Positions 1-64,000 of a DNA stretch of 64,000 nucleotides are shown here, one piece after another; position 1 is the first letter of the stretch, and each line of letters begins with the position of its first letter. The stretch spans positions 169,122 to 233,121 of the forward strand of contig CAYGTV010000002.1 of NCBI GenBank assembly GCA_964353135.1, in the 5' to 3' direction. Position numbers and translations under genes: made by a program. Below the pieces are notes generated by a model, which saw nothing but the letters and a program-made list of their open reading frames with translations, did not search any database and was not told where the DNA came from. This DNA is from an uncultured Candidatus Saccharibacteria bacterium (GTDB taxonomy: Bacteria > Patescibacteriota > Minisyncoccia > Phycocordibacterales > UBA918).

Positions 1-99
1 AGCCCGGGCGGCTGAGTTATACAACCTAGAGATTCTTGCTCCAGCGATTCAAGATTTGAAACACAACTACACAACGTTTGTGTCAGCGGTGAGTGGAAA

Positions 100-125
100 A
101 TAAACAACGAACCGCCCCGGTGTTC
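100..125 (-). terminator. Intrinsic terminator hairpin (accgccccggtgttctggggcggt) followed by a T-tract on the minus strand
   Basis: GC-rich perfect inverted repeat. The minus-strand reading continues ttcgttgtttatttt. It lies downstream of rny and the candidate small ORF. Confidence 0.5.
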
Positions 126-139
126 TGGGGCGGTTGCTC

Positions 140-277
140 TTACTTGCTGCAACTTGGGCATGGACACAGCATTGTGTTTGCGTTACGCATTGACCACCAG
201 GCAAATAGGAGCCAGGTTTGCGGTGTTTGGGCGAGTGCGTGCATTGATACTTGAGCGTGATATGAACAAGGGATCAT
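140..277 (-). CDS. Possible 45-aa Cys-rich small protein (MIPCSYHAQVSMHALAQTPQTWLLFAWWSMRNANTMLCPCPSCSK)
   Basis: Not in the ORF track because it is under 60 aa. An AAAGGAGG Shine-Dalgarno sits 5 nt upstream of the ATG on the minus strand. A hairpin plus T-tract terminator follows it on the minus strand at 100-125. It lies directly downstream of rny. Confidence 0.25.
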   Translation of the reverse strand: MIPCSYHAQVSMHALAQTPQTWLLFAWWSMRNANTMLCPCPSCSK

Positions 278-336
278 TTTAGCCTCCTTTCAGGCTTGAT
301 TTCATCCTACTCCTGCTTTGCAACTCCAGCAATGTA

Positions 337-1866
337 CTACCGTGCGTAACTCACTACTCTGGTTTCACGAATGACATGCACTTTGATTTCCCCTGGGTAA
401 CGGAGTTGCGACTCAATCGTAGTAGCAATTGTTCTAGCTAGGGCATTGGTTTCAAATTCATTGAGAGTCGCTGGGTTTACCAACACGCGGATTTCCCGTC
501 CAGCAGCAATGGCAAAGGCTCGCTCAACACCAACCAGATTTTTTGCAATGTTTTCTAGTTCTGTCAGACGTTTGACATAGTTTTCCATCGAGTCTCGACG
601 AGCACCAGGGCGTGATCCAGAGATACTGTCAGCCACCTGCACTATGATACTCTCTGGTGTTTCGTATGGGTACTCTTCGTGGTGGGCACGCATGGCGAGG
701 ATTACATCAGGTGACACGTTGTATTTCTCCAAGATCCGGATTCCGATTTCCACGTGGGTACCGGCGACTTCGTGACTGACACATTTGCCGATGTCATGCA
801 GAAGGGCACCAGCTCGGGCAACCGCTTCATTTGCACCAATTTCAACCGCAATGATTCCGGCAATGTTTGCCATCTCAACTGAGTGATAGAGTACGTTTTG
901 TCCGTAGCTGGTACGGAAGTGCAGCCGCCCGAGGATGGTGATCAGTTCTGGTGCCAGGTTTGGTACGTTGGCGTCGTAGGCAGCTTTCTCTCCCATAGCA
1001 CGGACTGTTTTGGCGACCTCGGCACGTGCCTGCTCAACTACTTCCTCGATTTTAGCTGGCTGGATACGGCCGTCTTTGAGGAGTTCCTCGAGTGCTACCC
1101 GGGCGATTTCGCGTCGGACTGGGTCAAAGCTTGATAGGACAATGTAGCCTGGTGATTCGTCTACCAGTACGTCTACCCCAGTCGCACGTTCAAACGCTCT
1201 AACGTTTCGACCCTCTTTGCCGATGATCTTGCCTTTTTGTTCCTCTGATTGTAGTTCAACATGGGCTGTCATCAGGTTAGGTGACATGGTGTTACCCACC
1301 CGGTGAATAGCAGCCAGGAGTAGGTTTTGTGCTTTTGCTTCATAGACTTCTTCGCCAGCGCGTTCCATTTTTTCAATCCGCGCTCGTAGGTCTTCGGCTC
1401 GTTCAACTGTTACTTTCTGGAAGACTTGCTCGGCAGCTTCGTCTTTAGTGAGTCCAGCAATCACTTCTAGTTTTCTATCAGCTTCCTCGACGTGCTGATC
1501 TAGTCTGGCTTTGATAGCTTTAATTTCAGCCACTTTTCCTTCCAGGGCTTCTTTTTGAGAGTCGATATCAATCTGTCGCTCATCTAAAAGCTCCTCGCGC
1601 TTGCTGATGCGAGTTTCTTTTTGTTCCAGTTTTTCTTCTAGGTTTTTGCGTTCAGTTTTAGCGTCTTGTTCGATTTTGTCTGCCTTGATTTCAGCTCGCT
1701 CAATGATTGCGTGCGCTTTTTCCTCGGCTTTGAGTTCTCGTTCCTTAATTTCAAGTTCAATCGAATTCTTCTGTGATAGTGCGTGCAAGTATCGAAATAC
1801 GTATCCGCCAATCAGTCCAATCAAGAGCGCGCCACCGAGCGCAAGGGAAAATATCATTGGTGGCAT
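337..1866 (-). CDS. rny: Ribonuclease Y (N-terminal TM anchor, coiled coil, KH domain, HD domain)
   Basis: The translation has an N-terminal TM segment, a long coiled coil, a KH-like region and an HD phosphohydrolase motif (HHEEYPYE...). Length of 509 aa is typical. Confidence 0.9.
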   Translation of the reverse strand: MPPMIFSLALGGALLIGLIGGYVFRYLHALSQKNSIELEIKERELKAEEKAHAIIERAEIKADKIEQDAKTERKNLEEKLEQKETRISKREELLDERQIDIDSQKEALEGKVAEIKAIKARLDQHVEEADRKLEVIAGLTKDEAAEQVFQKVTVERAEDLRARIEKMERAGEEVYEAKAQNLLLAAIHRVGNTMSPNLMTAHVELQSEEQKGKIIGKEGRNVRAFERATGVDVLVDESPGYIVLSSFDPVRREIARVALEELLKDGRIQPAKIEEVVEQARAEVAKTVRAMGEKAAYDANVPNLAPELITILGRLHFRTSYGQNVLYHSVEMANIAGIIAVEIGANEAVARAGALLHDIGKCVSHEVAGTHVEIGIRILEKYNVSPDVILAMRAHHEEYPYETPESIIVQVADSISGSRPGARRDSMENYVKRLTELENIAKNLVGVERAFAIAAGREIRVLVNPATLNEFETNALARTIATTIESQLRYPGEIKVHVIRETRVVSYAR

Positions 1867-1964
1867 AGTGTCTGTGTTCTATTCAATAAATCAATCGTAT
1901 CTGTGTAATCAAACTGTACTGGATTTTGTGAGGTTTGTAAACGATGCGGTGATATTATTACAAA

Positions 1965-2459
1965 ATGAATTATGCCAAGTTATTTCTTTATACAAATGTA
2001 AGCGCACTAGCTATATGTGTGCTTTCTGCCGTCTTGTTTTTAAATGGTCCTCAGTTTTGGTACGACCTCGGTCGACCTTTGTATCTGGCATACATTGCCT
2101 ATTTTGATATATTTTGGTCGTTGGCGTACCTGCTACCTATTTTTGCGCTGTGGTGTTTGGTTAGACTATACATGCTGAGCTTTTCGCTCAAATTATTCAT
2201 TGTGAACCTTATTCCCCTTGGTTTGCTCATTCCTTTAGGACTCACTGCTTGTACTAACTACTTTTTTGTAACTCCGGCTGTGTATATTATTGCAAGTATC
2301 GTTGTGTGTATTTATACCTTCAAGAAAGTAAAATTAATGAGGTGGTCACCTGAGTATGGAAAATCAACTCTTGCTATATGGTATTGCTGGCAGGTCGTCA
2401 TTGTAATTCCTGCACTAACGAGCGTTATGCTAATTGCTTCTTTTGCTTGCTACATGTAG
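1965..2459 (+). CDS. Hypothetical polytopic membrane protein (AT-rich gene)
   Basis: 164-aa ORF with four or more hydrophobic segments. Its local composition is visibly more AT-rich than the neighbours. Confidence 0.4.
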   Translation: MNYAKLFLYTNVSALAICVLSAVLFLNGPQFWYDLGRPLYLAYIAYFDIFWSLAYLLPIFALWCLVRLYMLSFSLKLFIVNLIPLGLLIPLGLTACTNYFFVTPAVYIIASIVVCIYTFKKVKLMRWSPEYGKSTLAIWYCWQVVIVIPALTSVMLIASFACYM

Positions 2460-2495
2460 AGATAAAACATAAATAAGATATACCGATTAAAATAA

Positions 2496-2533
2496 GAAAA
2501 CCGACGCTAGTGCGTCGGTTTTCTTATTTTTTT
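2496..2533. terminator. Bidirectional intrinsic terminator (aaaaccgacgctagtgcgtcggtttt plus T-run)
   Basis: Perfect hairpin flanked by A-run and T-run between the convergent ORF 1965-2459 (+) and clpP (-). Confidence 0.7.
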
Positions 2534-2545
2534 TGGTCGAGCGGT

Positions 2546-3160
2546 CTACTTGTAAACTTTATCTACAATCCCGTATTTTTTTGATTCTTCGGCATCCATC
2601 CAGAAGTCACGCTCCATATCCGCTTCGATTTTAGCCAGTTTCTGACCGGTAGCTTTGGCCATCATTTTGTTCAGTCGTTCACGAGTTTTAATGATGTGTT
2701 TGGCGGTAATGTCGATGTCGGACGCTTGTCCATACGCTCCGCCTGATGGTTGGTGAATCATTACTTCGGCGTTTGGTAGCATGTACCGCTTGTCTTTGGC
2801 TCCTTGCGACAGGATCATTGACCCCATTGAAGCTGCCATTCCCATACAAACAGTCGCTACGTCTGGTTTGATGTGGTGCATGGTGTCGATGATCGACATT
2901 CCGGCTGATACGCTCCCTCCTGGCGAATTCACATAGAGGGTGATGTCTTTGTTTTGGTCTTCCGCCTCAAGGAATAGTAGCTGCGCTACGATTAGGTTAG
3001 CCATTTCGTCTCGAATTTCTCCGCTGACAAAAATAATCCGTTCCTTGAGTAGTCGTGAGTAGATGTCAAATGAGCGTTCGCCGCCGGCGGTCTTTTCAAT
3101 CACCATCGGGACGAGGTAGTCAGCTGGGTGTTGTGAGTCTTTTTTCATTTCCATATTCAT
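2546..3160 (-). CDS. clpP: ATP-dependent Clp protease proteolytic subunit
   Basis: Strong similarity to ClpP: catalytic-triad context GGSVSAG...MIHQP and 204 aa. Confidence 0.95.
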
Positions 3161-3345
3161 AAAGTAAGTTTCAAATTCAAATTATCCAATTGCAGGTTCG
3201 CTGCAAGAGTTATGGTAGCAAATAGTACTAAATAAACAAAACTTATTTCATTTGTAAAAAAAGATAAGTAGGGATATAGTTGCTAACGGGACGCACATTG
3301 TTCGTTCTATATACCAAACAAACGAAACCAACAAGGAGATTAACC

Positions 3346-4110
3346 ATGACGGTACATCCTCGTGCGGCAGATTTTATCGCCCTCCAAGAAACTTGCGATG
3401 CAGTCCAGGCAGCAAAAATCGGTAGCACCAATGATTCCGAAGTTCTGAAAACTACAGAGGCTTGGTATCAGCAAGATCGTGCTGATCTGATCACTGATCT
3501 TCAGCAGATCGGTGTTGAACCCCTCGCGATTCTGCGGGGTGACCATTGGGCGGAAATCCGCCAACTCTATGGTTTGTATGATCTTCAGATGCTCAATGGC
3601 TACATCCGGGTCAAGATGCCTGCTGGCTGGAAAGAAAGTAAGGTCGTTGTTTCAGAAGCTGTCGGCTATGAAGGCCAGGAGGCTCATTATCAGCAATACA
3701 GCTCATTGGCCTTGCGTCAATCAGCAACACTCGAAGACGCTGATCTCCTGCGCTTGCTAATGCCAGAACTCACTTCACGACAGTGGGGCGGGGAAATTTT
3801 GTCAGATGACCTGACCGTGTCAATTGAACTGGCACCTCCGCCAGTTCGTGCGCAAGTGACCTGGCACAGATTGCAAAATTCTGGTGCTCCGGTTCACATC
3901 GCAGCCGACAAAAGCGCTATTGCATTCAGCCCGCCGCTAAATGATCAGTTGCGTGGGGGTAACGAAGCGATTCAGCATAAGGTACGGCGCTGGAAAGACT
4001 TTGAACCAATCATCGCCGTTCCAAAGGGTTCCGCTGTCGCTTTGGTTGATCAATGGGGTAACTACCTCTTTGAAAAAATTGCTGTTTCCCAAGCAATTAA
4101 CGCTGGTTAA
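3346..4110 (+). CDS. Hypothetical protein (254 aa)
   Basis: Long ORF. The internal ATG at 3346 is preceded by an AAGGAG Shine-Dalgarno (acaaggagattaaccATG). No family recognised. It lies between clpP and tig on the opposite strand. Confidence 0.55.
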   Translation: MTVHPRAADFIALQETCDAVQAAKIGSTNDSEVLKTTEAWYQQDRADLITDLQQIGVEPLAILRGDHWAEIRQLYGLYDLQMLNGYIRVKMPAGWKESKVVVSEAVGYEGQEAHYQQYSSLALRQSATLEDADLLRLLMPELTSRQWGGEILSDDLTVSIELAPPPVRAQVTWHRLQNSGAPVHIAADKSAIAFSPPLNDQLRGGNEAIQHKVRRWKDFEPIIAVPKGSAVALVDQWGNYLFEKIAVSQAINAG

Positions 4111-4130
4111 TTAACTGGTTTATGAGAACG

Positions 4131-4162
4131 AAAAGGCCCCGCACGTTGCGGGGCCTTTTTCT
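4131..4162. terminator. Bidirectional intrinsic terminator (aaaaggccccgcacgttgcggggccttttt)
   Basis: GC hairpin with an A/T-run on both sides, between the convergent ORF 3346-4110 (+) and tig (-). Confidence 0.75.
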
Positions 4163-5319
4163 TATACAGTCTCTAAGTGTTTCATCACGCTTTCGTTCAA
4201 TAGCATTGAGGCTACATACAATCGGACTCGGTGGACGTCTGCGTCCTTGAATCGTTCTTTGAGTTGAGCTGTTTGGGCTTCAACTTCAGCTGCGTCTGGA
4301 GTAATCTGCTTGTCCTTGGCGATTTCGTTGAGGACAAGCTGTAGTTTTGCTCGCGTTTCTGCTGCTGGTTTCCACTCGGCGGCTAGGTCTTCTTTGGTTT
4401 TTTTGATGTGTGTCAGGTAATCATCCATTTTCAGTTCTGATCGTTTGAGATCGTCTTCCATTTGGGCGAACATCTGGTTGATTTCTGAATCAATCAGGAT
4501 CTGAGGAAGTGTCATTTCAGTCTTTGCGATGATGCCGTCTGTGATGTCGGCTCGGTGTTTGGCGGCTACCTGTTGTTTCTTCTCTATCTCGAGATGTTCT
4601 CGTAGGCCTTTTTTAAATCCTTCCACATTTTCAAACTGTCCTGGTTGTCCAAGGGTTTTGACGTATTCGTCAGTTAACTCTGGTAGTGGAGCCTCATTGT
4701 CAGCATCCACTTTTGCCTGCACTTCTTCCATAGATTGTTTTTTCTCCTCACCCTCTTCTCCGTTTTCCTTACTCGCAGCTTCAGCTTTGCTGATTTCCTG
4801 CATCCGGTCGTAGGCCCGCTTTGATTTTTGGATTTCTTTGATCTTTTCTTCTAGCTCCTCGTCTGACACTTCGTCAGTTGGTTTTGCTAGGTTGATTTCT
4901 TTGGCGATTGATTCGTAGTCAGGTAGGGAAAATTTTGGTACTACCGCTACTGTGGCAGTGAACCCCAGTGGGTTTTCTGGGGCGATTTTAGTCACCTCGA
5001 TTTGTGGGTGACCAATGGCGTCGATTTCTAGTTCCTCTAGGATGTGTGGGTATGAGTGAGCGATCGCTCGTTCTGCCATTTCGGTCAAAATGTTCATCTC
5101 ACCGACATGTTTTTCTAGTACCGCTGATGGCACATGACCCTTACGGAATCCGTCTAGTTCAACGTTTTTCCCGAGTGTCACTAAAGCTGCGTTTCGCTCA
5201 CTCGCGAGTTCTACGTACGGCAATTCACCGCTGATTTTAACCATAGAATCTGGCAGCTCTTCTACCGTAAAAGCGTCTTTCCAATTAATGTTGTGTTCGT
5301 GTTTTTTAGTATCTGACAT
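4162..5319 (-). CDS. tig: Trigger factor (ribosome-associated chaperone)
   Basis: The N-terminal ribosome-binding domain and C-terminal domain resemble trigger factor. It has the classic tig/clpP neighbourhood and an acidic, Lys-rich linker. Confidence 0.8.
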   Translation of the reverse strand: MSDTKKHEHNINWKDAFTVEELPDSMVKISGELPYVELASERNAALVTLGKNVELDGFRKGHVPSAVLEKHVGEMNILTEMAERAIAHSYPHILEELEIDAIGHPQIEVTKIAPENPLGFTATVAVVPKFSLPDYESIAKEINLAKPTDEVSDEELEEKIKEIQKSKRAYDRMQEISKAEAASKENGEEGEEKKQSMEEVQAKVDADNEAPLPELTDEYVKTLGQPGQFENVEGFKKGLREHLEIEKKQQVAAKHRADITDGIIAKTEMTLPQILIDSEINQMFAQMEDDLKRSELKMDDYLTHIKKTKEDLAAEWKPAAETRAKLQLVLNEIAKDKQITPDAAEVEAQTAQLKERFKDADVHRVRLYVASMLLNESVMKHLETV

Positions 5320-5376
5320 AGTGGTTGGTAGTGTACGAAATTGAGAGCGAAATGCAAGGGAAAAGCCGCCGCCAGT

Positions 5377-5613
5377 TCATGATGACTGTTTGCGGCGGCC
5401 CTTGAGCGCAAGACATTCCAGTGTTTGCTTCAAAATGTACGTTTCTAAGCGTTCATTCCATAAAGCAGTTTTCACTTTTTTGAGGATGTCTATGAGAATT
5501 TCTTGGTACTGTGGTTCCAGTTTAAGAAGTTTCTCTAGATCTTCTTGCTTTTTTGTGAGGATTGCAATCATTCTCTGATTTAGTGCAATCCTCTGGGTAA
5601 TGATTTGTTCCAT
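5377..5613 (-). CDS. Hypothetical small protein (78 aa, helical)
   Basis: ORF only. No family recognised. Confidence 0.35.
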   Translation of the reverse strand: MEQIITQRIALNQRMIAILTKKQEDLEKLLKLEPQYQEILIDILKKVKTALWNERLETYILKQTLECLALKGRRKQSS

Positions 5614-5664
5614 ACCCGTCTCCTCCTAATAGTTTTATAATCAAAATTTAGCAACACGTCAAGA

Positions 5665-5702
5665 AAACCAGCTCGAATCCAAAGTGATTCGAGCTGGTTT
5701 TT
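5665..5702. terminator. Intrinsic terminator (aaaaccagctcgaatc caaagt gattcgagctggttttt)
   Basis: 12-bp perfect stem flanked by A-run and T-run, downstream of the minus-strand gene 5723-6151. Confidence 0.7.
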
Positions 5703-5722
5703 GACGTCTTTGTAGTGTGTGT

Positions 5723-6151
5723 TTAGAACTCTTCGCTCAAGGCTGCCTCCAACTCAGCATCAATGGCGGTTAGTTCTGCATCAAGGGTATCTAGGTCTGT
5801 TGCCTCAATATCAGCTTCAATGGCCGCGATTTCATCAGATGTACTGAGCGCTGCTTGAGTTTCTACTGCGGCTTCAGCTGTAGTACTTTCAGGCTCGTTA
5901 TTTTCTTCTGCTGTTGGTCGCTCTACTGCTGGTGCTTCCACTTGGGTTGTTAGCTGACTAAACCAGTAGTACATACCAGCCAAGATTGCGATCAGTAGAA
6001 TTGCCAACAAGGCGATCACTAGTCCGTGTAGGGGCGCTGATTCCTTACTGGCCGCGGAATTCGACAGCTGACTATTTTCTGGCATTTTCATTTCTTCTCC
6101 TGTCAGATCTGGTGCTTGTACGTGGGTGTCGTTCATTTCTTTTGGATCCAT
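5723..6151 (-). CDS. Hypothetical membrane-anchored protein with an acidic repeat tail
   Basis: 142 aa with one TM segment (LVIALLAILLIAILAGMYYWF). The C-terminus is acidic with a repeat (IEADIEATDLDTLDAELTAIDAELEA). Confidence 0.5.
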   Translation of the reverse strand: MDPKEMNDTHVQAPDLTGEEMKMPENSQLSNSAASKESAPLHGLVIALLAILLIAILAGMYYWFSQLTTQVEAPAVERPTAEENNEPESTTAEAAVETQAALSTSDEIAAIEADIEATDLDTLDAELTAIDAELEAALSEEF

Positions 6152-6163
6152 AGTAGTTATGAC

Positions 6164-7030
6164 TTATTCAGCTGAAGTTTCAACTGCTGTTTCGCTAGTA
6201 ACATCTGCCCCAGCAGTACTGCTTTCATTACGAACAGCTGCTGATGCACCACGCTCCCTCTCCATTGTTTGAGCTGCTTCTTTGAGAGCTGCAACTGACG
6301 CTTTAATTTCTGTGTGCGCAGTCCGCAGTTGTTCTCGGATACTCTGGTACGAGGCTTTTACTGAAGTCCAGCTTGATCGAGGGTCTTCGGAGGTAACTGC
6401 TGATTGTACTACCACGTCGATTGTTGCAAGGTTGTTGACGGCTGCGTTAAGTGAAATTTGCGCCGACTCAAGGGCCGCTTTTGCCTCGGCAGTATCGAGT
6501 CCAGCTTCGTTTAGTTTTTCAATTCGGGAATCTAGTCGGGTAATGATGTCCTGAATTCGGGCAGCTGCCCCGTCCATTTTGTTACTAACATTAGCTGCCA
6601 GGTTTGTGATACGTTCGCTCGCACGCTCTGAAAGGGCTGCTCGGCGTTCTTCTCGTTGTGCTTCCATTTGTGTTCGCATTTCCTCACGCTGTTCGCTGGC
6701 ACTTGCTCGAGCAGCTTCGATTCCAGCTTCACGCTCAGCGCGGGTGGCTTCACGTTCTGATTCGATTTCTGATCGTGTGTCTTGTCGGGCTGCTTCGGCT
6801 TCGGCGCGGGTTTCTAACGCAGCTTGTCGGTTTGCCTCAATTGACTCTCGGGCTGCTTCTCGTTCTGCCTGGACGTCTGATCGGTTAGAGCTTGCTTCAA
6901 CAGCAGTTTCTTCAGCATCTGATGTAGTTGGTTCGCTGTCTTCTTGAGCAAACGCTACTCCAGATAGAAGAAAAGCCGCAATCAGAGTCGCAAGTAGTGC
7001 TTTGGAGGTTGGTAATAGTGCTGTGTTCAT
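6164..7030 (-). CDS. Secreted Ala/Glu/Arg-rich coiled-coil repeat protein
   Basis: Signal peptide (MNTALLPTSKALLATLIAAFLLSGVAFA) followed by degenerate EAxRE/ERxxA repeats. Confidence 0.55.
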   Translation of the reverse strand: MNTALLPTSKALLATLIAAFLLSGVAFAQEDSEPTTSDAEETAVEASSNRSDVQAEREAARESIEANRQAALETRAEAEAARQDTRSEIESEREATRAEREAGIEAARASASEQREEMRTQMEAQREERRAALSERASERITNLAANVSNKMDGAAARIQDIITRLDSRIEKLNEAGLDTAEAKAALESAQISLNAAVNNLATIDVVVQSAVTSEDPRSSWTSVKASYQSIREQLRTAHTEIKASVAALKEAAQTMERERGASAAVRNESSTAGADVTSETAVETSAE

Positions 7031-7064
7031 AATGTGTAATATCCTTGATTAGTATGACAGTAAG

Positions 7065-7102
7065 TATAGCGCCGCTGGGGTCAGGACCCCAGCGGCGCTA
7101 TA
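7065..7102. other. Perfect 16-bp-stem palindrome (tatagcgccgctgggg tcagga ccccagcggcgctata) between ppaC and the downstream gene
   Basis: Seen directly in the sequence. It has no adjacent T-tract, so it is terminator-like or a protein-binding palindrome. Confidence 0.45.
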
Positions 7103-7122
7103 CACATTATTATGTTAGTTTT

Positions 7123-8037
7123 TTAGACTTTTAGGTTCGGGACGATCTGCTTTTTACGAGAAACAATGCCAGGAAGTACTTCGGTATCAGACTCAACCGA
7201 GACACCAAAGGATTTCTCTATGATTTGTTTTACTGCGTCATTGTAAGTGAATACAGTTGCTTCTTCGTTTAAAATGTCGACGGCAAAGAAGAGCACCTCG
7301 TCTACATCACCTTCGGCGGCTTTAATTTCCTCTATTGCGTCCACAATTTCACCCTTTCTCTCCAGTACACTTGAAGGATTAGTGGTTTCGATCACTGAGA
7401 CACGCAAGTTAACGCCACCTATTTCTAGTTTTTTACTGTCCATTTTAACTAGTCCGCTGCCACTAAAATCACTAATATCGCTTTTAGCAGCAAACATTTC
7501 GTTTGCATATGATTCGATATCTACGCCCAGTTTTGCAGCTAGTTTTTCGGCGATGTCTTTGTCGTGAGGGGTCGTAGTTGGACTACGGAATTGTAGGGTG
7601 TCAGATAGAATGCAAGACAACATGATTCCCGCGATGTGTTCTGGTAGTTCTATATCACCCATCAGACCGTGCATAACGCTCACAGTTGATGCGAGTGGTT
7701 TCATCGTGATCGTTAGTGGTCCTGGTGTTTCTAGTCCGCCAATGAGTTTGTGATGATCGATTATCTCAAGGATATTAGCTTCGTTAATGTTTGAAAACAA
7801 TTCTTGTGGGTTGTTGGTATCCACGATCACTATGTCGTCCCCGGCTGTGACTGACTCGAGTAGGGTGGGGGTGTCCACATTCCAGCGGCTCAACACAAAC
7901 TGCGTTTCTTTGTTGAGGTCACCCAGTACGTATGCGGTAGCGTCTTTGCCAGTTTTTTCTGACAAATACCACGCCCACACAATAGCGCTTCCGGTGGCGT
8001 CGGTGTCTGGTGATAGGTGGCCAAATACTTTGATCAT
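7123..8037 (-). CDS. ppaC: Manganese-dependent inorganic pyrophosphatase (family II, DHH-DHHA2)
   Basis: N-terminal DHH motif (GHLSPDTDATGS). The HH motif (IDHHK), the SDT motif and the C-terminal GIVSRKKQIVPNLK match family II PPase. Confidence 0.85.
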   Translation of the reverse strand: MIKVFGHLSPDTDATGSAIVWAWYLSEKTGKDATAYVLGDLNKETQFVLSRWNVDTPTLLESVTAGDDIVIVDTNNPQELFSNINEANILEIIDHHKLIGGLETPGPLTITMKPLASTVSVMHGLMGDIELPEHIAGIMLSCILSDTLQFRSPTTTPHDKDIAEKLAAKLGVDIESYANEMFAAKSDISDFSGSGLVKMDSKKLEIGGVNLRVSVIETTNPSSVLERKGEIVDAIEEIKAAEGDVDEVLFFAVDILNEEATVFTYNDAVKQIIEKSFGVSVESDTEVLPGIVSRKKQIVPNLKV

Positions 8038-8150
8038 AGAGAATATAGACTAAGAATAATGATGGTATGGTAGCGTAATTTCAGCAGAAGGGAAAGAAAA
8101 TGACCGCCCAGAGGGCGATCATTAATTTCATCCATGATTCAATTGCTGAA

Positions 8151-9377
8151 TCATTGCTCAGTTGGTGCAGACAGTACTGCCGGGTCGAATGTCACCCCGA
8201 GCGCGTCTGCAGCAGCTGTAAACAGCTGCGCATCGTTTGCAAGGTATAAACATAGTGCCAACCCAGCCAACATTGGAATAATCAAGACTGTGTACAATAA
8301 ACCTTCTTGTACTTGGTTTTTGCCACGAATTCCTGGTATCCAGGATATGCTTGCGAGCAGGCCTCGTGGCAGGTCCTCATAATCAAGAGTGTCTGTGAAT
8401 ACCACGATTGCAACCAGTGATGAAAAAACGAACACTGGCGCCCCTAGCATAATCAGACTGAGGTTTTCGTAGAAGTCTTGTAGACTTTCCGCCGGCGGCG
8501 CCATGGCACCAGCAAACGGAGAAGAAATGAATGCTCCGACAAACAAACCAAATCCATCCAACAGCGGTTGTATCAGAGGCGCCAACCCAGCGCTCTGTAC
8601 AATCACTGCGAGCAGAATCAGACCGAGCGCATTTTGCGCACCGTCTTTTATTTCATGGGCAAATTTGTCTACCAGGTGCAGCGTCTTGCGACGCAGTGCC
8701 GTGTACAGCAAAAGAATCCCAATGCACAATAGAGGTGAATGCGTCACAATGATCAAGGTAAGGGCTACGGTGAACTCGATCCCTGCCTGTAGTTGCTCAC
8801 TGTCCATTTCAACCGGTTCCATTTTGACTGGATACATCCAGGCAACAATTGTCGCGAGAATAATCGAGTATGGTGTCAAAACCAGTAGCAACGGAAAGCC
8901 GGCATTCCAAACGTCTAGGTTGTTGGTGATGTAGTAGGGTAGTCCCCAGAGCTCACCCAGATAGAAGCCGCCACCGACAGTCAGTGCAGCAAACGCCGCT
9001 GTAACTTTGACGACAAATTGGTTGAAGCGACTGTTGGTATGTTCCAGGGGAAGAAAGATAATTCCTGAGGCCAACAAAAGTACAACGGCAAAACTATCAA
9101 AGAGCAGACTGATGTGACCGCTAAACACGATCAACCAGAACGTGCTCCAAAACGGTGATCGATGTGTGAAAACTGGCATCCGCAACCCACAGTAGGCTAC
9201 GACGGCTGTGAGATAGACTGCGACCCACAGTGTTTCAGTAACTGGTGTGTGCAGGATATGCTCATGACGTAGGTATGCTCCACCGGCCCAGTAAATCAGT
9301 ATGCTCCCAAGTAAATACCCGAGAATGATGCCATCCATACCCAGAATGGGTTTAGGTGATTCAGTTTGTGAGTCCAT
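8151..9377 (-). CDS. Polytopic integral membrane protein (possible transporter)
   Basis: 408 aa with 10 or more hydrophobic helices. No specific family assigned. Confidence 0.55.
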   Translation of the reverse strand: MDSQTESPKPILGMDGIILGYLLGSILIYWAGGAYLRHEHILHTPVTETLWVAVYLTAVVAYCGLRMPVFTHRSPFWSTFWLIVFSGHISLLFDSFAVVLLLASGIIFLPLEHTNSRFNQFVVKVTAAFAALTVGGGFYLGELWGLPYYITNNLDVWNAGFPLLLVLTPYSIILATIVAWMYPVKMEPVEMDSEQLQAGIEFTVALTLIIVTHSPLLCIGILLLYTALRRKTLHLVDKFAHEIKDGAQNALGLILLAVIVQSAGLAPLIQPLLDGFGLFVGAFISSPFAGAMAPPAESLQDFYENLSLIMLGAPVFVFSSLVAIVVFTDTLDYEDLPRGLLASISWIPGIRGKNQVQEGLLYTVLIIPMLAGLALCLYLANDAQLFTAAADALGVTFDPAVLSAPTEQ

Positions 9378-9487
9378 CAGAGGTCTCCCTTCTTTAGTGG
9401 TTAAAGATCAGGTCACCTCGACCTGATCATATATGATGTAAGTCGATTGACGTGGCTAGCATGCCCAACCGTTGTTATGATGTCAAG

Positions 9488-9524
9488 AAAACCGACCGGC
9501 ACCTTTGGGTACCGGTCGGTTTTC
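9488..9524. terminator. Intrinsic terminator downstream of nusA (aaaaccgaccggcacctttgggtaccggtcggtttt)
   Basis: Perfect hairpin flanked by A-run and T-run, 10 bp past the nusA stop. Confidence 0.7.
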
Positions 9525-9533
9525 AGTTGTCGT

Positions 9534-11129
9534 TTATTTCTTCTCTTCTTCAGTTTCTGGTTCTGCTTGGTCACTAGTATCGTCTACATCCGCTTGTGAT
9601 TCTAGACCGTCAGTCATGTTACCTTCGGCAAAATCTGAGACTTCAACTACTGCTTCACCGAGGGTGCTGTCGTTGGCTTCTGCTTCAGCGAGTTGTTCCT
9701 CTGCTTCTTCGGGAGTGTCGACATCATTTTCTTCAAACGCTCCGTAGGCATCTCGATCCTGGGTTTCTTCTTCGGCTTTGAGAATCTCTTCGATGTCTGG
9801 TTTAGTAGTTGTTGCGTCGTCTTCACCCATTACTTCGTCGTCTGCACCAACCATAGTGTCTGCTGGTGCTTGGAGAGTCACGTCACCATCTGCATCGGCT
9901 TCGGCCAATTCTTCACCGGTGTTGGCTGACATGATGTCGATCTTCCAACCAGTTAGTTTGGCTGCTAGGCGCACGTTTTGTCCGCCTCGTCCGATTGCGA
10001 GTGATTGCTGGTCGCCGGCTACTTCTACTACAGCATGACCACGTTCACCGGCTTCTGCGTTTGGTTCTTGCTCTATCCTGACTTCCATAACCTGAGCAGG
10101 TGAAAGAGCATCTTCGATAAATTCAACTGGCTCTGGTGACCACTCGATGATGTCAATTTTTTCTCCACCTAGCTCACTCATCACAGTTGATACTCGCACT
10201 CCTCGCTGTCCAACTAGTGATCCAACTGGATCAATGTGGGTGTCGGTTGCGTGAACAGCGATTTTAGTTCGAGCTCCAGCTTCACGGGCCACTGATTTTA
10301 CTTCAACTGCACCTGATTGTAGTTCTGGTGCTTCGATAGCAAATAGTTCTACCAGGAAGTCAGCATGAGAACGCGACAGTTTCAGGAAGATTCCTCGTGG
10401 GGTTTCTTCTACCGCAAGCAAGATTGCTCTGATTCGGTCTCCTGGTTTAAATCGTTCACCAGGAATTTGTTCATCGTAGGGCATGATGGCTGTTACTCGG
10501 CCCAAGTCCACGTATAGATTCCCTCGTTCAAACCGTTGTACTTGTCCAACGACGATATCTCCAGCTTTTTGGCCAAACTCCTCTAGGGCTGAGTCTTTTT
10601 CAGCTTCACGGATTTTCTGCATGATCACTTGCTTTGCCGTCTGAGCCGCGATACGACCAAAATCATCCTTTGGTTCTAGTGGAAATACTAGTTCTTCTCC
10701 CAGCACGACACCACTTTTGATCATTTTGGCGGTATCGATCATGATGTGCTTTTCTTCATCGAATCGGACTTTTCCATCCTCATCCTCGACCTCTTCAACT
10801 TCTCGACGGGTTGACCGCCGGTCTTCAGCTTCCTGGACCGCCTTTCTAGCAGCTTCTTCAGCCGCTTCACCAATTAGGTTGCCGTCCTCATCACGCTCTG
10901 GCTCTGGTTTGAGCATACTTTCGTCAACGACGATCTTGATCTGATTAAAGGTAGTTGTACCAGTTTCAATATCAAAGGCACACGTGATGATCTGTCCACG
11001 CTTTCCAAATTCTTTTCGGTAGGCTGTCGCGAGGGCTTCTTCCATCGCTGATAGCATTCGTTCACGTGGAATACCACGCTCTTCTTCCATTTCTCCTAGT
11101 ACGGAGTTAATTACTTTTAGGTCAAACAT
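9534..11129 (-). CDS. nusA: Transcription termination/antitermination factor NusA with a long acidic C-terminal tail
   Basis: N-terminal NusA domain, S1 and KH1/KH2 regions are recognisable (GRGGQNVRLAAKLTGWKIDI). The C-terminal ~120 aa is D/E-rich instead of AR1/AR2 domains. Confidence 0.9.
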   Translation of the reverse strand: MFDLKVINSVLGEMEEERGIPRERMLSAMEEALATAYRKEFGKRGQIITCAFDIETGTTTFNQIKIVVDESMLKPEPERDEDGNLIGEAAEEAARKAVQEAEDRRSTRREVEEVEDEDGKVRFDEEKHIMIDTAKMIKSGVVLGEELVFPLEPKDDFGRIAAQTAKQVIMQKIREAEKDSALEEFGQKAGDIVVGQVQRFERGNLYVDLGRVTAIMPYDEQIPGERFKPGDRIRAILLAVEETPRGIFLKLSRSHADFLVELFAIEAPELQSGAVEVKSVAREAGARTKIAVHATDTHIDPVGSLVGQRGVRVSTVMSELGGEKIDIIEWSPEPVEFIEDALSPAQVMEVRIEQEPNAEAGERGHAVVEVAGDQQSLAIGRGGQNVRLAAKLTGWKIDIMSANTGEELAEADADGDVTLQAPADTMVGADDEVMGEDDATTTKPDIEEILKAEEETQDRDAYGAFEENDVDTPEEAEEQLAEAEANDSTLGEAVVEVSDFAEGNMTDGLESQADVDDTSDQAEPETEEEKK

Positions 11130-11157
11130 TGCTATTTTTTATTACGCGAAGCGGAAT

Positions 11158-11212
11158 CCAAAAAATGGTATATCGGGCAAGGCGCAATTTGTCCTAGCGC
11201 TTTTGCCCGATG
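11158..11212 (-). promoter_or_regulatory. Hairpin plus U-tract attenuator-like element in the nusA 5' leader
   Basis: On the minus strand, catcgggcaa...ttgcccgat forms a 9-bp stem and is followed by ccattttttgg. This lies about 30-80 nt upstream of the nusA ATG. Confidence 0.4.
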
Positions 11213-11459
11213 AAAAGGCATTTTAATTGGTTACGATATATAAATATTCGGCTCCGCAGTTATTAAGTTGTTACTTCTTTCTTATCAAAGACTGCCCGGC
11301 CTTGCAGCCGAGCAGTCAATCACAGATAGCTAGAGTATATCCCTCAGTCTATGGTTAGTCAAAGCATAAACATTGACTTTTCCTTAAAATTATGTATAAT
11401 ATGAAATGGAAGATCGGCGCACTAACGCAGTCGATCACTACATAGAGGAAGACAGTACC

Positions 11460-12158
11460 ATGAAATTTCTAAAAAAATTAGCAGCGATACTCTCGCTCTC
11501 CCCGCTTGTTATCGTCCCAATTTGGGGCGCTGTCCAAATCAGTCAAGCATCAGCTGAGTCAATTCAAGTCGAAGTTGATTCTGATTATGCCAATCTGGCA
11601 GCTGATGCTGAGTACGATTTAATCCAAGCTCAACGTGAGCTGTATGCGTTCCGTGATCGTGGCGATGAGTATGTCCTGATCAAGCAGGCGATCATCGAAG
11701 AGATCGGTGCCCATCCAGACGAGTGGGAATTGGTGTTTGCCGCCATTGTGGTTGGCCGGGTTGAATCTGAACTGTTTACTCCCGATACCGTCGAAGGCAT
11801 TTTGAAGCAAAAGTTTGGAAGCTACTGGCAGTTCAGTTATATGGGTGACAAGATTCATCCGATGATTACTGACGAACTCGGTGATCGGGTTGATGCTGTG
11901 ATGCAACCGCTGTGGGTCGCTTATGTGCACGGCGAGTATGTCTCGCCGATTGCTGGTCTGCACTCGTTTTGTGTGGCAGCTGCCTGTGATGGTGAGAAGG
12001 CTAAACAATGGTTTGGCCGTCTGCAGTTGTGCGCCACAATGGATGGTCACGAGTACTACTGTGGTGAACCTCAGTACTACGCTCCGACAACATCTGTGCG
12101 CCCAACCAGCCGCTCAACCCCTGATCCATTGATCTTGGCGTTGATGGAAGCGAATTAA
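11460..12158 (+). CDS. Hypothetical secreted protein (signal peptide; several Cys)
   Basis: Start taken as MKFLKKLAAILSLSPLVIVPIWGAVQISQASA, an Sec-type signal. No family recognised. Confidence 0.5.
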   Translation: MKFLKKLAAILSLSPLVIVPIWGAVQISQASAESIQVEVDSDYANLAADAEYDLIQAQRELYAFRDRGDEYVLIKQAIIEEIGAHPDEWELVFAAIVVGRVESELFTPDTVEGILKQKFGSYWQFSYMGDKIHPMITDELGDRVDAVMQPLWVAYVHGEYVSPIAGLHSFCVAAACDGEKAKQWFGRLQLCATMDGHEYYCGEPQYYAPTTSVRPTSRSTPDPLILALMEAN

Positions 12159-12163
12159 GAATT

Positions 12164-12196
12164 AAAAAGGCGGAACCTTCGGGATCCGCCTTTTTT
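12164..12196 (+). terminator. Intrinsic terminator (aaaaaggcggaaccttcgggatccgcctttttt)
   Basis: Hairpin plus T-tract directly after the stop of ORF 11460-12158. Confidence 0.7.
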
Positions 12197-12308
12197 GCTG
12201 CTCGGGTTTGTGTATGGGCGGAAGTCCTGCAAGCAGCCAGGTGCTATAATTCAAGAAACAACTGGAGGTAGTTCTTGTCTGTGGTTCCCACTTGTTCATT
12301 TATATAAT

Positions 12309-14060
12309 ATGCGTATTAAAGACGAACAACTTAAACGATTTATTCTCGATGCGGGATTAATTACTAAATCGGCTATTGCCGAGTCTGAAAAGGTAGCCAA
12401 AGAAGAAGGGCGTACACTGGCCGAAGCTATGATGGCCCAAGGAGTAATGAGTGAAGACGATCTCCGTCGAGTTGAAGCATACGTACTGGGAATCCCGTTT
12501 GTGTCCCTCAAAGAAATGAAGATTGATTTTGAAACACTTACAATGATCCCCGAGCCAGTAGCGCGCACCCACAACATTATTGCCTACAAAAAAAGTGACG
12601 ACACCCTCGAGGTAGCGATGCTCGATACGGCTGACCTGCCAGCGATTGATTTTGTAAAGAAAAAAGTTGGGCTGAAAATTCAGCCCCGACTGACAGACAC
12701 TGAATCAATGCGCGCTGCATTACGTCAGTATCAAAAAACCCTCAAGGATGAGTTTGGTGATTTGATCAGCAAAGACGCGGCTCAATTAAAGGTTCTGGCT
12801 GAAGAAAATGGCCAAGAAGTGAGCGAGGCTGATCTCAAAAAGGCGGCTGAAGACCTGCCAGTGGTGCGCATTGTCGATACTCTGTTGCGTCACGCCATCA
12901 TGCAGGGAGCGTCTGACATCCACATTGAACCAATGGAAGAAGAAGTATTGGTGCGATACCGAACCGACGGTATTTTGCATGACGCGATGAAGCTACCAAA
13001 AATAGCTGCCGGGAGTGTTGTAGCTAGATTAAAAGTGCTTTCTAATCTGAAACTCGACCAGAAACGTTTGCCGCAGGACGGCCGTTTCAAAATGGAAATG
13101 GACGGTCAAAAAGTAGCCTTTCGTGTTTCCATGCTGCCAGTATTTTACGGTGAAAAAGTGGTGATGCGTTTGTTGCGGGAGAACCGCAGTGGTTTCTCAC
13201 TTGAGGGGATTGGGTTCCACGGTAGTACCCTCGAACGAATCCACAAAGCCACTCGAGCAACTACGGGGATCATCCTGGTGACAGGGCCGACTGGTTCTGG
13301 TAAATCAACCACACTGTACACAGTGCTGGACCTTTTAAATACACCAGAGGTAAACATTTCAACCATCGAAGACCCAATTGAGTACCAAATGCCACGGGTT
13401 AATCAGTCACAAGTAAAACCGGAAATTGGTTTCACGTTTGCTGCTGGTCTGCGGTCCCTCATGCGTCAGGATCCTGATGTGATCATGGTAGGGGAAATCC
13501 GTGATGAAGAGACAGCTAGTCTCGCGATTAACGCATCGCTTACTGGACACCTCGTGCTTGCTACCATCCACACCAACTCTGCGGCTGGAACTATCGCTCG
13601 ACTGGTGGACATGGGGGCCGAGACGTTCTTGCTTGTGTCAACACTACGGGTGGCAATTGGTCAGCGGTTGGTTCGACGTTTGGCTGACGATAAAATTCAA
13701 CACACCCTGACCAAAGCGGAGCAAGACGAACTGGCTACAAAGATTAATATGGATTTTGTCCTGTCTAACCTCAAGCAGGAAAATATTGTTGATGCAAAAG
13801 CTACCTGGAACACTATCCCATTCTACAAACCAAAAGAAAAAGGCGAAACTGAGGACGGGTATGCTGGGCGAATGGGTATTCATGAAGTGCTCGAGATCTC
13901 ACCGACTTTGAAAGAGATGGTGATGCAAGGGAAAACTGGTGACGAAGTAGAGGCCCAAGCCCGCCAAGAGGGTATGTTGACGATGCTAGAGGATGGTATC
14001 TTTAAAGCAGCCCAAGGGATGACCAGTATCGAGGAGGTGTTACGAGTAATCAACGAATAG
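12309..14060 (+). CDS. pilB: Type IV pilus assembly ATPase PilB (GspE family)
   Basis: N-terminal GspII_E N domain. Walker A (GPTGSGKST), Asp box, Walker B and His box (LATIHTNSAAG) are conserved. ATG at 12309 chosen. Confidence 0.9.
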   Translation: MRIKDEQLKRFILDAGLITKSAIAESEKVAKEEGRTLAEAMMAQGVMSEDDLRRVEAYVLGIPFVSLKEMKIDFETLTMIPEPVARTHNIIAYKKSDDTLEVAMLDTADLPAIDFVKKKVGLKIQPRLTDTESMRAALRQYQKTLKDEFGDLISKDAAQLKVLAEENGQEVSEADLKKAAEDLPVVRIVDTLLRHAIMQGASDIHIEPMEEEVLVRYRTDGILHDAMKLPKIAAGSVVARLKVLSNLKLDQKRLPQDGRFKMEMDGQKVAFRVSMLPVFYGEKVVMRLLRENRSGFSLEGIGFHGSTLERIHKATRATTGIILVTGPTGSGKSTTLYTVLDLLNTPEVNISTIEDPIEYQMPRVNQSQVKPEIGFTFAAGLRSLMRQDPDVIMVGEIRDEETASLAINASLTGHLVLATIHTNSAAGTIARLVDMGAETFLLVSTLRVAIGQRLVRRLADDKIQHTLTKAEQDELATKINMDFVLSNLKQENIVDAKATWNTIPFYKPKEKGETEDGYAGRMGIHEVLEISPTLKEMVMQGKTGDEVEAQARQEGMLTMLEDGIFKAAQGMTSIEEVLRVINE

Positions 14061-14061
14061 C

Positions 14062-15288
14062 ATGCCAAAATTCACCTATACAGGAGCAGACAGCGAAGGG
14101 GTTCCAGTTGAACGCACTGTTGATGCGGCTGATCGTTTTGCGGTGTATGCAATTGCCAGAACTGAGGGGCACACAGTCTCAAAAGTAGAGTCAGCCTCGT
14201 CGTTTTCTCTAAAGAATGCCTTTAACATGGACGCGATCAACGAAAAGTTGAGTCGGGTAAAAGGAGACGAGTTAGTGATGGTAACGCGCAACCTGGGGTC
14301 AATGATCACCGCTGGTTTGACCGTGTCGCGGGCGCTTGATGTTATCAAACGACAGACTAAAAACCCTAAACTTAAAGCCGTAGTGACGTCAATGGTGGCT
14401 GACATAAACAAAGGTGATTCGTTTTACGAGGCCCTAAAGAAATTCCCAAAAGTTTTCAATGATTTATACATTGCGATGGTGCGGGCAGGGGAAGAGAGTG
14501 GAAACTTGTCTGAAACACTGCAGACACTAGCAATCCAAATGGATAAAACCAACACCCTGAAAAAGAAAATCAAGGGGGCGATGATTTATCCATCAATTGT
14601 GATTTGTGTGATGGTGGTGATTGGTATTTTGATGATGATTTTTGTGATGCCGCAGATCACTAGTGTGTTTGCAAATATGGGGACCGATCTCCCGGCGACT
14701 ACCCAGTTCCTGATTGCAATGAGTGATTTCTTGGTCAACTACACGTTTTTGGCTATTGGAGGGATGTTGGCTGGTATAGCTGCAATTGTGTATGCTCTAA
14801 AAACTACATACGGAAAGATAGCTACATCATGGATTATTCCAAAACTACCAGTGATCGGTGCTCTCGCCAAAGAAACCAACGCAGCCAGAACAGCTCGGAC
14901 GCTTTCTTCGCTACTAGATTCGGGAGTAGATGTGTTGCAAGCAATTGAAATCACTGAGGAAGTACTACAAAACGTCTTCTACAAACAAATCCTAGCAGAA
15001 GCAGCCCTTAGAGTAGAAAAGGGAACAGCCTTGTCGGAAGTTTTTATTGAACGAAATGATTTGTATCCAATTTTGGTAGGAGAGATGATTTTGGTAGGAG
15101 AGGAGACCGGTCAGATTGCCGGCATGCTTGGGGAGTTGGCCCTATTTTATGAAAACGAAGTAGAGCGAAAAACCAAAGACCTTTCAACCATTATCGAACC
15201 ATTGTTGATGGTGGTAATTGGTGCATCGGTTGGGTTCTTTGCTCTCGCGTTGATTGCCCCGATATACTCAATTGGAGATTCTATCTAA
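14062..15288 (+). CDS. pilC: Type IV pilus inner-membrane platform protein PilC (GspF family)
   Basis: 408 aa with two GspF repeats and three TM segments. It immediately follows pilB. Confidence 0.9.
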   Translation: MPKFTYTGADSEGVPVERTVDAADRFAVYAIARTEGHTVSKVESASSFSLKNAFNMDAINEKLSRVKGDELVMVTRNLGSMITAGLTVSRALDVIKRQTKNPKLKAVVTSMVADINKGDSFYEALKKFPKVFNDLYIAMVRAGEESGNLSETLQTLAIQMDKTNTLKKKIKGAMIYPSIVICVMVVIGILMMIFVMPQITSVFANMGTDLPATTQFLIAMSDFLVNYTFLAIGGMLAGIAAIVYALKTTYGKIATSWIIPKLPVIGALAKETNAARTARTLSSLLDSGVDVLQAIEITEEVLQNVFYKQILAEAALRVEKGTALSEVFIERNDLYPILVGEMILVGEETGQIAGMLGELALFYENEVERKTKDLSTIIEPLLMVVIGASVGFFALALIAPIYSIGDSI

Positions 15289-15290
15289 TT

Positions 15291-17054
15291 ATGTACAGAT
15301 ACCCGAACACAAAACAATCAGGCATGCTCTTTGTAGAGTTGATTGTTGTGTCTGCCATCTCGGTACTGATTTTTGGTGCATTGTTTGTTTCTTTTCAATT
15401 CACCGTCGAATTAATCGCAACTACAAGAGCAAAACTCAGTGCGCTTTCACTAGCAAACGATCGAATGGAGTTTTTTCGTTCACTACCATACGATGACGTT
15501 GGAGTAGTTGCAGGTTTTCCAGCCGGAACGGTACCGCAGACGAGTACAACAACGTTGAACGGGATTGAGTTTGTCGAACGAGTGCGTATTGATTACGTGA
15601 ACGATCCTGCTGATGACACCGCAGGAGTTGATGATAATGGAATTATCACTGACTATAAACAGATTAGATTAGAATATAATTGGAATGTTGATGGTAATCC
15701 AAACAGCCTGTCTTTAACCAGTTACATTGTCCCTCGTTCGGTCGAATCAAATGTGGGTGGGGGTACAGTCCGAATCCAAGTATTGGATGCTGACAGTACC
15801 CCACTCCAGGGTGCATCTGTAAGACTGTTTACTTCTAGTACTACGTTTTCATACGATGTGACCAACCCTACAACTGCGGCAGGAGCTGCGCTGTTTGCGG
15901 TTCCTGCTGATAGTGGGTACCAAGTAGAAGTCAGTGCAAACATTGCCGGAGCCCTATACTCAACCAGTAGCACGTATGTTCCATCAACCGCCAATCCAAA
16001 TCCAGTAGTTGGTCCGTTTGCGGTGCTCGAAGCAGATGTGTCCACTCTAACATTCCAGATCGGTGAGTTGAGCGATCTGACACTACAGGTACGTAGCGAC
16101 ATAGTAGAAAACTCACTGTTGGAAGAATTTAATAATGCGTCAGGCATCGCTTCATCAACTGGTTCAACCACTGTATCTGGCGGAGATCTTGTTTTGCAAG
16201 ATACGTTTGGTGTATATGAAAACACTGGTGATATATTTTTGAATCCAATCGCACCTGTAACGATAGAAAAATGGGAAGTCATTCGGCTGGTCACAGACAC
16301 GCCGATTGGGACCAATTATGTCGTACGACTATACACTGGTGACGCATTGACTGCCTACACACCTATCCCGGATGCTGACTTGGCAGGGAATAGTGTCGGA
16401 TTCACTGACAACTTGATTGATGTTAGTCGGCTTGATGTAGTGACATATCCATCAGTTGTTGTCGGGCTGTCTCTCGCGACTACTGATACCAGCGAGACTC
16501 CCGAGATCGATGAGATCGAGGTGTACTGGCGAGAAAGTGCGACTGATCGGACATCATTTAGTATGGATATAACCGGTGACAAAATCATAGGCACGAGTTC
16601 AACCTCTGCTCCTATTTCCAAAGCTACTAGTACAGAAACCACTAACAGCTCTGGTTCGGTTACGATTGATGACCTAGAATTTGATATTTACCGAGTAGCA
16701 CCCAGCGGTTCACTCGACCTAGCATCGGCTTGTCCAGCCTACCCAATCAACCATAGGGCAGGAGTCGATAGTGTTGTTGAATTACTCTATGTACCAAATG
16801 CTGTAGATACACTCAGGGTGGTGGTGACTGACGTGCTCGGTCGAGCGATTCCAGGTGCAACCGTTCAGTTGGAGCGAAGTGGGTACAATGTTACACAGAC
16901 GACCAGTACCTGCGGTCAGACATTTTTCTCAGGCGGACTGACTGACAATACTGACTATGAACTAACGGTGTCGGCTCCAGGTTTCACGAGTGAATCGGTC
17001 GATCCTCTCACAGTTTCTGGTGACACGACTAATACGATAACTTTGACGCTATGA
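15291..17054 (+). CDS. Large prepilin-type (class III signal) pilin-like protein (587 aa)
   Basis: The N-terminus KQSG/MLFVELIVVSAISVLIF matches a prepilin cleavage-methylation motif: Gly at -1, Glu at +5, then a hydrophobic helix. The remainder is Thr/Ser/Val-rich beta-type domains. Confidence 0.7.
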   Translation: MYRYPNTKQSGMLFVELIVVSAISVLIFGALFVSFQFTVELIATTRAKLSALSLANDRMEFFRSLPYDDVGVVAGFPAGTVPQTSTTTLNGIEFVERVRIDYVNDPADDTAGVDDNGIITDYKQIRLEYNWNVDGNPNSLSLTSYIVPRSVESNVGGGTVRIQVLDADSTPLQGASVRLFTSSTTFSYDVTNPTTAAGAALFAVPADSGYQVEVSANIAGALYSTSSTYVPSTANPNPVVGPFAVLEADVSTLTFQIGELSDLTLQVRSDIVENSLLEEFNNASGIASSTGSTTVSGGDLVLQDTFGVYENTGDIFLNPIAPVTIEKWEVIRLVTDTPIGTNYVVRLYTGDALTAYTPIPDADLAGNSVGFTDNLIDVSRLDVVTYPSVVVGLSLATTDTSETPEIDEIEVYWRESATDRTSFSMDITGDKIIGTSSTSAPISKATSTETTNSSGSVTIDDLEFDIYRVAPSGSLDLASACPAYPINHRAGVDSVVELLYVPNAVDTLRVVVTDVLGRAIPGATVQLERSGYNVTQTTSTCGQTFFSGGLTDNTDYELTVSAPGFTSESVDPLTVSGDTTNTITLTL

Positions 17055-17659
17055 TACAGCGCAAACTAACAGCCGGTATGACGTTAATGGAAACAATGAT
17101 TGCTATTGGTATTTACGTTGTGCTTATGTTGGCGATCTTTTCCAGTATCACTTCTTTGTATCGCTATAATGCATATTCGATAGAACAGTCAGGCGAAGTC
17201 GACAATGCCAGGCGAGGGATTACCCAATGGAATCGAGACGTAAAAGAAATGACGACAGCCGAAGACGGAACCTGGCCAATTGCCGTGATTGAACCACACC
17301 GATTGGGATACTATAGTGACACCGATCGTGACGACAGAGTGGAATACGTTGAATATATATTAGCTACTACAACTATTACAAAATACACCTACAATCCATC
17401 AGGGTCACCAGTCAGTTATGATCTGACCTCACCGGACTCTGCAGAGATTCTTTCTGAGTATGTCCAAAATATCGGACAAGCAACGTCGACGTTCTTTTAT
17501 TTTGATACAAACGGCAACGCACTCTCGTCAACGTCACCTATCATTGATGTTCGATACATCAAGGCTCAAATCATTGTAAATATTGACCCTGAACGCAATC
17601 CTGGAGAATTCATGCTTAGGTCGAGTTTGGCACCGCGTAACCTAAAAGATAACCTATAA
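17051..17659 (+). CDS. Pseudopilin or minor pilin with a prepilin-type N-terminus
   Basis: LTAG/MTLMETMIAIGIYVVLMLAIF has Gly at -1, Glu at +5 and a hydrophobic segment. Its start overlaps the stop of the upstream gene by 4 bp. Confidence 0.65.
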   Translation: MIQRKLTAGMTLMETMIAIGIYVVLMLAIFSSITSLYRYNAYSIEQSGEVDNARRGITQWNRDVKEMTTAEDGTWPIAVIEPHRLGYYSDTDRDDRVEYVEYILATTTITKYTYNPSGSPVSYDLTSPDSAEILSEYVQNIGQATSTFFYFDTNGNALSSTSPIIDVRYIKAQIIVNIDPERNPGEFMLRSSLAPRNLKDNL

Positions 17660-17666
17660 TAATAAT

Positions 17667-19043
17667 ATGTTAACGAACGATCGTACATCTAACAAACAGG
17701 CTGGGCAGTTACTTGTGTTGGTTTTGGTATTTGGTGCGATCTTTTTGATTATCATCACATCGTTTATTAGCTCTGTGGTGTCACAAGCACGAGCGGTTGA
17801 TGTTCGATTTGAGCAGCAACGCGCAACAGAAATTGCAGAAGCCGGACTCAATTACTACAAGTGGTATCTAGCTCATTTTCCTGGCGATGCTTCAGGTGGT
17901 GGAATCTATACCTACACAGATCCAGAAGACGGTCCAATTGGTGAGTATGAACTAACTATCAATAGTAGCTCGTATTGTGGTGAGGTGGCGTCGATGGAGG
18001 TAATTTCAAGAGGGTATACCTTTGATAACTCTGCTGCGCAAGCAATCGTGAGTGCTGTGTACCGACGACCCACAATTGCTGAATACTCATTTATAAGTAA
18101 TGCTGGAGTTTGGTACGGAGACTCTCGAGTGATCACTGGACCAGTACATGGAAACCAGGGAGTGAGAATGGATGGAACACATAACTCGTTTGTTGGTGCT
18201 GGCGTTGCGACGTATGAAGGAAACGGTGGGGTGTATACAACTACAGCCAACGCAACTCCAGGGTTATTCCAGTACCCAATATCGCCTATCGACTTTACTG
18301 GACTAACCATCGATTTAGCTCAAATGCGAACCAGTGCTCAAGCTGATGGGATTTATTACGGACCAACCAGTGATTGGGGATACCGGGTGGTTTTCAATGG
18401 TAATGATACAGTTGATATCTTTCGAGTGACCGGCACACAGGATTACCGTTCTTTCTCATCATCAGAAGGTACCCATTGGGGAGAACGAAACGATATAACA
18501 AGCAATGTGCAAATTGCTAATAATCTAGCGATAGATCCTGATTGCCCGGTACTTTTTTTTGAAGACAAGGTATGGATTGAAGGAGCTGTAAGCGGCAAAG
18601 TGGCAGTAGCAGCAGGTCTCAACAGTAGTAATTTACAAAATAATATCGTAATTCATGATGATGTTACCTATGTAGCCGGAACGGATGCTGGATTAGTTGC
18701 AATTGCTGAAGACGATGTTGATGTGGGGATCGATGTGCCAAACAATATGATTGCCAACGGTATTTACATTGCCCAAAATGGGCGGTTTGGTCGGAACCAT
18801 TACACAACTGGAAACTTACCAAACAGCCTAGATCCTTTTGTGTCGCGCGATAGTCTCACTCGTCTTGGATCAGTAGTGTCAAATCAGCGCGGTGGGACTG
18901 AGTGGTCAAGCAGTGGTTCACACATATCAGGGTTTCGCAGTCGGACTACTTCATTCGACAGAGATCAAGTAGATAATCCTCCACCGCTCACGCCAGAAAC
19001 GTCCGATGTATATGAATTGCAGGATTGGCGATCGGAGGGGTAA
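17667..19043 (+). CDS. Pilus-associated membrane-anchored protein (PilX-like, no Glu at +5)
   Basis: N-terminal TM segment (QAGQLLVLVLVFGAIFLIIITSF). Translationally coupled to the pilin genes. Gly/Thr/Asn-rich extracellular part. Confidence 0.5.
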   Translation: MLTNDRTSNKQAGQLLVLVLVFGAIFLIIITSFISSVVSQARAVDVRFEQQRATEIAEAGLNYYKWYLAHFPGDASGGGIYTYTDPEDGPIGEYELTINSSSYCGEVASMEVISRGYTFDNSAAQAIVSAVYRRPTIAEYSFISNAGVWYGDSRVITGPVHGNQGVRMDGTHNSFVGAGVATYEGNGGVYTTTANATPGLFQYPISPIDFTGLTIDLAQMRTSAQADGIYYGPTSDWGYRVVFNGNDTVDIFRVTGTQDYRSFSSSEGTHWGERNDITSNVQIANNLAIDPDCPVLFFEDKVWIEGAVSGKVAVAAGLNSSNLQNNIVIHDDVTYVAGTDAGLVAIAEDDVDVGIDVPNNMIANGIYIAQNGRFGRNHYTTGNLPNSLDPFVSRDSLTRLGSVVSNQRGGTEWSSSGSHISGFRSRTTSFDRDQVDNPPPLTPETSDVYELQDWRSEG

Positions 19044-19067
19044 TAAGTGACCTGCGTCACTTATTAC
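19040..19067 (+). terminator. 12-bp-stem hairpin spanning the stop codon of the last pilus gene (gtaataagtgac ctgc gtcacttattac)
   Basis: Perfect inverted repeat with no clear T-tract, so a weak terminator or processing site. Confidence 0.35.
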
Positions 19068-19292
19068 GCGACTTTCGGTGAGTGAAAGTGGTCGTTGTGA
19101 AGCGAACAGACCAAGTTGGGACCCAGTTTTGTATACACCTTCCTGTGCCGCGCACTCTTCTACTCACCACGATTGGTTTTGTAAAACCCTGGATAACTTT
19201 ACATCTAGATATGTTGCTAAGTAGGTATGTATGACGAAAGAAATATCAAAGCTGGCATAATTTGATTTGTTACCATGCTACACTTTTCTTGT

Positions 19293-20051
19293 ATGAAAAA
19301 AACCATCCCTTTGATTGCCGGTAACTGGAAATGCAATCCAAAAACAGAAAAGGAAGCAATCAAACTAGCAGCCGAGACAAGTAAATTATTTAAAAAAGCT
19401 GATTTCCCGTATGTAGCCATTGCCCCAACTGCACTACACAGTTCTGCTGTAGCGAAACACACTGCTGGTAGCCCTATTATGCTAATGGCGCAAAATGTCT
19501 CACCGTTCACAGTCGGTGCTCACACCGGTGAGCAGTCAGCCGCCCAACTAAAAGATTGTTCTGTCGAGCTGGTGATTATTGGTCACTCAGAACGGCGAGC
19601 AGCTGGAGAAACGGACGCAGAAGTATTGGCTAAAACGCAGGCGGTCCTGGCCGCAAAACTAATTCCGGTTGTTTGTATTGGTGAATTAAAGCGTGACCGA
19701 AACGGCCATTTCTTTAAAGAAGTTGAAAAACAAATCCGAAGCTTTGCAGCTGAACTTACTCCCGCACAACTAAAAAAAGTAGTCATTGCATACGAACCAA
19801 TCTGGGCGATTGGTACTGGCAAAACAGCCACAGCAGATGATGTCAAAGAGATGCAAATTTTCATTGAAAGTATCCTAACCAAGGTACACGACCGAAAGAC
19901 TGCCCAGTCAGTACGGTTGATCTACGGGGGAAGCGTCAAGCCACACAACGCCGCAGAACTACACACAGTTGGAGGAATGAACGGCTTCCTGGTTGGGGGT
20001 GCGAGCCTCAAAGCCGCCGACTTTATTGCGATTACAAAAGCCGTTATCTAA
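19293..20051 (+). CDS. tpiA: Triosephosphate isomerase
   Basis: IAGNWKCNP, the GHSERR catalytic context and IAYEPIWAIGTG are conserved. Confidence 0.9.
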   Translation: MKKTIPLIAGNWKCNPKTEKEAIKLAAETSKLFKKADFPYVAIAPTALHSSAVAKHTAGSPIMLMAQNVSPFTVGAHTGEQSAAQLKDCSVELVIIGHSERRAAGETDAEVLAKTQAVLAAKLIPVVCIGELKRDRNGHFFKEVEKQIRSFAAELTPAQLKKVVIAYEPIWAIGTGKTATADDVKEMQIFIESILTKVHDRKTAQSVRLIYGGSVKPHNAAELHTVGGMNGFLVGGASLKAADFIAITKAVI

Positions 20052-20063
20052 TTACTACGTAGT

Positions 20064-21227
20064 ATGAATCAGGTCATTATTCCGGCTGGCACAGCAGCCC
20101 CGACACACATGAAGCCAGTTACTCAAATCGAAAATTTAGCCGGGAAGTATGTCATTTTGCGGTCACCACTTAACTTGCCCGTCAGCGACGGAGTGGTAAC
20201 CAATGATTATCGACTGAAAAAAGCCTTACCAACTATGCGCTACTTGAGTGAAGCTGGGGCAAAGGTTATCGTTATAGGTCACATTGGGCGTAAACCAGAG
20301 GAAACTCTTAAACCGGTTTTTGATGTACTGCAAAACTACCTTCCAGCCCAGTGGGGTGGACTTATCGGAAGTGAAGAGTGCATGCAGCGACGGGGGTTGA
20401 TGCAAAACGGTGACATCCTCCTGCTGGAAAACACCCGTCAGGATGCGCGCTATGAAAATAACGAGTCCCAGTATGACGAAGAAATGGCAGCGCTTGGAGA
20501 CATCTTTGTGTTTGATGCGTTTTCAGTCGCTCACCGCGAACAAGCGTCTGTGACGGGAATTGCTTCTCACCTACCAAGCTACGCCGGCCTCACGATGCTA
20601 CAAGAAATTAAAAAACTCTCAGAGGTGATGAAACCAACTTCACCATCATTATTTATCATTGGTGGTGCAAAGTTTGACACCAAAATGCCGTTGGTAGAAA
20701 AGTATCTCAGTGTCTACAACCACACATTTATCGGGGGAGCGTTGGTAAATGATGTCCTCAAAGCCAAAGGATTTGAAGTTGGCACTTCACTTGTCTCAGA
20801 CGTGTCACTAGAAGGAGCATCGTTTCTTGATGATCCAAAACTACTCATGCCGGTTGATCTAGTGGTTAACGGTGGCACAGCTGGAAAACGAACCTGCGAC
20901 ATTGACCAGGTGCAATCAGACGAAGCAATTCTAGACGTTGGTCCAAAAACCGTTGCTATGCTGCGGGACTATATCGGGAAAGCCGCAACCATTTTATGGA
21001 ACGGTCCGTTTGGAAACTATGAAGGAGGCTACGTTGAAGCAACCGAAGCTGTCGCGAAACTTATTGCTGCATCTGACGCGACATCAGTTGTTGGCGGCGG
21101 CGACACAGTAGCAGCCATCGAAAAACTCGGTATTAACGATCAGTTTACTCACGTTTCAATCGGTGGCGGCGCGATGCTCGAGTTTTTAGAAAAGGGAACG
21201 TTACCCGTGATTGATTCACTTACGTAG
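20064..21227 (+). CDS. pgk: Phosphoglycerate kinase
   Basis: N-terminal substrate-binding and C-terminal nucleotide-binding regions (GGGDTVAAIEKLG, SIGGGAMLEFLEGK-like). 387 aa. Confidence 0.9.
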   Translation: MNQVIIPAGTAAPTHMKPVTQIENLAGKYVILRSPLNLPVSDGVVTNDYRLKKALPTMRYLSEAGAKVIVIGHIGRKPEETLKPVFDVLQNYLPAQWGGLIGSEECMQRRGLMQNGDILLLENTRQDARYENNESQYDEEMAALGDIFVFDAFSVAHREQASVTGIASHLPSYAGLTMLQEIKKLSEVMKPTSPSLFIIGGAKFDTKMPLVEKYLSVYNHTFIGGALVNDVLKAKGFEVGTSLVSDVSLEGASFLDDPKLLMPVDLVVNGGTAGKRTCDIDQVQSDEAILDVGPKTVAMLRDYIGKAATILWNGPFGNYEGGYVEATEAVAKLIAASDATSVVGGGDTVAAIEKLGINDQFTHVSIGGGAMLEFLEKGTLPVIDSLT

Positions 21228-21244
21228 TCAAAATTATTTAATAT

Positions 21245-21275
21245 AAAAACATGTCTCAGCGGGGACATGTTTTTA
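21245..21275. terminator. Bidirectional terminator (aaaaacatgtc tcagcggg gacatgttttt)
   Basis: Hairpin flanked by A-run and T-run between pgk (+) and the convergent ORF 21280-21861 (-). Confidence 0.7.
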
Positions 21276-21279
21276 TCAT

Positions 21280-21861
21280 TTAGTTAGGTAATCCAAAAAA
21301 TGCTCTTGTTTCAGCTTTATCTTGAAAGTGGTTAGATAAAACTGCGTCATACACATCTGCCGACTCAAAATCTTTTCCGACTCCGTAGCGGGCTGCTGCA
21401 AGCAAATCCTGCTTCAGAGACAAGATTAAAATCCTTTGTTCATCCGTAAGGTTACTCAATGGTTCTTGAAATCGACTATGGGTACCGTTTGACCACTCTG
21501 GTTTTTGTAGCCAGATATCACAGCTCCATTCAATATCTTGAAACTTAATTATGGGCGACACCCAGTATCCTGTCGGACGATCGCTTCCGTGTTTGTGTGG
21601 AAAGTTAACCCGGTCCGCTGTTTTTATGCCTGATACAAACTCTGATGCTAAAAAAGCGCTACACAAATCTACGTAGAGTTGTTTGCTGAGGTCGTTGTTG
21701 GTAATACCAAGGTCGATGTCTGGTTGATGCATCAGACTGTATAGGTAGCTGCCACCAATTTCAAGTTCACCAAACGGTTCGACGATTGGTTTGATAACTG
21801 TCTCCAGTAATTCAGTTGCCATTGATTGCATTCTTTGCTGTTGTTCAAGTAGTAGGTGCAT
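21280..21861 (-). CDS. Small nucleotidyltransferase-fold protein (hypothetical)
   Basis: A G-G-S...D-x-D pattern (GELEIGGSYLYSLMHQPDIDL) suggests a Pol-beta-type NTase fold. Start set to the internal Met (MHLLLEQQ) because the first 16 codons overlap a terminator hairpin. Confidence 0.4.
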   Translation of the reverse strand: MHLLLEQQQRMQSMATELLETVIKPIVEPFGELEIGGSYLYSLMHQPDIDLGITNNDLSKQLYVDLCSAFLASEFVSGIKTADRVNFPHKHGSDRPTGYWVSPIIKFQDIEWSCDIWLQKPEWSNGTHSRFQEPLSNLTDEQRILILSLKQDLLAAARYGVGKDFESADVYDAVLSNHFQDKAETRAFFGLPN

Positions 21862-21884
21862 AGAGTTTGAGTATACCAAAAAAT

Positions 21885-21907
21885 GGGCCGTCTCGATGAG
21901 ACGGCCC
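21885..21907 (-). terminator. Intrinsic terminator for the upstream minus-strand gene (gggccgtctc gatg agacggccc plus T-run on minus)
   Basis: Perfect 9-bp GC stem followed by attttttgg on the minus strand. Confidence 0.6.
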
Positions 21908-21924
21908 AAATTATTTTGTAAGAG

Positions 21925-22836
21925 CTAAACCTTTCCTCTATAGGCACCCCAAGCTGAATAGCCTTCATACGCTAGATAACCCAAAAGGACCCAGAAGGAC
22001 GTTCCATACGTTTCTGTGCTTGGGCCAAAGAAGACCAATATCAGTCCTGATAGGTTCAGAAAGAACAGCCACAGCACAAACCCAATAAGAGCGATACTGT
22101 TGACTATTTCGTGATGTCTTTTTATGAACCATGGTCCCTCGAGGTTGTTTGGCCCCCAGATTGAGTTGCTAGCACCCTCTCCCTTGTAAGGGAACACGTG
22201 GCCAAACACAGTCACGCCCAGCAGGATCCCTAACAATGCCAGGTGTACTTGTATAACCGAATTATCTACCAAGAAGTAGAGTGGCCACAACAAGATCAGG
22301 CTGATGATGGGTGACAGATGCAGTAGTGCAGCATATCGCCTTTGTGCCAGTGGAATGTCCATGCCGACCTCCCTTCTAGTGGTGTTTGTGGCCGGCTGTA
22401 CTTTTTGGTGCCAAGACACTGGTAGATGGGCTGAGAAAATGCCGTCCTGCGCCTCTAGGCCTAGGGGAGGAAACTGTCCTAGTGGATACCCATCGCGCTC
22501 AGTTGCCAGACACTTAAGCCATTCTTCAAGTTTCTCAACAGAAACCAATTGATCAACCTCAGGATTCAACAGAACCTCGGCGATTTCTTGTAGCGCCTCA
22601 TCACCTTCGGTGAAGTGTGTTCCGCTTTCGATCCTTTCACGGCTAGGTACATGCAGACCGCACCGCCATCCATGCGAGCATAAGAACCCAAAGTCACGGG
22701 CAATCCCCCATTCACGGTAGGTGATGAGAAGGTATTTTTCTGATTCACCCAGGTCAGCCATCAGCTTTTGGCCGGCTTCACTTTGGGTAAAAGTGTTAAG
22801 AACTTCTTTTACTTCTTCAATTTGTTCAAGAGACAT
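21925..22836 (-). CDS. Hypothetical protein: soluble N-terminal domain plus C-terminal 4-TM domain
   Basis: 303 aa. Residues 1 to about 175 are hydrophilic (one CxxxxC pair). Residues from about 180 onward form four hydrophobic helices. Confidence 0.5.
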   Translation of the reverse strand: MSLEQIEEVKEVLNTFTQSEAGQKLMADLGESEKYLLITYREWGIARDFGFLCSHGWRCGLHVPSRERIESGTHFTEGDEALQEIAEVLLNPEVDQLVSVEKLEEWLKCLATERDGYPLGQFPPLGLEAQDGIFSAHLPVSWHQKVQPATNTTRREVGMDIPLAQRRYAALLHLSPIISLILLWPLYFLVDNSVIQVHLALLGILLGVTVFGHVFPYKGEGASNSIWGPNNLEGPWFIKRHHEIVNSIALIGFVLWLFFLNLSGLILVFFGPSTETYGTSFWVLLGYLAYEGYSAWGAYRGKV

Positions 22837-22945
22837 AGTGCCTCCTCCTTCGAGATTAGTTTAGAGTGAGATTCCGCACTTCTTAAGGTAAGAGTGAAAT
22901 TAAAGCATTTTATTTCATTCTTGTCAATAGGTAAATTAAAAGTTG

Positions 22946-23290
22946 TTACTTATGTATTGCAAGAAAAATTCGATACGCTGTATACGCCAGAAGTACCCCT
23001 ACCAAACTCATGAGTAGATCGTGATATGAAAAGGATCGGTAGGTAAGTATAAGTTGAGAAAATTCATCAACTACTGCGAGCAATACAACAGAGGTAAGAG
23101 CAAATATGGTTGAGGTGTGTCGACGGTAGGCTACCGTAAGCGCAACCAGCGCTAGTGAGCCAAATACAATAATGTGTCCCAAGTCATCGAACCACCAGTA
23201 CTGCATAAAGTCTTCCGGAAATAAATCAAAGTTTGCCCACAATGAAGCGCTTATATAAACCAGTATAGGAATGAGTAGTAGGTAGCGCAT
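22946..23290 (-). CDS. VanZ-like small membrane protein
   Basis: 114 aa with three or four TM segments and the VanZ-type motif VVDEFSQ. Confidence 0.5.
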   Translation of the reverse strand: MRYLLLIPILVYISASLWANFDLFPEDFMQYWWFDDLGHIIVFGSLALVALTVAYRRHTSTIFALTSVVLLAVVDEFSQLILTYRSFSYHDLLMSLVGVLLAYTAYRIFLAIHK

Positions 23291-23706
23291 TATTTTGTTA
23301 AAGCGGCTTTAATTTTAGCGGCGTTAATTTCTCGTTCTTCAAGCGTGGCTTCATAGATAGAGGCACGTACGTCATTTAGTGCGGTGATGCCCGATTCCTG
23401 ACTGACTGGATAAAGTATGACATGAACGTGAGGCACCTGATAGCCTTCAATAACGAGACAGGTACGACTGGTGTTAAATGCTGCGTCGGAAGCTTTAGCA
23501 ATTTGCTGTGCCACCTTCATGAGGTGTCCGGCCAAGTCTGGTTCTAGGTCAGCAAAGTAACTAACCGGAGTACGTGGGATGACCATGCATTGTCCGGGAA
23601 TTGACGGAAAGGCATCCATCAGGACCACGCAGTGTTCGTCTTGGTATACCAATACTCCAGGAATTTCTTGATCGATAATTTTAGAAAAGATAGTTTTTTC
23701 ATCCAT
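23290..23706 (-). CDS. HIT-family (histidine triad) nucleotide hydrolase
   Basis: Histidine triad VPHVHVIL(Y)P plus a conserved N-terminal region. 138 aa. Confidence 0.85.
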   Translation of the reverse strand: MDEKTIFSKIIDQEIPGVLVYQDEHCVVLMDAFPSIPGQCMVIPRTPVSYFADLEPDLAGHLMKVAQQIAKASDAAFNTSRTCLVIEGYQVPHVHVILYPVSQESGITALNDVRASIYEATLEEREINAAKIKAALTK

Positions 23707-23734
23707 ATGTTAGAAATGGTACCATGTATGTATC

Positions 23735-25423
23735 ATGCCTACCTACTGCTGGCCGAAAGACGAGCCAAATCCCCTGATTGACTTGCCTGGTATTTCTCCG
23801 CTCCAGGCTGCTTTATTACACAACCGATCAGTGAAAGCTGATGAAGTAGCTAACTTTATTGCACCAGACTACAGTAAACATCTACATGACCCAATGCTCA
23901 TGAACGACATGGAGGCAGCTTGTGTACGGATTGAAGCAGCGCTAGATACCAAGCAACATGTCGCGGTGTTTGCGGACTATGATTGTGACGGGATTCCTGG
24001 TGCCGTGGTCGCTCATGACTTTTTTACGGCAGCAAAACACGAAAGCCTTACTATCTACATCCCACACCGTCACTACGAAGGATTTGGGCTAAGTGTTGCA
24101 GCGGTAGAAAAACTAGCTGAGAAGAAAGTCGACCTCATCATTACGATTGATTGCGGAGTGACCGATATTGACGCCGTAGAACGGGCCAACGCACTAGGTA
24201 TCGACGTCATTATCACTGATCACCATGAACCCAAAGAAACGTTGCCGGCTGCATTCGCTGTGGTGAATCCTAAACTTGGTGACTACCCGTTTCCTGACCT
24301 GTGTGGTGCGGCGGTGATGTTCAAATTAGCGCAAGCGTTGGTTTCTCGTCGTGATTATGGACTGGTTCCAGGGTATGAAAAGTGGTGGCTCGATATGGTG
24401 GCTATTGCCACCGTGGCAGATATGGTTCCACTGCTTGGTGAGAACCGAGTGTTAGCTCAGTATGGTTTGCAGGTGTTACGTAAATCACGTCGGCCGGGAC
24501 TGCAGCAGCTACTGAAAACAGCCAAAGCCAACCAAATCACCCTGACCGAAGAAGACATCGGGTTTGCTATCGGTCCACGAGTCAATGCCGCCTCACGCAT
24601 GGATACGCCTGAGGACGCGTTTCGTCTGCTTACCGCTAGTACAATCGAAGAAGCCAGTGAACGAATTACTCACCTCGAGGATCTCAATCAATCTCGTAAA
24701 ACTGCAGTGGGTTTGATGACCAAAGAGCTACACAAAAAAATGCAGATGCTAGAGGAAATCCCAGCGGTGATTGTGATGGGTGATCCGACCTGGCGTCCGT
24801 CACTGGTTGGTCTTGCTGCCAACAAAATTGCCGAAGAATATGGTCGTCCGGCATTTATCTGGGGTCGTGACGGAAATGATGTGTACAAAGGATCAGCCCG
24901 TTCCGGCGGATCAACGAGCGTTGTAACTCTGATGCAGGCGGCAGCGGATGCATTTAAAGAATTCGGTGGGCACCACGTAGCTGGAGGTTTTTCAGTAACA
25001 GACGAAGGTATTCATACGTTTGGTGAACAGTTAAACCAGGCTCACGCCGAACTAGGTGAAGCGGCGTTTATACAAGAAGAAGTGGTAATCGATGCCGCTA
25101 TCAGGCTCGAGGATGTCAACCAGCTGCTAATCAATGATCTACAGGTACTGGCACCTTTTGGCGCTGCCAACCGAAAACCATTGTTTGCTTTTAAAAACGT
25201 ATCACCATTAGGAGTTGAACAATTTGGTAAAACTAAAGAGCATTTAAAACTAACGTTCGGCACAGAATCTGGTCGCTCTGAAGCCATTGCATTTTTTGCT
25301 ACCCCAACGGACTACACCCGGGAACCAAAAGTGGGCGAAGACTGTACGGTTCTGGCCCACGTAGAGCAATCACATTTCATGGGTCGCGCGCAGATCAGAA
25401 TGATGATCGTGGATGTTGTGTAA
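23735..25423 (+). CDS. recJ: Single-stranded-DNA-specific exonuclease RecJ (DHH/DHHA1)
   Basis: DHH motifs (FADYDCDGIPGA, DHH at ITDHHEP) and a DHHA1 region with GGH (FGGHHVAGGF). Confidence 0.85.
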   Translation: MPTYCWPKDEPNPLIDLPGISPLQAALLHNRSVKADEVANFIAPDYSKHLHDPMLMNDMEAACVRIEAALDTKQHVAVFADYDCDGIPGAVVAHDFFTAAKHESLTIYIPHRHYEGFGLSVAAVEKLAEKKVDLIITIDCGVTDIDAVERANALGIDVIITDHHEPKETLPAAFAVVNPKLGDYPFPDLCGAAVMFKLAQALVSRRDYGLVPGYEKWWLDMVAIATVADMVPLLGENRVLAQYGLQVLRKSRRPGLQQLLKTAKANQITLTEEDIGFAIGPRVNAASRMDTPEDAFRLLTASTIEEASERITHLEDLNQSRKTAVGLMTKELHKKMQMLEEIPAVIVMGDPTWRPSLVGLAANKIAEEYGRPAFIWGRDGNDVYKGSARSGGSTSVVTLMQAAADAFKEFGGHHVAGGFSVTDEGIHTFGEQLNQAHAELGEAAFIQEEVVIDAAIRLEDVNQLLINDLQVLAPFGAANRKPLFAFKNVSPLGVEQFGKTKEHLKLTFGTESGRSEAIAFFATPTDYTREPKVGEDCTVLAHVEQSHFMGRAQIRMMIVDVV

Positions 25424-25430
25424 AGTAGTG

Positions 25431-25527
25431 CACCGGCTAGCTAGAAATCGATTCCCGCGCTCCTTGTCTGCCCCAGCCAAACCCACTCAGACATAGTCGC
25501 TTATTGCTGATTTCTAGCTAGCCAGCT
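25431..25527 (+). other. Long-range inverted repeat (ggctagctagaaatc...gatttctagctagcc, 15-bp arms, ~60-nt spacer) in the recJ-rnhA intergenic region
   Basis: Seen in the sequence. It could form a large stem-loop in the rnhA leader or the recJ 3' end. Confidence 0.35.
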
Positions 25528-25547
25528 ATCATGGTATTGTGTTGCGT

Positions 25548-25961
25548 ATGCAAAAGCTAACTATTTTCACTGACGGGGGAGCGAGGGGTAACCCGGGGCC
25601 AGCGGCGATTGGGGTGGTTATTTATGACGAGCAAGACAATGAAATGAGCACGGTCAGTGAAGCAATTGGTGTTGCGACTAATAATATTGCTGAATACAAA
25701 GCAATCGTCCGTGCGCTTCAGCACACCGCCACAATTGTCGATGACACCAAAGCTGTGAAAATTACCCTGAATCTAGACAGCCAGCTGTGTCAGCGGCAGC
25801 TCATTGGTGAATACAAAGTTAAGGATGCGACTCTTAAGGTTTTATATGCTGAAGTAAAGGAACTCGAACGAGAGTATGCGTCGGTTGATTATATTCACGT
25901 CAAACGAGAATTAAACAAAGTGGCAGACAAACTGGTGAATCAGGCCCTTGACGCACTATAG
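25548..25961 (+). CDS. rnhA: Ribonuclease H (RNase HI-type)
   Basis: TDGGARGNPGPAAIGVVI and the EAIGVATNNIAEYKAI motifs are typical of RNase H-like nucleases. Confidence 0.7.
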   Translation: MQKLTIFTDGGARGNPGPAAIGVVIYDEQDNEMSTVSEAIGVATNNIAEYKAIVRALQHTATIVDDTKAVKITLNLDSQLCQRQLIGEYKVKDATLKVLYAEVKELEREYASVDYIHVKRELNKVADKLVNQALDAL

Positions 25962-26019
25962 GGGTTTGGCGTAAGGTATCGCGTACGACACACAGTCGTG
26001 AATAAGAGGGAGAAGATCT

Positions 26020-26310
26020 TTGAACAACAAAAGTAAAGCAGCAGAAGATGCGCGCACAAAGCTGGCCCGGCAGATTCTTCCCGGGATGAAAGGGACGATT
26101 GAAATCGAAGGAAAGAAACAAAATGTGCGCATCACAAAGTCAGGCATGATTGTCGGCGCCACCCGTCGCAATCAAAATCTGCGCATCAACCCAGAGGATT
26201 TGAGGTCATCTTCAGGTGAGCCGGTACCTTTGCCATCATTTGATCCGACTCCACCCGACAGTGGAATTGACGCTATGTATGGTCATGGCTCACGTCTGGC
26301 TGCTGAATAG
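26020..26310 (+). CDS. Hypothetical small basic protein (96 aa)
   Basis: ORF followed by a strong double-hairpin terminator. No family recognised. Confidence 0.4.
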   Translation: MNNKSKAAEDARTKLARQILPGMKGTIEIEGKKQNVRITKSGMIVGATRRNQNLRINPEDLRSSSGEPVPLPSFDPTPPDSGIDAMYGHGSRLAAE

Positions 26311-26315
26311 AACAC

Positions 26316-26367
26316 GGGACACTGGGCTTTACCCAGTGTCCCCACGCCCCACCTCGGGGTTTTTTTA
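26316..26367 (+). terminator. Tandem hairpins plus T7 tract (gggacactgggctttacccagtgtccc / ccccacctcgggg ttttttt)
   Basis: Seen directly after ORF 26020-26310. Confidence 0.7.
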
Positions 26368-26385
26368 TTTGCTAGACTAAAGTAT

Positions 26386-27948
26386 ATGAATGGTTGGCAG
26401 TTACTGACTGTGTGGAGTGGACTACTGATTGGAGTAGGGCTTGAAAGTTGGCTGAGTATATCATTGAACGTACTGCTACTTCTGCTTGCATTAGCGTTTC
26501 TGTCTGGGGTCTGGTGGCGACGGTTGGGGGATGTTAGAAGTTTGGTTGTTAGTCTGTGTTTGCTTCTAGTATGCATTGGCATTGTGCGCACGCAGTGGTT
26601 TGAAACCCAGTTTACCGATACACAGTTGGCCGAGCAGGTTGGCGAACGAGTAACAATTACTGGATTGGTAGCGAGCGAACCTGACGAGCGGGTTAACTTC
26701 ACCCAGTTATTTGTTGCAACTGAATCTGATGTGGTGCTAGTTAGGGCTGATCGTTTTTCAGATGTGCAGTATGGCGACGTCGTCTCGGTTTCTGGGAAAC
26801 TCGAAGTTCCAGAAGCGTTTTCGACTGATACTGGTCGGGTATTTGATTATCCAAAATATTTACAAGTACGGGGAGTGCAGTACGTAATTGGGTTTGCTTC
26901 GATTGAGGTGACGGAAAATGGACAGGGGAATCAATCACTGGCTTTTTTATACGACAGTAAAGCGCGCTTTATCACTGCGCTTGAGCAAGTAATCAGCAGT
27001 CCGCAGGTGGACCTAGGAGTCGGCTTGTTACTCGGAGTGAAGCAAGCGCTGGGAGACGAGCTTGAAACTGCGTTTCGCCAAACCGGGATTATTCATATTG
27101 TGGTTCTTTCGGGGTACAACGTGATGCTGGTGGTTGGGTTCTTCTGGTGGATCTCATCCTGGTTTCTACCGATCCGGGGACGGATTGTATTTGGTTTGGT
27201 TGGAATCACGCTCTTTGCGTTGTTGGTTGGATTGTCCGCTACGGTAGTGCGCGCTAGTATCATGGCGGCGATACTTTTGATTGGAAAATGGATGGGGCGG
27301 TTGTATGACGTTTTGCGCGCGCTCCTGTTTGCAGCGGGGGTTATGGTGCTGATCAATCCGTACATCTTACTCTACGACATCGGGTTCCAGCTCTCGTTTA
27401 TGGCAACCCTTGGACTAGTTCTACTTCTACCGCAATTTGAATCAACCTTAGCTACCCATTCCTCTACTCTCAAACTACGCGACCTGTTCATGGCTACCCT
27501 GGTTACTCAGTTATTTGTATTGCCACTTTTGATGTACCACATTGGTGAGGTGTCGATTGTGTCGGTCGTGGTCAATATGCTCGTACTTCCAATGGTGCCG
27601 GTAGCAATGATGCTGACGTTTGTTGCTGGGTTAGTTAGTTTAGTTTGGGTACCACTTGGGGCACTGTTTGGACTGCTCGCCCAGCTGCCTCTAACCTACA
27701 TAATTTTGGCAGCGGAATGGTTCGCTTCGCTACCATTTGCGGCGATCACCATTCCACCAATTTCAATCTGGACCATGGTGATGATGTATATCGCTCCGAC
27801 GGTTTTGTTTGCGCTGTGGAAGCGTCGCATGACACACCTCTCACCTGATCCAGTTGCTAACTGGACGATTGTGGAAGAAGTTGAATCCAAAACCACCCTA
27901 GAAGCGGATGCTTCTAGGGTGGCTGAAGTGCCCGTTATTTTGCGTTAG
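26386..27948 (+). CDS. comEC: ComEC/Rec2 DNA-uptake channel, membrane part (DUF4131 plus competence domain)
   Basis: Polytopic with an N-terminal OB-like segment and the conserved competence-domain region (IIHIVVLSGYNVMLVVGFF...). Confidence 0.8.
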   Translation: MNGWQLLTVWSGLLIGVGLESWLSISLNVLLLLLALAFLSGVWWRRLGDVRSLVVSLCLLLVCIGIVRTQWFETQFTDTQLAEQVGERVTITGLVASEPDERVNFTQLFVATESDVVLVRADRFSDVQYGDVVSVSGKLEVPEAFSTDTGRVFDYPKYLQVRGVQYVIGFASIEVTENGQGNQSLAFLYDSKARFITALEQVISSPQVDLGVGLLLGVKQALGDELETAFRQTGIIHIVVLSGYNVMLVVGFFWWISSWFLPIRGRIVFGLVGITLFALLVGLSATVVRASIMAAILLIGKWMGRLYDVLRALLFAAGVMVLINPYILLYDIGFQLSFMATLGLVLLLPQFESTLATHSSTLKLRDLFMATLVTQLFVLPLLMYHIGEVSIVSVVVNMLVLPMVPVAMMLTFVAGLVSLVWVPLGALFGLLAQLPLTYIILAAEWFASLPFAAITIPPISIWTMVMMYIAPTVLFALWKRRMTHLSPDPVANWTIVEEVESKTTLEADASRVAEVPVILR

Positions 27949-27954
27949 GTCAGT

Positions 27955-28545
27955 TTATGCCAAGCGCCCTGCTACCACTTCCCAGTTGAGGTTTTTGAAA
28001 AACGCATCAACGTATTGTCCTTTGTCTCCTGATACATAGTCTCGCAAGTATGAGTGTTCCCACATATCAAGTGCCAGGATGATGTCGACGTCAGCTAGTT
28101 GTCCGATGTGTTGCTCATCAACCCAGGTTTGTACGAGTTGGTCTGTGTGTGGGTCGTGATACATCATTGCCCAGCCAGTTCCGCGGGTCATGGCGATTTG
28201 TTTAAATCTAGTCAGCCACGCGTCAAACGTACCCCATTGGAATTCTATTTTTTCTTTGAGTGGACTATCTGGTAGATCAGTCGCGCCACCTTCTAGTTGA
28301 GCAAAGTAGTACTCATGGTTTCGCATACCGCCAAATTCAAACCCGAGCCGTCGCTGCATTTCTGCGATGGCATAGCCGTTGTTATCAGTGTCAGCGCTGT
28401 AGGCAGCGATTTTCTCTCGGATCAGGTTGACATGCTTAACGTACCCGGCGTATAGACCGAGGTGCATGTCGATGGTGTCTTTTGAAATCCCTTCTAGTTC
28501 TGGAATATCAAATGATACTGGTTCGTAAGTCATAGTGAAGAACAT
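27955..28545 (-). CDS. sodA: Fe/Mn superoxide dismutase
   Basis: Metal ligands and the SOD signature D-x-W-E-H-(S/A)-Y (LDMWEHSYLRDY). 196 aa. Confidence 0.9.
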   Translation of the reverse strand: MFFTMTYEPVSFDIPELEGISKDTIDMHLGLYAGYVKHVNLIREKIAAYSADTDNNGYAIAEMQRRLGFEFGGMRNHEYYFAQLEGGATDLPDSPLKEKIEFQWGTFDAWLTRFKQIAMTRGTGWAMMYHDPHTDQLVQTWVDEQHIGQLADVDIILALDMWEHSYLRDYVSGDKGQYVDAFFKNLNWEVVAGRLA

Positions 28546-29431
28546 ATTTATACTAATGCTCGCATTGTATCATGGGGGTATGGATTTGCGGGAATTGTAT
28601 CGATATGGATTGCTGGTGATTTTGGCTATTAGCGGACTTGGCCTGAGTGTATTTGGGCAGGCTAGTGGCTCTGATTTTCTCAAGGTGCACTTTCTGGATG
28701 TTGGGCAAGGGGACGCAGTATTGATTCAAACACCCGATGGATATGAAGTATTGATCGATGGTGGGGCAACTAGTCAGGTGATCAGACAGCTCGCAACAGA
28801 GCAGTCATGGAATGACAGCTTGATTGATGTGGTGATTGCCACCCATCCTGACACTGACCATGTTGGTGGATTAGTTGATGTGCTTGAGAGATACGATGTT
28901 GACCTGATTGTGCAAACGGAAGCTGAAAGCGACAGTCCAGCGGCGGTCGCGTTTTCTAAAGCGGTTGCTTTAGAAAACGCGACCGTGCAGTTTGCCAGGG
29001 CAGGGCAGGTCATCCAGGTCGGCGCCTCAACCACGATCCAGATACTCTCACCAGCGAGTGAAACTGACAACTGGCGAGCCAACGCAGCATCAGTCATAGT
29101 CCGAGTTGTATACGGTGACACGGCTTTTATGTTGACTGGTGATGCTCCAATTTCAATTGAAGATTATTTGGTTGGTGTCTATGGAGAGAGTCTACAATCA
29201 AATGTTCTCAAACTGGGTCACCATGGTTCGCAGACCTCGACCAGCGGATTATTTCTCGATACCGTTCAACCGCAGTACGCAGTTGTGTCAGCCGGTATCG
29301 ATAACCGCTATGGCCACCCAGACCAAAATGTTATGCAACGTGTGTTCGCTCGCAATATACAAACCTCTCATACTGGCATTGATGGCAGTGTTTCGTTTTA
29401 TAGTGATGGTCGGCGTGTATGGCAGGAATAA
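28535..29431 (+). CDS. ComEC C-terminal-type metallo-beta-lactamase-fold domain protein (separate ORF)
   Basis: The N-terminal TM anchor is followed by VHFLDVGQGDAVLIQTPDG...HPDTDHVGG, the MBL domain normally fused to ComEC. The true start may be 28556 or 28580, which would avoid the overlap with sodA. Confidence 0.75.
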   Translation: MKNIFILMLALYHGGMDLRELYRYGLLVILAISGLGLSVFGQASGSDFLKVHFLDVGQGDAVLIQTPDGYEVLIDGGATSQVIRQLATEQSWNDSLIDVVIATHPDTDHVGGLVDVLERYDVDLIVQTEAESDSPAAVAFSKAVALENATVQFARAGQVIQVGASTTIQILSPASETDNWRANAASVIVRVVYGDTAFMLTGDAPISIEDYLVGVYGESLQSNVLKLGHHGSQTSTSGLFLDTVQPQYAVVSAGIDNRYGHPDQNVMQRVFARNIQTSHTGIDGSVSFYSDGRRVWQE

Positions 29432-29432
29432 T

Positions 29433-29462
29433 AAAAACGGACACCACTTGGTGTCCGTTTTT
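29433..29462. terminator. Bidirectional terminator (aaaaacggacaccacttggtgtccgttttt)
   Basis: Perfect hairpin between the MBL gene (+) and rpmB (-). Confidence 0.75.
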
Positions 29463-29473
29463 ATAATCTGGAG

Positions 29474-29716
29474 TTAGATCAACTTTGCTTCTTTCAGAGT
29501 CTTGTACGCTCCGTTTTTAGCGATAGTTCGCAGTCCAGCTGCTGATACTTTCACTACTACAGTTTTGTCGATTTCTGGTACGAAAATTCGTTTCTTTTGT
29601 AGGTTTGGTTTTCGAGAAACTTTTCCGCACGGGTTAAACTGCGTCGCACGAGTGCGGTTAGAGTATCGTCCCCCGATTTGGGTTGCTTTTCCGGTGATTT
29701 GACAAACGTTAGCCAT
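29474..29716 (-). CDS. rpmB: 50S ribosomal protein L28
   Basis: MANVCQITGK...GRYSNRT is a typical L28 start. Confidence 0.85.
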   Translation of the reverse strand: MANVCQITGKATQIGGRYSNRTRATQFNPCGKVSRKPNLQKKRIFVPEIDKTVVVKVSAAGLRTIAKNGAYKTLKEAKLI

Positions 29717-29860
29717 AGATATTTTTAATTAGTGGTGGCATCTTAGCATGATAGGTTGAATTTGCAAGTGAATGAACAAAGGAATGTAATGACTATTGTG
29801 AATTTATGTCTCAATTCCGGCCTTAGGCCCGGACGGAATTGCTAGGCCGTCATACCACTT

Positions 29861-30529
29861 ATGTATTCTACGAAAATAAGTTATCATCTAGTAACTATGG
29901 AACCCCTACAAATCGCGATGATCCTCATCCTAATTATGTCTGTCGTTATTCATGAAATGGCACATGGGTATGCTGCCAACTGGCTCGGTGATCCAACAGC
30001 GCGATTGCAGGGTCGATTGTCTCCCAACCCAATTGTGCACCTCGACCCGCTGATGTCGGTGATTTTACCTGGACTACTCGTTATGAGTGGTTCACCAATT
30101 TTGTTTGGTGCTGCCAAACCAGTCCCGTACAACCCATATAATTTCACTAACCAAAAGTGGGGGGAAGCAATCGTAGCTGCTGCTGGTCCTGCTTCTAACA
30201 TTGTGCTGGCTCTGATTTTTGCAGTGGTAGTGCGGTTTGCTGATGCTCTTGCTTTGTCAGAGACATTTATTACTCTGGCGGTTCAGGTGATTATCCTCAA
30301 TATTTTCCTAGCCTTCTTTAACCTGGTGCCGATTCCACCGCTCGATGGCTCTAAAATCCTACCTCGCTTTTTGCCGTACTCACTTCGGATGAGTTATGAA
30401 CGATTCCGCATGTTTTTCGAGCACAATGCCTTTCTTGGTTTTGGGCTTGTAATTCTTTTCTTTGTGGTGTTTTTGTCTGAGCCGCTGTATCGACTCACGC
30501 TCACCCTGACATACGGGTTGATTGGATAG
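29861..30529 (+). CDS. Peptidase M50 (site-2-protease-like) membrane zinc metalloprotease
   Basis: HEMAHG (HExxH) lies in a TM helix. A downstream LDGS motif and a polytopic topology are present. Start may be the internal Met at 29897. Confidence 0.7.
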   Translation: MYSTKISYHLVTMEPLQIAMILILIMSVVIHEMAHGYAANWLGDPTARLQGRLSPNPIVHLDPLMSVILPGLLVMSGSPILFGAAKPVPYNPYNFTNQKWGEAIVAAAGPASNIVLALIFAVVVRFADALALSETFITLAVQVIILNIFLAFFNLVPIPPLDGSKILPRFLPYSLRMSYERFRMFFEHNAFLGFGLVILFFVVFLSEPLYRLTLTLTYGLIG

Positions 30530-30764
30530 TAAAGGTGTGGTACTTTAATGAAGTGGTGGTGCGGGAGGGTGTCGCAGATGCAGTGCTCAGCTTATTATGC
30601 TGTTGCCACGTCTGCGGCACCGACTACCAAAAGTTATTTGAATGCTCCTCCTGTCCCCAGAAAGGAGCGCCGATGGGTGGGTCACCAGTGACCGCCCCAA
30701 CTCTAAAGCGTTTACTACTAGACCTGCCAGTCGATTATGTAGTTAGCGCTTTTTCTTTTCTATA

Positions 30765-30800
30765 TTGCAAATATATCTATATGTAGTACAGTACCCGGGC
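30765..30800 (+). promoter_or_regulatory. Candidate sigma-70-like promoter for rpsL (TTGCAA, 16 bp, TACAGT)
   Basis: Pattern match only. It sits in a 270-bp non-coding leader upstream of rpsL. Confidence 0.2.
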
Positions 30801-30806
30801 TACATT

Positions 30807-31220
30807 ATGGCAACAATTCAACAATTAACCCGTAAGAAGCGAACCGACAAAGCGCGAAAAAGTAAGCGAGCAGCTTTGGAGTCTGGATTTAACAAAATCA
30901 AGAACCAACCAAACAGCTACTTCTCACCTTTCAAGCGTGGTGTCTGTACTCGTGTAACTACCAAAACCCCACGTAAGCCGAACTCAGCGATTCGAAAGAT
31001 TGCCCGAGTCCGACTTTCAAACGGTCAGGAAATTACTGCGTACATCCCAGGAATGGGGCACACTCTACAGGAACACAGTGTTGTTCTAGTACGTGGAGGG
31101 CGTGTGAAAGACATCGGGGTCAACTACACAGTTGTACGTGGAAAGTACGATGCAACTGGAGTAGATGCCCGACGTATGGGACGCTCAAAATACGGCGCGA
31201 AACGGCCAAAAGCCGCTTAG
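30807..31220 (+). CDS. rpsL: 30S ribosomal protein S12 (with a ~13-aa internal insertion)
   Basis: ATIQQLTRK...PNSAIRK...[16 protein letters not shown]...SKYGAKRPK are S12 hallmarks. An extra segment ([15 protein letters not shown]) follows the N-terminal basic region. Confidence 0.9.
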
Positions 31221-31377
31221 CCAGCCCGGAGGACTGGGTCCTCCACATTACAAATAGTTTATATTCGCTACAGATCTTATGACGCGATACAAGGGATATA
31301 GTCCTTTCGGTATCAACTTATGCGAAGAATGATAATTGTTTTTCATAAACAACTCATTCGCACTAATTAACAACATT

Positions 31378-31851
31378 ATGCGACGACCAATCAAAAAACG
31401 TCCGACAGTATCTCCGGATGTTGTCTACGGATCAGTCGATGTGGAACGCCTCATCAACTACATCATGCTCGACGGTAAAAAAGAAACCGCGCGCAAGATC
31501 GTATACAGTGCGTTCGAGGTCATCAAAGCTGACAAAGATACGTCAGACGACCCACTCGAAACATTCAACGCAGCATTGCGAAACGCCGGACCACTAATGG
31601 AAGTTCGTTCACGCCGAGTCGGTGGAGCAAACTACCAGGTCCCACGTGAAGTACGACCAGAGCGCCGTCAGGCCCTAGCGTACCGATGGATCATCACTGC
31701 AGCGCGAAAGCAAAAAGGAACTCCAATGCACAAGTCACTAGCTAAAGAGCTACTACTGGCAGCCAAAGAAGAAGGAGATGCAGTGAAGAAGAAGGAGGAT
31801 ACGCACAAGATGGCGGAGGCCAACCGAGCGTTTGCCCACTTCGCCTGGTAG
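31378..31851 (+). CDS. rpsG: 30S ribosomal protein S7
   Basis: MRRPIKKR...[32 protein letters not shown] is strong S7 similarity. Confidence 0.9.
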
Positions 31852-31892
31852 AAGAAAACAAATTTTGGACGAACTACTTTGTTGCGTTCACG

Positions 31893-31936
31893 AAAAAGAC
31901 CCTCGCTGGCCACCTGGCCCGTTCGGGTCTTTTTCG
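31893..31936 (+). terminator. Intrinsic terminator after rpsG (aaaaagaccc...gggtcttttt)
   Basis: Hairpin plus T-tract 40 bp after the rpsG stop. It separates rpsG from the downstream inserted genes. Confidence 0.6.
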
Positions 31937-31999
31937 TTCCGCGCCTCGTATTTCATTCCAAAATTTGATTTCTTTTAGTTAGCAAAGTATATTTTTTAC

Positions 32000-32515
32000 A
32001 TGGATCAAAACTATAATGGTGTGAAAATTGACGGTGTTTTATGGCTTCAAGAAGGACTTGATTGGGTGCCGTTGTGCTCGCGACATCATATGAGAATGCA
32101 AATGATGCATAATGACCAAAATTTCTCGTACTTGAAATGTGAAGAGTGTAAAGACTTCTATGAATTACCACGTGAGTTCAATGCTCAAAAAGAGTATATT
32201 TCAAATAAACTTGAAGCAAAAAAACTGAAAAAACTGAAATATATAAATATTGATGGTGAGCATATAGCTGTAGTTTCAGATAAAGTTAAAACAGCTGATG
32301 AAAAATACTTTGTTAAAGCCATCGTTACAGAATCAAAGACCGGCCCGGGAGTAGTCATTTATGCAGGAGAAACAGGCGGTCAAAAAATGCAGGCTTTTAT
32401 TGATCCAAATACAAAGAAATTATCTTTCGACCCAAGTGATAAGCATCCGGCCAAAGTCTTTGTTAAAATAGAAGCTGAATTTGATGACGGCCAGAAACAT
32501 TCAATAAAAAAATAA
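32000..32515 (+). CDS. Hypothetical protein with N-terminal Cys/His cluster (strongly AT-rich gene)
   Basis: 171 aa with CSRHH...C..C near the N-terminus and a Lys-rich region. The gene is much more AT-rich than its neighbours by eye. Confidence 0.45.
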   Translation: MDQNYNGVKIDGVLWLQEGLDWVPLCSRHHMRMQMMHNDQNFSYLKCEECKDFYELPREFNAQKEYISNKLEAKKLKKLKYINIDGEHIAVVSDKVKTADEKYFVKAIVTESKTGPGVVIYAGETGGQKMQAFIDPNTKKLSFDPSDKHPAKVFVKIEAEFDDGQKHSIKK

Positions 32516-32517
32516 AT

Positions 32518-32811
32518 ATGAAAATGCGACTGCATCCAGAGCCATTTAAGCGGATCAAATCAGGTGAGAAAAATATTGAGTGTCGGTTGAATGATGAAAA
32601 GCGGCGGCAGTTGTCGGTTGGAGATGCGGTCGTATTTGAAAACCGTGGTGATGGCGAGACTCTGGAGCGAACGGTGGTAGCGCTGCACACCTTCCCAGAC
32701 TTTGAATCAATGTTTGAAAAATTCCCCGGAGAAAGAATTAACGATGTTTATCAGTACTACACCCCAGAGGAAGAAAAAGAATGCGGAGTTATCGCTATTG
32801 AATTAAAATAA
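32518..32811 (+). CDS. ASCH-domain-like small protein
   Basis: About 95 aa with a beta-barrel ASCH-like pattern (RLHPEPFKRIKSGEKNIECRLNDEKR...GDAVVFE). Confidence 0.5.
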   Translation: MKMRLHPEPFKRIKSGEKNIECRLNDEKRRQLSVGDAVVFENRGDGETLERTVVALHTFPDFESMFEKFPGERINDVYQYYTPEEEKECGVIAIELK

Positions 32812-32816
32812 CCATC

Positions 32817-33941
32817 ATGCAAACACCACGATATGAATACTCGCGGACAGTGATCGCAGCGCGGATTACGGAACTGACTAATTTAGAACTGCCGTATGGG
32901 CTGGCGGTTCGCTATGCGATGAAGGCTAATCCGTTTCCGGAGATTTTGCAGATGATGCATGAGGGTGGGGTGCATTTCGATGCTAGTTCTAGTTACGAGG
33001 CTTCGCAGCTATTGCAGTTGGGTGTGCCAGGTTCACACATCTCGCTCTCGTCACAACAGTCACCCCACAATCTGCCGATGTTGTTAGCGGAGGGTGTGCA
33101 TTTTACTGCTACGTCAATGCGTCAGTTGGAACTGTTTTTAAATACACCAGATCGGCCAAACACAGTTGGGGTACGGATTAATCCTGACCTTGGGAGTGGG
33201 GCAAATAATCGCACCAATACTGGTGGTGTAAATGCTAGTTTTGGAATCTGGCACGAGTATATTCCCGACATTTTGAGTATGACGGCTGACGCCAGAGTAG
33301 TTGTCGATCACTTACACATCCACATTGGTTCAGGCGCTGACCCCAGCATCTGGGGTGAAGTGATGGAACGTTCACTCGATATGGCTCGTTTACTTGCCGA
33401 CGTCACCACACTCGACATCGGCGGTGGGTACAAAGTTGCGCGTTTCGGCGAAGAGCAGGAAGCTGACATGTTGGCTATAGCAGCCGTGTTTAAAGAAAAG
33501 CTAACAGTGTTTGCTGCGGAAACTGGAAGGGAACTGAAACTAGAAATTGAACCAGGCACGTATTTCATTGCTCACGCCGGAACTCTAGTTGCTGCTGTTG
33601 ATGATATTGTCGACACTGGGAAAAACGGCAACACATTCCTGCGACTTAATACTGGGATGAATGACTTTTTGCGTACTACGCTCTATGGCGCGCAACACAA
33701 GATAGAAGTCATAAATGAGCGTGAAAAGGAGGAGCAGTATATAGTGGTTGGTCATAACTGCGAGTCAGGTGACATTTTTACAACCAAGAAAGGTGACCCA
33801 GAAGTTATCGAACCTAGAGAATTAAAAACAGCAGCAATCGGTGACGAAGTCCGCATTTACGACACCGGTGCTTATTGTGCCAGTATGCGGGCGAAGGGAT
33901 ACAATGCGTTCCCAGATGCAGTTGAGATAATGGTTGATTGA
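32817..33941 (+). CDS. PLP-dependent decarboxylase, Orn/DAP/Arg decarboxylase family (diaminopimelate-decarboxylase-like)
   Basis: The PLP-lysine motif YAMKANP, HIHIGSG, EPGTYF and the C-terminal GAYCASM match the alanine-racemase-fold decarboxylases (LysA, ODC, NspC). Confidence 0.75.
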   Translation: MQTPRYEYSRTVIAARITELTNLELPYGLAVRYAMKANPFPEILQMMHEGGVHFDASSSYEASQLLQLGVPGSHISLSSQQSPHNLPMLLAEGVHFTATSMRQLELFLNTPDRPNTVGVRINPDLGSGANNRTNTGGVNASFGIWHEYIPDILSMTADARVVVDHLHIHIGSGADPSIWGEVMERSLDMARLLADVTTLDIGGGYKVARFGEEQEADMLAIAAVFKEKLTVFAAETGRELKLEIEPGTYFIAHAGTLVAAVDDIVDTGKNGNTFLRLNTGMNDFLRTTLYGAQHKIEVINEREKEEQYIVVGHNCESGDIFTTKKGDPEVIEPRELKTAAIGDEVRIYDTGAYCASMRAKGYNAFPDAVEIMVD

Positions 33942-34016
33942 AAAACTAAAAACGGTATAGTGATTCTGCGAAAGGCTGGGGTGCTCATGTAGTGTTCTAG
34001 TGAAAGTTGTATGATA

Positions 34017-34199
34017 CTCACTTTCGTAGTCGGTCATCTTGGCTGATAGGCTGGTCGGCGCGAATCGCGACCACGCTGCCATCGGGGTCTGGACTATACT
34101 CAGGCTCTATTGTTCAAAAAAGCCCTGCGGGGTGCACTGTGAACGTTGACCGCACCGGCGCAGGTTGTCTCCCACGACAACCTGCGCCTTTTCTTTTTT
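34017..34199 (+). repeat. ~183-bp direct repeat, copy A, ending in an intrinsic terminator (ggcgcaggttgtc tcccacg acaacctgcgcc ttttctttttt). Candidate sRNA or 3'-UTR element
   Basis: Near-identical to 35336-35507. It contains internal hairpins (ggtcggcgcgaatcgcgacc; ggtgc...gcacc) and a canonical terminator at 34157-34199. Confidence 0.6.
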
Positions 34200-34206
34200 C
34201 ATATAA

Positions 34207-34250
34207 ACAGTCTAAAACAAAACCCGCCCGCGAGATGTATCTCGCGGGCG
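34207..34250. terminator. Bidirectional hairpin terminator (aaaacccgcccgcgagatgtatctcgcgggcg...ttttt), member of a local terminator-repeat family
   Basis: Perfect stem with T-runs on both strands. Related copies occur at 34722-34765 and 36844-36889. Confidence 0.6.
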
Positions 34251-34258
34251 TGGTGTTT

Positions 34259-34654
34259 TTATGCGGGTAGTTCCTCTTTTCTGGTTTTGCTTTTCAGGGC
34301 GCAGTACAGACATGCATCCATGGCGTGTTCCATATACCAGTCGGGCATTTTCTTTTCGGTTTCTTCAATGATCAGATCTGCGGATTTGTTCCATTGCCCA
34401 GTCATCTCTGTTTCATCAGCGAGGACGATTTGCAGTTTAGTGCAAATACAATTGTCATGACCACGAGTGATTGTAAAGTGGATCACTTTGGGTTTGAATT
34501 CCGCTAGTTTTCCTCTAAGAGAAGTTCCGACTGGGGTTAATACTTTTTCGACTAGCAAGCTGATTGCTAGCAGACATTTTGCTTCAGAAAAGATTTTCTT
34601 CTCGCTAGTAGTGTTGCTGATTTTTGAGAGATCAAAAGTGATATCAGGCGGCAT
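34259..34654 (-). CDS. Hypothetical protein (131 aa; C-terminal H-x-x-x-A-C...C-x-x-C cluster)
   Basis: ORF between the two copies of the 183-bp repeat. It has the motif YMEHAMDACLYCALK. No confident family. Confidence 0.45.
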   Translation of the reverse strand: MPPDITFDLSKISNTTSEKKIFSEAKCLLAISLLVEKVLTPVGTSLRGKLAEFKPKVIHFTITRGHDNCICTKLQIVLADETEMTGQWNKSADLIIEETEKKMPDWYMEHAMDACLYCALKSKTRKEELPA

Positions 34655-34721
34655 TAGGCTTTCTCCGTAAGGTTCATCTTCGACTGGCTACAACCTACAC
34701 CTATAGAATCAATTTGTAAAC

Positions 34722-34765
34722 AAGACCCACCCGCCAGATTGCTCTGGCGGGCGGTTGTTTTTCAG
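34722..34765. terminator. Hairpin terminator (acccacccgccagattgctctggcgggcggttgttttt)
   Basis: Stem-loop plus T-run directly downstream of the minus-strand gene 34762-35208. Confidence 0.55.
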
Positions 34766-35208
34766 TGTCTGGAATATTGTGGTGGATTGAAGATAAACCA
34801 GACAAGGGCCACAACATTTGCCACCAACCACAACGGAAGTGCAATTGGCCAGACCAAACAAGCGGCCATTTTGCTCCATATCCACCACTTTGGTGGCATG
34901 AACAAATGCTCGTAGTCCTGATACCTTCGTTCTTTCAGAATCTGCTTGAATGATTTTTTGAGACCATGCATACCAGTCGTACTGTTGCCCATGTTGGCGT
35001 ATTTCTTGATCCATCCTCGGGCTCGCGTAATTCTAGCAATGTCGCCATGCCAGCCGGGTATAGAGCAGTGCAGATCGGTTCGCAGCATTTTCCAGTACAG
35101 CTTGCTTCCACCACCGCTGTCATAGAAAGCCCAACGGTACGTGAAATGGTACGAAATCAGAAAGGCGATTGGACTGGTCGCAAGCATAATCAAAATCCAG
35201 ATATTCAT
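34762..35208 (-). CDS. Hypothetical membrane protein (148 aa, Trp-rich)
   Basis: Hydrophobic segments lie at both termini. Second gene of the repeat-flanked cassette. Confidence 0.45.
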   Translation of the reverse strand: MNIWILIMLATSPIAFLISYHFTYRWAFYDSGGGSKLYWKMLRTDLHCSIPGWHGDIARITRARGWIKKYANMGNSTTGMHGLKKSFKQILKERRYQDYEHLFMPPKWWIWSKMAACLVWPIALPLWLVANVVALVWFIFNPPQYSRH

Positions 35209-35335
35209 CAGTATTCTCCCAAAGTTCTATTTGAGTCAAACTTATCCTGATTCCATTATTTTGTAAATAGTTTATAGTAATTCTACGAAAGGTTGATGTG
35301 TCAGAGTTGCGCCTCACTTCAAGATAGCGGAAACG

Positions 35336-35507
35336 CTCACTTTCGTAGTCGGTCATCTTGGCATGATAGGCTGGTCGGCGTGAATCGCGACCACGCTGCC
35401 ATCAGGGTCTGGACTATACTCAGGCTCTATTGTTCAAAAAAGACCTGCGGGGTGCACTGTGAACGTTGACCGCACCGGCGCAGGTTGTCTCCCACGACAC
35501 CTGCGCT
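35336..35507 (+). repeat. ~183-bp direct repeat, copy B (terminator stem degraded by a 1-nt deletion, weaker T-tract)
   Basis: About 97% identical to copy A by eye. It ends 20 bp before the ATG of ORF 35528. Confidence 0.6.
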
Positions 35508-35527
35508 TTCTGCTATATTTATAAAAT

Positions 35528-35962
35528 ATGAAACTGTATCACGCATCAAAGCATCGGTTCGATGTGATCAAACGAAGTCAGGCACAGCATCCGGCAGCTG
35601 ATGAGTTTGGTGTGCCAGCCGGTGAGCTACGAAACAAAATCTATTTCTCACCTAACTTTGGGTTTGCACTCGCGATGGCAGCTGGACCAAATGGCATGAC
35701 TAGCTTGAGCGACGGTCAGATTAGTTTTGAGCGACAAGATGAGTTTGATCCAGAGCGTCAGGTATATATCTACGAAATTGATTCAGAGCTGATTCCAGAG
35801 GAGTTGCTTGAACAAGTTGATGACGAACAGGTTGCTATTGATGCAGACGAAATCAAGCCAGAGGTTGTTCATGAAATGAAAGCAGAACAAGTGTTTGAAT
35901 ACTATGAGTTAACAGAATGGAAGCATCCTGATGAAAGAAAGAAAGAGATGAAGTTTATATAA
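35528..35962 (+). CDS. Hypothetical acidic protein (144 aa)
   Basis: ORF. No family recognised. Confidence 0.45.
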   Translation: MKLYHASKHRFDVIKRSQAQHPAADEFGVPAGELRNKIYFSPNFGFALAMAAGPNGMTSLSDGQISFERQDEFDPERQVYIYEIDSELIPEELLEQVDDEQVAIDADEIKPEVVHEMKAEQVFEYYELTEWKHPDERKKEMKFI

Positions 35963-36088
35963 AACAAAACTAACTCCGGAGGGCCGGCCTCCGGAAAATG
36001 GATAATTGTGCCCCTTTCCACAATTGCATCGTACTGGGTACGGGTGTATAAAATGAATGGGAGGTCTTTCTAGTTTTGGAGTAGACTA

Positions 36089-36781
36089 ATGACGCATTTG
36101 ATTTCACGACGTCGGTTTGTTGCTACTGGTGCAGCATCACTCTGTAGCCCCACTGTGTTACGTGGTGGTGTAACAAAGATTGAGCTTAACCTGATGCTTG
36201 ATTGCTCAGGTAGTATGTTCAAAACTGCTATCCCGGGTATCAGTAGTTCGATACCCTCGGATAAATACCAAGTGCAGCGAGATGGACATGCGGAAGGCCT
36301 ACTGTCTGTAGAAGTCCGCGAGTTTCTGCAATGGCACAAGGTCCACGTTCGGGTGTATGGCTGGTCCAATATTCCGGTACTGCACTGTGAACGAGTGGTG
36401 GAAAGTTTCGCCGATGTTGACTGGCTGGCAGTGCAGGTAGCAGGAATGGATCTATACGATCGTTTGTCTGCCGGCGCAACGCTACATGATCAAGCTGTCG
36501 ATCCGTTTACGCTTCCTCCGCCTTTGGGAATCAGACGGGTTATCGACATCTCGACCGACGAGCCACCTTGGTCGGAACGGATAGATCTGTGCCTGAGTTC
36601 TCGTGATTTGATCTACGGTGCACGCGGAACGGTCAATGTCTTGGCAATTAATCCTACCCCTGAAATGCATCGATCGTTACTCGACTCACTCGTGACACCT
36701 GACGGTTTCATAGAGGAAGCAAAGGGTCTTGGTGACTATCACCGAGCGATCAAAGCCAAGCTTATTGGTGAGTTGCTATAA
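36089..36781 (+). CDS. vWA-like protein with a twin-arginine (Tat) signal peptide (possibly DUF1194-type)
   Basis: N-terminal SRRRFVATGAASL is a Tat consensus (S-R-R-x-F-V). MIDAS-like DxSxS (LMLDCSGSM) directly follows the signal. Confidence 0.55.
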   Translation: MTHLISRRRFVATGAASLCSPTVLRGGVTKIELNLMLDCSGSMFKTAIPGISSSIPSDKYQVQRDGHAEGLLSVEVREFLQWHKVHVRVYGWSNIPVLHCERVVESFADVDWLAVQVAGMDLYDRLSAGATLHDQAVDPFTLPPPLGIRRVIDISTDEPPWSERIDLCLSSRDLIYGARGTVNVLAINPTPEMHRSLLDSLVTPDGFIEEAKGLGDYHRAIKAKLIGELL

Positions 36782-36843
36782 AAAGCCGAGCGTCCGGATA
36801 GTAATCTAATCCGGGCGTTTCTGACTAGAGCCCTTATATAACA

Positions 36844-36889
36844 AAACCCGCCAGCGATGTGTCTCGCAGGCGGGGCTTTCTTTTTGAGC
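36844..36889. terminator. Bidirectional hairpin terminator (aaaacccgccagcgatgtgtctcgcaggcgggg ctttcttttt)
   Basis: Member of the same sequence family as 34207-34250. It lies between convergent genes. Confidence 0.55.
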
Positions 36890-36896
36890 AGGAGTT

Positions 36897-37058
36897 TTAT
36901 TCGCCGGCACATTGTGGGTACTTTGTGACTAGTTCCGCATAGTGCATCCGCCTCACTTCATCGCCTCGGGCTTTCCTGTCTTCAGGATCTAACCCTTGTT
37001 CATCTAGCCACTCGAGAATATTTTCGCGAAGTGTTTGGGTTTCAGGGGTGTCAGTCAT
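36897..37058 (-). CDS. Hypothetical small protein (~53 aa from MTDTPETQ)
   Basis: Short ORF upstream of a terminator. Weak support. Confidence 0.3.
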   Translation of the reverse strand: MTDTPETQTLRENILEWLDEQGLDPEDRKARGDEVRRMHYAELVTKYPQCAGE

Positions 37059-37068
37059 GTTCGTACTC

Positions 37069-37425
37069 CTAAACTTGGGTTGAAACCAGAAACATAAACC
37101 AGATTTCATCTGATAAAGGGTCAGGCGTTATTTCATAAAGAACGAAACTTTGAAAGTCTTGCAGACTAACTATCCATACCCGACCACCTTCTGGTCGTTT
37201 GCTTTTAAGAAACCTGCAATCACGTGGGAGCCTGTCTAGATTGAAGCCATCTTCAGGATTGTAGGCCGATTGCATTGCCGTGGTGACTGATATTTTGCGT
37301 TCGCAAACAAGCATGCCTGGTATTAGAACTTGGATTGGGTCACCAAAGACTTGTTTATCTTGCGCCTGAGCCGGAATACCAAGTAGTAGCAATCCGACAA
37401 GTAGTGCGTGGAATATGTGCTGCAT
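37069..37425 (-). CDS. Hypothetical secreted protein (signal peptide ...GIPAQA/QD)
   Basis: N-terminal Sec signal with an AxA cleavage site. 118 aa. Confidence 0.45.
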   Translation of the reverse strand: MQHIFHALLVGLLLLGIPAQAQDKQVFGDPIQVLIPGMLVCERKISVTTAMQSAYNPEDGFNLDRLPRDCRFLKSKRPEGGRVWIVSLQDFQSFVLYEITPDPLSDEIWFMFLVSTQV

Positions 37426-37519
37426 CGGTTGCTCCTTTCAGCGATCTGTTCCACTAAAAATATGCCTTTTGGAACACAAAATTGCAAGTCATGGTCCGCT
37501 AATTTGTTACACTACAAAC

Positions 37520-38077
37520 ATGCAATACGAACAAATGAAACTTGGTGAAGTCTTACGATTTTGGTTTGAAGAACTAACACCAGAGCAGTGGTTTGCTGGT
37601 GGGGAAGAACTAGATGCAAAAATCAAAGAACGATTTTCTGACATTCATACTCAGGTGGCAGCTGGTGAGTTTTGGGAGTATCGGACCGACGCCCACGCGT
37701 ACCTGGCAGAAGTGATTGCGCTGGATCAGTTTTCACGCCAGATGTTTCGGGGGAGTGCAGAGGCGTTTGCCTACGATGGTATGGCACTAACACTTGCACA
37801 GCATGCAATTGCAGCTGGCTTTGACCAGCAATTGGACCAGTCTGAACGACAATTCTTATATATGCCGTTTATGCACTCGGAGTCAAAACAGATTCACGCT
37901 GCAGCAGTGCCATTGTTTGAGTCACTTGGCGAGCCTGAAGTCATCAAGTACGAGCACATCCACAAAGACATCATTGATCAGTTTGGTCGGTACCCGCATC
38001 GTAACCAAATGCTCGGGCGAGAATCGACTGCAGAAGAAACAGACTACCTAGCCAACAATCAAGAAAGCTTCTTTTAA
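37520..38077 (+). CDS. DUF924-family protein
   Basis: The conserved N-terminal LRFWFE...PEQWF and the central and C-terminal HRNQ-LGRESTAEE pattern are typical of DUF924. Confidence 0.6.
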   Translation: MQYEQMKLGEVLRFWFEELTPEQWFAGGEELDAKIKERFSDIHTQVAAGEFWEYRTDAHAYLAEVIALDQFSRQMFRGSAEAFAYDGMALTLAQHAIAAGFDQQLDQSERQFLYMPFMHSESKQIHAAAVPLFESLGEPEVIKYEHIHKDIIDQFGRYPHRNQMLGRESTAEETDYLANNQESFF

Positions 38078-38109
38078 ACCATATTCTTAAAATTTGCTAC
38101 ACTACATAC

Positions 38110-38655
38110 ATGAAACACTTTAACTATATTTTCCTTGGAGTAATGATGGTTGTTGTATTGGGTGCGATGTATCTCTGGCTGGCAGAAACAGCCGAAGCTC
38201 CAATGCTAGAGGAGGGAGTGATGTGTACCGCTGATGCAATGGAGTGTCCTGATGGTTCGTTTGTGGGACGACAAGGTCCAAACTGTGAGTTTGCAGAGTG
38301 TCCGGCTCCGGCAGAAACAGCCGAGACAAACCAAATGATCCAGGTCGCTTCACCGCAACCAGGCGACACAGTTAGTAGTCCGCTACAACTAACGGGACAA
38401 GCTACCGGACTTTGGTTTTTTGAAGCATCTGCCCCAGTTGTGGTCGAAGACACAAATGGCAATGTGTTAGGGCAAAGCTATGTTACAGCCCAAGGTGACT
38501 GGATGACAACGAATTTTGTATCGTTCAGCGGCAACATTTCGTTCAACGTCCCAGCGGGGGTAACTAACGGATTTATAATTTTCAAAAAAGATAACCCGTC
38601 TGGCGAACCACAATTTGATGATGAGTTGGCGGTGCCAGTACAATTTGCTCCGTAG
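38110..38655 (+). CDS. Secreted protein with a Cys-rich segment plus Gmad2-like Ig-fold domain
   Basis: A signal or anchor is followed by CTADAMECPDGS...CEFAECP and then an SPQPGDTVSSPLQLTGQATG...FEASAPVVVED pattern resembling Gmad2 immunoglobulin-like domains. Confidence 0.5.
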   Translation: MKHFNYIFLGVMMVVVLGAMYLWLAETAEAPMLEEGVMCTADAMECPDGSFVGRQGPNCEFAECPAPAETAETNQMIQVASPQPGDTVSSPLQLTGQATGLWFFEASAPVVVEDTNGNVLGQSYVTAQGDWMTTNFVSFSGNISFNVPAGVTNGFIIFKKDNPSGEPQFDDELAVPVQFAP

Positions 38656-38661
38656 CAAGGT

Positions 38662-39162
38662 ATGAATATCTCGTTTATCGGCATGTCGGGCGCCGGCAAG
38701 AGTTACGTTGGTGCATATGTTGCCAAGGCGTTTGATTTACAGTTTGTCGATATCGACCAAGAAATGGAGAAACGGTATGGAAAACCTTTGCAAGACATTT
38801 TGGATCAATTAGGAGAAGCTAAATTCCTGGAGGAACAAGCCGGTCAAATCAAAGATTTGCAAGGTCGAGATAACCTAGTTATATCTCCGGGCGGTAGTGT
38901 TGTGTATTCAATTGATGCGATAAAGTGGCTGGTCGCAAATTCTGTCGTTGTGTATTTATCTGTGCCGTTTGAGACTATTGAAAACCGTATCGCTGCTGAT
39001 GTGCGCGGAATAGTAGGCTTGAGTGAGAAAAGTCTATGTGATTTATACGAAGAACGGAGGATGCTATATGAATCATACGCCCATCACATTATTGTTGCCG
39101 ACAGCAAAACACCTGAAATCATCACCCGTGAATTGCGTGATATACTGAATATTATTTCCTAA
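38662..39162 (+). CDS. Shikimate-kinase-like P-loop kinase
   Basis: Starts at the P-loop ISFIGMSGAGKS followed by the DxD region. About 166 aa, a shikimate kinase / gluconokinase-type fold. Confidence 0.6.
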   Translation: MNISFIGMSGAGKSYVGAYVAKAFDLQFVDIDQEMEKRYGKPLQDILDQLGEAKFLEEQAGQIKDLQGRDNLVISPGGSVVYSIDAIKWLVANSVVVYLSVPFETIENRIAADVRGIVGLSEKSLCDLYEERRMLYESYAHHIIVADSKTPEIITRELRDILNIIS

Positions 39163-39171
39163 GTATTTGCC

Positions 39172-39648
39172 ATGAATGAAACTGCGCCACAAATACACTA
39201 TCAAGAAAACCTCATTAGTCCTGAGGTTCGTGAAAAGTACGAAGCTATGACCGAGGAAGAGGCCGCAGAAAAGATCATAGAATCAGTAGAAAGGGCACAA
39301 GACCTAATCGCAGAGCTCAAAGAGTACGACAAGACTGATAAAGACAATAATGTCATCCATATTCACGATCGAGCTGAATGGAATGAAGCAAAAAAGCTTT
39401 CAAGGGAGCTTAAAGAAAATTTAGTGTTTATTCCGTTTCACATTTGCGCTAAAAATGATTTACCTTTTCACCCCTCTGAGCAGAGTGAAAAAATACAATA
39501 CAAACACAACCGGATGCCAGAAGATCCAGCTGACTCTGGCTATGCTGATAAACTTGAGTACAAGCATAAAGCAATACCGGAATCCGACAGAATCGAGGTT
39601 GATCAAATGGCAGAGACTCCGCCTGGTGTAGTAAAACTTGCCTCGTAA
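39172..39648 (+). CDS. Hypothetical protein (158 aa)
   Basis: ORF only. Confidence 0.45.
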   Translation: MNETAPQIHYQENLISPEVREKYEAMTEEEAAEKIIESVERAQDLIAELKEYDKTDKDNNVIHIHDRAEWNEAKKLSRELKENLVFIPFHICAKNDLPFHPSEQSEKIQYKHNRMPEDPADSGYADKLEYKHKAIPESDRIEVDQMAETPPGVVKLAS

Positions 39649-39674
39649 TAATTTTAATCAGTTCTTTTGTACCT

Positions 39675-40730
39675 ATGACCTTTGATTTTGATGCTGAAAT
39701 TAAGCAACACCTGGACGTTGTAAAGACCCTTGAGCGAGTGCCGGGTGTGTTTACCGCTTCGCTTGACGACACCTTTTATAACAAAGCGTGGTTGCGTGAT
39801 ATTTATTTCATCACGCTTGGTTTCTTTGAAACTGGTGACATGGAAACCACCAAGAATGCTGCCAAGGCATTGCTAACCGTGTTTGTAAAACACAAAGACA
39901 AGATCAACTGGGCAATCGAAAACAAACCAAACGAAGCGTGGCAATACATCCATGCGCGGTTCCACCCTGAAACCTTTGAGGAATATTGGGAAGAGTGGGG
40001 CAACAGTCAAAACGATGCTGTGGGTGAGGTACTCAACCTGCTGGTGACTCTGGAACTGATGGACGAAAGTGTAATCGAGACCCAAGACGAAAAAGAGATG
40101 GTGCAGAAAATTGTCGATTATTTGATCGCGATTGAATACTGGCAAGATGACGATAACGGAATCTGGGAAGAAAACCTCGAAGTGCACGCTTCCTCAATTG
40201 GTTCTTGTGTGGCTGCGCTCAAAAAGGCTAATGAGATCGACTGGCTCGACGTACCTGATGTGGCGATTGAACGAGGTGAACACGCTTTGCGCGCCCTACT
40301 ACCCCGAGAATCAGTCACCAAGTTCACCGACCTGGCACTGCTGACACTCATCTATCCTTTTAATGTCACCACCGAAGAAGAAACGTTGGAGATTCTCAAA
40401 AACGTCGAGTACCACTTGGTCAAAGAACGTGGAGTGATCCGATACAAGTTCGACCGCTACTACAACAACAACGTCGATGGGTTTAGTGAAGAGGCGGAGT
40501 GGTGTTTTGGACTAGCGTGGCTTGCGATCATCTATGCAGAGCGAGGTGATAAAGAAAAAGCGTACTACTATCTGCGTCGATCAAAAAACGCAGTGACACC
40601 AGACGGGGTGGTACCGGAGCTGTACTACTCAAACACCGACAAACCAAACCCAAACACACCACTAGGTTGGGCCGAGAGCATGTACGTCGTAGCACTGCAG
40701 AAAGTAAAAGAAATGGAAGCAGCAGGATGA
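39675..40730 (+). CDS. Glycoside hydrolase family 15-like (glucoamylase / phosphorylase-kinase-regulatory-like) protein
   Basis: About 350 aa all-alpha protein with WLRD and EENLE-like acidic motifs reminiscent of (alpha/alpha)6 GH15 enzymes. Moderate support. Confidence 0.45.
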   Translation: MTFDFDAEIKQHLDVVKTLERVPGVFTASLDDTFYNKAWLRDIYFITLGFFETGDMETTKNAAKALLTVFVKHKDKINWAIENKPNEAWQYIHARFHPETFEEYWEEWGNSQNDAVGEVLNLLVTLELMDESVIETQDEKEMVQKIVDYLIAIEYWQDDDNGIWEENLEVHASSIGSCVAALKKANEIDWLDVPDVAIERGEHALRALLPRESVTKFTDLALLTLIYPFNVTTEEETLEILKNVEYHLVKERGVIRYKFDRYYNNNVDGFSEEAEWCFGLAWLAIIYAERGDKEKAYYYLRRSKNAVTPDGVVPELYYSNTDKPNPNTPLGWAESMYVVALQKVKEMEAAG

Positions 40731-40735
40731 TAAAC

Positions 40736-40770
40736 AAAACCGACACGAGCACTGCTCGCGTCGGTTTTGT
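40736..40770. terminator. Bidirectional terminator (aaaaccgacacgagcactgctcgcgtcggtttt)
   Basis: Hairpin between convergent genes. Confidence 0.6.
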
Positions 40771-40785
40771 GTATGTTGGTAGCAA

Positions 40786-41511
40786 TCAAGAAAGTGTATC
40801 CTCGGTGATCTCATCGCTGACACTAGGTGAGATTGCGAGTGCGACGATAACGCCTTTTTCTCGCAGGCAGATGTGCTGTAGCCGGTCTTCTAGTATGACA
40901 CTGTAAATCAGTTTGATATCAGCCTGGTCTGACTGGTACAGCTTGGTGTCTGAACCAGCCATGCACCAATCTGCCGTATCAGGATGCAAGTTTTCTAGTT
41001 TTCCCTGCGCAGCTCGTAGTTCCTTGGCGATCAGTTCCTGGCTGAGTGACTGAGTTTTTTCTACTAGTTTGGGTGTAGAGAGTGAGGTACTCCAGTTTGT
41101 ATCTACAATCAGCTGCATCCGGTTCTTTTTCTTCTTTTTATTTTCAATAAGTCCGAGGGTTGGACCAATGATGGCTAGTCCGACGATCCCTAGTACGAGG
41201 TTTTTAGGTTCTTCAAATTGATCAGCCCAAGAAGATAATTCGCCGCGGGCAACATAGGCTTCTGGTTGGTTTTCCAGCTGTTGTAACAGCCAGTGAGCCG
41301 AGCGAATTGCAGCAGTTTGCTCAGACGGGGTTATATAAATAGAACTGATATTTTCAGAGTTGCTGGTCATTGGCCAGTTTTGCGCCTGAACATACCAAGC
41401 TAGACTTTGAGCAAAATCTGCGTCAGTTTCAGCATATCGAATCAAAGCGTGGGTGTGCTGCACGTATTGTACTGCTTGTTGTAAAAGTATTGTGTGCGAG
41501 TTTTTCTTCAT
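40786..41511 (-). CDS. Hypothetical protein with a central TM segment (241 aa)
   Basis: ORF only. Confidence 0.45.
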   Translation of the reverse strand: MKKNSHTILLQQAVQYVQHTHALIRYAETDADFAQSLAWYVQAQNWPMTSNSENISSIYITPSEQTAAIRSAHWLLQQLENQPEAYVARGELSSWADQFEEPKNLVLGIVGLAIIGPTLGLIENKKKKKNRMQLIVDTNWSTSLSTPKLVEKTQSLSQELIAKELRAAQGKLENLHPDTADWCMAGSDTKLYQSDQADIKLIYSVILEDRLQHICLREKGVIVALAISPSVSDEITEDTLS

Positions 41512-41723
41512 AGGAATCGACTTTATGAATAACCTCTCTTGTATTATACGCCCGCTGCAATTAAAAAAAGCAAATTATCAGAACAGTGCTGTTTTGCGTA
41601 GGTTGCACCCTACGAGCACTGCTACTTTATATCCCAGGGCACCCTCTCTTGATTCCAAGAAATCAATTCACCTTGTGTTCCTTTCAGTCACTAAAGTAGG
41701 TTGCATAGTGGAGCTTATGAGGT

Positions 41724-43223
41724 ATGCTGTCCCCCATGAACCAACGAGATGGAATTATCGTATTTAAGGACGTATCGTTTGAACACGATGCAACCAAACC
41801 GATTTTAAAAGAAGCTAGTTTTGTGGTGCGTCGTGGGGCCAAGTTCACCCTGATGGGGCAAAATGGAGCTGGGAAATCTACTCTATTTGGGCTTATTACT
41901 GGTAAAACTCAGCCGGACGAAGGAAGTATCAACCTGCAACCTAGGACAACCATCGCAGTATCGCGACAGATCATTCCTCGGGATGAGCTGGAACTAACGG
42001 TGCGGGCGTTTTTTGAGAAATGTTTCACCGAAAAAATGTATGACATTGATCCAAAAATTGATGAAGTTCTAGAGGTGGTAAACCTAGTTCCACCAGAATC
42101 ACAAACCGAATCATTTAAAGACCGTATCATCGGTAGTTTCTCTGGCGGTCAGCAAGCGCGGTTACTTTTGGCATCAGCCCTGATCCAAAACCCAGATGTA
42201 CTTTTGCTCGACGAGCCAACCAACAACCTCGATACAGCTGGGATCGAGCACCTGACAGAATTTCTTCGCGAGTACAAGAAAACAGTTATCGTTATTTCCC
42301 ACGATGCTGACTTCCTCAACTCATTTACTCAAGGAGTTTTGTACCTCAACACGCAAAACCGACAGGTTGAGCAATATAACGGTAACTACCACACAGTAGT
42401 AGAAGAGATCGCAGCTCGAGTTGAAAAGGAGAAGCGTCAAAACGCGCAGATGAACAAGCAGATCCAAGCTGACAAAGACAAGATCAACTACTTTGCAGCC
42501 AAGGGAGGAAAGATGCGTTTAGTTGCTAAAAAGATGCGGGCTGAAATTGAAGAAGCAGAAGAGAACAAAATCGATGTACGACGTGAAGATAAAGCCATCC
42601 GTCCGTTTACAATCGAACCGCACGGCGACATTCCTCTTGAAGTCATAAAATTAACTTCACTAACAGTGATTAGGGATCATCAGCCAAAACAAGTAGCGTG
42701 TGACATTACTCTAAAACGAGGGGAGCATCTACAGATTGTTGGTCCAAACGGAATTGGAAAAACAACTCTGCTTGAAAGCTTGGCTGGAGGAACTGCGACT
42801 GGAGAAGAGGTGGCAAAAGGGGTCAAGATTGGTTATTACCGACAAGACTTCTCTAACCTTGATTTCAATAAATCAGTGTTTGAAACCTTGATGGACAGTA
42901 TGAAGAAAAAGTTAGAAGAAGACATGCGTTCAATTGCCGCAGGGTTCCTTCTCTTTGGAGACGTGATGAAATCAAAAGTAGGCGACCTCTCAGAAGGACA
43001 AAAAGGACTAGTGGCATTTGCAAAGTTGCGGATGGAAGAACCAGGACTACTGATTCTCGACGAGCCGACTAACCACATTAACTTCCGTCATATTCCAGTG
43101 ATCGCGCAAGCACTCAATGAATATAAGGGGGCAATGATCCTGGTGTCTCACGTTCCAGAATTTGTAGAACAAATCAGGATTGATGATGTGTTGGACCTCA
43201 GTAAACTAAAACCGAAGAAATAG
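41724..43223 (+). CDS. ABC-F family ATPase (tandem ABC domains, no TMD; translation or ribosome-associated type)
   Basis: Two Walker A motifs (GQNGAGKST, GPNGIGKTT), two LSGGQ signatures (FSGGQQARL, LSEGQKGLV) and an inter-domain linker. Confidence 0.85.
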   Translation: MLSPMNQRDGIIVFKDVSFEHDATKPILKEASFVVRRGAKFTLMGQNGAGKSTLFGLITGKTQPDEGSINLQPRTTIAVSRQIIPRDELELTVRAFFEKCFTEKMYDIDPKIDEVLEVVNLVPPESQTESFKDRIIGSFSGGQQARLLLASALIQNPDVLLLDEPTNNLDTAGIEHLTEFLREYKKTVIVISHDADFLNSFTQGVLYLNTQNRQVEQYNGNYHTVVEEIAARVEKEKRQNAQMNKQIQADKDKINYFAAKGGKMRLVAKKMRAEIEEAEENKIDVRREDKAIRPFTIEPHGDIPLEVIKLTSLTVIRDHQPKQVACDITLKRGEHLQIVGPNGIGKTTLLESLAGGTATGEEVAKGVKIGYYRQDFSNLDFNKSVFETLMDSMKKKLEEDMRSIAAGFLLFGDVMKSKVGDLSEGQKGLVAFAKLRMEEPGLLILDEPTNHINFRHIPVIAQALNEYKGAMILVSHVPEFVEQIRIDDVLDLSKLKPKK

Positions 43224-43238
43224 TTGGTAAAAATATAC

Positions 43239-43268
43239 AAAAGCGCGACCCTTCAGGGTCGCGCTTTG
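43239..43268. terminator. Bidirectional terminator (aaagcgcgaccc ttca gggtcgcgcttt)
   Basis: Perfect 12-bp stem between convergent genes. Confidence 0.7.
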
Positions 43269-43278
43269 GTTGTATTAC

Positions 43279-44811
43279 CTATACGATCAGCAAGTATGTA
43301 CAGGCTGCCGCAAGCACTGCTATGTGCAGAATTAATACTTTCTTTTCTTCCCATACTGGTTTTGTAATTAGGAAGTATTGTGTGAGACCAGCTAGGAGTA
43401 GCGCGGGTAGGAGGTGGGGCTCAGGGATGATCCAATAGAAAGACAGGTATGCAAGTAGAAAAGAAATCCCGATAATTATTTTTGCCTTTTCCATACCGAG
43501 CACAACTGGCAGTGTTTTGATTCCAGCTTGCTTGTCTCCCTCGTAGTCTTTCAAATCAATAAAGCTAAATGCCATGGTAAAGAAAATGAGAAACGTTGGA
43601 ATCAGTGCGGACGGGACAAAAAACGTTGGTTCCTCGACCAGGAAAGTATAGCCAGACGTCACTACTGTTAGACAAATAAAAGCTAGAAGTCCTTTTGATA
43701 CAATGAGCACCCTTTTTATCCGCAGTGGCGGGGCTGAGTATATAAAGTAACCAGCGATGTATACCAGCATAAGAAATAGGTGTTCAAAACTTACTAACGC
43801 CGCCGCTACAATTGATACGCAAAGTGTCCACCAAGCGACTGCGCGGTACAAAACTGGGTCAAACGCTTGGCTCACTGTGAGTCGACCTGGTGTCGAGACA
43901 CAATCAATTTCAACGTCTTCTAGGTTATTGATTGCCACTGAAAATATCCAAGCACCGGTGATACTGATTATCACTAGTATCCATGAAAGTAGTGTGTCAG
44001 GTTGAACTAAACCGCTGGGTGCTACATCCGCAAAATAGACTGATAGACAGACACCAAATACAAATAAAAGTTGGAAGTGAATCCAGCGCAATGGTCTGAT
44101 TTCTTTCACAATCTCAATAACGTAGGTGGCGTCCGCCCGATAGGCTACATACAAACTCATACCGACCGCTATAAGAAAAAATATAGGTGTTAAAGGAACG
44201 GTTTTGGGGTCAACTGACCAACCTAGTTGATTCCCGATTGCTGTTACAACTGCAGGTAAAGAAACGTAGATGAAAATAGTTGTGTACATCAGCAGTGTGC
44301 CTGCCAGCGCGGTAACAATAGAACGAGTTTTTGTATAGAAGAACCAAAGTGACCCTAGGAGTATCAGCACCATAGCTGTTCGCATTCCAATAGTGATGCC
44401 AAACTCTGTAATTGGGCCAAAGAAAGTCAGATACATTCCAAGCAAAAATTCTGGATCCATAATGTAGGCAATTTTTTGTCCCCCAGGACCAAAGGCAAGG
44501 AGGTCAACCGTAGGTGGAATAAGAATAATTAAAAATAGCGGCACTATAAGTCGTAGTGTGGCTTGTACCGAATCCTTGGTAATAATTAGAAACAGGGCAC
44601 AAAATGTTGCAGCTAGTGCGACATAGGACAGAATATAATGGATTAAGTGCTCGAGGTTGAACTCATGCTGACTAGAGTACAACTCAAGAAAATTTCTAAC
44701 GAGCGTGATACTTGCAAACGTAATCATAAGGTACGTTAATGAAACCGGCGTTTGCTGAATTGTGTCGATCAGTCTTGTAAGCCAGTGGTTCAGTTGAGTT
44801 ATGTGTTTCAT
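43279..44811 (-). CDS. Large polytopic membrane protein with a C-terminal UbiA-prenyltransferase-like domain
   Basis: 510 aa with more than 12 TM segments. The C-terminal half carries Asp-rich motifs of the UbiA superfamily (DLKDYEGDKQAGIKTLPV). Confidence 0.5.
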   Translation of the reverse strand: MKHITQLNHWLTRLIDTIQQTPVSLTYLMITFASITLVRNFLELYSSQHEFNLEHLIHYILSYVALAATFCALFLIITKDSVQATLRLIVPLFLIILIPPTVDLLAFGPGGQKIAYIMDPEFLLGMYLTFFGPITEFGITIGMRTAMVLILLGSLWFFYTKTRSIVTALAGTLLMYTTIFIYVSLPAVVTAIGNQLGWSVDPKTVPLTPIFFLIAVGMSLYVAYRADATYVIEIVKEIRPLRWIHFQLLFVFGVCLSVYFADVAPSGLVQPDTLLSWILVIISITGAWIFSVAINNLEDVEIDCVSTPGRLTVSQAFDPVLYRAVAWWTLCVSIVAAALVSFEHLFLMLVYIAGYFIYSAPPLRIKRVLIVSKGLLAFICLTVVTSGYTFLVEEPTFFVPSALIPTFLIFFTMAFSFIDLKDYEGDKQAGIKTLPVVLGMEKAKIIIGISFLLAYLSFYWIIPEPHLLPALLLAGLTQYFLITKPVWEEKKVLILHIAVLAAACTYLLIV

Positions 44812-44863
44812 TAACGTGATTATACTAAAAATTATAATAAGTAATGCACTCTGCTACACTAGT

Positions 44864-45136
44864 TTCATGAAGGCAACTCGTCACTACGTTTATGTTTTAC
44901 ATTGTTCTGACGGAACATTTTATTGTGGATACACCACAGACGTTGAACGTCGTGTTCAGGAGCATAACGGAGAGGGGAAAGTAGCTGGGGCCAAGTACAC
45001 CAATGGTCGACGGCCAGTGCAAGTAGTCCACACTGAATCTTTTGCCACTAGAAGTGAAGCGCAAAAACGTGAAGCAGAAATTAAAAAAATGTCTCGTCAA
45101 GAAAAGGAGAAGTGGTACACTGCTAGTAATAAATAA
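44864..45136 (+). CDS. GIY-YIG nuclease family protein (UPF0213/YhbQ-like)
   Basis: YVYVLHCSDGTFYCGYTTDVERRVQEHN...KYT.GRRP matches the small standalone GIY-YIG family. Confidence 0.8.
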   Translation, partial: FMKATRHYVYVLHCSDGTFYCGYTTDVERRVQEHNGEGKVAGAKYTNGRRPVQVVHTESFATRSEAQKREAEIKKMSRQEKEKWYTASNK

Positions 45137-45165
45137 ACAATACGTATGTTAGAAAATTTAAAGGC

Positions 45166-45585
45166 ATGTTTAGTGAGGCTAAAAAAGTAGAGCAGGCTCC
45201 AAATGCTGTGGAGCTACCACCTGCATCTGCCGTTGAAGAAATGGAAAACCTACTAGATTATTCTGGCGAGTTATCACCCGATCAAAAAGACCGGCTGGCT
45301 GAGTTACAAGATCAGTTAGAAGAAAAGGCAGATGAACTTGCTTTAGAATCAGTAAAAAACCGAATCAATCCAATTTCAGCTGCTCAAACAGGTCGACTGA
45401 ATGTGGTAGATAAAGAAGTATCCCCGTATGCTCCGATTGAGGCTGCAGGACCTGTGATTCTAAAAGAGTCACAGGTGTTATATCCGGGAGCAGACCCAAC
45501 ACCACATAAGCCAGTGGCAGAAAAAGATGTTGTAGATTTAGGAAAGCGCTCAGGGAATCCTTATGGTTTCCCAGAAATGAAATAG
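45166..45585 (+). CDS. Hypothetical acidic protein (139 aa)
   Basis: ORF followed by a hairpin terminator at about 45600-45636. Confidence 0.45.
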   Translation: MFSEAKKVEQAPNAVELPPASAVEEMENLLDYSGELSPDQKDRLAELQDQLEEKADELALESVKNRINPISAAQTGRLNVVDKEVSPYAPIEAAGPVILKESQVLYPGADPTPHKPVAEKDVVDLGKRSGNPYGFPEMK

Positions 45586-45727
45586 TCAGTCTCTGAAAAT
45601 AAAAACACTAGTACTCATCTGCTAGTGTTTTTATTTTACAAAACTGTGTACAAAAAACTTTTTCATAATTACTGGTTGTATAATTATGTCAGGACACGAA
45701 TTACGTGTGAGAGTAAATTATTTTAAT

Positions 45728-45952
45728 ATGGCAACAAAAAAACCAGCAGCGAAAAAAGCTGCACCAAAGAAAAAACCAGTAGCAAAAAAAGTCGTTAAGA
45801 AAACAGTAAAAGTAGCTGCTAAAAAAGTAGCTCCAAAAAAGAAAGCTGTAAAGAAAGCTGTACCAAAGAAAAAGGTAGCAGCTAAATCTACTAAAAAAGT
45901 AGTTAAGAAAGCGGCTCCAAAAAAGAAGACAGCAGCAAAGAAAAAGAAATAA
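45728..45952 (+). CDS. Histone H1-like, Lys/Ala-rich basic protein (KKAAPKKK repeats)
   Basis: A 74-aa product made almost entirely of AKK/PKKK repeats. The mirrored antisense ORF is a translation artefact of the same repeat. Confidence 0.65.
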   Translation: MATKKPAAKKAAPKKKPVAKKVVKKTVKVAAKKVAPKKKAVKKAVPKKKVAAKSTKKVVKKAAPKKKTAAKKKK

Positions 45953-45956
45953 ATTA

Positions 45957-45983
45957 AAAGCGACACCAGTATGTGTCGCTTTT
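45957..45983 (+). terminator. Intrinsic terminator (aaaagcgacac cagtat gtgtcgctttt)
   Basis: Directly after the Lys-rich gene. Confidence 0.7.
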
Positions 45984-46033
45984 AATTTGTATTAGTGAAT
46001 GTATAATTAGGCTGTCGCGAATAATTTTTATAT

Positions 46034-46102
46034 ATGCCAAAAGGCCAAGATCGAAAAAAAGAAGTCAAAAAACCAAAGAAAGATAAACCAGTAAAGAAGT
46101 AA
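46034..46102 (+). CDS. Possible 22-aa very basic micro-protein (MPKGQDRKKEVKKPKKDKPVKK)
   Basis: Not in the ORF track. It sits between two terminators and is followed by the hairpin at 46111-46136. Speculative. Confidence 0.2.
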   Translation: MPKGQDRKKEVKKPKKDKPVKK

Positions 46103-46110
46103 TAAAACAA

Positions 46111-46140
46111 AAAGAGTGCCAAGAGGGCACTCTTTTTGCA
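46111..46140. terminator. Bidirectional terminator (aaagagtgcc aagag ggcactcttttt)
   Basis: Downstream of the minus-strand oxidoreductase-DedA gene. Confidence 0.7.
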
Positions 46141-46153
46141 TGATAACTAGAAC

Positions 46154-48178
46154 CTACTTTTTATTAAATAGTTTTGATACGCCAAGTGAGGCGATGAAAA
46201 TAAATGTTGCGAGAATTAGAAATTCGGTTTGCAGAATACTGAAACTAAAACCGTTCTGAATGAATTGTTCCAGGTCGAGTGATGCTCCGATTGAAACAAA
46301 GGTCGCGGTTCCCAAAATGATTCCAAAGAACGTCGCGATCGTGAACGGTACAAATGGAACCCGGAGAATCCCGGCTGCATAGCTAACTAGGTCAAACGGT
46401 AGGAAAATCAGACGCATGGTCAGCATACTTGTAAACGTGTTTTCTCGCAGAGCTGTAACCCAATTCCCCAGAGCACTATTTTCTAACTTCAGACCCTTAC
46501 CAAAAAAGCGACCAACTGCGTACGCGACACCAGCTGCAAGTGTTGCTGCGATAACAGTGAGAACCGTTCCCCAGATCAAGCCAAAGAAAACACCAGACAA
46601 AATAGTCAGCGCAGTAGCAGGGAAGAAGGTCACTGGACGAATGGCGTACAGGGCGATGTATACCAACGGTCCCCAAATAGTCATGGTGATAAATTCAAAC
46701 AAACGCACCGATGTTTCGGTGTTAGTCAGGCCAGTAGTTATTTGATATTGATTGAGTGCAAAGAGAGTCCCGACCCAAATAGCAGCTGCGATGATTTTTG
46801 GTGATTGTCTTTTGAGGGCTTTTTTTAGATCAACTTTCAGGTCACTAATTTGTCGGCCGACAAATTGATCGGCGGCTTTTTTTACAATTAAACTGTAGGT
46901 AGGGTAAGCAAAAATTGTTTTCTGCAATTTCAAAAGAGAAATATTTTGATCAATTGCCAGTGTAAAGACATTAAGGATTTCGCCAGCCGCTGGTCCAGCT
47001 ATATGAGCGCCCAAAACTTTTCCGCTAATCCGTTTTGCAATCACTACCAATACTCCATTTGTGGCGTCGTCGGTTTTGGCTCGGTCATTGTGTGCGAACG
47101 GAACTTCGATGCGCATGATTCGGTCCGCTCCATATTGATCAATCGCATCATGGAAGTGAAGTCCGACCTGGGCAATTTCTGGCGTTGTGTAGGTGACTTT
47201 GGGAACTGATTTGTTTGTATTAATTTTCAAAAAACCTTTACTAGTTACGCGGGTAACTACTTGTCGCGCGATGTCGTTCGCCATATGGGTGAACTTTAGT
47301 CGCTGCGCAACATCACCAACTGCGTACACTCGTTTATTGTTTGTTTGAAACTGACTGTTTACAGTTACTCCGTATTGGGAAGATTCAATTCCAGCTGACT
47401 CTAACCCGGCCGGAATATTCGGTACTCGACCGATTGCGATCAGAACTTTGTCGAACTCAACTGTGAAACTGTGTTCTGTTTGTTCACTTCGCATCTGATC
47501 AAAATGTGCGACATTTCCTTCGACCTTTTTAATTGCCGCACCGGTATGAATTGTAATCCCAAGTCCTTCAAACGTCTGCCGGATGATCGGTTGAATCGCT
47601 TTGTCTTCTAGTCGGGCGAACTGCTCACCTTGTTCGGCTATGGTCACCTGCGAGCCTAACATCGTAAACGCCTGGGCCATCTCCATCCCGATTGGTCCGC
47701 CACCGATGATCAGTAGTTTTTCAGGAACATCTTGTAGGTTAAAAATATTTTGGTTGGTCAGAATATAATCCTCGCTTAGTCCATCAATCTCAACCATGCG
47801 TGGACTGGAACCAGTTGCAATGACGGCAGTTTTGAATGTGTAGGTGGTATCCAAAACGGTGATTGAATGTTTGCTGGCAAACGTTGCCTCCCCCATCACG
47901 ACATCGATACCCAGGTTTTGAAATGTTTCCGGGGTTTCTTCTGCGAGGATACTATCAACCACGTTTCGCACATATGAAAATGCGTCGGATCCAGACATGC
48001 CTTTTTTGGCAGCGTGTAACAATGCTTTGCTTGGGACGCAACCGGTGTTGGTACATTCACCACCCATGTGTTCACGCTCTACGAGTAGAACTTTTTTACC
48101 AACTTTGAAAAAACCAACCGCCGCCGTGAGTCCGCCTGATCCGGCGCCGATAACAACTACATCGTACTGAGTCTTCAT
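46154..48178 (-). CDS. FAD-dependent pyridine-nucleotide-disulfide oxidoreductase fused to a C-terminal DedA/TVP38-family membrane domain
   Basis: N-terminus: GAGSGG FAD motif plus redox-active disulfide TNTGCVPSK (Lpd/MerA/glutathione-reductase class) and a C-terminal dimerisation region. The C-terminal ~200 aa is polytopic, resembling DedA. Confidence 0.75.
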   Translation of the reverse strand: MKTQYDVVVIGAGSGGLTAAVGFFKVGKKVLLVEREHMGGECTNTGCVPSKALLHAAKKGMSGSDAFSYVRNVVDSILAEETPETFQNLGIDVVMGEATFASKHSITVLDTTYTFKTAVIATGSSPRMVEIDGLSEDYILTNQNIFNLQDVPEKLLIIGGGPIGMEMAQAFTMLGSQVTIAEQGEQFARLEDKAIQPIIRQTFEGLGITIHTGAAIKKVEGNVAHFDQMRSEQTEHSFTVEFDKVLIAIGRVPNIPAGLESAGIESSQYGVTVNSQFQTNNKRVYAVGDVAQRLKFTHMANDIARQVVTRVTSKGFLKINTNKSVPKVTYTTPEIAQVGLHFHDAIDQYGADRIMRIEVPFAHNDRAKTDDATNGVLVVIAKRISGKVLGAHIAGPAAGEILNVFTLAIDQNISLLKLQKTIFAYPTYSLIVKKAADQFVGRQISDLKVDLKKALKRQSPKIIAAAIWVGTLFALNQYQITTGLTNTETSVRLFEFITMTIWGPLVYIALYAIRPVTFFPATALTILSGVFFGLIWGTVLTVIAATLAAGVAYAVGRFFGKGLKLENSALGNWVTALRENTFTSMLTMRLIFLPFDLVSYAAGILRVPFVPFTIATFFGIILGTATFVSIGASLDLEQFIQNGFSFSILQTEFLILATFIFIASLGVSKLFNKK

Positions 48179-48243
48179 AAAATAAAAATAGTCACTTAGT
48201 GTTTTAAGTATATACGAATGCGTAACATTTTTGTTTCATATAA

Positions 48244-48272
48244 AAGACCCCGCCACTGAATGATGGCGGGGC
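48244..48272 (-). terminator. Intrinsic terminator for ORF 48292-48612 (ccccgcc...ggcgggg followed by tcttttat on the minus strand)
   Basis: Seen in the sequence. Confidence 0.55.
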
Positions 48273-48291
48273 CGGGGACAGATGTCCGATG

Positions 48292-48612
48292 TTACTTTGT
48301 TGCGGCCTGATTGGCTTGCAGTGCCAGCACTTCTTGCATCATAGCACTGCTGATTGCCACAGTCATGCTGTAGTCATCTGCCACTTCAAAGCTGATGATG
48401 CGAACACCAGCGGCGGTTTCCTTGACCATTGCCATCCGTGTTTCTGGCACGGCTGTGCAAGGAATTTCAACGTCAACTGCTTCGATCGACAAGCAGTCAC
48501 TACCTGCCCAGTACAGGTCAAACGGGTCGCGTAGCTCATTGATCGACTCTGCCCCAGCTTGTGTTGCAAGCAAGGCAGTCACGGTGATAGCTGAAAAGAT
48601 CGTTGGTCGCAT
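48292..48612 (-). CDS. Small secreted protein (signal peptide ...TQAGA/ES)
   Basis: 106 aa with an N-terminal Sec signal. Confidence 0.45.
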   Translation of the reverse strand: MRPTIFSAITVTALLATQAGAESINELRDPFDLYWAGSDCLSIEAVDVEIPCTAVPETRMAMVKETAAGVRIISFEVADDYSMTVAISSAMMQEVLALQANQAATK

Positions 48613-48843
48613 GGGGGGTCTCCTTTAATGCGTTGCGCAGGCAGTATGCCGTGGCATGTCTAATTTAATAACATTAAAATTTAACTATGTCAAATAAAAT
48701 GCCTCTGTTTTGCGTTGCGTAAGAGTGGTAATTCCTATATAGTAGCGCCATCTTGCCTTCGGGCTTTTTCTCATCTACTCCTAGCACGAGCTGAACGAGA
48801 AGGGATTTATTAAAATTTATACATATATAAGTACAAGCATTTT

Positions 48844-51015
48844 ATGGCACGAGCATTTCCAATCGAACGACTACGAAACTTTGGTATCGTAGCGCACGTT
48901 GACGCCGGAAAGACTACGACTTCAGAACGTATTCTTTTCTACACCGGTATGTCACACAAAATCGGTGAGGTTCACGACGGTGCAACCGTTACTGACTGGA
49001 TGGAACAAGAACGAGAGCGAGGGATTACAATTACCGCCGCGGCGATTTCTTGTAACTGGGCAAAAACCCTTGAAACTGATCGAAAGAACAAAGCTAATCA
49101 GTTCACGTTTAACATTATCGACACACCAGGTCACATCGACTTTACCGCTGAAGTAAAGCGATCGATGCGTGTGCTCGACGGAGCGGTAGTGGTGTTTGAC
49201 GGTGCAGCCGGAGTAGAGCCGCAAACTGAAACAAACTGGGGCTACGCTGACGAGGCTGAAGTGCCACGAATTTGTTTTGTAAACAAAATGGACAAACTGG
49301 GAGCGGACTTTGACGCTGCAGTAAAATCAATCCACGAACGACTGTCTCCAAAAGCAGTTCGAATTCAGCTTCCGATCGGAGCTGAAAACGATATGTCGGG
49401 AGTAGTCGACTTGATCACTATGAAGGCGTACCGATTTGCTGGTGAAATGGGAATGGATGTAACCGAAGAAGAGATCCCAGCTAACATGGTAGAGGACGCC
49501 ACAAAATGGCGAGCAGAACTGATTGAAAAAGTGGTTGAACATGACGACGTAATGATGGAAGCCTACTTTGGTGGGGAAGAGCCAACTATTGAAGCGCTCA
49601 AAGCAACGCTTCGAAAAGCTGTTCTAGCAAACGAAATCTTCCCAATCATGACCGGTACTGCACTGCAGAACATCGGTGTACAGCTCGTGCTAGATGCAGT
49701 GGTAGATTACCTACCAGCGCCAACTGACCTACCAGACACACACGGAACCAACCCTGACGATGAGGAAAAAGTTGAAACAAGGAAGCCTTCAGACGAAGAG
49801 CCAATGGCTTCACTAGTATTTAAACTACAAGACGACAAGTTTGTTGGACAGCTGGCATTTTTCCGAGTGTACTCAGGAAAGGTGACGTCTGGAACCTATA
49901 TCCTCAACTCAAGTACTGGAAACAAAGAACGAATCGGGCGAATCGTACGATTGATGGCTGACAAGCGAGAAGAAGTGGACGAAGTGTACGCTGGAGAAAT
50001 TGCCGCAGCGGTAGGAATTAAAGAGGTAAAAACTTCACACACCCTGTGTGACCTCAATGCACCGATCCTACTGGAAACCATTACCTTCCCAGCGCCTGTG
50101 GTTGCGGTGCGAGTAGAACCAAAAACTAAGAACGACCAAGAAAAAATGGGAGTAGCGCTTAAGCGACTATCAGACGAAGACCCGACGTTTACCGTTTCAA
50201 CTGACGAAGAAACACTTGAAACCATCATCGCTGGTATGGGTGAACTTCACCTCGACATCCTCGTAGATCGAATGAAACGAGAATTTGGAGTAGAAGCAAA
50301 CATCGGTGCACCTCAAGTAGCGTACCGAGAAACCATCCAAGGAACAGCTTCAGCTGATCACAAGTACGCCAAGCAGTCAGGTGGACGTGGACAGTACGGT
50401 CACGTGAAAATCAACATCAAGCCACTTGAACCTCAGGTGCTTGATGAAAATGGAGATCCAGTAAAAGCGGCAAAAAACATCGTTCGCGAGGATCACTTTG
50501 AGTTCATCAACAACATTAAGGGAGGAGTTATTCCACAGGAATATATCCCAGCCGTGATGAAGGGATGTAAAGAAGCAATGACGCGAGGATTCGTGGCGGG
50601 ATACAAAATGGAAGACGTATCAGTTGAATTATTTGACGGATCATTCCACGATGTTGACTCGAGTGAAATCGCCTTCAAACTAGCTGGTATCAATGCCTTT
50701 AAAGAAGCCGCAGCGCGAGCAAACCCAGTTATCCTGGAACCGATTATGAAAGTTGAAGTACGAACCCCAGAAGAATATATGGGAGATATCCAAGGAAACA
50801 TCTCGAGTAAACGAGGACAACTAGAAGGAACCACCGAAGTAGGAGGCAAGACAGTAGTTAACGCCCAAATCCCACTGTCAGAAATGTTTGGTTACACCAA
50901 CACATTGCGATCAATGACCCAGGGTCGAGCGTCGATGACAATGGAGTTTGATCACTACGCAGTGGTACCACCAAACGTAGCAGAGGACATCAAGAAAGCG
51001 CGGGGAGTAAACTAG
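48844..51015 (+). CDS. fusA: Elongation factor G
   Basis: G1-G5 motifs ([18 protein letters not shown]) and domains II-V. 723 aa. Confidence 0.95.
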
Positions 51016-51039
51016 TCAACTGACTCAGCTCCTACAAGG

Positions 51040-51090
51040 AAAAACAAACAAACAGCGATCGCATGTGTGATCGCTGTTTGTTTGTGCACA
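51040..51090 (+). terminator. Hairpin terminator after fusA (aaacaaacagcgatc gcatgtgt gatcgctgtttgttt plus gtgcacaag)
   Basis: 15-bp stem. The same tail motif (gtttgtgcaca) recurs after the next gene at 53262-53310. Confidence 0.55.
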
Positions 51091-51133
51091 AGCAGTGTCT
51101 ATATGGTGGTGACTTGGTATTATGAAAGTACGT

Positions 51134-53248
51134 ATGAAAAATATCGTCTCTATTATTGCTTTACTAGTTATCGCTACCTTTGTGCTGCCAGCAAACGTTA
51201 CTGCCAGCGGACTGACCTCTCCGGCTGAACTCGAAGGCTTTGCCTGGAGCGGCTACACAAACCCATCAACTGGCGCGCTTGAGGGTGTCGGCTGGATTTC
51301 CATGAACTGTTCAAACGACGGTCCAGGTGCTTGTGCTACCTCTGATTACAAAGTCCAGATTAATCCCGATGGTTCAGTCACAGGCTATGGCTGGTCACCA
51401 AACGTCGGTTGGATTAAATTTGGCGGTTTGTCTGCATTCCCAACGAGTGGTAATGCTACTGTCCAACAAAATGTAACTGCTGTAGGCACTGTTTCAGATA
51501 CAACCGACTTTACCCTTGAAGGCTGGGCTCGAGTTTGTTCCGCAACTGTCGGAGGCGACTGTTCGTCTATGACGACCGACCCTAATGCTGGTGGCTGGGA
51601 TGGTTGGATTTCTATGAGTGGGGAAACTGAGCCATCTGCCCGACCATCAAACGGTGCCTATGACATTCTTCAGTTTACCTCGACTGGCAATAACATCACC
51701 CTAACTGGTAGCGGTTGGCCAAGATCAATATTATACAATGCTGACGGTACAGTACTTTACATGGTGAAAGGAGGAGGGGTTTCAGACACTTATATTATGG
51801 AGTACTCACTATCAACTCCTTATGATGCGTTGACAGCTGTAGAAGTTGGTCCTGTTTTGACATATGCTGGTGTGGTAGACGGTACTTTTATAACAGGCCA
51901 GCCAGAAGGTATTGGAGAAATTTCATTTAATAACGACGGGACGATTTTATACAGTATAAATGCAACCAGTCCCGGGGTGCTTGCTCATCAGCTTGCGGTA
52001 CCGTATGACATTTCTTCTGCTGGCTCACCAGTAACCGTTTTGAATTTAAGTTCATACGATAACATCCCGCGGGATATGGAATTTGATAACAACGGAGATG
52101 TTTTGTATATCTTGGGAGAAAGTAATGATCAGATTTATCTCTTTGATCTAAGTACTCCGTTTGATGTGAGTTCAGCTACTTACAATCAGGTAGCACTAAA
52201 CCTTTCCGCTTTGGATATTGCTGGTAGTGGTTTTGTAACAGGGATACTTTTTAATGACGATGGCACTAAACTGTTTATTTCTGGATTTACTTTCTCACAA
52301 AGCTATGTGTACAGTTATACTCTTGGTTCTGCGTATGACATCACTACGGCTACAGGACCAGTAGGGTTTATAAATTACTCGGTAGGGATAGTCGACATGT
52401 TGTTTAATAACACCGGTACAAAGATGTACGGTTCTGATATCTTTACAAAACGTATACGAGAGTATGAGATTAATTCTCCGGTCACACCCCCGTCCTCACC
52501 CTACGGTATCACCTTTACAAACGGCGAAGCAACAGCTGACTCATTTGCTTGGGGTGGGCCAAACACTATGGGTTGGATCGACTTTTCTCCGGTTGGGACC
52601 ACACCAGTAACGGTGAAACCTCCAGTAGTGGCAGACATCGTAATCAATGGAGTTGGTTTTATACCGGGCACAATCCAGCCTGATGGTACATACGACGTCG
52701 TCACCCTTACTCCAGACGTAACCGGTATCCCAGATGGTGTACCAGTAGATTGGGATCTGTTTGTTGGCGGTCTGCCGGTTGCGGATGGTACTGTCACCGG
52801 AAACGGTCTCAACCCAACCTACGACCGGGCAATTGAACTGACCAGCGTCCCTGCCGGTACGCCGCTAGCAATACGATTTGAGGTTGATATGCCAGTAGCT
52901 GACAGTCAGGTTACTGAAACCAACGAGATAAATCAAAGGAACTTTACCTTAAACTTATCGTACCCACCTCCAGTAATCACCTTTAGTGGTCCACAAGTCA
53001 TCAGATCCGGGGAGCAAGCAGACATAACAGTTACGGTCACAGCTCCGTATGATGTGACGTGTACGTTTGCCGGACCTGGTTTCCCTAGTCCAAGCACAAT
53101 TGCAGTCAGTGGTGGTACAGGAACCGCTACCGAACGATCGAGCCCTCTACAAAACGCCACTCGATTTGAGGTTAGCTGTACGCCAGGAACAGATGTCTAT
53201 ACAGAGGTGTACCAAGTTGAAGTGATCCCAACCTTCCAAGAGATCTAA
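51134..53248 (+). CDS. Large secreted protein, paralog A (704 aa; Trp-rich GWI repeats plus internal beta-propeller-like repeats; ends ...IPTFQEI)
   Basis: Signal peptide. The N-terminal ~170 aa and C-terminal ~110 aa align with ORF 53350-54582. The middle holds roughly six or seven repeats of the (D/N)G(T/D)(V/I/K)L(Y/F) type (DGTVLYMV, DGTILYSI, NGDVLYIL, DGTKLFIS, TGTKMYGS). Confidence 0.65.
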   Translation: MKNIVSIIALLVIATFVLPANVTASGLTSPAELEGFAWSGYTNPSTGALEGVGWISMNCSNDGPGACATSDYKVQINPDGSVTGYGWSPNVGWIKFGGLSAFPTSGNATVQQNVTAVGTVSDTTDFTLEGWARVCSATVGGDCSSMTTDPNAGGWDGWISMSGETEPSARPSNGAYDILQFTSTGNNITLTGSGWPRSILYNADGTVLYMVKGGGVSDTYIMEYSLSTPYDALTAVEVGPVLTYAGVVDGTFITGQPEGIGEISFNNDGTILYSINATSPGVLAHQLAVPYDISSAGSPVTVLNLSSYDNIPRDMEFDNNGDVLYILGESNDQIYLFDLSTPFDVSSATYNQVALNLSALDIAGSGFVTGILFNDDGTKLFISGFTFSQSYVYSYTLGSAYDITTATGPVGFINYSVGIVDMLFNNTGTKMYGSDIFTKRIREYEINSPVTPPSSPYGITFTNGEATADSFAWGGPNTMGWIDFSPVGTTPVTVKPPVVADIVINGVGFIPGTIQPDGTYDVVTLTPDVTGIPDGVPVDWDLFVGGLPVADGTVTGNGLNPTYDRAIELTSVPAGTPLAIRFEVDMPVADSQVTETNEINQRNFTLNLSYPPPVITFSGPQVIRSGEQADITVTVTAPYDVTCTFAGPGFPSPSTIAVSGGTGTATERSSPLQNATRFEVSCTPGTDVYTEVYQVEVIPTFQEI

Positions 53249-53261
53249 AAATCTAAAAAAT

Positions 53262-53310
53262 AAACAACTAGTGGCCGCGTATGCGGCCACTAGTTGTTTG
53301 TGCACAAACA
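53262..53310 (+). terminator. Hairpin terminator (aaacaactagtggccgc gtat gcggccactagttgttt plus gtgcacaaac)
   Basis: 17-bp stem with the same gtttgtgcaca tail as the fusA terminator. Confidence 0.55.
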
Positions 53311-53349
53311 CATCTCGGTAGCTAGTATCTTGCTACTATATAGATACGT

Positions 53350-54582
53350 ATGAAAAATATTGTCTTAGTAGTCGCTTTATTATTTGCTGGCGCATGTGCA
53401 CTCCCAGCGTCAGTCAGCGCAACTGGAAGCACTGCTCCAATTGAATTAGAAGGCTTCGCTTGGTCGCCAAACGCAGGCTGGATTTCAATGAACTGTGCGA
53501 ACGATGGCCTTAGTGGTTGTACCACTTCAGATTATCGAGTGTATATTGAGACTGATGGGTCAGTTAAGGGCTGGGCGTGGTCATCAATTTTAGGTTGGAT
53601 TTTATTTGATGCCACTGGCCCGTACCCAAGTGGTCTATCTACCTTTGGTGATAGTGTTGGGGCGGTTGGAACATACCCTAACCTAGCGCTACGTGGCTGG
53701 GCACGGGCGTGTGCTGGTGCTGCAGATGATTTCACCTGCTCAGGTGGAATGAAAGCTAATACTGGTGGCTGGGATGGCTGGATTTCCTTTTCAGGTTCTG
53801 AATCAACCACCGGTGGAAGTTACGGTGTGACATTTGTTAACGGTGAAGCGACAGCAAACTCGTTTGCGTGGGGTGGACCAATCACAATGGGATGGATAGA
53901 TTTCTCGCCTGACGCCAGTTCAGGTCCAGCCATTCCTCCAGTATCACTCGTTCCGACCGTAGACATCACTATTCCTTCGGTTTCCTTTACTCCTGGAATA
54001 CCTGATTTGGGTGGCTATTATGATGCCGTAGCATTTTCACCAACTATACTAGGTATTCCTCTAGGTGAAACTGTAAATTGGACCATTACAGTTGGTGGAC
54101 TCACTGCCAATGGTACAGTTACTCAAACATCATCTGGTCCTGATTTCAGTCCAGTACCTTCTCTAGCTAGTGTTCCGTTTAACGTTACCGACCCACTGGT
54201 GTTTGAGGTAGATATGCCAGAACCAGGAGCAGTACGAGAAACCAACGAAACTAACGTCTTTGTTGACAACCTATTCTCGCTACCACTTCCGCCTCCGACT
54301 ATGTCAATTACCGGACCAGAGGTTGTTCGGGCTGGAGAGACGGCAGAAGTGAGTTGGGAAGTGTCCGCACCATACCCGGTTACTTGTACAGTGCAAGGGC
54401 CAGGTATAAACGAGACACTGATAATCGCTGGGTCACTTGGGTCGCCAGATCCCCAATCAGGAACTAGAGCGTCTGCTCCACTGCAAAATGCCTCTACGTT
54501 TGTTGTGAGCTGCGTGGTTGGCTCAGACACATACACCGAGACCTATGAAGTAGAAGTAATTCCAACCTTCCAGGAAATTTAA
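53350..54582 (+). CDS. Secreted protein, paralog B (410 aa; same family as 51134-53248, lacking the propeller insert; ends ...IPTFQEI)
   Basis: Shared motifs: ELEGFAWS, GWISMNC.NDG, TSDY(K/R)V, LRGWAR.C, GGWDGWIS, FAWGGP.TMGWIDFSP, and the C-terminal Y.EVIPTFQEI. Confidence 0.65.
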   Translation: MKNIVLVVALLFAGACALPASVSATGSTAPIELEGFAWSPNAGWISMNCANDGLSGCTTSDYRVYIETDGSVKGWAWSSILGWILFDATGPYPSGLSTFGDSVGAVGTYPNLALRGWARACAGAADDFTCSGGMKANTGGWDGWISFSGSESTTGGSYGVTFVNGEATANSFAWGGPITMGWIDFSPDASSGPAIPPVSLVPTVDITIPSVSFTPGIPDLGGYYDAVAFSPTILGIPLGETVNWTITVGGLTANGTVTQTSSGPDFSPVPSLASVPFNVTDPLVFEVDMPEPGAVRETNETNVFVDNLFSLPLPPPTMSITGPEVVRAGETAEVSWEVSAPYPVTCTVQGPGINETLIIAGSLGSPDPQSGTRASAPLQNASTFVVSCVVGSDTYTETYEVEVIPTFQEI

Positions 54583-54600
54583 AAACCTAATCAAAGTACT

Positions 54601-54867
54601 ATGAAGCACTCAAAACATCTCACAGTCTTTGTCTCACTATTGCTAAGTATGCTGCTGGCAGGAGCCATAGCCTACCTATATTTAGTGTACGTGGGTGCAA
54701 GTGTAGAGGATGCTGACACTGTCTCAGATGCTGAAACTAATGTCTCAGGCCAAGCTGCAGTAACACAAGAAGCAATCATGAGGTTGCAAACACCGTCTCC
54801 TGGCACCGGTATGAGTGAAGAAGAAAAACAAGCTGCCATAGATCGGTTACAAGAACCAAGTCTATAA
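54601..54867 (+). CDS. Module 1 small membrane-anchored repeat protein (88 aa)
   Basis: MKHSKHLTVFVSLLLSMLLAGAIAYLYL TM anchor, then an acidic spacer, then two E-A-I-x-R-L-Q-x-P-S repeats. Paralogs at 57786 and 59155. Confidence 0.55.
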   Translation: MKHSKHLTVFVSLLLSMLLAGAIAYLYLVYVGASVEDADTVSDAETNVSGQAAVTQEAIMRLQTPSPGTGMSEEEKQAAIDRLQEPSL

Positions 54868-54946
54868 ATGTCGAGTACGACAACAGTGTAAAACTGGCTC
54901 GTGCGATAGTAAAAAAAGGTATTATAAAAACAGTTACTAAAACATT

Positions 54947-55741
54947 ATGCAAACACTTGTAAACACAACCAAATACATCGGCCTACTAGCAGTAGCTCTT
55001 ACTGTAGCATTAGCTGCCAACCTGACCTATGCACAATGGGTAGACCCAGATGGTATGCCTCCGGCAAACAACCCAGAACCCCCAATTAACATTTCAGGTG
55101 ACTACCAAGCAAAGCTTGGTGATCTCGGAGCGATACGTATGAGATCTGATGAGTACTGCGACGCCACCGGTGCTAACTGTTGGAACCCGTCATCTGGTAG
55201 TGGTCCAACTGGTCCCGGGGGAGACGTAGTTGTGGTTGCTGGGAGGTGTTATGCGCCACTAGACAACGTTACTGTTGACGGTGTGGTACGGAACATTATT
55301 GCTGAAGTAGCATGTGATCCACAAGAGTGTCAAGTTGAGTTTGTTACCCGAGCTAGAAATGACCGCAATACCGACATTCGAACTATTCGACAAACTTCAC
55401 CGAGTGGTCGGGCAGCAGTCTACTTCTGGCAACATAGTGATGACAATCCGCCGGGAGTGTTTGGTACTGCTAGCACCGAAATGCTAGCAGACGATGCGTG
55501 GGGGTCTTCATGGAACGACAGATCAGAACGTATCAGGGTGTATTACATGGATGATACGAAAGAATCACGATACGGAGTTACACTCCGTGGCTATGCAAAC
55601 CGAAGTGACAATCACACAGAATATGGATCGTTTCGTCTGAGGCCGGGTGAGACTACATCTATTGTTGGGCTGCAAGATGGTGCTGTATCTGCTGGATACG
55701 CCCAAGCAAGCGCACGAGTACTAAGTTGCGTTTCGATCTAA
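54947..55741 (+). CDS. Module 1 secreted Cys-rich protein (264 aa)
   Basis: The N-terminus (K-Y-I-G plus a hydrophobic stretch ...TYA/QW) and the mature start QWVDP...PINISG.YQAKLGDLG...RMRSDEYCD are conserved with 58132 and 59533. Six Cys. Confidence 0.6.
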   Translation: MQTLVNTTKYIGLLAVALTVALAANLTYAQWVDPDGMPPANNPEPPINISGDYQAKLGDLGAIRMRSDEYCDATGANCWNPSSGSGPTGPGGDVVVVAGRCYAPLDNVTVDGVVRNIIAEVACDPQECQVEFVTRARNDRNTDIRTIRQTSPSGRAAVYFWQHSDDNPPGVFGTASTEMLADDAWGSSWNDRSERIRVYYMDDTKESRYGVTLRGYANRSDNHTEYGSFRLRPGETTSIVGLQDGAVSAGYAQASARVLSCVSI

Positions 55742-55767
55742 ACTGCAAAGACAGAAATAACTGTTAA

Positions 55768-55800
55768 CAAACCGCTCGGTATGAGCGGTTTGTTCTTGCA
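55768..55800 (+). terminator. Intrinsic terminator (aacaaaccgctc ggtat gagcggtttgtt cttg)
   Basis: After the module 1 Cys-rich gene and ahead of the tuf promoter region. Confidence 0.65.
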
Positions 55801-55830
55801 TAATTTATCTAGTTTGGTACGATAGCCCCA
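55796..55830 (+). promoter_or_regulatory. Candidate promoter for tuf (TTGCAT, 16 bp, TACGAT)
   Basis: Pattern match only. It is followed by a 170-nt leader containing small inverted repeats. Confidence 0.2.
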
Positions 55831-56006
55831 CTGCATACAGAGTATCTGTTTGTGGAGCGAAATATATATATCTGCTCTTTCACACGTTTCTTGGTTTGTA
55901 CCAGTTACGCAGCGTTCTCGCGCCGTAACTTGTGCAAGTACAAGAGCTCACGTCTTTTGGCGATTGTGTGCGGTAACCTTATTATTCAATACTAATTTGT
56001 ATTATT

Positions 56007-57197
56007 ATGGCAGATGCATTTGATCGATCAAAAGATCACATTAACGTAGGAACCATTGGTCACGTTGACCACGGGAAAACTACTCTAACTGCTGCAATCC
56101 TCACTACGCTTAACGCAAAAGGTGAAGGATACTCAGCAAACGTGAAGGACGTTGGAGAAATCGACAAAGCTCCAGAAGAAAAAGCTCGAGGTATTACTAT
56201 TTCGCTTTCACACTCTGAATACGAAACTCCAAAGCGACACTACGCACACATCGATGCGCCAGGTCACGCCGACTACATCAAAAACATGATTACAGGAGCT
56301 GCCCAAATGGACGGTGCTGTACTTGTGGTGGCTGCAACAGACGGAGCAATGCCGCAAACAAAAGAACACATCCTTCTTGCCAAACAAGTTGGAGTACCTA
56401 AAATGCTTGTTTTCCTAAACAAGTGTGACATGGTGGACGACGAAGAAATGATCATGCTCGTGGAAGAAGAGCTACGAGAAGACCTCACAAAAGCTGGATA
56501 CGACGGAGAAGGAGCACCAATCATCCATGGTTCTGCCCTAAAGGCACTTGAAGGAGATGCTACATGGCAGGCTAAAATCATCGAACTAGTCGATGCGATG
56601 GATGCGTACTTCCCAACTCCAGAACGTGAACTAGACAAGCCTTTCCTAATGCCAATCGAGGACATCTTCTCAATTGAAGGACGAGGAACAGTGGTAACTG
56701 GTCGAGTAGAACGAGGAATGGTGAAAGTAGGTGAGGAAATCGAAATTGTTGGTATCACAGATACAAAAGTAACAACTGTTACTGGAGTTGAAATGTTCAA
56801 TAAGCAATTGGATCAAGCACAAGCTGGAGACAATGCAGGTATCCTACTACGAGGAACTAAAAAAGAAGACGTACACCGAGGTCAAGTTCTTGCTGCTAAA
56901 GGGTCAGTAACTCCACACACAGAATTTGAAGCAGAAGTATACGTTCTATCAAAAGATGAAGGTGGACGTCACACTCCATTCTTCTCAGGTTACAAGCCAC
57001 AGTTCTACGTTCGAACTACTGACGTTACAGGAGACGTAACACTAGCAGAAGGAACAGAAATGGTAATGCCAGGAGACACAGCTACGTTCAAAGTGAAACT
57101 AGTTGCTCCAGTTGCCATGGAAGAACAAACTAACTTTGCGATTCGTGAAGGAGGGAAGACTGTAGGAGCTGGTGTTGTAACTAAAATTGTCGCCTAA
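56007..57197 (+). CDS. tuf: Elongation factor Tu
   Basis: [22 protein letters not shown] and 396 aa. Confidence 0.95.
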
Positions 57198-57222
57198 GCG
57201 CAATTGCTAAAGAAATAACACT

Positions 57223-57567
57223 ATGGCTACAGACACTACATCAAAAACCTCCGACGGAGCTATCAACAAACTGCGTATTCGAGTGCGTGCGTACGAACAC
57301 AAAATTCTCGATACTTCTGTAAAGCAGATCATTGATACAGCGATGCGTTTCGACGCTACAGTCGTTGGACCAATCCCGCTGCCAACAGAAATTAAGAAAT
57401 ACACAGTCAACCGTTCAACCTTCGTGCACAAGGACGCGCGAGAACAATTCGAGATGCGAACACACAAGCGTGTGATCGATATCCTCAATCCGAGTCCAAA
57501 AGTAGTAGAGGCTCTCACGAACCTTTCGCTACCGTCAGGAGTCAACATCGACGTGAAGATGATGTAA
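57223..57567 (+). CDS. rpsJ: 30S ribosomal protein S10
   Basis: [15 protein letters not shown]...GPIPLPT...[15 protein letters not shown] is the S10 signature. Confidence 0.9.
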
Positions 57568-57708
57568 GAATTTGCTAGCGCAAATTCTTCCTCCCATCGC
57601 TACGCTCGGAAATGAATATGCCTTACGGCGCATTCATTTTGCTCGCTACGCTTGGTAGTAGGTAGAAAAGAGTGCTAGCAGATATAGTCTGTTTGCCAAA
57701 CAACAAAA

Positions 57709-57737
57709 ACCGCCCATGTGGGCGGTTTTTGTTGTCT
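57709..57737 (+). terminator. Intrinsic terminator after rpsJ (aaaaaccgcccatgtgggcggttttt)
   Basis: Perfect hairpin plus T-run. Two smaller palindromes lie at 57569-57589 and about 57614-57643. Confidence 0.7.
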
Positions 57738-57785
57738 AGTGTCTGCTATAATTTTGGTAGAGATCAACCATCAATCAACAAACTT

Positions 57786-58121
57786 ATGAAACACTCTAAA
57801 CAGTTGACAGTACTAGTAGTAACGTTATTAATACTTCTCATATTTGGAATTGCTTTTTCTCTGTATCTATTAAACATGAGTCAATCGGCAGTACTAATTG
57901 ACTCAGCAGCTGAAACTGACTCAGCAACCAAAGAAACAGACCAGTCAGAAGAAGCGATTAGATCTAGACTAGAAGCGGTGATGGGTACACAGCCGCCTGC
58001 CAGTACAGCATCAACCTCAGAAACAATTGACCGTCTGAACGCTGTAATGGAACAATCAGAACCAATAGATTCGGAGGCAGTCAAAGCTCGCTTAGAGGCA
58101 GTTATGAATAACACCAATTAA
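57786..58121 (+). CDS. Module 2 small membrane-anchored repeat protein (111 aa)
   Basis: MKHSKQLTVLVVTLLILLIFGIAFSLYLL anchor, then three repeats (EEAIRSRLEAVMG, ETIDRLNAVMEQ, EAVKARLEAVMNN). Confidence 0.55.
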   Translation: MKHSKQLTVLVVTLLILLIFGIAFSLYLLNMSQSAVLIDSAAETDSATKETDQSEEAIRSRLEAVMGTQPPASTASTSETIDRLNAVMEQSEPIDSEAVKARLEAVMNNTN

Positions 58122-58131
58122 TATATTTATT

Positions 58132-58620
58132 ATGACAACATTTTTTAGCACATTCAAACAAATCGGATTCTTTACCATCGCCCTAACACTCGCACTGGTA
58201 GCCAACTTTGCCTACGGCCAGTGGGTGAACCCAACCCAGGCACCAACCGGTGGCAACGTCGAGGTACCAATCAATACCTCAGGTGCGTCACAAATTAAAA
58301 CTGGAAATCTTGGAATTGGTAGTGTGTTTGTGGATGACACGGCGTATTCAAATAGATACTGCAATCTAGATGGTAGTGCCTGTGCAACTGTGGCCGAGAT
58401 GTTGGCAGGCGGAGGAGGGGTATCAGCGCCTACAGGTCCAACTACGCAGCTATACTCTTGTCCAAATGTTAGTAATACAGCCATGACAATCTTTGGGTGC
58501 CCATCGTCATGCAATGGGCAAGTATCTACTCGGAGTACTTGTGGTGCAGCCAGCAGAAACAGCAGCAACAATCGGTGTGAGCAAGTTCCCGTCAACTGCG
58601 CACCGATCAGTGTGAATTGA
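58132..58620 (+). CDS. Module 2 secreted Cys-rich protein (162 aa)
   Basis: FKQIGFFTIALTLALVANFAYG/QWVNPTQAPTGGNVEVPINTSGASQIKTGNLG, and 10 Cys in the C-terminal half. Confidence 0.6.
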   Translation: MTTFFSTFKQIGFFTIALTLALVANFAYGQWVNPTQAPTGGNVEVPINTSGASQIKTGNLGIGSVFVDDTAYSNRYCNLDGSACATVAEMLAGGGGVSAPTGPTTQLYSCPNVSNTAMTIFGCPSSCNGQVSTRSTCGAASRNSSNNRCEQVPVNCAPISVN

Positions 58621-58890
58621 TTATTAACATAGTGCTGCGGCCGAAACGCCAGTTTTTGTTATCCCCAGTTAGGTACTAAGCAGAGTTGCTAATTATAGCG
58701 GGGATGGCATTATATAGAAACAAAGGAGGGCACCCAGCAATGGGTGCCACTTCTGCGTTATATGGACACGAGCTCTCAAGGGAATGAGTGACCACGAAAA
58801 GAGGTAAAGAAGCCGACTACCACAGCATGATTACGTGGATGAGTCAGTACATTACTACGATCTTTATAATCTTAATTATTTAAGAACAAC

Positions 58891-59013
58891 ATGGAAAAAA
58901 TTCCAACCCAAAGCACTGATCAATTTGCCAGTGAAAACACCTGGCTCGTTCATTGCTTGAGTCTAGCAACCATTGGTATGTTAGCCTACATGCAACTAGC
59001 GCCGATCATCGCC
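58891..59013 (+). CDS. Possible 40-aa hydrophobic micro-protein (MEKIPTQSTDQFASENTWLVHCLSLATIGMLAYMQLAPIIA)
   Basis: Not in the ORF track. It sits in a 530-bp gap between modules 2 and 3 and is followed by a terminator at about 59057-59095. Speculative. Confidence 0.2.
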
Positions 59014-59056
59014 TAATAGGTGATAGAAAGAAATTGATTATTGCTTAACAAAAATA

Positions 59057-59095
59057 AAAGCCGCTTCGAGCAACATGCCAGATGCGGCTTTTTGT
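59057..59095 (+). terminator. Intrinsic terminator (aaaagccgcttcgagcaacatgccagatgcggctttttgtg)
   Basis: Hairpin plus T-run upstream of module 3. Confidence 0.55.
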
Positions 59096-59154
59096 GTATT
59101 CAGATTCTGTGGAATAACATGTAATGGATTTTGGGTTAGAGATATACTAAATTT

Positions 59155-59520
59155 ATGAGACGTTCAGAACAACTCATAGTCCTCATCACAATGATCCTCA
59201 TATTGCTGGTATTTGGTCTCGTGTTTTATTTGTATTTATCTGCTCCTAATAAAACAGTGGAGCTCGAACAGTCTAGTGCACCAGAGAGCATAACTGCAGA
59301 AGATGTTGATCCGTCACGGTTATCTGAAGCCGAAATACAAGCTCGACTGGAGTTGGTACGACCAACCATGACTGATGCTACTGCAGAGGAAAGTACAGAG
59401 ATTAGAGAAAGACTGAGTGTTGTCAGAGAAGCACAAGCAGACTTGACTCCAGAAGAAAAGGTAGCCAAAGAGGCTGAAATAAAAGCTCGGCTGGATATGT
59501 TACGAGAAACAACAAACTAA
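59155..59520 (+). CDS. Module 3 small membrane-anchored repeat protein (121 aa)
   Basis: MRRSEQLIVLITMILILLVFGLVFYLYL anchor, then repeats (EAEIQARLELVRP, STEIRERLSVVRE, EAEIKARLDMLRE). Confidence 0.55.
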   Translation: MRRSEQLIVLITMILILLVFGLVFYLYLSAPNKTVELEQSSAPESITAEDVDPSRLSEAEIQARLELVRPTMTDATAEESTEIRERLSVVREAQADLTPEEKVAKEAEIKARLDMLRETTN

Positions 59521-59532
59521 TTACAATAATTT

Positions 59533-60246
59533 ATGAACACTATCACCCAAACCTTCAAGCAAATCGGATTCTTTACCATCGCACTGACTCTGGCGTTGTT
59601 TGCAAACTTTGCCTACGGACAGTGGGCGAATCCAACTGCAGCGCCAACTGGAGGAAATATTGCAGCACCAATTAATACTAGTGGGGAGTATCAGGAAAAG
59701 TATGGAGACATTGGTGCTGGAGAATTGCTTGCAGCTAGTAGAATGCGTTCTGATCAGTACTGCAACTTGGCTGGTGATCCCGCGAGTTGTTTTTCACCAG
59801 CAGATGTGTCTGGAGGAGGTGGAGGTTCGCTTTCTGCTCTAAGTGCGTATCACACCAGGCTTGATTTGAGTGGCGTTGGTGGGAGTAATTGTAGTTGTGG
59901 AGCTGGGGATATACTTACTGGCTGCAGTGGTTTCCAAAGCGGTGATAGGACAACAGCGGCAGTTGATAATAGTAATGGCCCTGACTACTGTAGAAATGAA
60001 GGAACAGGTCAGTTTCCAATTTGTAGCTGCTTGGATATTACTATAGACAGTTGTGTCCCAATAGCGCCTGAAGTAATTACACTCCAGAGTGGTTGCGGAA
60101 CTGGAACTAATTTGTCTCAGGTGCCCCAATGTCCTGATGGTTTTACTGAGGTAAATACATACAAATCTGGCTGTGGTACTTCAAATAACGGTAATGATAG
60201 AGATAGGTACTATCGCGTTTGTAACGGTCCACCAAGATGCGAGTAA
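59533..60246 (+). CDS. Module 3 secreted Cys-rich protein (237 aa)
   Basis: FKQIGFFTIALTLALFANFAYG/QWANPTAAPTGGNIAAPINTSGEYQEKYGDIG...RMRSDQYCN, and about 16 Cys in the C-terminal part. Confidence 0.6.
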   Translation: MNTITQTFKQIGFFTIALTLALFANFAYGQWANPTAAPTGGNIAAPINTSGEYQEKYGDIGAGELLAASRMRSDQYCNLAGDPASCFSPADVSGGGGGSLSALSAYHTRLDLSGVGGSNCSCGAGDILTGCSGFQSGDRTTAAVDNSNGPDYCRNEGTGQFPICSCLDITIDSCVPIAPEVITLQSGCGTGTNLSQVPQCPDGFTEVNTYKSGCGTSNNGNDRDRYYRVCNGPPRCE

Positions 60247-60286
60247 TCATTGTGATACACAAAACGATTACTGAGCGATGACAAAA

Positions 60287-60318
60287 TCTAAAACCGCCCC
60301 GTACAACCGCAGGCGGTT
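60287..60318 (+). terminator. Intrinsic terminator (aaaaccgcc ccgtacaaccgca ggcggtttt gttatttt)
   Basis: After module 3 and before rplC. Confidence 0.65.
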
Positions 60319-60528
60319 TTGTTATTTTGCTTGCTTTTTTAGTCAGAATCTATATACTCTCGGGTAGCTGAAAAGACCTATGTACAGATGTGAGTTTACT
60401 CGCACTGGACCACTGGGCACAAACCGCGCAATTTCTTTTGTGTGAGCTGTGCTCGCAAATTAGAAATTGCGCGGTTTGATGTATGGGTCTCAGCTTTATC
60501 AGACAGAAGTAAGGTTCATACAACAATA

Positions 60529-61158
60529 ATGAAATTTATTCTCGGAACCAAAACTGGCATGACCCAAGTCTTCACCGAAGACGGACGATGTCACGCAGCC
60601 ACCGTACTTAAAGTTGAACCAGCGAAAATTTCGCAGGTAAAGACTCTTGAAGTCGACGGCTACGATGCAGTCCAACTTGCGTCAGGTACTCAAAAAGAGC
60701 ACCGAGTCAGTAAGGCAGCCAAAGGTCACTTTGGTGGAGCAGTAGCAAACGCACGTGAATTCCGCGCGCGAAAAGGCTACGACAACGAAACAATCGAAGG
60801 TCTCGAAAAAGGTGCGACACTAGATGCATCAATATTTGAGCCAGGCGATGAGATTACTGTTTCGGCAGTAAGTAAAGGTAAGGGATTCCAAGGTGTTGTA
60901 AAACGACACGGGTTCGCAGGAGGTCGACGGTCACATGGTCAGAAACACTCTGAACGTGAGCCGGGGTCAATTGGAGCAACAGGAATCGCACGTGTTTTGA
61001 AAGGAACACGTATGGCCGGACGAATGGGATCAGATACAGTACAAATCAAAGGTTTGAAAGTACTACAAGTAAACGCAGAGGAAAATATTCTCGTCGTTTC
61101 AGGAGCGGTCCCAGGTCGAAAGGGAACTTTAGTAGAAGTGTTTAGCACACCTAAATAA
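60529..61158 (+). CDS. rplC: 50S ribosomal protein L3
   Basis: MKFILGTKTGMTQVFTEDG... is a canonical L3 start. The ORF-track start at 60442 is an upstream extension. Confidence 0.9.
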   Translation: MKFILGTKTGMTQVFTEDGRCHAATVLKVEPAKISQVKTLEVDGYDAVQLASGTQKEHRVSKAAKGHFGGAVANAREFRARKGYDNETIEGLEKGATLDASIFEPGDEITVSAVSKGKGFQGVVKRHGFAGGRRSHGQKHSEREPGSIGATGIARVLKGTRMAGRMGSDTVQIKGLKVLQVNAEENILVVSGAVPGRKGTLVEVFSTPK

Positions 61159-61168
61159 TCACTGATAT

Positions 61169-61846
61169 ATGAAATCAACAATCTATACCCGTGAAGGTGC
61201 TGAAAAAGGTGAGGTAACACTCCCAGAATCAGTATTTGGTGTTGCGTGGAACGCGGACCTAGTTCACGAAGTGGTAGTGGGAATGCAGGCAAACGCCCGC
61301 GAAGGAACAGCTCACACCAAAGACCGAAGTGAAGTACGCGGAGGTGGTCGAAAGCCATGGAAGCAAAAAGGAACTGGACGAGCGCGACATGGTTCACGTC
61401 GTTCACCGATTTGGACAGGAGGAGGTGTGACATTTGGTCCACGATCTGAAAAAGATTACTCAGTCAAAATCAACAAGAAAGTACGAGCCAAAGCATTTGC
61501 AACAGTAATGTCTAAAAAACTAGCAGACAACGAAGTTATCTTTGTTGAAACCCTAGCAATGGACGAACCAAAAGCAAAAGACGCAAAGGCAACAATTGCA
61601 GCTCTAGCAAAGGGAACAGGATTTGAAACTCTTGCAACTAAGCGAAAGAATGCAGCGCTTGTAGTACTCTCAAGCCGAGACCTTGCAACTGAAAAAAGTT
61701 TCCGAAACTTTGGAAATATCGAAGTTGCACAAGCAAAGGATATCAACCCAGTTGATCTTCTCACTTACAAGTACGTAGTAGTTGCAGATCCAGCAGCAGC
61801 GGTCGAAATCTTCGCCACTCGAGTTGGAGCAACTCCTGCAAAATAA
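61169..61846 (+). CDS. rplD: 50S ribosomal protein L4
   Basis: L4 similarity throughout (GTGRARHGSRRSPIWTGGGV). 225 aa. Confidence 0.9.
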   Translation: MKSTIYTREGAEKGEVTLPESVFGVAWNADLVHEVVVGMQANAREGTAHTKDRSEVRGGGRKPWKQKGTGRARHGSRRSPIWTGGGVTFGPRSEKDYSVKINKKVRAKAFATVMSKKLADNEVIFVETLAMDEPKAKDAKATIAALAKGTGFETLATKRKNAALVVLSSRDLATEKSFRNFGNIEVAQAKDINPVDLLTYKYVVVADPAAAVEIFATRVGATPAK

Positions 61847-61857
61847 GTCAAACTAAC

Positions 61858-62238
61858 ATGGCCCTCTTTGGATCTAAGAAAAAAGACAAAAAAGAGGAGA
61901 GTGTGGACACTCCAGCAGTTGTGAAAAAAGACGTCAAAGCGCCACTGGCGACTGGACATGACCTTTCTTCAGTAATCGTTGGACCACGTATCACGGAAAA
62001 AGCGGTTGGAATGAGTGAGCAAAATGTCTTTACATTCGTTGTAAAGTCATCTGCTACAAAATTCCAAGTGCGTGATGCAATCAAAGCTCTCTACAATGTG
62101 ACGCCGGTGAAAGTAAACATCGTCAACAAAAAAGCAGCCAAGCGAACCAAAGGGTTCTCAGGCAAGACAGTACATCACAAAGGAATGAAAAAAGCCTACG
62201 TGTATCTTAAAAAAGGCGACACGATTAACATCGTCTAG
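61858..62238 (+). CDS. rplW: 50S ribosomal protein L23 (with ~30-aa Lys-rich N-terminal extension)
   Basis: L23 core (VIVGPRITEKA...FTFVV...VNIVN). The N-terminus carries an extra KKKDKKEE stretch. Confidence 0.85.
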   Translation: MALFGSKKKDKKEESVDTPAVVKKDVKAPLATGHDLSSVIVGPRITEKAVGMSEQNVFTFVVKSSATKFQVRDAIKALYNVTPVKVNIVNKKAAKRTKGFSGKTVHHKGMKKAYVYLKKGDTINIV

Positions 62239-62438
62239 CACAGCTTCCAGCGATTCTCCCTTGATAGGTCGAATCGGGAAGTAACACCACAAAAGCAGTT
62301 CCATTTTTATAGTCGGCTAACACCTTCTTAAAAATTGGTCATTCGCAATATACTCTTCGAGTATTTGCTCATTCATTATTAGTTAGGAAGATAAGCAAAG
62401 CTGTCTAGCTTTCGCACTAGTTTCTAACAAACTCAATT

Positions 62439-63302
62439 ATGGTAAAGAAATATAAACCAACATCAGCCGGTCGACGTGACGGTTCGGTGATCGAATACAA
62501 GAAAAAACTTACGTCGACACAAAGTAGTCCACTCAAAGGTCTTACAAAAGGTAAGCGAAGTACTGGTGGACGAAACAGTGATGGTCGTATTACGACTCAT
62601 TACCGTGGAGGAGGGAACAAACGAACCTATCGTTTGATTGACTTCAAATACGATAAGCTCAATGTTCCAGCAACTGTTGAAACGCTTGAATACGATCCAA
62701 ACCGATCAGGATTCATCGCTTTGATTTGTTACGCAGATGGTGAACGACGATACATCTTGGCACCACAAAAGCTACAAGCTGGAGCGCAAGTGGTGACATC
62801 TGCCACTGCTAAAGTGAAAGTTGGAAATAGGCTTCCACTACACGCAATTCCAGTAGGTACATTTGTGTACAACGTGGAAATCAACCCAGGAGCAGGAGCA
62901 CGTCTGGCGCGATCAGCCGGGAACCATGCCGAAGTAGTAGCGCAAGACGACACGCACACAACGCTCAAGATGCCATCATCTGAAATCCGAAAAGTTCACA
63001 AGACTGCTTGGGCTTCAGTTGGAGCGGTATCAAACGAAGAATATCGTTTGGTAGATATCGGAAAGGCGGGGCGCGCGCGTCACATGGGTCTACGACCAAA
63101 GGTACGTGGAGCTGCGAAAAATGCAGTAGACCACCCACACGGAGGAGGTGAAGGTAAGTCTCCTCGAGGACACCGACGACAGCGAACCAAACAAGGTCGC
63201 CCAACCGGTAAAGGACAGAAGACTCGTTCACCAAAGAAATACTCAAACAAACTCATCATCAACCGGCGAAAGCCAGGTCGACTCATGGGCGGGAAGCGGT
63301 AA
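62439..63302 (+). CDS. rplB: 50S ribosomal protein L2
   Basis: L2 signature (GGGNKRTYRLIDF, GRNSDGRIT, GGGEGKSP, HRRQRTKQGRP). Confidence 0.95.
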   Translation: MVKKYKPTSAGRRDGSVIEYKKKLTSTQSSPLKGLTKGKRSTGGRNSDGRITTHYRGGGNKRTYRLIDFKYDKLNVPATVETLEYDPNRSGFIALICYADGERRYILAPQKLQAGAQVVTSATAKVKVGNRLPLHAIPVGTFVYNVEINPGAGARLARSAGNHAEVVAQDDTHTTLKMPSSEIRKVHKTAWASVGAVSNEEYRLVDIGKAGRARHMGLRPKVRGAAKNAVDHPHGGGEGKSPRGHRRQRTKQGRPTGKGQKTRSPKKYSNKLIINRRKPGRLMGGKR

Positions 63303-63342
63303 CGCAAAGAAAAACACCTCAGCTGAGGTGTTTTTCTTTGCG
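63303..63342 (+). terminator. Perfect 40-bp palindrome terminator after rplB (cgcaaagaaaaacacctcag ctgaggtgtttttctttgcg)
   Basis: Seen in the sequence. It ends the ribosomal gene run where rpsS would normally follow. Confidence 0.75.
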
Positions 63343-63344
63343 TT

Positions 63345-63600
63345 AGTGTCTGACCAATGTCAGACACGGCCGCTTTCCGAGACGGAGCGTTGTGAGCGGC
63401 GGCGATAGCCGGCCGACGCGAACAGCGAGTCGGGGTCGCGAGCGTTAGCTAGAATTGAGCCGAAGGCGAAAATTATAGCTTTCGACTGGTGACGCAAGCG
63501 GTGCCTTGCGGCACTTATGTATCGTTTTCCAAGCCCGAGACATATCGCGTGAAGGATGATCAAAAAATTGATTTGAATTGTGCGTTGTACAAGTTCTGTT
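63345..63600 (+). ncRNA. GC-rich, hairpin-dense non-coding region (candidate structured RNA or leader)
   Basis: About 250 bp with no convincing ORF. It contains multiple stems (gtgtctgaccaatgtcagacac; gtgccttgcggcac) and is locally GC-rich. No family identified. Confidence 0.25.
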
Positions 63601-63700
63601 ACTTATCCACGGGGTTTGTGTTCAGGACAGTATTTGCATGTATTATAAAAAGTAATTGGAGACAGCACCTGCGGGTGCTGTCTCTTTCGTTTATTACGTA

Positions 63701-64000
63701 TCAAATCATCATGAATAGCTTACTTATTACACCCAAAACAATCATTGTAACGCTAGCTTTCTTAGCGTTAGCGATGGTTACCCCTGCGTTTGCAGCTCAC
63801 AGTGATTACCACTATGAGGTCACCCGGGGGACGCTCGACAGTTCGATGCCAGCTTCTCAAGGAGTGCAGACACTTGATCAGCATGGATTTCGATTCTTCT
63901 GTGTACCTTCTCACTTTTCTTATGATGATCCGGTTGTGTACCCAGGAGAGTCCGGACGGGCCCACTTACACATGTTCTACGGGAACCTAGGTGTGACCCA
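63701..64000 (+). CDS. Partial (5' end) secreted protein, runs off the window
   Basis: ATG at 63701 starts an open frame to the window end: MNSLLITPKTIIVTLAFLALAMVTPAFA/AHSDYHYE..., an Sec signal peptide with an AxA site. Confidence 0.4.

Follow-up and report, generated by a model that had tools for sequence, protein, structure and literature searches.

Introduction

The classical str operon of Escherichia coli and most other bacteria consists of rpsL, rpsG, fusA and tufA, in that order. Small multigene insertions of unexplained origin have been described between the operons of the transcription and translation supercluster in Gammaproteobacteria (Brandis, Cao and Hughes 2019, PMC6735719). 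Hotspots of horizontal gene transfer that are flanked by core genes and lack mobile genetic elements have been linked to natural transformation (Oliveira et al. 2017, PMC5635113).

The locus described here lies in a 64,000-nucleotide stretch of DNA, referred to as the window, from the metagenome-assembled genome of a Kaiserbacteria-like member of the Patescibacteria. Here rpsG and fusA are separated by 16,992 bp containing about 21 non-ribosomal ORFs. A preliminary description had taken this block for a hotspot of horizontally acquired cargo, with an assembly chimera as the alternative. Our analysis indicates that, very probably, the str operon was split long ago in a family-level, Kaiserbacteria-like clade of Patescibacteria and this lineage-specific arrangement has since been inherited vertically. 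On this reading the block is not a recently acquired island, and it is not a chimera either.

Organization of the locus

The layout given in the preliminary description was largely borne out (Table 1): the 17-kb block is present, fusA starts where it had been placed and a hairpin with a T-run follows rpsG. Pfam and NCBIfam matches agreed with the calls for ASCH, PLP decarboxylase, DUF924, Gmad2, GH15, ABC-F, UbiA and GIY-YIG genes, and a Lys/Ala-rich H1-like ORF is present as reported. The proteins named as a Tat-signal vWA protein, a shikimate-kinase-like kinase and an oxidoreductase-DedA fusion correspond to a DUF1194 protein with an RRRF N-terminus, an SKI-type kinase and a fusion of Pyr_redox_2 with VTT/DedA. 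The repeat-flanked cassette is also real, a direct repeat of 175 nt and ~97% identity standing at both of its ends (34017-34190 and 35336-35509).

Table 1. Features of the rpsG-fusA locus (window coordinates)
Feature	Position	Strand	Remarks
M50 peptidase gene	29861-30529		Upstream of rpsL
rpsL	30807-31220	+	Pfam Ribosom_S12_S23
rpsG	31375-31851	+	Pfam Ribosomal_S7
Intrinsic terminator	31890-31937	+	Predicted (inverted repeat I8, terminator scan); closes rpsL-rpsG unit
Cys/His-rich ORF (CysHis171)	32000-32515	+	171 aa; GC 0.35
ASCH	32518-32811	+	Pfam/NCBIfam
PLP decarboxylase	32817-33941	+	Orn/DAP-type (LysA-like); Pfam/NCBIfam
R1	33944-34198	+	Leader-1 33944-34016, core 34026-34158, terminator hairpin 34157-34198
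Bidirectional terminator	34225-34250		Predicted; cassette
c131	34259-34654	-	Cassette gene
c148	34762-35208	-	Cassette gene; membrane protein
Leader-2	35221-35335		Upstream region of cassette
R2	35336-35512	+	Second copy; ends 16 nt before h144 start codon
h144	35528-35962	+	Conserved hypothetical; 3' of R element here and in L088
DUF1194	36089-36781	+	Pfam; twin-arginine N-terminus
s118	37069-37425	-	Small secreted protein
DUF924	37520-38077	+	Pfam
Gmad2	38110-38655	+	Pfam
SKI-type kinase	38662-39162	+	Pfam
h158	39172-39648	+	
GH15-like	39675-40730	+	Pfam; first universally conserved backbone gene
h241	40786-41511	-	Hypothetical; fast-evolving, in much of clade
ABC-F ATPase	41724-43223	+	Pfam ABC_tran x2, ABC_tran_Xtn; NCBIfam ribo_prot_ABC_F; backbone gene
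Bidirectional terminator	43240-43267		Predicted; 3' of ABC-F
UbiA-family prenyltransferase	43279-44811	-	Pfam UbiA; ~250 extra N-terminal residues, predicted membrane segments
GIY-YIG	44867-45136	+	Pfam; nuclease-domain protein, in ~20 relatives
h139	45166-45585	+	Between GIY-YIG and H1-like
H1-like	~45728-45952	+	Lys/Ala-rich; in 12 relatives
Oxidoreductase-DedA	46154-48178	-	FAD/NAD(P) disulfide oxidoreductase fused to DedA/VTT membrane domain; Pfam Pyr_redox_2, Pyr_redox_dim, VTT_dom; backbone gene
s106	48292-48612	-	Small putative secreted ORF; SD motif, own predicted terminator; unique to this genome
fusA (EF-G)	48844-51015	+	Right flank

Ten clade members keep the hairpin of the rpsG terminator, 11 of its 17 pairs show compensatory changes, and the rpsL-rpsG unit is predicted to end at this conserved terminator throughout the clade. 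Terminator-like sites are over-represented in the block (29 observed versus 17.6 +/- 3.8 expected) and seven of its ORFs lie on the minus strand; because of these intervening terminators and opposite-strand genes, fusA is predicted to form a separate transcription unit.

Conservation and composition

About 25 independent metagenome contigs have in common the order M50-rpsL-rpsG-(variable)-GH15-(h241)-ABC-F-GIY-YIG-H1-like-(oxidoreductase-DedA)-fusA, together with the gene orientation, while identity falls from 94% to 73% for EF-G and from 97% to 73% for GH15 (the latter range also holds over 80 metagenome loci). Every long contig from a relative has M50-rpsL-rpsG in collinear order, and the rpsG-fusA interval in relatives measures 7.4-14.7 kb. 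The nearest relative (L082; fusA 94% identical) is collinear at both flanks and has 9-10 of the 21 block ORFs in common with the window, and for 16 of the 21 at least one clade member carries a homologue or a remnant at this position. Synonymous sites are close to saturation (pS 0.61-0.80 for GH15, ABC-F, DUF924 and oxidoreductase-DedA) even when the window is compared with its nearest relatives, and the common gene order is therefore old. ABC-F, a putative EttA-like or ribosomal-protection-like translation factor, is 75-95% identical in relatives; oxidoreductase-DedA is 54-77% identical and always lies on the minus strand just 5' of fusA; h241 has matches of 36-57% identity in 20 loci, in each case flanked by GH15 and ABC-F.

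The block had been judged by eye to be compositionally heterogeneous, a view that quantitative analysis of GC content, tetranucleotides and codon usage did not sustain. The GC content, Karlin dinucleotide signature and tetranucleotide distance of its sub-blocks fall inside the range of same-length segments outside it, the sole outlier being 44867-46153 (GC 0.379), which owes its AT-richness to the Lys-rich, H1-like gene also present in relatives (GC 0.38 over GIY-YIG, h139 and H1-like). The GC content of the block is 0.444 compared with 0.464 for the remainder of the window, and its mean is slightly but significantly lower even when 45-46.5 kb is left out (0.451 versus 0.463; Mann-Whitney p = 0.01). 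Gene-wise GC3 and synonymous-codon likelihood place block genes within the range of outside genes, with four exceptions (GC3 z of -2.1 for the Cys/His ORF, -2.2 for h139, -3.6 for H1-like and +2.3 for c148). The supposedly GC-rich region 34000-38100 does not stand out (0.456-0.497 over 34-38 kb versus a window mean of 0.458 +/- 0.026), and the AQA signal peptides taken as its mark are found elsewhere in the window too (ORF 6164-7030 is one case). As for 32000-32800, said to be very AT-rich, the low GC content holds for 32.0-32.5 kb, but sequence at 1.5-2.75 kb, outside the block, is equally AT-rich. Composition and codon use are native. Because relatives carry the same locus and composition is essentially uniform, the block as a whole is best regarded as inherited and not as recent cargo. 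Searches of the block gave no tRNA, Rfam, PHROG or PADLOC matches, no integrase or transposase domains and no phage or defence signature, and no flanking repeat was found at its boundaries.

Variable segment and insertions

Gene turnover is limited to the rpsG-to-GH15 interval, the UbiA insertion and the 1.3-kb two-gene cassette. The rpsG-to-GH15 interval measures 0.5-7.8 kb in close relatives and differs among them in gene content, and the hotspot claim, which fails for the block as a whole, holds for this rapidly changing edge. The tightly packed Cys/His ORF, ASCH and PLP decarboxylase belong to this segment; the order rpsG-CysHis171-ASCH recurs in L171 (81% nucleotide identity), ASCH is found in L083-85 and the decarboxylase is represented by a 75-residue N-terminal remnant in L087 and a 27-residue fragment in L143. 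DUF1194 has a single homologue (49% identity), carried by L162 at the corresponding position, where the genes run DUF924-DUF1194-...-h158-GH15; no homologue was found for s118, and the stretch holding the two genes (36089-37425) had no plasmid match. DUF924-Gmad2-SKI-h158-GH15 form a co-oriented run (37520-40730), of which DUF924, Gmad2 and h158 are present in L081, L082 and L088, and the order SKI-h158-GH15 is kept in the distant members L152, L157 and L147. Module order varies, being h144-ASCH-ITPase-R in L085 and ClpP-like-R-h144 in L088.

The R element, which had no match in Rfam, contains in R1 a conserved core of 134 nt with a predicted four-way junction (fold z-score of -5.2 on the + strand; consensus structure with one compensatory pair), and R1 is 84-90% identical at the nucleotide level to the copies in L088 and L083-85. 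The adjacent h144 protein is 90% identical in L088 and 70% in L084/85. For h144, the pS between the window and L088 is 0.52, compared with 0.74-0.79 for neighbouring genes (144 codons, one genome pair), and the non-coding R element with its leader is 90% identical to that of L088. This suggests that the R element and h144 were exchanged as a module within the clade, although codon constraint could also give a low h144 pS. Together with the occupied rpsG/fusA junctions of nine Patescibacteria lineages, the low pS lends the hotspot claim some narrower support.

Core SNPs of R1 match L088, while R2 combines unique core SNPs with an L088-like 3' junction, the pattern expected from one crossover. 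Judging by this pattern alone, the c131/c148 cassette may have arrived as a circle of ~1.3 kb by Campbell-type single-crossover integration at the R element. Both cassette ORFs have SD motifs and neither was matched in Pfam, PHROG or PADLOC. A homologue of c148 (70%) occurs in L143, where the same upstream region is retained, and none for c131 was found in any of the sequence sets searched.

UbiA is a clean single-gene insertion specific to the window, placed between ABC-F and GIY-YIG, which are just 48-60 bp apart in L082, L087, L088 and L089; no target duplication was found at its junctions. Its nearest full-length homologues (33-38% identity) are on a CPR contig, beside rpoBC, and on an archaeal-looking contig. 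No homologue at the locus in relatives was found for c131, s118, h139, s106 or UbiA, and a foreign origin of these five is possible. A GGAG Shine-Dalgarno motif, rare in the window (11 of 65 genes), precedes four of them as well as c148 and DUF1194. Elsewhere in the window, genes for secreted and membrane proteins carry this motif as well.

Origin of the block

A mis-join at ~31.9 kb, ~48.8 kb or both might be suspected in a metagenome-assembled genome with an internal 175-nt repeat that could mislead an assembler. However, three Logan contigs from an independent assembly (run ERR3534985) are 100% identical to window positions 31768-34114, 34150-35434 and 35470-46781. The first crosses the left junction, and the third (13,434 bp, identity checked directly to 46781) has a length implying that it extends across the right junction to ~48.9 kb. 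The contigs break only within the 35-nt core that is identical in both repeat copies, and copy-specific SNPs phase the order PLP decarboxylase-R1-cassette-R2-h144. With L082 and many contigs from other samples collinear across both junctions, the chimera raised in the preliminary description can be dismissed with near certainty. Recent acquisition of the entire 17 kb as a genomic island inserted into an intact str operon of this genome would accord with its length, the longest seen (17.0 kb versus 7.4-14.7 kb in the clade and at most 7.4 kb in other Patescibacteria), with the mutually unrelated functions that it encodes and with its slightly low GC content. It is nevertheless very improbable, given some 10 kb common in order and orientation to ~25 relatives with saturated synonymous sites, the native composition and codon usage, the clade-wide rpsG terminator and the lack of an integrase, transposase, tRNA or boundary repeat.

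Differences between relatives could have arisen with zero lateral input, solely by lineage-specific deletion and divergence from a large ancestral accessory block. The decarboxylase remnants, the recurrence of SKI, DUF1194, c148, ASCH, h144 and CysHis171 each at the locus in some relative, the native composition throughout and the general description of CPR genomes as shaped by loss (PMC7304191) are all in keeping with this. Loss alone is nonetheless rather unlikely: UbiA stands where the four nearest relatives have a spacer of a few tens of base pairs, and no relative was found to carry a homologue there, the R-h144 module has diverged less than the genes around it, duplication of R around the cassette is a gain, module order differs between L085 and L088, and unrelated genes occupy the same junction in other Patescibacteria lineages. 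ABC-F proteins are ribosome-binding translation factors, and the NCBIfam match here, the very stable scaffold order and the position of ABC-F directly 5' of fusA (440 bp) in Kaiserbacteria L002 might be taken to mean that scaffold genes, ABC-F above all, are kept beside fusA for co-regulation. Such adaptive placement appears improbable: no link to translation is known for GH15, GIY-YIG or oxidoreductase-DedA, ABC-F has its own predicted terminator, in most relatives 2.4-6.3 kb with opposite-strand genes lie between ABC-F and fusA, and low rearrangement rates alone would also give a stable order.

We therefore favour the old split, in which a scaffold of GH15-like, h241, ABC-F, GIY-YIG, H1-like and oxidoreductase-DedA genes would have been inherited vertically between rpsG and fusA, with short segments, mainly the rpsG-GH15 spacer, gaining and losing genes without recognisable mobile-element machinery. 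Older genes may have been differentially lost, as the decarboxylase remnants would indicate, small modules such as the R element with h144 may have been swapped between related lineages, and recombination may have taken place at the conserved 175-nt structured element. Such junctions might be permissive because slow-growing CPR cells would be under weaker selection to co-transcribe these genes. Across Patescibacteria, the rpsG/fusA junction exceeds 1 kb in 9 of 63 species, fusA/tuf in 32 of 58 and rpsJ/rplC in 13 of 49, and unrelated genes have come to lie at these three junctions time and again, the inserted genes of one lineage being unrelated to those of another; rpsL/rpsG and tuf/rpsJ never exceed 1 kb in the 63-species survey.

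Comparison with known systems

The window keeps the order and orientation rpsL, rpsG, fusA, tuf, rpsJ, rplC. It differs from the classical str operon in its gaps (17.0 kb rpsG-fusA, 5.0 kb fusA-tuf and 2.9 kb rpsJ-rplC), and in place of contiguity there are a conserved rpsG terminator and seven minus-strand ORFs, with co-transcription predicted to be lost. Like a classical genomic island, the block is a large set of unrelated accessory genes breaking a conserved neighbourhood; unlike such tRNA-associated, integrase-bearing islands of atypical composition, it has no tRNA, integrase or boundary repeat, is native in composition and is present in relatives.

The rpsG-GH15 interval resembles the hotspots of Oliveira et al. 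(2017) in lying between two persistent genes, in its variable length and differing gene families and in having no recognisable mobile element. The likeness extends to this sub-interval and not to the entire 17 kb. Evidence of true transfer here comes from a single module, and a large share of the variation has the appearance of differential loss. A ComEC gene is also present in the window, in line with the link of those hotspots to natural transformation. With the gammaproteobacterial insertions (Brandis, Cao and Hughes 2019) the block shares the presence of non-mobility genes amid otherwise collinear translation genes; it differs in interrupting a single classical operon, in occurring in Patescibacteria, in being far larger (7-17 kb) and in being clade-wide, with one edge still turning over.

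Gene content and layout of the rpsG–fusA block

The gap between rpsG and fusA measures 16,992 bp and holds about 21 ORFs on both strands, seven of them on the minus strand. Pfam and NCBIfam searches identify ASCH, LysA-like Orn/DAP-type PLP decarboxylase, DUF924 and Gmad2 domains, a shikimate-kinase-fold kinase (SKI), a short GH15-like protein (GH15) and an ABC-F ATPase, together with a Pfam DUF1194 protein that has a twin-arginine N-terminus (RRRF). Further genes encode a UbiA-family protein with a predicted long N-terminal membrane extension, a GIY-YIG protein, a Lys/Ala-rich H1-like ORF and a pyridine-nucleotide-disulfide oxidoreductase fused to a DedA/VTT domain (PyrDedA); hypothetical ORFs are designated by a letter and their length in residues (e.g. 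h144). The 17-kb extent and the gene list of the preliminary description are therefore upheld. The whole 64-kb window (GC content 0.459) contains no tRNA or tmRNA and gives no match to any Rfam family at the gathering threshold.

The S12 protein encoded by rpsL is 137 residues long, with a Pfam alignment covering residues 40–135 only. Compared with Escherichia coli S12, it appears to have about 13 additional residues in the N-terminal third, and this feature is kept in relatives (93–98% identity).

Coordinates of the principal features (window positions unless a relative's contig is named)
Feature	Position	Remark
ComEC-type competence channel gene	26386–27948	Competence and DUF4131 domains; 3 kb upstream of rpsL
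rpsL	30807–31220	Left flank of block
rpsG	31375–31851	Left flank of block
Hairpin and T-run	31890–31937	3′ of rpsG
R core (134 nt), first copy	34026–34158	
R core, second copy	35345–35478	
R core, L088	6407–6539	
R core, L085	6494–6627	
Similar terminators	34213–34241; 34716–34744; 36837–36865	Variable segment
fusA	start 48844	Right flank of block
fusA–tuf interruption	51122–55741	Three genes, 5.0 kb
rpsJ–rplC interruption	57672–60246	Four hypothetical ORFs, 2.9 kb
Decarboxylase remnant, L087	5622–5921	75 aa, N-terminal
Decarboxylase remnant, L143	2498–2578	27 aa
−10-like boxes (examples)	26370–26388; 37508–37522; 38098–38112; 44855–44869; 59143–59157	

An inherited backbone

A scan with EF-G, using one genome per species, returned only Patescibacteria MAGs, the best matches being a MAG at 87% identity, Candidatus Kaiserbacteria RIFOXYD1_FULL_42_15 at 77% and two more MAGs at 75%. 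For a metagenome scan the GH15-like protein was chosen, as its mid-block position lets 10-kb flanks reach both block ends; this gave 80 loci with identities of 97–71% (relatives' contigs and loci carry L-numbers below). Every contig long enough to be judged (about 25, with EF-G identities from 94% down to 73%) has the order M50–rpsL–rpsG–[variable]–GH15–(h241)–ABC-F–GIY-YIG–[variable]–oxidoreductase/DedA (minus strand)–fusA, with rpsG and fusA 7.4–14.7 kb apart. The backbone of GH15, h241, ABC-F, GIY-YIG, H1-like ORF and PyrDedA keeps one order in about 25 relatives. The nearest relative, L082 (S7 98% identical; about 80% nucleotide identity), is collinear with the window over 24.3–51.6 kb save for three indels (31963–37500, the SKI gene and UbiA); the two differ over only about 7 kb. 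Synonymous divergence (pS) between the window and its nearest relatives is 0.61–0.80 for GH15, ABC-F, DUF924 and PyrDedA; these sites are near saturation, and the shared arrangement must therefore be old. The greater part of the 17 kb has been inherited, and the suggestion that the block as a whole is horizontally acquired cargo does not hold.

Ten clade members keep the hairpin 3′ of rpsG, and 11 of its 17 pairs show compensatory changes, which argues for a transcription stop after rpsG throughout the clade. Across 31880–31945 and the homologous sites of nine relatives, the primary sequence drifts while covariation is strong. The str genes are not contiguous and, with this conserved terminator, 29 terminator-like sites predicted in the gap by a terminator scan and the minus-strand ORFs, are predicted not to share a single transcript.

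Composition, island and chimera readings

The preliminary description had read the block by eye as compositionally heterogeneous, a reading that measurement does not bear out. GC content is 0.444 inside and 0.464 outside it. A composition test of the whole 17 kb was uninformative, since too few placements of such length exist outside, and sub-block tests were used alone, with 400 outside segments of the same length as the null. The sub-blocks are ordinary in GC content, tetranucleotide distance and Karlin dinucleotide signature, with the sole exception of 44867–46153 (GC 0.379). The supposedly GC-rich stretch at 34–38 kb has values of 0.456–0.497, where 1-kb segments average 0.458 ± 0.026 and reach 0.512 elsewhere, and the AQA-type signal peptides taken as a foreign mark also occur outside the block. 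The outlier contains GIY-YIG, h139 and the H1-like ORF; as GIY-YIG and the H1-like ORF are common to relatives, its AT-richness reflects AAA/AAG lysine codons and AT-rich spacers and not foreign origin. By GC3 and synonymous-codon likelihood, 17 of the 21 block ORFs fall among the values of 43 genes from outside the block, the other four (as z) being the Cys/His-rich ORF (CysHis171, −2.1), h139 (−2.2), the H1-like ORF (−3.6) and c148 (+2.3).

A recent genomic island would be expected to be absent from the locus in relatives, to deviate in composition, to carry mobility genes and to have recognizable boundaries. The backbone occupies the same locus in about 25 relatives, sub-block measures other than those of the backbone outlier fall within the outside null, no block ORF contains an integrase, transposase, recombinase or phage Pfam domain, no tRNA or tmRNA adjoins the block, and the only long direct repeat is internal (34017 and 35336); this reading was rejected on each of these grounds. 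Prophage-remnant and defence-island readings were dropped after PHROG and PADLOC scans of ten block ORFs of unknown function gave no matches; tblastn searches with DUF1194 against plasmids and with the Cys/His ORF against phages likewise gave none, so that neither a proteobacterial plasmid nor a phage could be shown as a source. An assembly chimera, the other explanation raised beforehand, is contradicted by an independent assembly (Logan, run ERR3534985, reached via the DUF1194 protein) that matches the window over 31768–46781: contigs L165, L166 and L161 are 100% identical to 31768–34114, 34150–35434 and 35470–46781, respectively. L165 spans the left junction, and the contig behind L161 (13,434 bp) should by its length pass the fusA start, with identity checked to 46781. 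The contig breaks are confined to a 35-nt stretch identical between the two copies (R1 and R2) of the internal repeat R, and the SNPs that tell the copies apart to its left and right establish the order decarboxylase–R1–cassette–R2–h144. Block and flanks are also collinear with L082, L088, L089 and other relatives.

The variable rpsG–GH15 interval

Variation is concentrated between rpsG and GH15, which bound an interval of 511–7823 bp in every long clade contig. Its contents differ: a 113-aa ORF, DUF924, Gmad2 and h158 in L082; a membrane protein, a ClpP-like protein, R, h144 and others in L088; h144, ASCH, an ITPase-like gene and R in L085; and Schlafen-like and CYTH-like genes and a decarboxylase remnant in L087. 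Of the genes that look unique to the window, most have a counterpart at this locus in some clade member. CysHis171–ASCH lies directly 3′ of rpsG also in L171, DUF1194 adjoins DUF924 upstream of h158–GH15 in L162, c148 has a counterpart in L143, and the order SKI–h158–GH15 is found in L152, L157 and L147; only c131, s118, h139, s106 and UbiA have no counterpart at the locus in relatives. The remnants of the PLP decarboxylase in L087 and L143 show gene decay in those lineages, so some of the variation reflects loss in relatives and not gain in the window; several interval genes look ancestral and differentially lost. Of the hotspot proposed for the full 17 kb there remains this smaller variable spot, with its differing gene sets, the block as a whole being mostly inherited. 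Three terminators in the variable segment are alike (AACAAAACCCGCC...GGCGGG, 72–83% identity), a similarity that could stem from copying along with modules.

Within this segment, c131 and c148 (minus strand) are flanked by the 175-nt direct repeat R. Six copies of this conserved non-coding element, representing four distinct sequences, were found at positions that differ among relatives. The R core has 94% mean column identity (the window's two copies, L088 and L083–85), compared with 68–80% in neighbouring coding DNA, and its reading frames are not conserved across copies. In the predicted fold (z = −5.2), an intrinsic terminator comes after a four-way junction. R has no Rfam match at the gathering threshold, and at E ≤ 10 the region gives only terminator-like chance matches, the best being SR6_antitoxin (terminator only, 22 bits where the cutoff is 55). 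Run over 86 loci (0.87 Mb), a core covariance model recovered the same six copies and no more; covariation support therefore remains thin, at one compensatory pair. R is a candidate for a new small RNA or a recombination patch. Other roles were set aside: as a phage attachment site, because a 22-nt invariant stretch of R has no match in the viral contigs scanned; primarily as an h144 riboswitch, because R lies 5′ of h144 in only two of four contexts and a −10-like box belonging to h144 itself follows the R terminator; and as part of an integron-like cassette array, because there is no integrase and only a single cassette.

The R1 core SNPs are L088-like and those of R2 unique, but the 3′ junction of R2 to h144 is again L088-like; the stretch that separates c148 from R2 is found 5′ of c148 in L143 as well. 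The R1–cassette–R2 pattern could have arisen if a circle of about 1.3 kb, bearing R and the cassette, underwent one crossover with a resident R. Between the window and L088, pS is 0.52 for h144 and 0.74–0.79 for neighbouring genes, and non-coding R DNA is 90% identical; this lower divergence points to exchange of the module within the clade.

Outside this interval, between ABC-F and GIY-YIG, UbiA is a clean 1.6-kb single-gene insertion where the four nearest relatives have a spacer of 48–60 bp, with no target duplication found at its junctions. Its nearest full-length homologues (33–38% identity) lie beside rpoBC on a CPR contig and on an archaeal-looking contig. The long-N-terminus UbiA of L169 (CAZHUM010000006.1) has archaeal-looking neighbours, namely a CTP-dependent riboflavin kinase and an archaeal-type tRNA deacylase domain, so the long-N-terminus family appears common to CPR bacteria and archaea.

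Start signals

Many window genes lack a Shine–Dalgarno (SD) motif and have TAnnnT (often TGnTAcACT), a −10-like box that ends 6–8 nt 5′ of the ATG, a pattern suggestive of leaderless mRNAs. Only 11 of 65 genes carry an SD motif of the GGAG type, and most of these encode secreted or membrane proteins (a post hoc comparison of small numbers). The presence of such motifs at c131, c148, DUF1194, s118 and s106 was rejected as a sign of foreign origin (post hoc Fisher test, p = 6e-5), the outside SD-led genes likewise encoding secreted or membrane proteins.

Junctions across the phylum

Gaps were measured in 63 Patescibacteria species from the EF-G scan, with both genes of a junction in view.

Gaps between neighbouring genes of the ribosomal cluster in Patescibacteria
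Junction	Median gap	Gaps >1 kb	Maximum gap	Gap in window
rpsL–rpsG	31 bp	0/63	637 bp	154 bp
rpsG–fusA	173 bp	9/63	7.4 kb	16,992 bp
fusA–tuf	1.6 kb	32/58	9.2 kb	4,991 bp
tuf–rpsJ	84 bp	0/56	735 bp	25 bp
rpsJ–rplC	190 bp	13/49	4.8 kb	2,874 bp

The rpsG–fusA occupants of other lineages are unrelated to those of the window (a 2010-aa protein, a pilin-like protein and small toxin–antitoxin-like pairs) and, with the gap counts, indicate that the cluster is routinely broken at three specific junctions in this phylum. The fusA–tuf interruption of the window encodes a 708-aa secreted β-propeller-like protein and ORFs of 410 and 264 aa. The 410-aa ORF is also found 3′ of fusA in L001, L002, L089, L094 and L097. 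The preliminary interpretation is borne out in part, by a genuine variable spot far smaller than 17 kb and by a phylum-wide tendency for junction occupancy.

Implications and comparison with known systems

For annotation and binning, a 17-kb str interruption in a CPR genome is to be read as a clade marker and not as misassembly or an island, and the order rpsG–GH15–ABC-F–...–fusA could help to place fragmentary contigs. The ribosomal cluster tolerates long-lived interruption at three junctions, in contrast to the strong collinearity seen in fast-growing Gammaproteobacteria (PMC6735719). The rpsG–GH15 interval offers a small, bounded site at which to study how CPR bacteria without recognizable mobile elements lose genes, exchange modules and capture cassettes.

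A ComEC-type gene lies upstream of rpsL and bears on the idea of DNA uptake and homologous recombination as a route of cassette exchange. A wider proposal, which we regard as rather improbable, is that the terminator-bounded rpsG–fusA, fusA–tuf and rpsJ–rplC junctions of Patescibacteria are preferred landing sites, free of mobile elements, for DNA taken up by natural competence, with the strongly conserved ribosomal genes beside them acting as homology arms across diverged lineages and R as both small RNA and homology patch. The four-way junction of the R core may then serve as an undescribed small RNA and a portable patch that captures and shuffles small cassettes, of which R1–c131/c148–R2 would be one capture. 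The R element and the notion of ribosomal genes as recombination anchors are the most original leads, both on thin evidence. Weak selection for co-transcription in slow-growing CPR cells with small genomes may be what permits interruption.

Many hotspots of horizontal transfer are reported to be free of mobile elements, to show homologous recombination at the core genes beside them and to be over-represented among bacteria capable of natural transformation (Oliveira et al., PMC5635113). The rpsG–GH15 spacer resembles these in its core-gene bounds, family turnover and lack of a mobile element, a resemblance that does not extend to the entire 17-kb block; the putative signal of transfer in the interval, from pS comparison, is the reduced pS of the R and h144 module only. 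Small multigene insertions without mobility genes have been described between translation-supercluster operons of Gammaproteobacteria, where selection for concatenated operons was argued (Brandis et al., PMC6735719). The present block belongs with these insertions in kind but interrupts the classical str operon itself, is larger and is fixed in a CPR clade, with one edge active.

Follow-up and report, generated by a model that had tools for sequence, protein, structure and literature searches.

In the 64-kb stretch of DNA analyzed here (the window), two near-identical direct repeats lie 1319 to 1320 nt apart, start to start, on either side of a pair of small genes, which raises the question of what the repeated sequence is and how it came to be present twice. 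An earlier interpretation made from the DNA alone (the sequence-only reading) had proposed a structured RNA or 3′ untranslated region (UTR) element, a recombination scar, or a mobile or phase-variable cassette. Our analysis suggests that the repeats are probably two intact copies, A and B, of a previously undescribed structured small RNA gene of ~235 to 240 nt that would have been duplicated by homologous recombination. Our best guess as to the role of its product is a trans-acting or protein-binding RNA.

By BLASTN, window positions 34017-34190 and 35336-35509 align with 169 identities over 175 positions and two 1-nt gaps (E value of 1e-78), in line with the ~97% identity noticed previously. 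The homology does not begin at 34017, as had been assumed, but reaches further upstream, where a collinear 23-nt block located 56 to 58 nt 5′ of the repeat is shared at 20 of 23 positions between 33956-33978 (TATAGTGATTCTGCGAAAGGCTG) and 35273-35295 (TATAGTAATTCTACGAAAGGTTG). Since this upstream block pairs with the first bases of the repeat, the true unit measures ~240 nt, and ~40 nt in its middle diverge between copies A and B. At the other end, the T-run of copy A (34189-34199), formerly counted within the repeat, falls outside the repeated sequence. A covariance model (CM) run with filters off found only two copies in the window; the CM matches span 34026-34192 for copy A (199.6 bits) and 35345-35511 for copy B (191.9 bits). 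The surroundings are as first described, with copy A 75 nt past the stop codon of a decarboxylase gene, copy B just 5′ of the open reading frame (ORF) at 35528, here ORF144, and two minus-strand ORFs, c131 and c148, between the copies (Table 1).

Table 1. Positions of the repeat copies, the cassette, and neighboring features in the window
Feature	Position	Strand	Description
Orn/DAP/Arg-type decarboxylase	32817-33941	+	5′ of copy A, context only
Promoter-like site of copy A	33934-33961	+	TTGATT, 16 nt, TATAGT; overlaps decarboxylase stop codon
Predicted RNA, copy A	33962-34199	+	~238 nt; P0 domain, four-way junction, strong intrinsic terminator
P0 domain of copy A	33966-34029	+	A-type; base stem CUGCGAAAG/CUUUCGUAG around a long hairpin
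Core of copy A	34029-34155	+	P1 (34029-34036 with 34147-34155) closes three hairpins (P2, P3, P4)
Block identical in A and B	34125-34179	+	55 nt; would hold the crossover (three-way comparison with L063)
Terminator of copy A	34157-34199	+	13-bp perfect stem, 6-nt loop, T-run
Inserted cassette (putative)	34200-35272		Terminator t, c131, terminator t′, c148, divergent promoter region
Terminator t	34225-34250		Bidirectional; within cassette
ORF c131	34259-34654	-	
Terminator t′	34727-34754		Within cassette
ORF c148	34762-35208	-	
TATAGT box of copy B	35273-35278	+	
Predicted RNA, copy B	35279-35512	+	B-type P0, core as in A, weakened terminator
Weakened terminator of copy B	35477-35507	+	
ORF144	35528-35962	+	20 nt past terminator of copy B

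The idea of a structured RNA candidate with a terminator was borne out by a stable fold, by homologues in relatives, and by covariation. Copy A folds with a free energy of -95.2 kcal/mol (z score of -4.66), and the bulge in P2 is purine-rich, reading GAUAG in this copy. The P0 domain comes in two types: the A-type, also found in the single copy of the related genome L063, and the B-type, a three-way junction with a GAAA tetraloop hairpin. The divergent 5′ domain of copy B has an orthologue in L056 with which it aligns gap-free and from which it is separated by compensatory changes, both in the base stem (AA/UU to CG/CG) and in the tetraloop hairpin (AGCG-GAAA-CGCU in copy B and AGCA-GGAA-UGUU in L056). 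Because the alignment was obtained by fitting to the model and is limited to seven different sequences, all of them from close relatives, its covariation statistics are indicative only: 95.9% of the cells are paired, compared to 35 to 45% when the partners are slid, both sides change in six pairs (three each in P2 and P4), and another six, in P3, have changed on a single side yet stay paired. An unconstrained minimum free energy (MFE) fold of the L056 sequence gives P1 to P4 and the terminator again, and the architecture is kept in a second core variant (L056, L022) and in L017; the L022-type copies are without the 5′ strand of P1. A pseudoknot between the P3 loop (ACUAUAC) and an upstream GUAUAGU was rejected, as the P3 loop of the second core variant is not the same. 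A tRNA 3′ remnant in the 5′ module of the L022-type copies (GGAGGTCGAACCTCC) was likewise discarded, as ARAGORN gave it no support.

The Rfam and Infernal check suggested by the sequence-only reading turned up no known family that explains either copy. Rfam 15 at the gathering threshold gave no match in the whole window, only chance-level matches were obtained between 33900 and 35600 at E values up to 10, and no match was found at the RNA in seven homologous loci. ARAGORN detected no tRNA or tmRNA here, and 6S RNA, SRP RNA, RNase P RNA, tmRNA, and T-box elements were rejected on their known architectures, in agreement both with the Rfam results and with the earlier failure to match tmRNA, SRP, RNase P, or 6S consensus sequences. 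Coding potential was excluded because frame-shifting single-nucleotide indels separate copies that are 97% and 90% identical, and comparison of the translated repeat with 5.8 billion proteins revealed no spurious ORFs over homologous copies. The exact 22-mer CTGTGAACGTTGACCGCACCGG was not found in species genomes or JGI metagenomes, five patterns run against viral contigs returned chance 17-mers only, and BLAST of the whole unit and the cassette against phages and plasmids returned nothing. A terminator-hairpin pattern had 26 matches in 185,579 species genomes, almost all due to chance; the sole plausibly related one, in L030 (Patescibacteria), has the terminator and tail in common without the RNA body. 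In the literature available for searching, no report of regulatory RNAs from Paceibacteria was found.

Homologues were found in the L027 group (84% identity) and, through an unbiased pattern scan of metagenomes, in L063, L056/L057, L022/L058/L060, and L064, whereas L017 is a diverged member with unchanged architecture. All true matches of the scan map to the locus between rpsG and the ABC-F gene, with one on each contig; this single-locus claim is limited because exact-pattern scans miss diverged copies elsewhere. In relatives, this locus is a variable island between rpsL-rpsG and the ABC-F gene with a single copy each, and the RNA appears likely to be a single-copy resident of a recombination-prone accessory island in one Candidatus Paceibacteria clade. 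Nucleotide identity to L027 amounts to 83.6% for the RNA, 87.2% for rpsL, 87.0% for rpsG, 75.7% for the ASCH gene, and 67.9% for ORF144, and other intergenic DNA does not align; identity to L063 is 90% for the RNA and 84% for rpsL-rpsG. By these values, the RNA is conserved about as well as the ribosomal protein genes. An independent small RNA gene would be expected to stand out from its intergenic surroundings, and here 84 to 90% identity is found between unalignable flanks, together with compensatory pairs. The sequence-only reading had counted a want of other copies, of a transcript, and of covariation against the element; the search for more copies that it recommended found them in relatives, with covariation, and its grounds for refutation are therefore not at hand.

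It had also considered that copy A could be the 3′ UTR of the decarboxylase gene. This context is unlikely to define the element: its closest decarboxylase relative (L003, 78% amino acid identity) is without it, and the gene 5′ of the RNA is a different one in every relative. As the decarboxylase loci of L003 and L004-L009 carry no element, synteny through this gene was abandoned, and the element is not tied to it.

A TATAGT box is found at equal distance before the RNA in A, B, L063, L056, and L017. The putative -35 elements are weak in several copies, and the promoter rules of this phylum may differ. In L027, where P0 and the TATAGT box are both missing, the orthologue begins 5 nt past a stop codon and may be a 3′ UTR. 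At the other end of the predicted transcript, both copies close with GGCGCAGGTTGTC-TCCCAC-GACAACCTGCGCC. The stem of copy A is followed by the T-tract TTTTCTTTTTT, giving the GC-rich 13-bp stem and T-run of an intrinsic terminator, as would be expected for an independent small RNA gene. The 1-nt deletion and weaker T-tract ascribed to copy B are real: one A is missing in the 3′ arm and the T-tract reads TTTCTGCTAT. The stem base carries a C-to-T change as well, and the hairpin energies are -25.8 kcal/mol for copy A and -19.4 kcal/mol for copy B. The terminator hairpin is kept in all family members, stem sequence included. Terminators that face ORF144 (B, L063, and L056) have a U-poor tail with 5 to 6 T in the first 9 nt, and a stem defect is additionally present in two of these three (B and L063). 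In copy A, by comparison, the stem is the most stable of all and 8 of the 9 nt are T, and the other copies not followed by ORF144 have 6 to 7 T. Given its weakened terminator, and with no further promoter apparent in the 20 nt leading up to the ATG, copy B probably doubles as a leader, with ORF144 transcribed by read-through.

Comparison with L063 speaks to how the two copies may have arisen. The L063 sequence is equivalent to window positions 33944-34190 followed immediately by about 35510-35969, with its single copy directly 5′ of the ORF144 homologue, so that a cassette-less allele, anticipated by the sequence-only reading, does exist in a related genome. At variant sites, copy A agrees with L063 left of 34125 and copy B agrees with it right of 34180; the L063 copy has its 5′ domain from the A type and its downstream flank from the B type. 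Judging from these sites, the L063 arrangement would be exactly the product expected of recombination between A and B, and the view that the repeats are long enough for homologous recombination is supported. Parsimony would favor an insertion here over a deletion in L063. Homologous recombination within the conserved core would then have inserted a 1,320-bp unit and duplicated the RNA gene, either through unequal exchange or through one crossover with a donor, circular or in tandem, that bore a different allele. This unit would have comprised the strong terminator tail, the two small genes, the promoter region, the B-type P0, and the core. Copy A would be left as a hybrid in which the 5′ domain is resident and the strong terminator came in with the unit, forming a stand-alone small RNA gene, and copy B as the converse hybrid, its 5′ domain brought by the unit and its weak terminator resident, in the ancestral place before ORF144. 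Recombination between A and B would remove the cassette and restore an L063-type single copy.

The cassette itself is missing from L063, L056, and L016. Neither c131 nor c148 has a match in Pfam, NCBIfam, PADLOC, or PHROGs, and c131 is a singleton among 15 billion proteins. The region up to 35276 forms a c148 module that is also found in L079, beside ASCH, and the downstream flank of copy A (34177-34250) has a 93% match in L016, beside a different gene; no donor with the exact inserted unit was found. Several earlier descriptions need amending in this light. Recombination scar undersells the repeats, both of which are probably complete genes, and copy B is hardly orphaned, as it occupies the place of the single copy in L063 and L056/L057, directly 5′ of the ORF144 homologue. 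Nor does anything point to a mobile or phase-variable cassette: a recombinase, terminal inverted repeats, and dispersal are all lacking, and the homologues found are all in one locus, one per genome.

Other explanations start from the proximity of copy B to ORF144. The element could be a cis-regulatory leader, i.e., a riboswitch or protein-dependent attenuator that controls ORF144 via the terminator, with the stand-alone copies displaced or decaying. We consider this fairly unlikely, since the RNA precedes ORF144 in only three of at least eight distinct contexts, even though in those (B, L063, and L056/L057) it ends 20 to 25 nt before the start codon with the conserved tail CTTCTG(C/T)TATATTTATA. 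The L058 locus has the RNA without ORF144, and the ORF144 homologues of L016, L017, L027, L069, L074, and L075 have no such leader. The multi-helix junction and conserved bulge do resemble an aptamer, but P1 and the terminator do not overlap and form together in MFE folds. The terminator stem sequence is unusually conserved, yet non-leader copies are equally conserved and have strong terminators. The sole candidate antiterminator, CCUGCG in the P4 apex (with CGCAGG), is missing from L027 and the second core variant and was rejected because it is not conserved. ORF144 itself is probably an ADP-ribosyltransferase-fold protein according to structural comparison: its top PDB matches in Foldseek are Tpt1/KptA (probability of 0.99, E value of 0.012, and TM score of 0.38), and its BFVD matches include PolyVal-ART (best E value of 5e-5 and TM score of 0.57). 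These resemblances to Tpt1/KptA and phage PolyVal-ART folds, enzymes acting on nucleic acids, would suit a functional RNA-ORF144 pair, either similar to a type III toxin-antitoxin system or with the RNA as substrate or regulator of the enzyme, as would the gene order in copy B, L063, and L056 and a distance within about 1.5 to 2.3 kb wherever both occur. Such a pair is nonetheless unlikely, because the RNA occurs without ORF144 in L058 and ORF144 without the RNA in L016 and L075, Tandem Repeats Finder detected no tandem repeats between 33800 and 35700, the RNA included, and PADLOC returned no match. The fold assignment is also weak (TM scores of 0.38 to 0.57), with all matches to Pfam ART-PolyVal and DUF3990 below threshold and no threshold-level match in Pfam, NCBIfam, or PADLOC. 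The broader proposals that the RNA is a regulator, antidote, or substrate of ORF144 in a new RNA-protein module of the Candidate Phyla Radiation (CPR), or that its gene is a homology anchor for cassette exchange in the rpsG island by recombinase-poor, competence-proficient bacteria, are in our estimation rather improbable.

The remaining alternatives concern the repeat as such. The two copies could be an attachment site duplicated by a small mobile cassette that moves site-specifically, with recombination at the terminator hairpin, much as in attC or REP elements. No part of the element is better conserved than the hairpin GGCGCAGGTT..ACAACCTGCGC, the L016 remnant starts within its 3′ arm, where the right boundary of the repeat also lies, and flanks diverge right at the RNA ends in several genomes. 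The left identity boundary, however, lies 160 nt away from the hairpin, a distance in keeping with homologous and not with site-specific exchange. Furthermore, neither the cassette nor its surroundings contain a recombinase or transposase, terminal inverted repeats and target duplications are lacking, and there is no dispersal of the element, which is absent from viral, phage, and plasmid collections and has one plausibly related hairpin match in the 185,579 species genomes, making this reading highly improbable. An insertion sequence or MITE is similarly at odds with the lack of inverted repeats, only two copies in 64 kb, and homologues in one locus. That the element is functionless, i.e., duplicated non-coding DNA plus a terminator, similar only through recent duplication, would agree with the 97% identity of the copies and the narrow taxonomic range. 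This is very unlikely in view of the 84 to 90% conservation across genomes in which neighboring intergenic DNA is unalignable and most neighboring genes are less conserved, the compensatory changes in the helices, and the architecture kept in the second core variant and L017.

A duplicated structured RNA gene as the preferred reading has several consequences. Bacteria of the CPR are uncultured, and a well-delimited, covarying RNA of ~240 nt that falls outside all current families gives metatranscriptomics something concrete to look for and could become a new Rfam entry. The window with its insert and L063 without it form a natural before-and-after pair and would show cassettes entering a streamlined genome by homologous recombination within a conserved RNA gene. 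The small neighbor ORF144, with its probable ADP-ribosyltransferase fold, is likewise uncharacterized. If none of the functional ideas holds, the finding is that of an ordinary duplicated small RNA gene.

The element resembles orphan structured RNA motifs from comparative genomics, for example, those of two surveys (PMC2864571 and PMC8632094), in being a conserved intergenic element with covarying helices and an unassigned function. It differs from them in being outside Rfam 15 and in being found only in a narrow Paceibacteria clade, at one locus.

Sibling duplicated small RNA genes are known, for instance, PrrF1/PrrF2 of Pseudomonas and OmrA/OmrB of E. coli. As in those pairs, the present copies are near-identical, close, same-strand genes with their own promoter box and terminator and with one segment differing. 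In contrast, the RNA described here is longer and far more highly folded, having a four-way junction plus an additional domain, and comes without an identified seed region or chaperone; its copies are split by two unrelated convergent genes, and one is fused to a downstream gene. Type III toxin-antitoxin systems such as ToxI/ToxN are arranged as promoter, non-coding RNA, leaky intrinsic terminator, and protein gene, an order also seen in copy B, L063, and L056; here, however, the RNA has no tandem-repeat array, the protein does not resemble ToxN/AbiQ-type endoribonucleases, and each of the two partners is also found without the other. Riboswitch leaders that have a terminator as expression platform, a few of them with an additional role in trans (e.g., SreA/SreB of Listeria), similarly consist of a structured 5′ element ending in a terminator directly before a gene, whereas our element has no Rfam riboswitch match and no conserved antiterminator, and most of its copies do not precede a gene. 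Finally, in genomic islands at tRNA and tmRNA genes, part of the RNA gene recurs as a direct repeat on either side. Here too, a conserved RNA gene edges variable DNA, and direct repeats of target-gene sequence bracket the insert at both ends. Unlike such islands, this insert carries no integrase and consists only of c131 and c148, the repeat is not a short 3′ segment but takes in nearly all of the gene (at least 175 nt), and the pattern of variant sites fits homologous exchange.

A BLASTN comparison of the region with the window aligned copy A with copy B at 169 of 175 positions, with two single-base gaps (E value, 1e-78), confirming the near-identical direct repeats described in the sequence-only reading. 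No third copy was found in the window by BLASTN, and a covariance search with filters off returned the same two only. The earlier description of the terminators was also correct for both copies: copy A carries a perfect 13-bp stem followed by TTTTCTTTTTT, while the 3′ arm of copy B lacks one A, with a G-U pair at the stem base and a poor T-tract (hairpin energies, -25.8 and -19.4 kcal/mol, respectively). The real unit is longer than described and reaches further upstream. A collinear 23-nt block (20/23 identical), located 56 to 58 nt upstream of the repeat, opens with TATAGT, and its CU(G/A)CGAAAG pairs with CUUUCGUAG at the repeat start. The unit is therefore about 240 nt long: a promoter-like sequence precedes a 5′ hairpin domain (P0), which is followed by a core and the terminator. 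The middle of P0 (about 40 nt) differs between the two copies. In the short-read Logan assembly of the source sample (ERR3534985), contigs break inside the repeat.

The predicted core consists of a stem, P1, closing three hairpins (P2, P3, and P4), with the terminator directly after; P2 has a bulge rich in purines (GAUAG in most copies). The fold energy of copy A was far below that of shuffled sequences (z, -4.6), and values for copy B were weaker. Neither the window nor any homologue gave an Rfam 15 match, and ARAGORN called no tRNA or tmRNA. Across the whole window (1-64000), no tRNA gene is present and no Rfam family reaches the gathering score. Coding function was ruled out by indels of one base that separate copies with 97% and 90% identity, and the translated repeat had no match in the protein database.

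Homologues of the decarboxylase place the source organism in Candidatus Paceibacteria, within the Candidate Phyla Radiation. Exact 22-mers from the repeat had no match in species genomes or JGI metagenomes, a BLAST search with the unit gave none among phages and plasmids, and repeat patterns were not found in viral contigs. The first RNA homologues came from contigs carrying homologues of ORF144, the gene downstream of copy B; in those of one related species (L018-L027), a 171-nt match to copy A follows ASCH and NTPase genes. With blocks conserved in these homologues as queries, a metagenome pattern scan, unbiased as to locus, then added L063 (a 383-kb contig), L056/L057, L022/L061/L066, L058, L060, and L064. 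A further contig, L017, holds a more diverged member. In L022, L058, and L060, a different module, TCGTGCCGGAGGTCGAACCTCCGTCCTCCG, takes the place of P0 and of the P1 5′ strand; it resembles a tRNA T-arm with a short loop, although ARAGORN called no tRNA in it, and since the sequence upstream differs in the three contigs, the 5′ end of the module is a recombination junction. In a more distant Patescibacteria genome (L030), the terminator stem and tail recur as GGCGCAGGTTGT-GAAA-ACAACCTGCGC TTTTTCTTTTATAAAATAT directly after a gene, and the RNA body is absent. This terminator module may predate the RNA, or it may move independently.

Four sequences with the core variant common to A, B, L063, and L027 were made into a covariance model, which also retrieved a second core variant (L056, 75 bits; L022, 36 bits). 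In an alignment of seven distinct sequences fitted to this model, standard pairs occupied 95.9% of pair cells, compared to 35 to 45% with partners slid; six pairs changed on both sides (three in P2 and three in P4), and six P3 pairs varied on one side only, with pairing kept. Because this alignment follows the model, weight falls on two independent checks. Unconstrained minimum free energy folds of L056 gave the same P1-closed junction and terminator, and L017 showed a closing stem with three hairpins plus an extra one, along with the same terminator. The P0 domains of copy B and L056 align without gaps, and both form a three-way junction with a compensatory change in the base stem (AA/UU to CG/CG) and a GNRA hairpin (AGCG-GAAA-CGCU versus AGCA-GGAA-UGUU). 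Copy A has the P0 type of L063. Identity to L027 was 83.6% for the RNA, 87% for rpsL plus rpsG, 75.7% for ASCH, and 67.9% for ORF144, and other intergenic DNA did not align at all; with L063, it was 90% for the RNA and 84% for rpsL-rpsG. Judging from these alignments, the RNA is under selection.

All true hits were located between rpsL-rpsG and an ABC-F gene, with one copy per contig. This stretch is hypervariable, with a different small-gene set in each fetched relative and a different gene content in every genome, whereas rpsL/rpsG, GH15, and ABC-F share 92 to 100% protein identity among the closest relatives (L016 and L063). Among the genomes compared, the RNA is the most constant noncoding resident of this accessory island; it is not a dispersed repeat, nor the mobile element proposed earlier. 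A 3′ untranslated region of the decarboxylase gene, also suggested earlier, is unlikely: in L003, which carries the closest decarboxylase relative (78% amino acid identity), a plain terminator alone follows the gene, so the element is not tied to the decarboxylase. Bidirectional look-alike terminators (consensus, ~TAAAACAAAACCCGCC...GGCGGGTTTT) follow minus-strand genes of the island. Since two of the three have counterparts 87 to 93% identical in L016 and L063 beside different genes, gene modules seem to be swapped at terminators. The motif GGCCTTGCNTCC with adjacent CTCCGAAGG-type hairpins, perhaps another small repeated element, occurs in the same island of three relatives and is absent from the window. 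L079, from another metagenome, and L017 have a 132-nt segment in common at 94%.

Coordinates of features in the window and in contigs of relatives, with island gene orders
Source	Feature	Coordinates	Gene order or remark
Window	Island, rpsG to ABC-F	31852-41723	ASCH, decarboxylase, RNA A, c131 (reverse), c148 (reverse), RNA B, ORF144
Window	Decarboxylase gene	32817-33941 (+)	
Window	Collinear block, A / B	33956-33978 / 35273-35295	
Window	Copy A	34017-34190	
Window	Copy A terminator stem	34157-34188	
Window	Copy B	35336-35509	
Window	ORF144	35528-35962 (+)	
Window	Short-read contig end; start	34114; 35470	L001, L002
Window	Identical block	34125-34179	
Window	Segments joined in L063	33944-34190; ~35510-35969	
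Window	Downstream flank of A with t	34177-34250	
Window	t′ through c148 to divergent promoter	34718-35276	
Window	Look-alike terminators	34213-34241, 34716-34744, 36837-36865	
L063	Island		ClpP-like gene, RNA, ORF144
L056	Island		ASCH, RNA, ORF144
L027	Island		ORF144, ASCH, NTPase, RNA
L058	TCGTGCCGGAGGTCGAACCTCCGTCCTCCG module	4247-4290	rpsG, RNA, ABC-F
L022	TCGTGCCGGAGGTCGAACCTCCGTCCTCCG module	3631-3670	rpsG, 126-aa ORF, ORF144, 454-aa ORF, RNA
L060	TCGTGCCGGAGGTCGAACCTCCGTCCTCCG module	713-750	
L016	GGCCTTGCNTCC motif	4549-4560	ASCH, ORF144; RNA lost save last 12 nt of terminator
L017	GGCCTTGCNTCC motif	799-810, 2648-2659	
L079	GGCCTTGCNTCC motif	24-35	
L030	Terminator	2991-3066	JAZKIQ010000005.1

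The origin of the duplication can be approached through L063, whose single RNA gene combines the 5′ domain of A, the common core, and the weak terminator and tail of B (CTTCTGCTATATTTATAAAATATG), and runs straight into an ORF144 homologue. Over 705 nt, L063 corresponds to two window segments joined together, exactly the arrangement predicted for recombination between A and B. In a three-way alignment, A equals L063 at all A/B-differing sites left of 34125, and B equals L063 from the terminator 3′ arm (~34180) rightwards, which places the exchange point in the 55-nt identical block between them. The simplest history would start, presumably in this direction, from an L063-like single gene that gained a 1,320-bp unit by homologous recombination with a donor that may have been circular. 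This unit would carry a strong terminator tail, terminator t with c131, terminator t′ with c148, a promoter region, a B-type P0, and a core. Parts of it are found elsewhere as separate modules: the downstream flank of A with t is 93% identical in L016, beside a different gene, and the stretch from t′ to the divergent promoter adjoins ASCH in L079 (77.5% identical), where the TATAGT-like box (TTATAAC) faces unrelated sequence. Copy B joins an L056-like P0 to an A-like core and is a mosaic, as would follow from recombination of alleles both inside the core and inside the conserved stretch CTCACTTTCGTAGTCGGTCATCTTGGC. The locus holds no recombinase gene and shows neither inverted repeats nor a target duplication.

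ORF144 comes from a small, rare protein family that has no Pfam entry of its own and forms 90 clusters at 50% identity in a set of 1.84 billion proteins. The best PDB likeness of its AlphaFold model (mean pLDDT, 83) was tRNA 2′-phosphotransferase Tpt1/KptA (probability, 0.99; E value, 0.012; TM score, 0.38), and BFVD matches were phage proteins including PolyVal ADP-ribosyltransferases (best E value, 5e-5; TM score, 0.57). Three family members gave sub-threshold Pfam matches to ART-PolyVal and DUF3990; residues H5, Y39, and Y82 are fully conserved and E68 almost fully. An ADP-ribosyltransferase fold is probable.

The best-supported reading of the element is a structured small RNA with a terminator of its own and probably independent transcription, and the copy preceding ORF144 probably doubles as the leader of that gene. 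The terminators before ORF144 (B, L063, and L056) have a U-poor tail (5 or 6 T in the first 9 nt), with a stem defect in B and L063; the stem is most stable in copy A, which has 8 T in 9, and the other copies not before ORF144 have 6 or 7 T. That the element is a riboswitch or leader dedicated to ORF144 is unlikely, since ORF144 comes next in only three of at least eight contexts, the element is absent at the ORF144 homologues of six others, stand-alone copies are equally conserved, and a conserved antiterminator is absent. Nor is there support for a pair of the type III toxin-antitoxin kind, as the RNA lacks tandem repeats and RNA and protein also occur apart. That RNA and ADP-ribosyltransferase-like enzyme form a functional pair, or that the RNA gene anchors cassette exchange, seems rather improbable.

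In the literature searched, no work on structured RNAs of Paceibacteria was found. The element failed the defining tests of an integrase-mediated island, a transposable element, a type III toxin-antitoxin locus, a riboswitch, and any Rfam family. Taken on sequence evidence, it probably represents a novel structured small RNA family, duplicated by ordinary homologous recombination. It behaves like sibling small RNA gene pairs and, in that a conserved RNA gene borders variable DNA, resembles tRNA and tmRNA island sites.

Follow-up and report, generated by a model that had tools for sequence, protein, structure and literature searches.

In an ultra-small bacterium of the Patescibacteria, two adjacent genes between fusA and tuf, here called ORF1 and ORF2, encode a pair of secreted paralogs that are probably Sec-exported, disulfide-stabilised, fast-evolving cell-surface proteins. 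We consider them most plausibly (with a probability of roughly 0.55) to be modular surface adhesins or host-recognition proteins carried in a conserved three-gene cassette. Both ORFs were present in the window (the whole 64 kb stretch of DNA analysed here) as a preliminary description had placed them, and the surface or host-interaction role suggested there remains the most plausible reading of what they would do. The features of the locus are collected in Table 1. ORF1 likely starts at 51134 rather than 51122, because the surroundings of this ATG recur upstream of ORF2 and the database gene model is also 704 aa long; the alternative start at 51122 was ruled out on the same duplication. No Rfam families were detected within 48-64 kb, and no tRNA was detected in the 64 kb window.

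Table 1. Features of the fusA-tuf slot and its flanks (window coordinates)
Feature	Position	Strand	Remarks
fusA (EF-G)	48844..51015	+	upstream flank of slot; identified from translation
Terminator-like hairpin 3' of fusA	51044..51085	+	tail TTTGTTTGTGCACA; -33.7 kcal/mol, z -7.0
TGGTATTAT, extended -10-like box	51115..51123	+	~10 nt 5' of ORF1 start
ORF1	51134..53248	+	704 aa
Beta-propeller insert of ORF1	51656..52498	+	five ~55-aa repeats; partial match to Pfam Lactonase PF10282
C-terminal tail of ORF1, V-I-P-x-F-x-E-I-COOH	53222..53245	+	
Terminator-like hairpin 3' of ORF1	53262..53299	+	-33.7 kcal/mol, z -8.0
TGCTACTAT, copy of ORF1 upstream box	53331..53339	+	5' of ORF2
ORF2	53350..54582	+	410 aa
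C-terminal tail of ORF2, V-I-P-x-F-x-E-I-COOH	54556..54579	+	
Small bitopic membrane protein	54601..54867	+	88 aa; 18 nt 3' of ORF2
Secreted Cys-rich 'AWxP' protein	54947..55741	+	264 aa; last gene of predicted ORF2 transcription unit
Terminator-like hairpin	55766..55794	+	ends ORF2-TM-AWxP unit; -24.5 kcal/mol, z -5.9
tuf (EF-Tu)	56007..57197	+	downstream flank of slot

BLASTP aligned the N-termini of ORF1 and ORF2 at 48% identity over 164 aa (E 9e-46), close to the ~170 aa claimed before, and their C-terminal 257 aa at 49% identity (E 2e-64), which extends the C-terminal similarity to ~250 aa from the 110 aa first reported. Their description as secreted paralogs is borne out, and the motifs quoted for them were found again, with one variant (LEGWARVC in ORF1, LRGWARAC in ORF2) and with VIPTFQEI at the C-terminal end of both. 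Each is closer to single-copy genes of other genomes than to the other. Both proteins open with MKNIV, continue into a hydrophobic core and show V-[TS]-A|[ST] at residue 24, as is classic for Sec export and signal peptidase I and in agreement with the Sec signals noted previously; all 61 of 61 aligned homologs have an N-terminal hydrophobic segment, and both proteins are predicted to be exported by Sec. The class III type IV pilin signal G[FY]T[LI]xE is absent from ORF1 and ORF2, which carry the Sec-type V-x-A motif instead. ORF2 was also considered as a lipoprotein via Cys16, a candidate ruled out because the lipobox is absent and the Cys is not conserved. ORF2 is composed of a signal peptide (aa 1-24), a Trp-rich five-hairpin domain (aa 27-190), two Ig-like domains (aa ~198-305 and 315-404) and the tail. 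ORF1 has the same build plus a five-repeat propeller set into one of the loops of its N-domain: its signal peptide (aa 1-24) is followed by Trp-rich repeats 1-4 (aa 28-165), the propeller (aa 175-455), repeat 5 (aa 457-490), two Ig-like domains and the tail, and its Trp-rich domain is split into two HMM matches. The conserved Cys pairs of ORF2 (C49/C57, C121/C130 and C346/C388) would form disulfides; disulfide-forming machinery is enriched in CPR bacteria (PMC6744442).

The Trp-rich domain, placed directly after the signal peptide, defines a large and hitherto undescribed family. It consists of five Gly/Trp hairpins (G-x-A-W-S...G-W-I-x-F) of ~30-40 aa each, with invariant G and W, a WDGWI motif and two conserved Cys pairs that probably bridge two loops; the invariant columns were seen in both alignments (A1 and A2). 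The family HMM scored 190 bits for ORF2 and 180 bits for ORF1, and the family comprises 8,660 cluster representatives at E<=1e-3 (5,811 at E<=1e-10). All named or placed relatives are Patescibacteria, the named ones all 'hypothetical protein', and literature searches turned up neither the family nor the fusA-tuf arrangement. AF2 gave confident models for full-length ORF2 (pLDDT 91) and for the N-domain (pLDDT 85, pTM 0.82). Of the folds looked for following the preliminary description, a beta-propeller was recovered in the ORF1 insert as a partial profile match (PF10282); the N-domain had no Foldseek match in PDB (best E 1.7) or BFVD (best E 0.8), no profile match among PDB sequences and no Pfam or NCBIfam match; Pfam on 38 N-domain sequences returned only sub-threshold noise (NttC in three members, E 0.002; DUF5444). 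As neither structure nor sequence searches linked this domain to a protein of known function, 'binding' by it is proposed by analogy. The C-terminal two-thirds were modelled by AF2 as two beta-sandwich domains reminiscent of the tandem Ig domains in RbmA and other proteins for adhesion or scaffolding, and the full model matched only generic tandem Ig structures in PDB (Foldseek E ~1e-5, TM <0.3). ORF1 and ORF2 themselves have no Pfam match over the Ig-like region; some homologs have precomputed matches to PF07705, PF00801, PF18911 or PF00041, which we take to be CARDB, PKD and fn3 domains. The general build of the family is a Trp-rich N-domain, at least one Ig-like domain, a last Ig-like domain that contains a conserved Cys pair, and the tail. 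Divergence is rapid, with family proteins at 45-62% identity compared with ~90% for EF-G and ~96% for EF-Tu in the same genomes.

The tail follows the pattern P-x-hydrophobic-x-E-x-COOH, with E at -2 in 104/120 homologs and P at -6 in 98/120, across differing architectures of 316-2618 aa; ORF1 and ORF2 both end in IPTFQEI. The search for TFQEI in relatives that had been proposed earlier recovered a conserved motif, but it is not a sorting signal of the sortase type, and there is no membrane helix behind the tail. Sortase or exosortase signals (LPXTG, PEP-CTERM and similar) have a hydrophobic helix and a basic tail after the motif; ORF1 and ORF2 instead stop at VIPTFQEI, with no NCBIfam sorting-domain match. 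A profile search with the C-terminal domain against a word-indexed database returned only seven short proteins, which show that the tail domain is shared more widely but gave no function.

Of 79 species-level loci from Patescibacteria, about 20 carry a family gene between fusA and tuf, with protein identities as low as 30%; the EF-G of related loci is 63-93% identical to the fusA product of the window. What had appeared to be an abnormal insertion is instead an old, lineage-typical arrangement. The further idea that the genes were recruited to a highly expressed locus was not supported either. A strong terminator-like hairpin lies between fusA and the family gene in the window and in 10/10 relatives checked, the regions upstream of ORF1 and ORF2 are duplicated, with 78% column identity in an alignment and each paralog having its own copy, and codon adaptation to translation genes is low (0.49-0.51 for ORF1/ORF2 versus 0.65-0.80), so neither fusA co-transcription nor high expression is indicated. 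Used as an expression proxy, codon adaptation was no higher than for average genes and gave no support for unusually high expression. The -10-like boxes upstream of ORF1 and ORF2 would act in promoters. Counts from a consensus sigma-70 and terminator scan were the same as in shuffled sequence, and we therefore used hairpin energies instead. Terminators ending in a shared tail had been assigned to both ORFs; this stands for ORF1 and not for ORF2, since the hairpins with the same flanks and the tail GTTTGTGCACA, different in stem core, follow fusA and ORF1, and the next hairpin downstream of ORF2 comes only after 55741. GC and GC3 of the ORFs equal those of the rest of the window, with GC the same as in the genome, and the gene content of the fusA-tuf gap differs among close relatives.

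The small membrane protein downstream has an N-terminal TM helix followed by an acidic tail with tandem amphipathic motifs, and the same TM architecture was found 3' of the family gene in 18 scanned loci, with gaps of 1-75 nt (mostly <=18 nt). Proteins of the secreted AWxP family adjoin family members in 22 scanned loci, some far from fusA, which bears out the suspected link to the downstream Cys-rich genes; an AWxP profile search returned relatives that are all hypothetical Patescibacteria proteins. The cassette is small and variable, with the family gene first, then the bitopic membrane protein, whose acidic tail bears two to three tandem helical motifs, and zero to several AWxP proteins. 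The conserved tail and the TM neighbour are modestly associated (p ~0.01, by a statistic that ignores shared ancestry). One family gene holds the fusA-tuf gap permanently in this lineage, and we suggest that its product would be exported by Sec and then folded oxidatively. Retention at the surface would be non-covalent and could rely on the small bitopic protein or, for relatives linked to pili, on the type IV pilus itself. Binding to a host or substrate surface would fall to the Trp-rich domain together with its inserts (the propeller, for ORF1), and ORF1 and ORF2 may be alternative receptor-binding variants; export, disulfides, tethering and adhesion are all predictions.

A bolder and more doubtful proposal is that the family gene, the acidic-repeat membrane protein and the AWxP proteins make up a new Patescibacteria-specific surface-display system, with components in common with type IV pili and hard-wired into the translation-factor/ribosomal-protein cluster. 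A bitopic scaffold with two to three tandem helical docking motifs would then tether interchangeable secreted binders non-covalently, docking them via the C-terminal E-x-COOH tail or the Trp-rich domain, in a logic like that of cohesin and dockerin. In the CofJ-CofB system of ETEC and the TcpF-TcpB system of Vibrio, the pilus tip recognises a secreted protein by a short terminal peptide. The family resembles CofJ and TcpF in having, on a protein exported by Sec, a short and conserved terminal peptide that could be a docking signal, but CofJ and TcpF bear theirs at the N-terminus and work with the type IVb pili of diderms, whereas the peptide of the family is C-terminal.

Several of the same features would suit a constitutive structural protein of the envelope, forming an S-layer-like lattice or else a coat on the wall, whose Trp-rich hairpins would bind the cell's own wall polymer while its Ig domains and tail made lattice contacts. 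One copy is kept permanently beside housekeeping translation genes across a wide lineage, and such stable residence fits this explanation as well as it fits adhesins; the conserved termini, the variable middle region and the genome-like GC content are also consistent with it. Aromatic hairpin repeats just after a signal peptide are typical of wall-binding modules, and this is where they lie here. We nonetheless regard an envelope protein as unlikely, because SLH, CWB2, choline-binding, LysM and WxL models had no Pfam or NCBIfam match in ORF2 or the 38 N-domains at E<=1, and because codon adaptation is no higher than average, although S-layer proteins usually rank with the most abundantly expressed proteins of a cell. 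The very fast divergence and propeller loop insertions are more like receptor binding, and many paralogs are tied to pilus operons. Choline-binding repeats, GW modules and WxL proteins share with the family repeated aromatic Gly-Trp hairpins in an exported protein, and WxL proteins likewise cluster with small membrane or surface partners, but the family has no profile or fold match to them and its repeats are N-terminal with Cys-bridged loops. Like Gram-positive Ig-like adhesins (CARDB, PKD, fn3, RbmA-like), the family combines a signal peptide and fast divergence with what is predicted to be a string of Ig-like sandwiches; it differs from them in having no LPXTG-type or other helix-bearing C-terminal sorting signal and no known wall-binding module, and in its undescribed N-domain and fixed position in a translation-factor cluster.

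Other members of the family are associated with type IV pili. Against the adhesin reading, the copies in the window are not beside pilus genes, PilB and PilC lying 36 kb away. PilB, PilC, PilD or pilins were encoded <=8 kb away in 21/59 non-fusA loci compared with 0/20 fusA-anchored loci (Fisher p ~9e-4); the family gene lies among pilin genes beside PilD in L014, L018, L031, L038 and L047, nearby in L078, and immediately 5' of pilB-pilC in six loci. Saccharibacteria pilus loci encode large non-pilin proteins that are candidate adhesins, one of them with a 7-bladed propeller (PMC11623550). ORF1 and ORF2 could in this light be PilY1-like pilus accessories, alternative tip proteins that dock on the minor-pilin tip complex as pilus adhesins or assembly primers. 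The pilin-operon members, a signal peptide that like that of PilY1 is of the Sec and not the prepilin type, the propeller in ORF1, the precedent of Saccharibacteria PilX2 (PMC11623550) and the PilB and PilC encoded in the window all favour this. It is quite improbable for ORF1 and ORF2, however, since their location is fusA-tuf and a minor-pilin or pilus-operon setting is true of other family members only, the pilin-operon subfamily lacks the conserved tail, neither protein has a Pfam match to the PilY1/PilC beta-propeller domain, and no canonical pilin gene or motif was found within the 64 kb window. Subfamilies may differ in function, because the pilin-operon members are without the tail. 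The PilY1/PilC tip proteins of Pseudomonas, Neisseria and Myxococcus and the PilX1/PilX2 proteins of Saccharibacteria are like the family in being large Sec-exported non-pilins and proposed adhesins, built from a single conserved module and variable binding modules, possibly with a propeller, and part of the family is likewise encoded among minor pilin genes. Compared with PilY1/PilC, the conserved module of the family is the N-terminal Trp-rich domain with no Foldseek match, and the window subfamily carries a C-terminal E-x-COOH tail.

The propeller itself might mean that the protein is a secreted enzyme, for instance a hydrolase of the lactonase kind fitted with carrier domains, as Pfam Lactonase PF10282 matches ORF1 aa 192-339 above the cut-off (29.7 bits against 21.7, E 4.9e-7) and was its only match in the Pfam scan. 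This is very improbable. The insert contains five detectable repeats of ~55 aa (starting at aa 204, 268, 320, 376 and 427) rather than the seven first counted, and the match covers only profile positions 190-320 of 344, short of a seven-bladed, full-length PF10282 propeller. The insert is missing from ORF2, which has no Pfam match at all, and from ORF1's closest relatives (P0014 and P0016), the N-domain loops of other members carry different, unrelated inserts at the same positions, and the conserved core has no enzyme match. Least credible, and already largely refuted, is that the pair arrived recently by horizontal insertion or as a mobile island, or that the ORFs are spurious: the variable fusA-tuf gap among close relatives and the closer kinship of each ORF to single-copy genes elsewhere would fit an insertion, but the slot holds a family gene in distant relatives too, GC and GC3 match the window, phage and viral collections are without homologs, and hundreds of homologs and a confident fold oppose spurious ORFs. 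A phage origin was rejected, with ORF2 and AWxP unmatched in phages by tblastn and no relatives in IMG/VR.

Patescibacteria of the Paceibacteria/Parcubacteria type account for much of bacterial diversity; almost all are uncultured, and they presumably live in attachment to other cells. We know of no attachment machinery in Patescibacteria beyond type IV pili. The conservation of the fusA-tuf position across the lineage makes the ORF pair a good lead to how these bacteria attach. Three genomic signatures (the fusA-tuf slot, pilus-operon membership and recurrent pairing with two undescribed families) characterise the family, and the locus yields concrete candidate surface or host-recognition proteins together with a testable interaction model. 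With its fast-evolving gene between conserved flanks, the locus would also be a convenient marker for tracking variation among strains in metagenomes. In this lineage the classical str/S10 cluster is interspersed with terminator-insulated secreted-protein cassettes, an arrangement unusual in bacterial operon evolution.

ORF1 and ORF2, the two genes that directly follow fusA, encode paralogs, as the preliminary description proposed: they share 49% identity over the C-terminal 257 aa (E 2e-64) and 48% over the N-terminal 164 aa (E 9e-46). All of the motifs it quoted are present, and the C-terminal similarity it noted is real but spans about 250 aa rather than 110. Each protein begins with MKNIV, continues through a hydrophobic stretch to V-[TS]-A at residues 22-24, and ends in VIPTFQEI. 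An AF2 model of ORF2 built from 61 homologs was confident (pLDDT 91, pTM 0.77) and revealed a signal helix, an all-beta N-domain (aa about 27-190), and two beta-sandwich domains (about 198-305 and 315-404). The N-domain is built from five hairpin repeats that follow the pattern G-x-A-W-S-x-x-x-G-W-I-x-F, with invariant Gly and Trp, a WDGWI motif, and conserved Cys pairs in two loops; the last sandwich domain contains a third, invariant Cys pair. The internal repeats reported for ORF1 exist, though there are five of ~55 aa each and not seven. They split the N-domain, with repeats 1-4 before the propeller (aa 175-455) and repeat 5 after it, so the propeller is nested in an N-domain loop. In other family members this site holds a different domain, or the loop before it contains a propeller; the N-domain acts as a scaffold on which inserted modules are displayed.

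The sandwich domains gave generic tandem-Ig matches only (transglutaminase barrels, RbmA, Fabs). A lectin-like or propeller fold had been proposed as a search target. The N-domain, modelled alone with pLDDT 85 and pTM 0.82, had no match in the PDB by Foldseek (best E 1.7), in BFVD (best E 0.8), among PDB sequences by profile, or in Pfam and NCBIfam. Searched against 1.84 billion cluster representatives, its profile nevertheless recovered 8,660 at E<=1e-3 and 5,811 at E<=1e-10. All named relatives are Patescibacteria and all are labelled 'hypothetical protein'; the phage and viral collections yielded no relatives. Members range from 316 to 2618 aa and differ in their middle domains, but nearly all end in P-x-hydrophobic-x-E-x-COOH, with Glu at -2 in 104/120 homologs and Pro at -6 in 98/120. 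The suggested search for the TFQEI tail uncovered a conserved ending, which is not a sortase-type signal because the protein ends with it.

Coordinates of features in and around the fusA-tuf gap and of pilus, ComEC, and metallo-beta-lactamase-fold genes elsewhere in the window
Feature	Position	Strand	Remark
pilB-pilC region	12195-19043		pilB 12195-14060; pilC 14062-15288; then three unannotated ORFs
ComEC	26386-27948		no fused metallo-beta-lactamase domain
Metallo-beta-lactamase-fold gene	28535-29431		separate, just 3' of ComEC
Oxidoreductase fusion	46154-48178	-	pyridine-nucleotide disulfide oxidoreductase fused to VTT/DedA-type membrane domain; divergent
106-aa ORF	48292-48612	-	N-terminal signal-like segment
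fusA	48844-51015	+	upstream flank
Intergenic region with hairpin, fusA-ORF1	51016-51133		hairpin with A-rich and T-rich flanks
ORF1	51134-53248	+	704 aa
Intergenic region with hairpin, ORF1-ORF2	53249-53349		hairpin flanks identical to those of the fusA-ORF1 hairpin
ORF2	53350-54582	+	410 aa
TM+AWxP module	54601-55741	+	small bitopic membrane protein (54601-54867), then secreted Cys-rich AWxP
tuf	56007-57197	+	downstream flank
TM+AWxP module	57783-58620		same order; membrane protein 57783-58121
TM+AWxP module	59155-60246		same order; membrane protein 59155-59520

The fusA-tuf gap holds four genes, all on the + strand: 18 nt 3' of ORF2 lies a gene for an 88-aa membrane protein, followed by one for a 264-aa Cys-rich protein. 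The two hairpins with the common tail GTTTGTGCACA exist as first reported, but they follow fusA and ORF1 rather than ORF1 and ORF2, and the first hairpin 3' of ORF2 occurs only beyond 55741. We therefore predict four separate transcription units: fusA, ORF1, ORF2-TM-AWxP, and tuf. The stem cores of the fusA and ORF1 hairpins differ with full compensation (CAGCGATC... vs CTAGTGGCCGC...), and the structure was kept while the sequence was altered after duplication. Among 79 species-representative loci, about 20 have a family gene directly 3' of fusA and 5' of tuf, with family protein identity as low as 30% and EF-G as low as 63%; metagenomic contigs show the same order, and a strong hairpin separates fusA from the family gene in 10/10 relatives checked. 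In this lineage the classical operon has already broken up, and rpsL-rpsG is absent 5' of fusA in the window and the relatives examined. The earlier view of the pair as abnormal, and as recruited to a locus with high expression, is not supported: the arrangement is ancestral, terminator-insulated, and free of any codon signature of high expression. A recent mobile insertion is contradicted by this conserved synteny.

Several other features of the neighborhood were recorded. The oxidoreductase-VTT/DedA fusion likewise adjoins fusA in L002 and L086, and the 106-aa ORF between it and fusA had no family match. One locus with the fusA-family gene-tuf order (L048, JBLHQB010000009.1) is labelled Patiriisocius sp., which we take to be a flavobacterium; its EF-G and EF-Tu share 84-86% identity with those of the window, and the contig is probably mis-binned. 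ARAGORN detected no tRNA genes across the full 64 kb, and Rfam found no family at threshold in 48-64 kb, with no ribosomal-protein leader detected in the r-protein cluster.

We scanned 79 reference loci and six metagenome contigs (a few duplicates) for membrane partners, and in 18 loci the next gene after the family gene encodes a small bitopic membrane protein of 88-130 aa, 1-75 nt away (mostly 18 nt or less). Its acidic tail carries 2-3 tandem amphipathic motifs, roughly [ST]-x-E-E-[KR]-x-x-h-h-x-x-L (for example, EAIRSRLEAVM / ETIDRLNAVM / EAVKARLEAVM). This unusual architecture of TM helix and acidic tandem-motif tail occurs three times in the window and in L002, L006, L008, L009, L011, L012, L015, L086, and others, and the small proteins had no family match beyond weak noise. 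Secreted AWxP proteins adjoin family genes in 22 loci, combining a signal peptide and A-W-x-x-P...P-P-x-x-N...P-I-N...Q-x-K-x-G-x-L with variable Cys-rich parts that may include TSP1-like, H-lectin, or Hint domains. Relatives' AWxP proteins have a Hint/intein-like domain, an H-type lectin domain, or TSP1-like repeats (L002 13113-14297; L087 4744-5286; L006 17232-19093), and such sequences hint that the family may autoprocess and bind carbohydrate. The window's three TM+AWxP modules break up the tuf-rpsJ-rplC gene order: the first comes after ORF2, and the other two are placed between rpsJ and rplC; in relatives such genes also occur between rpsJ and rplC and after rplB.

Without its insert, ORF1 is 61-64% identical to the relatives' proteins P0014 and P0016, as is ORF2 to P0002 and P0003, and ORF1 and ORF2 share only 51% identity. 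Because relatives examined have a single family copy in the slot, the pair arose either by an old duplication followed by differential loss or by recombination that brought in a second, allele-like copy. The upstream region was duplicated too, with hairpin flanks, a TGnTAyTAT box ~10 nt 5' of the ATG, and first codons aligning at 78%; the propeller was inserted recently and only in the ORF1 lineage. Family proteins are 45-62% identical across genomes with EF-G about 90% and EF-Tu about 96%, and gene content of the gap varies among those genomes, a pattern expected of exposed proteins subject to diversifying pressure. GC content equals that of the genome, and codon adaptation to translation genes (0.49-0.51, against 0.65-0.80 for reference genes and 0.45-0.66 for other genes) gave no sign of unusually high expression. 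A constitutive wall-bound coat would suit the housekeeping location, but fits neither the fast divergence and loop inserts nor the modest codon adaptation.

Of the 59 loci outside fusA, 21 have type IV pilus genes no more than 8 kb away, against 0 of the 20 fusA-anchored loci (p about 9e-4, shared ancestry uncorrected). In five loci (L014, L018, L031, L038, L047) the family gene lies within a group of pilin genes beside PilD; in L078 it is about 1.2 kb from pilin genes/PilD, and in six loci it is immediately 5' of pilB-pilC. These pilus-operon subfamilies would fit a PilY1-like pilus tip protein; the fusA subfamily, however, is never pilus-linked, and the tail differs between subfamilies. The window has its own pilB and pilC, followed by ORFs of 587 aa (C-terminal CarboxypepD_reg domain), 202 aa, and 458 aa, and no canonical pilin motif anywhere in its 64 kb. 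Its separate ComEC and metallo-beta-lactamase genes agree with the CPR pattern (PMC6744442). A secreted enzyme is less plausible still, its sole support being a partial propeller match confined to the ORF1 insert.

The best-supported reading is a modular surface family, putatively Sec-exported and disulfide-stabilised, that would serve adhesion or host recognition. The earlier proposal of secreted paralogs with a surface or host-interaction role and a link to the Cys-rich genes is supported. In this reading the family gene shares a conserved cassette with the genes for a small membrane scaffold and AWxP proteins, in which the family protein may be tethered, and other subfamilies are coupled to type IV pili. 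A literature search found no description of the family, which is undescribed and whose N-domain has no detectable structural relative; in kind, it belongs with the modular bacterial surface proteins already known, possibly pilus-associated.
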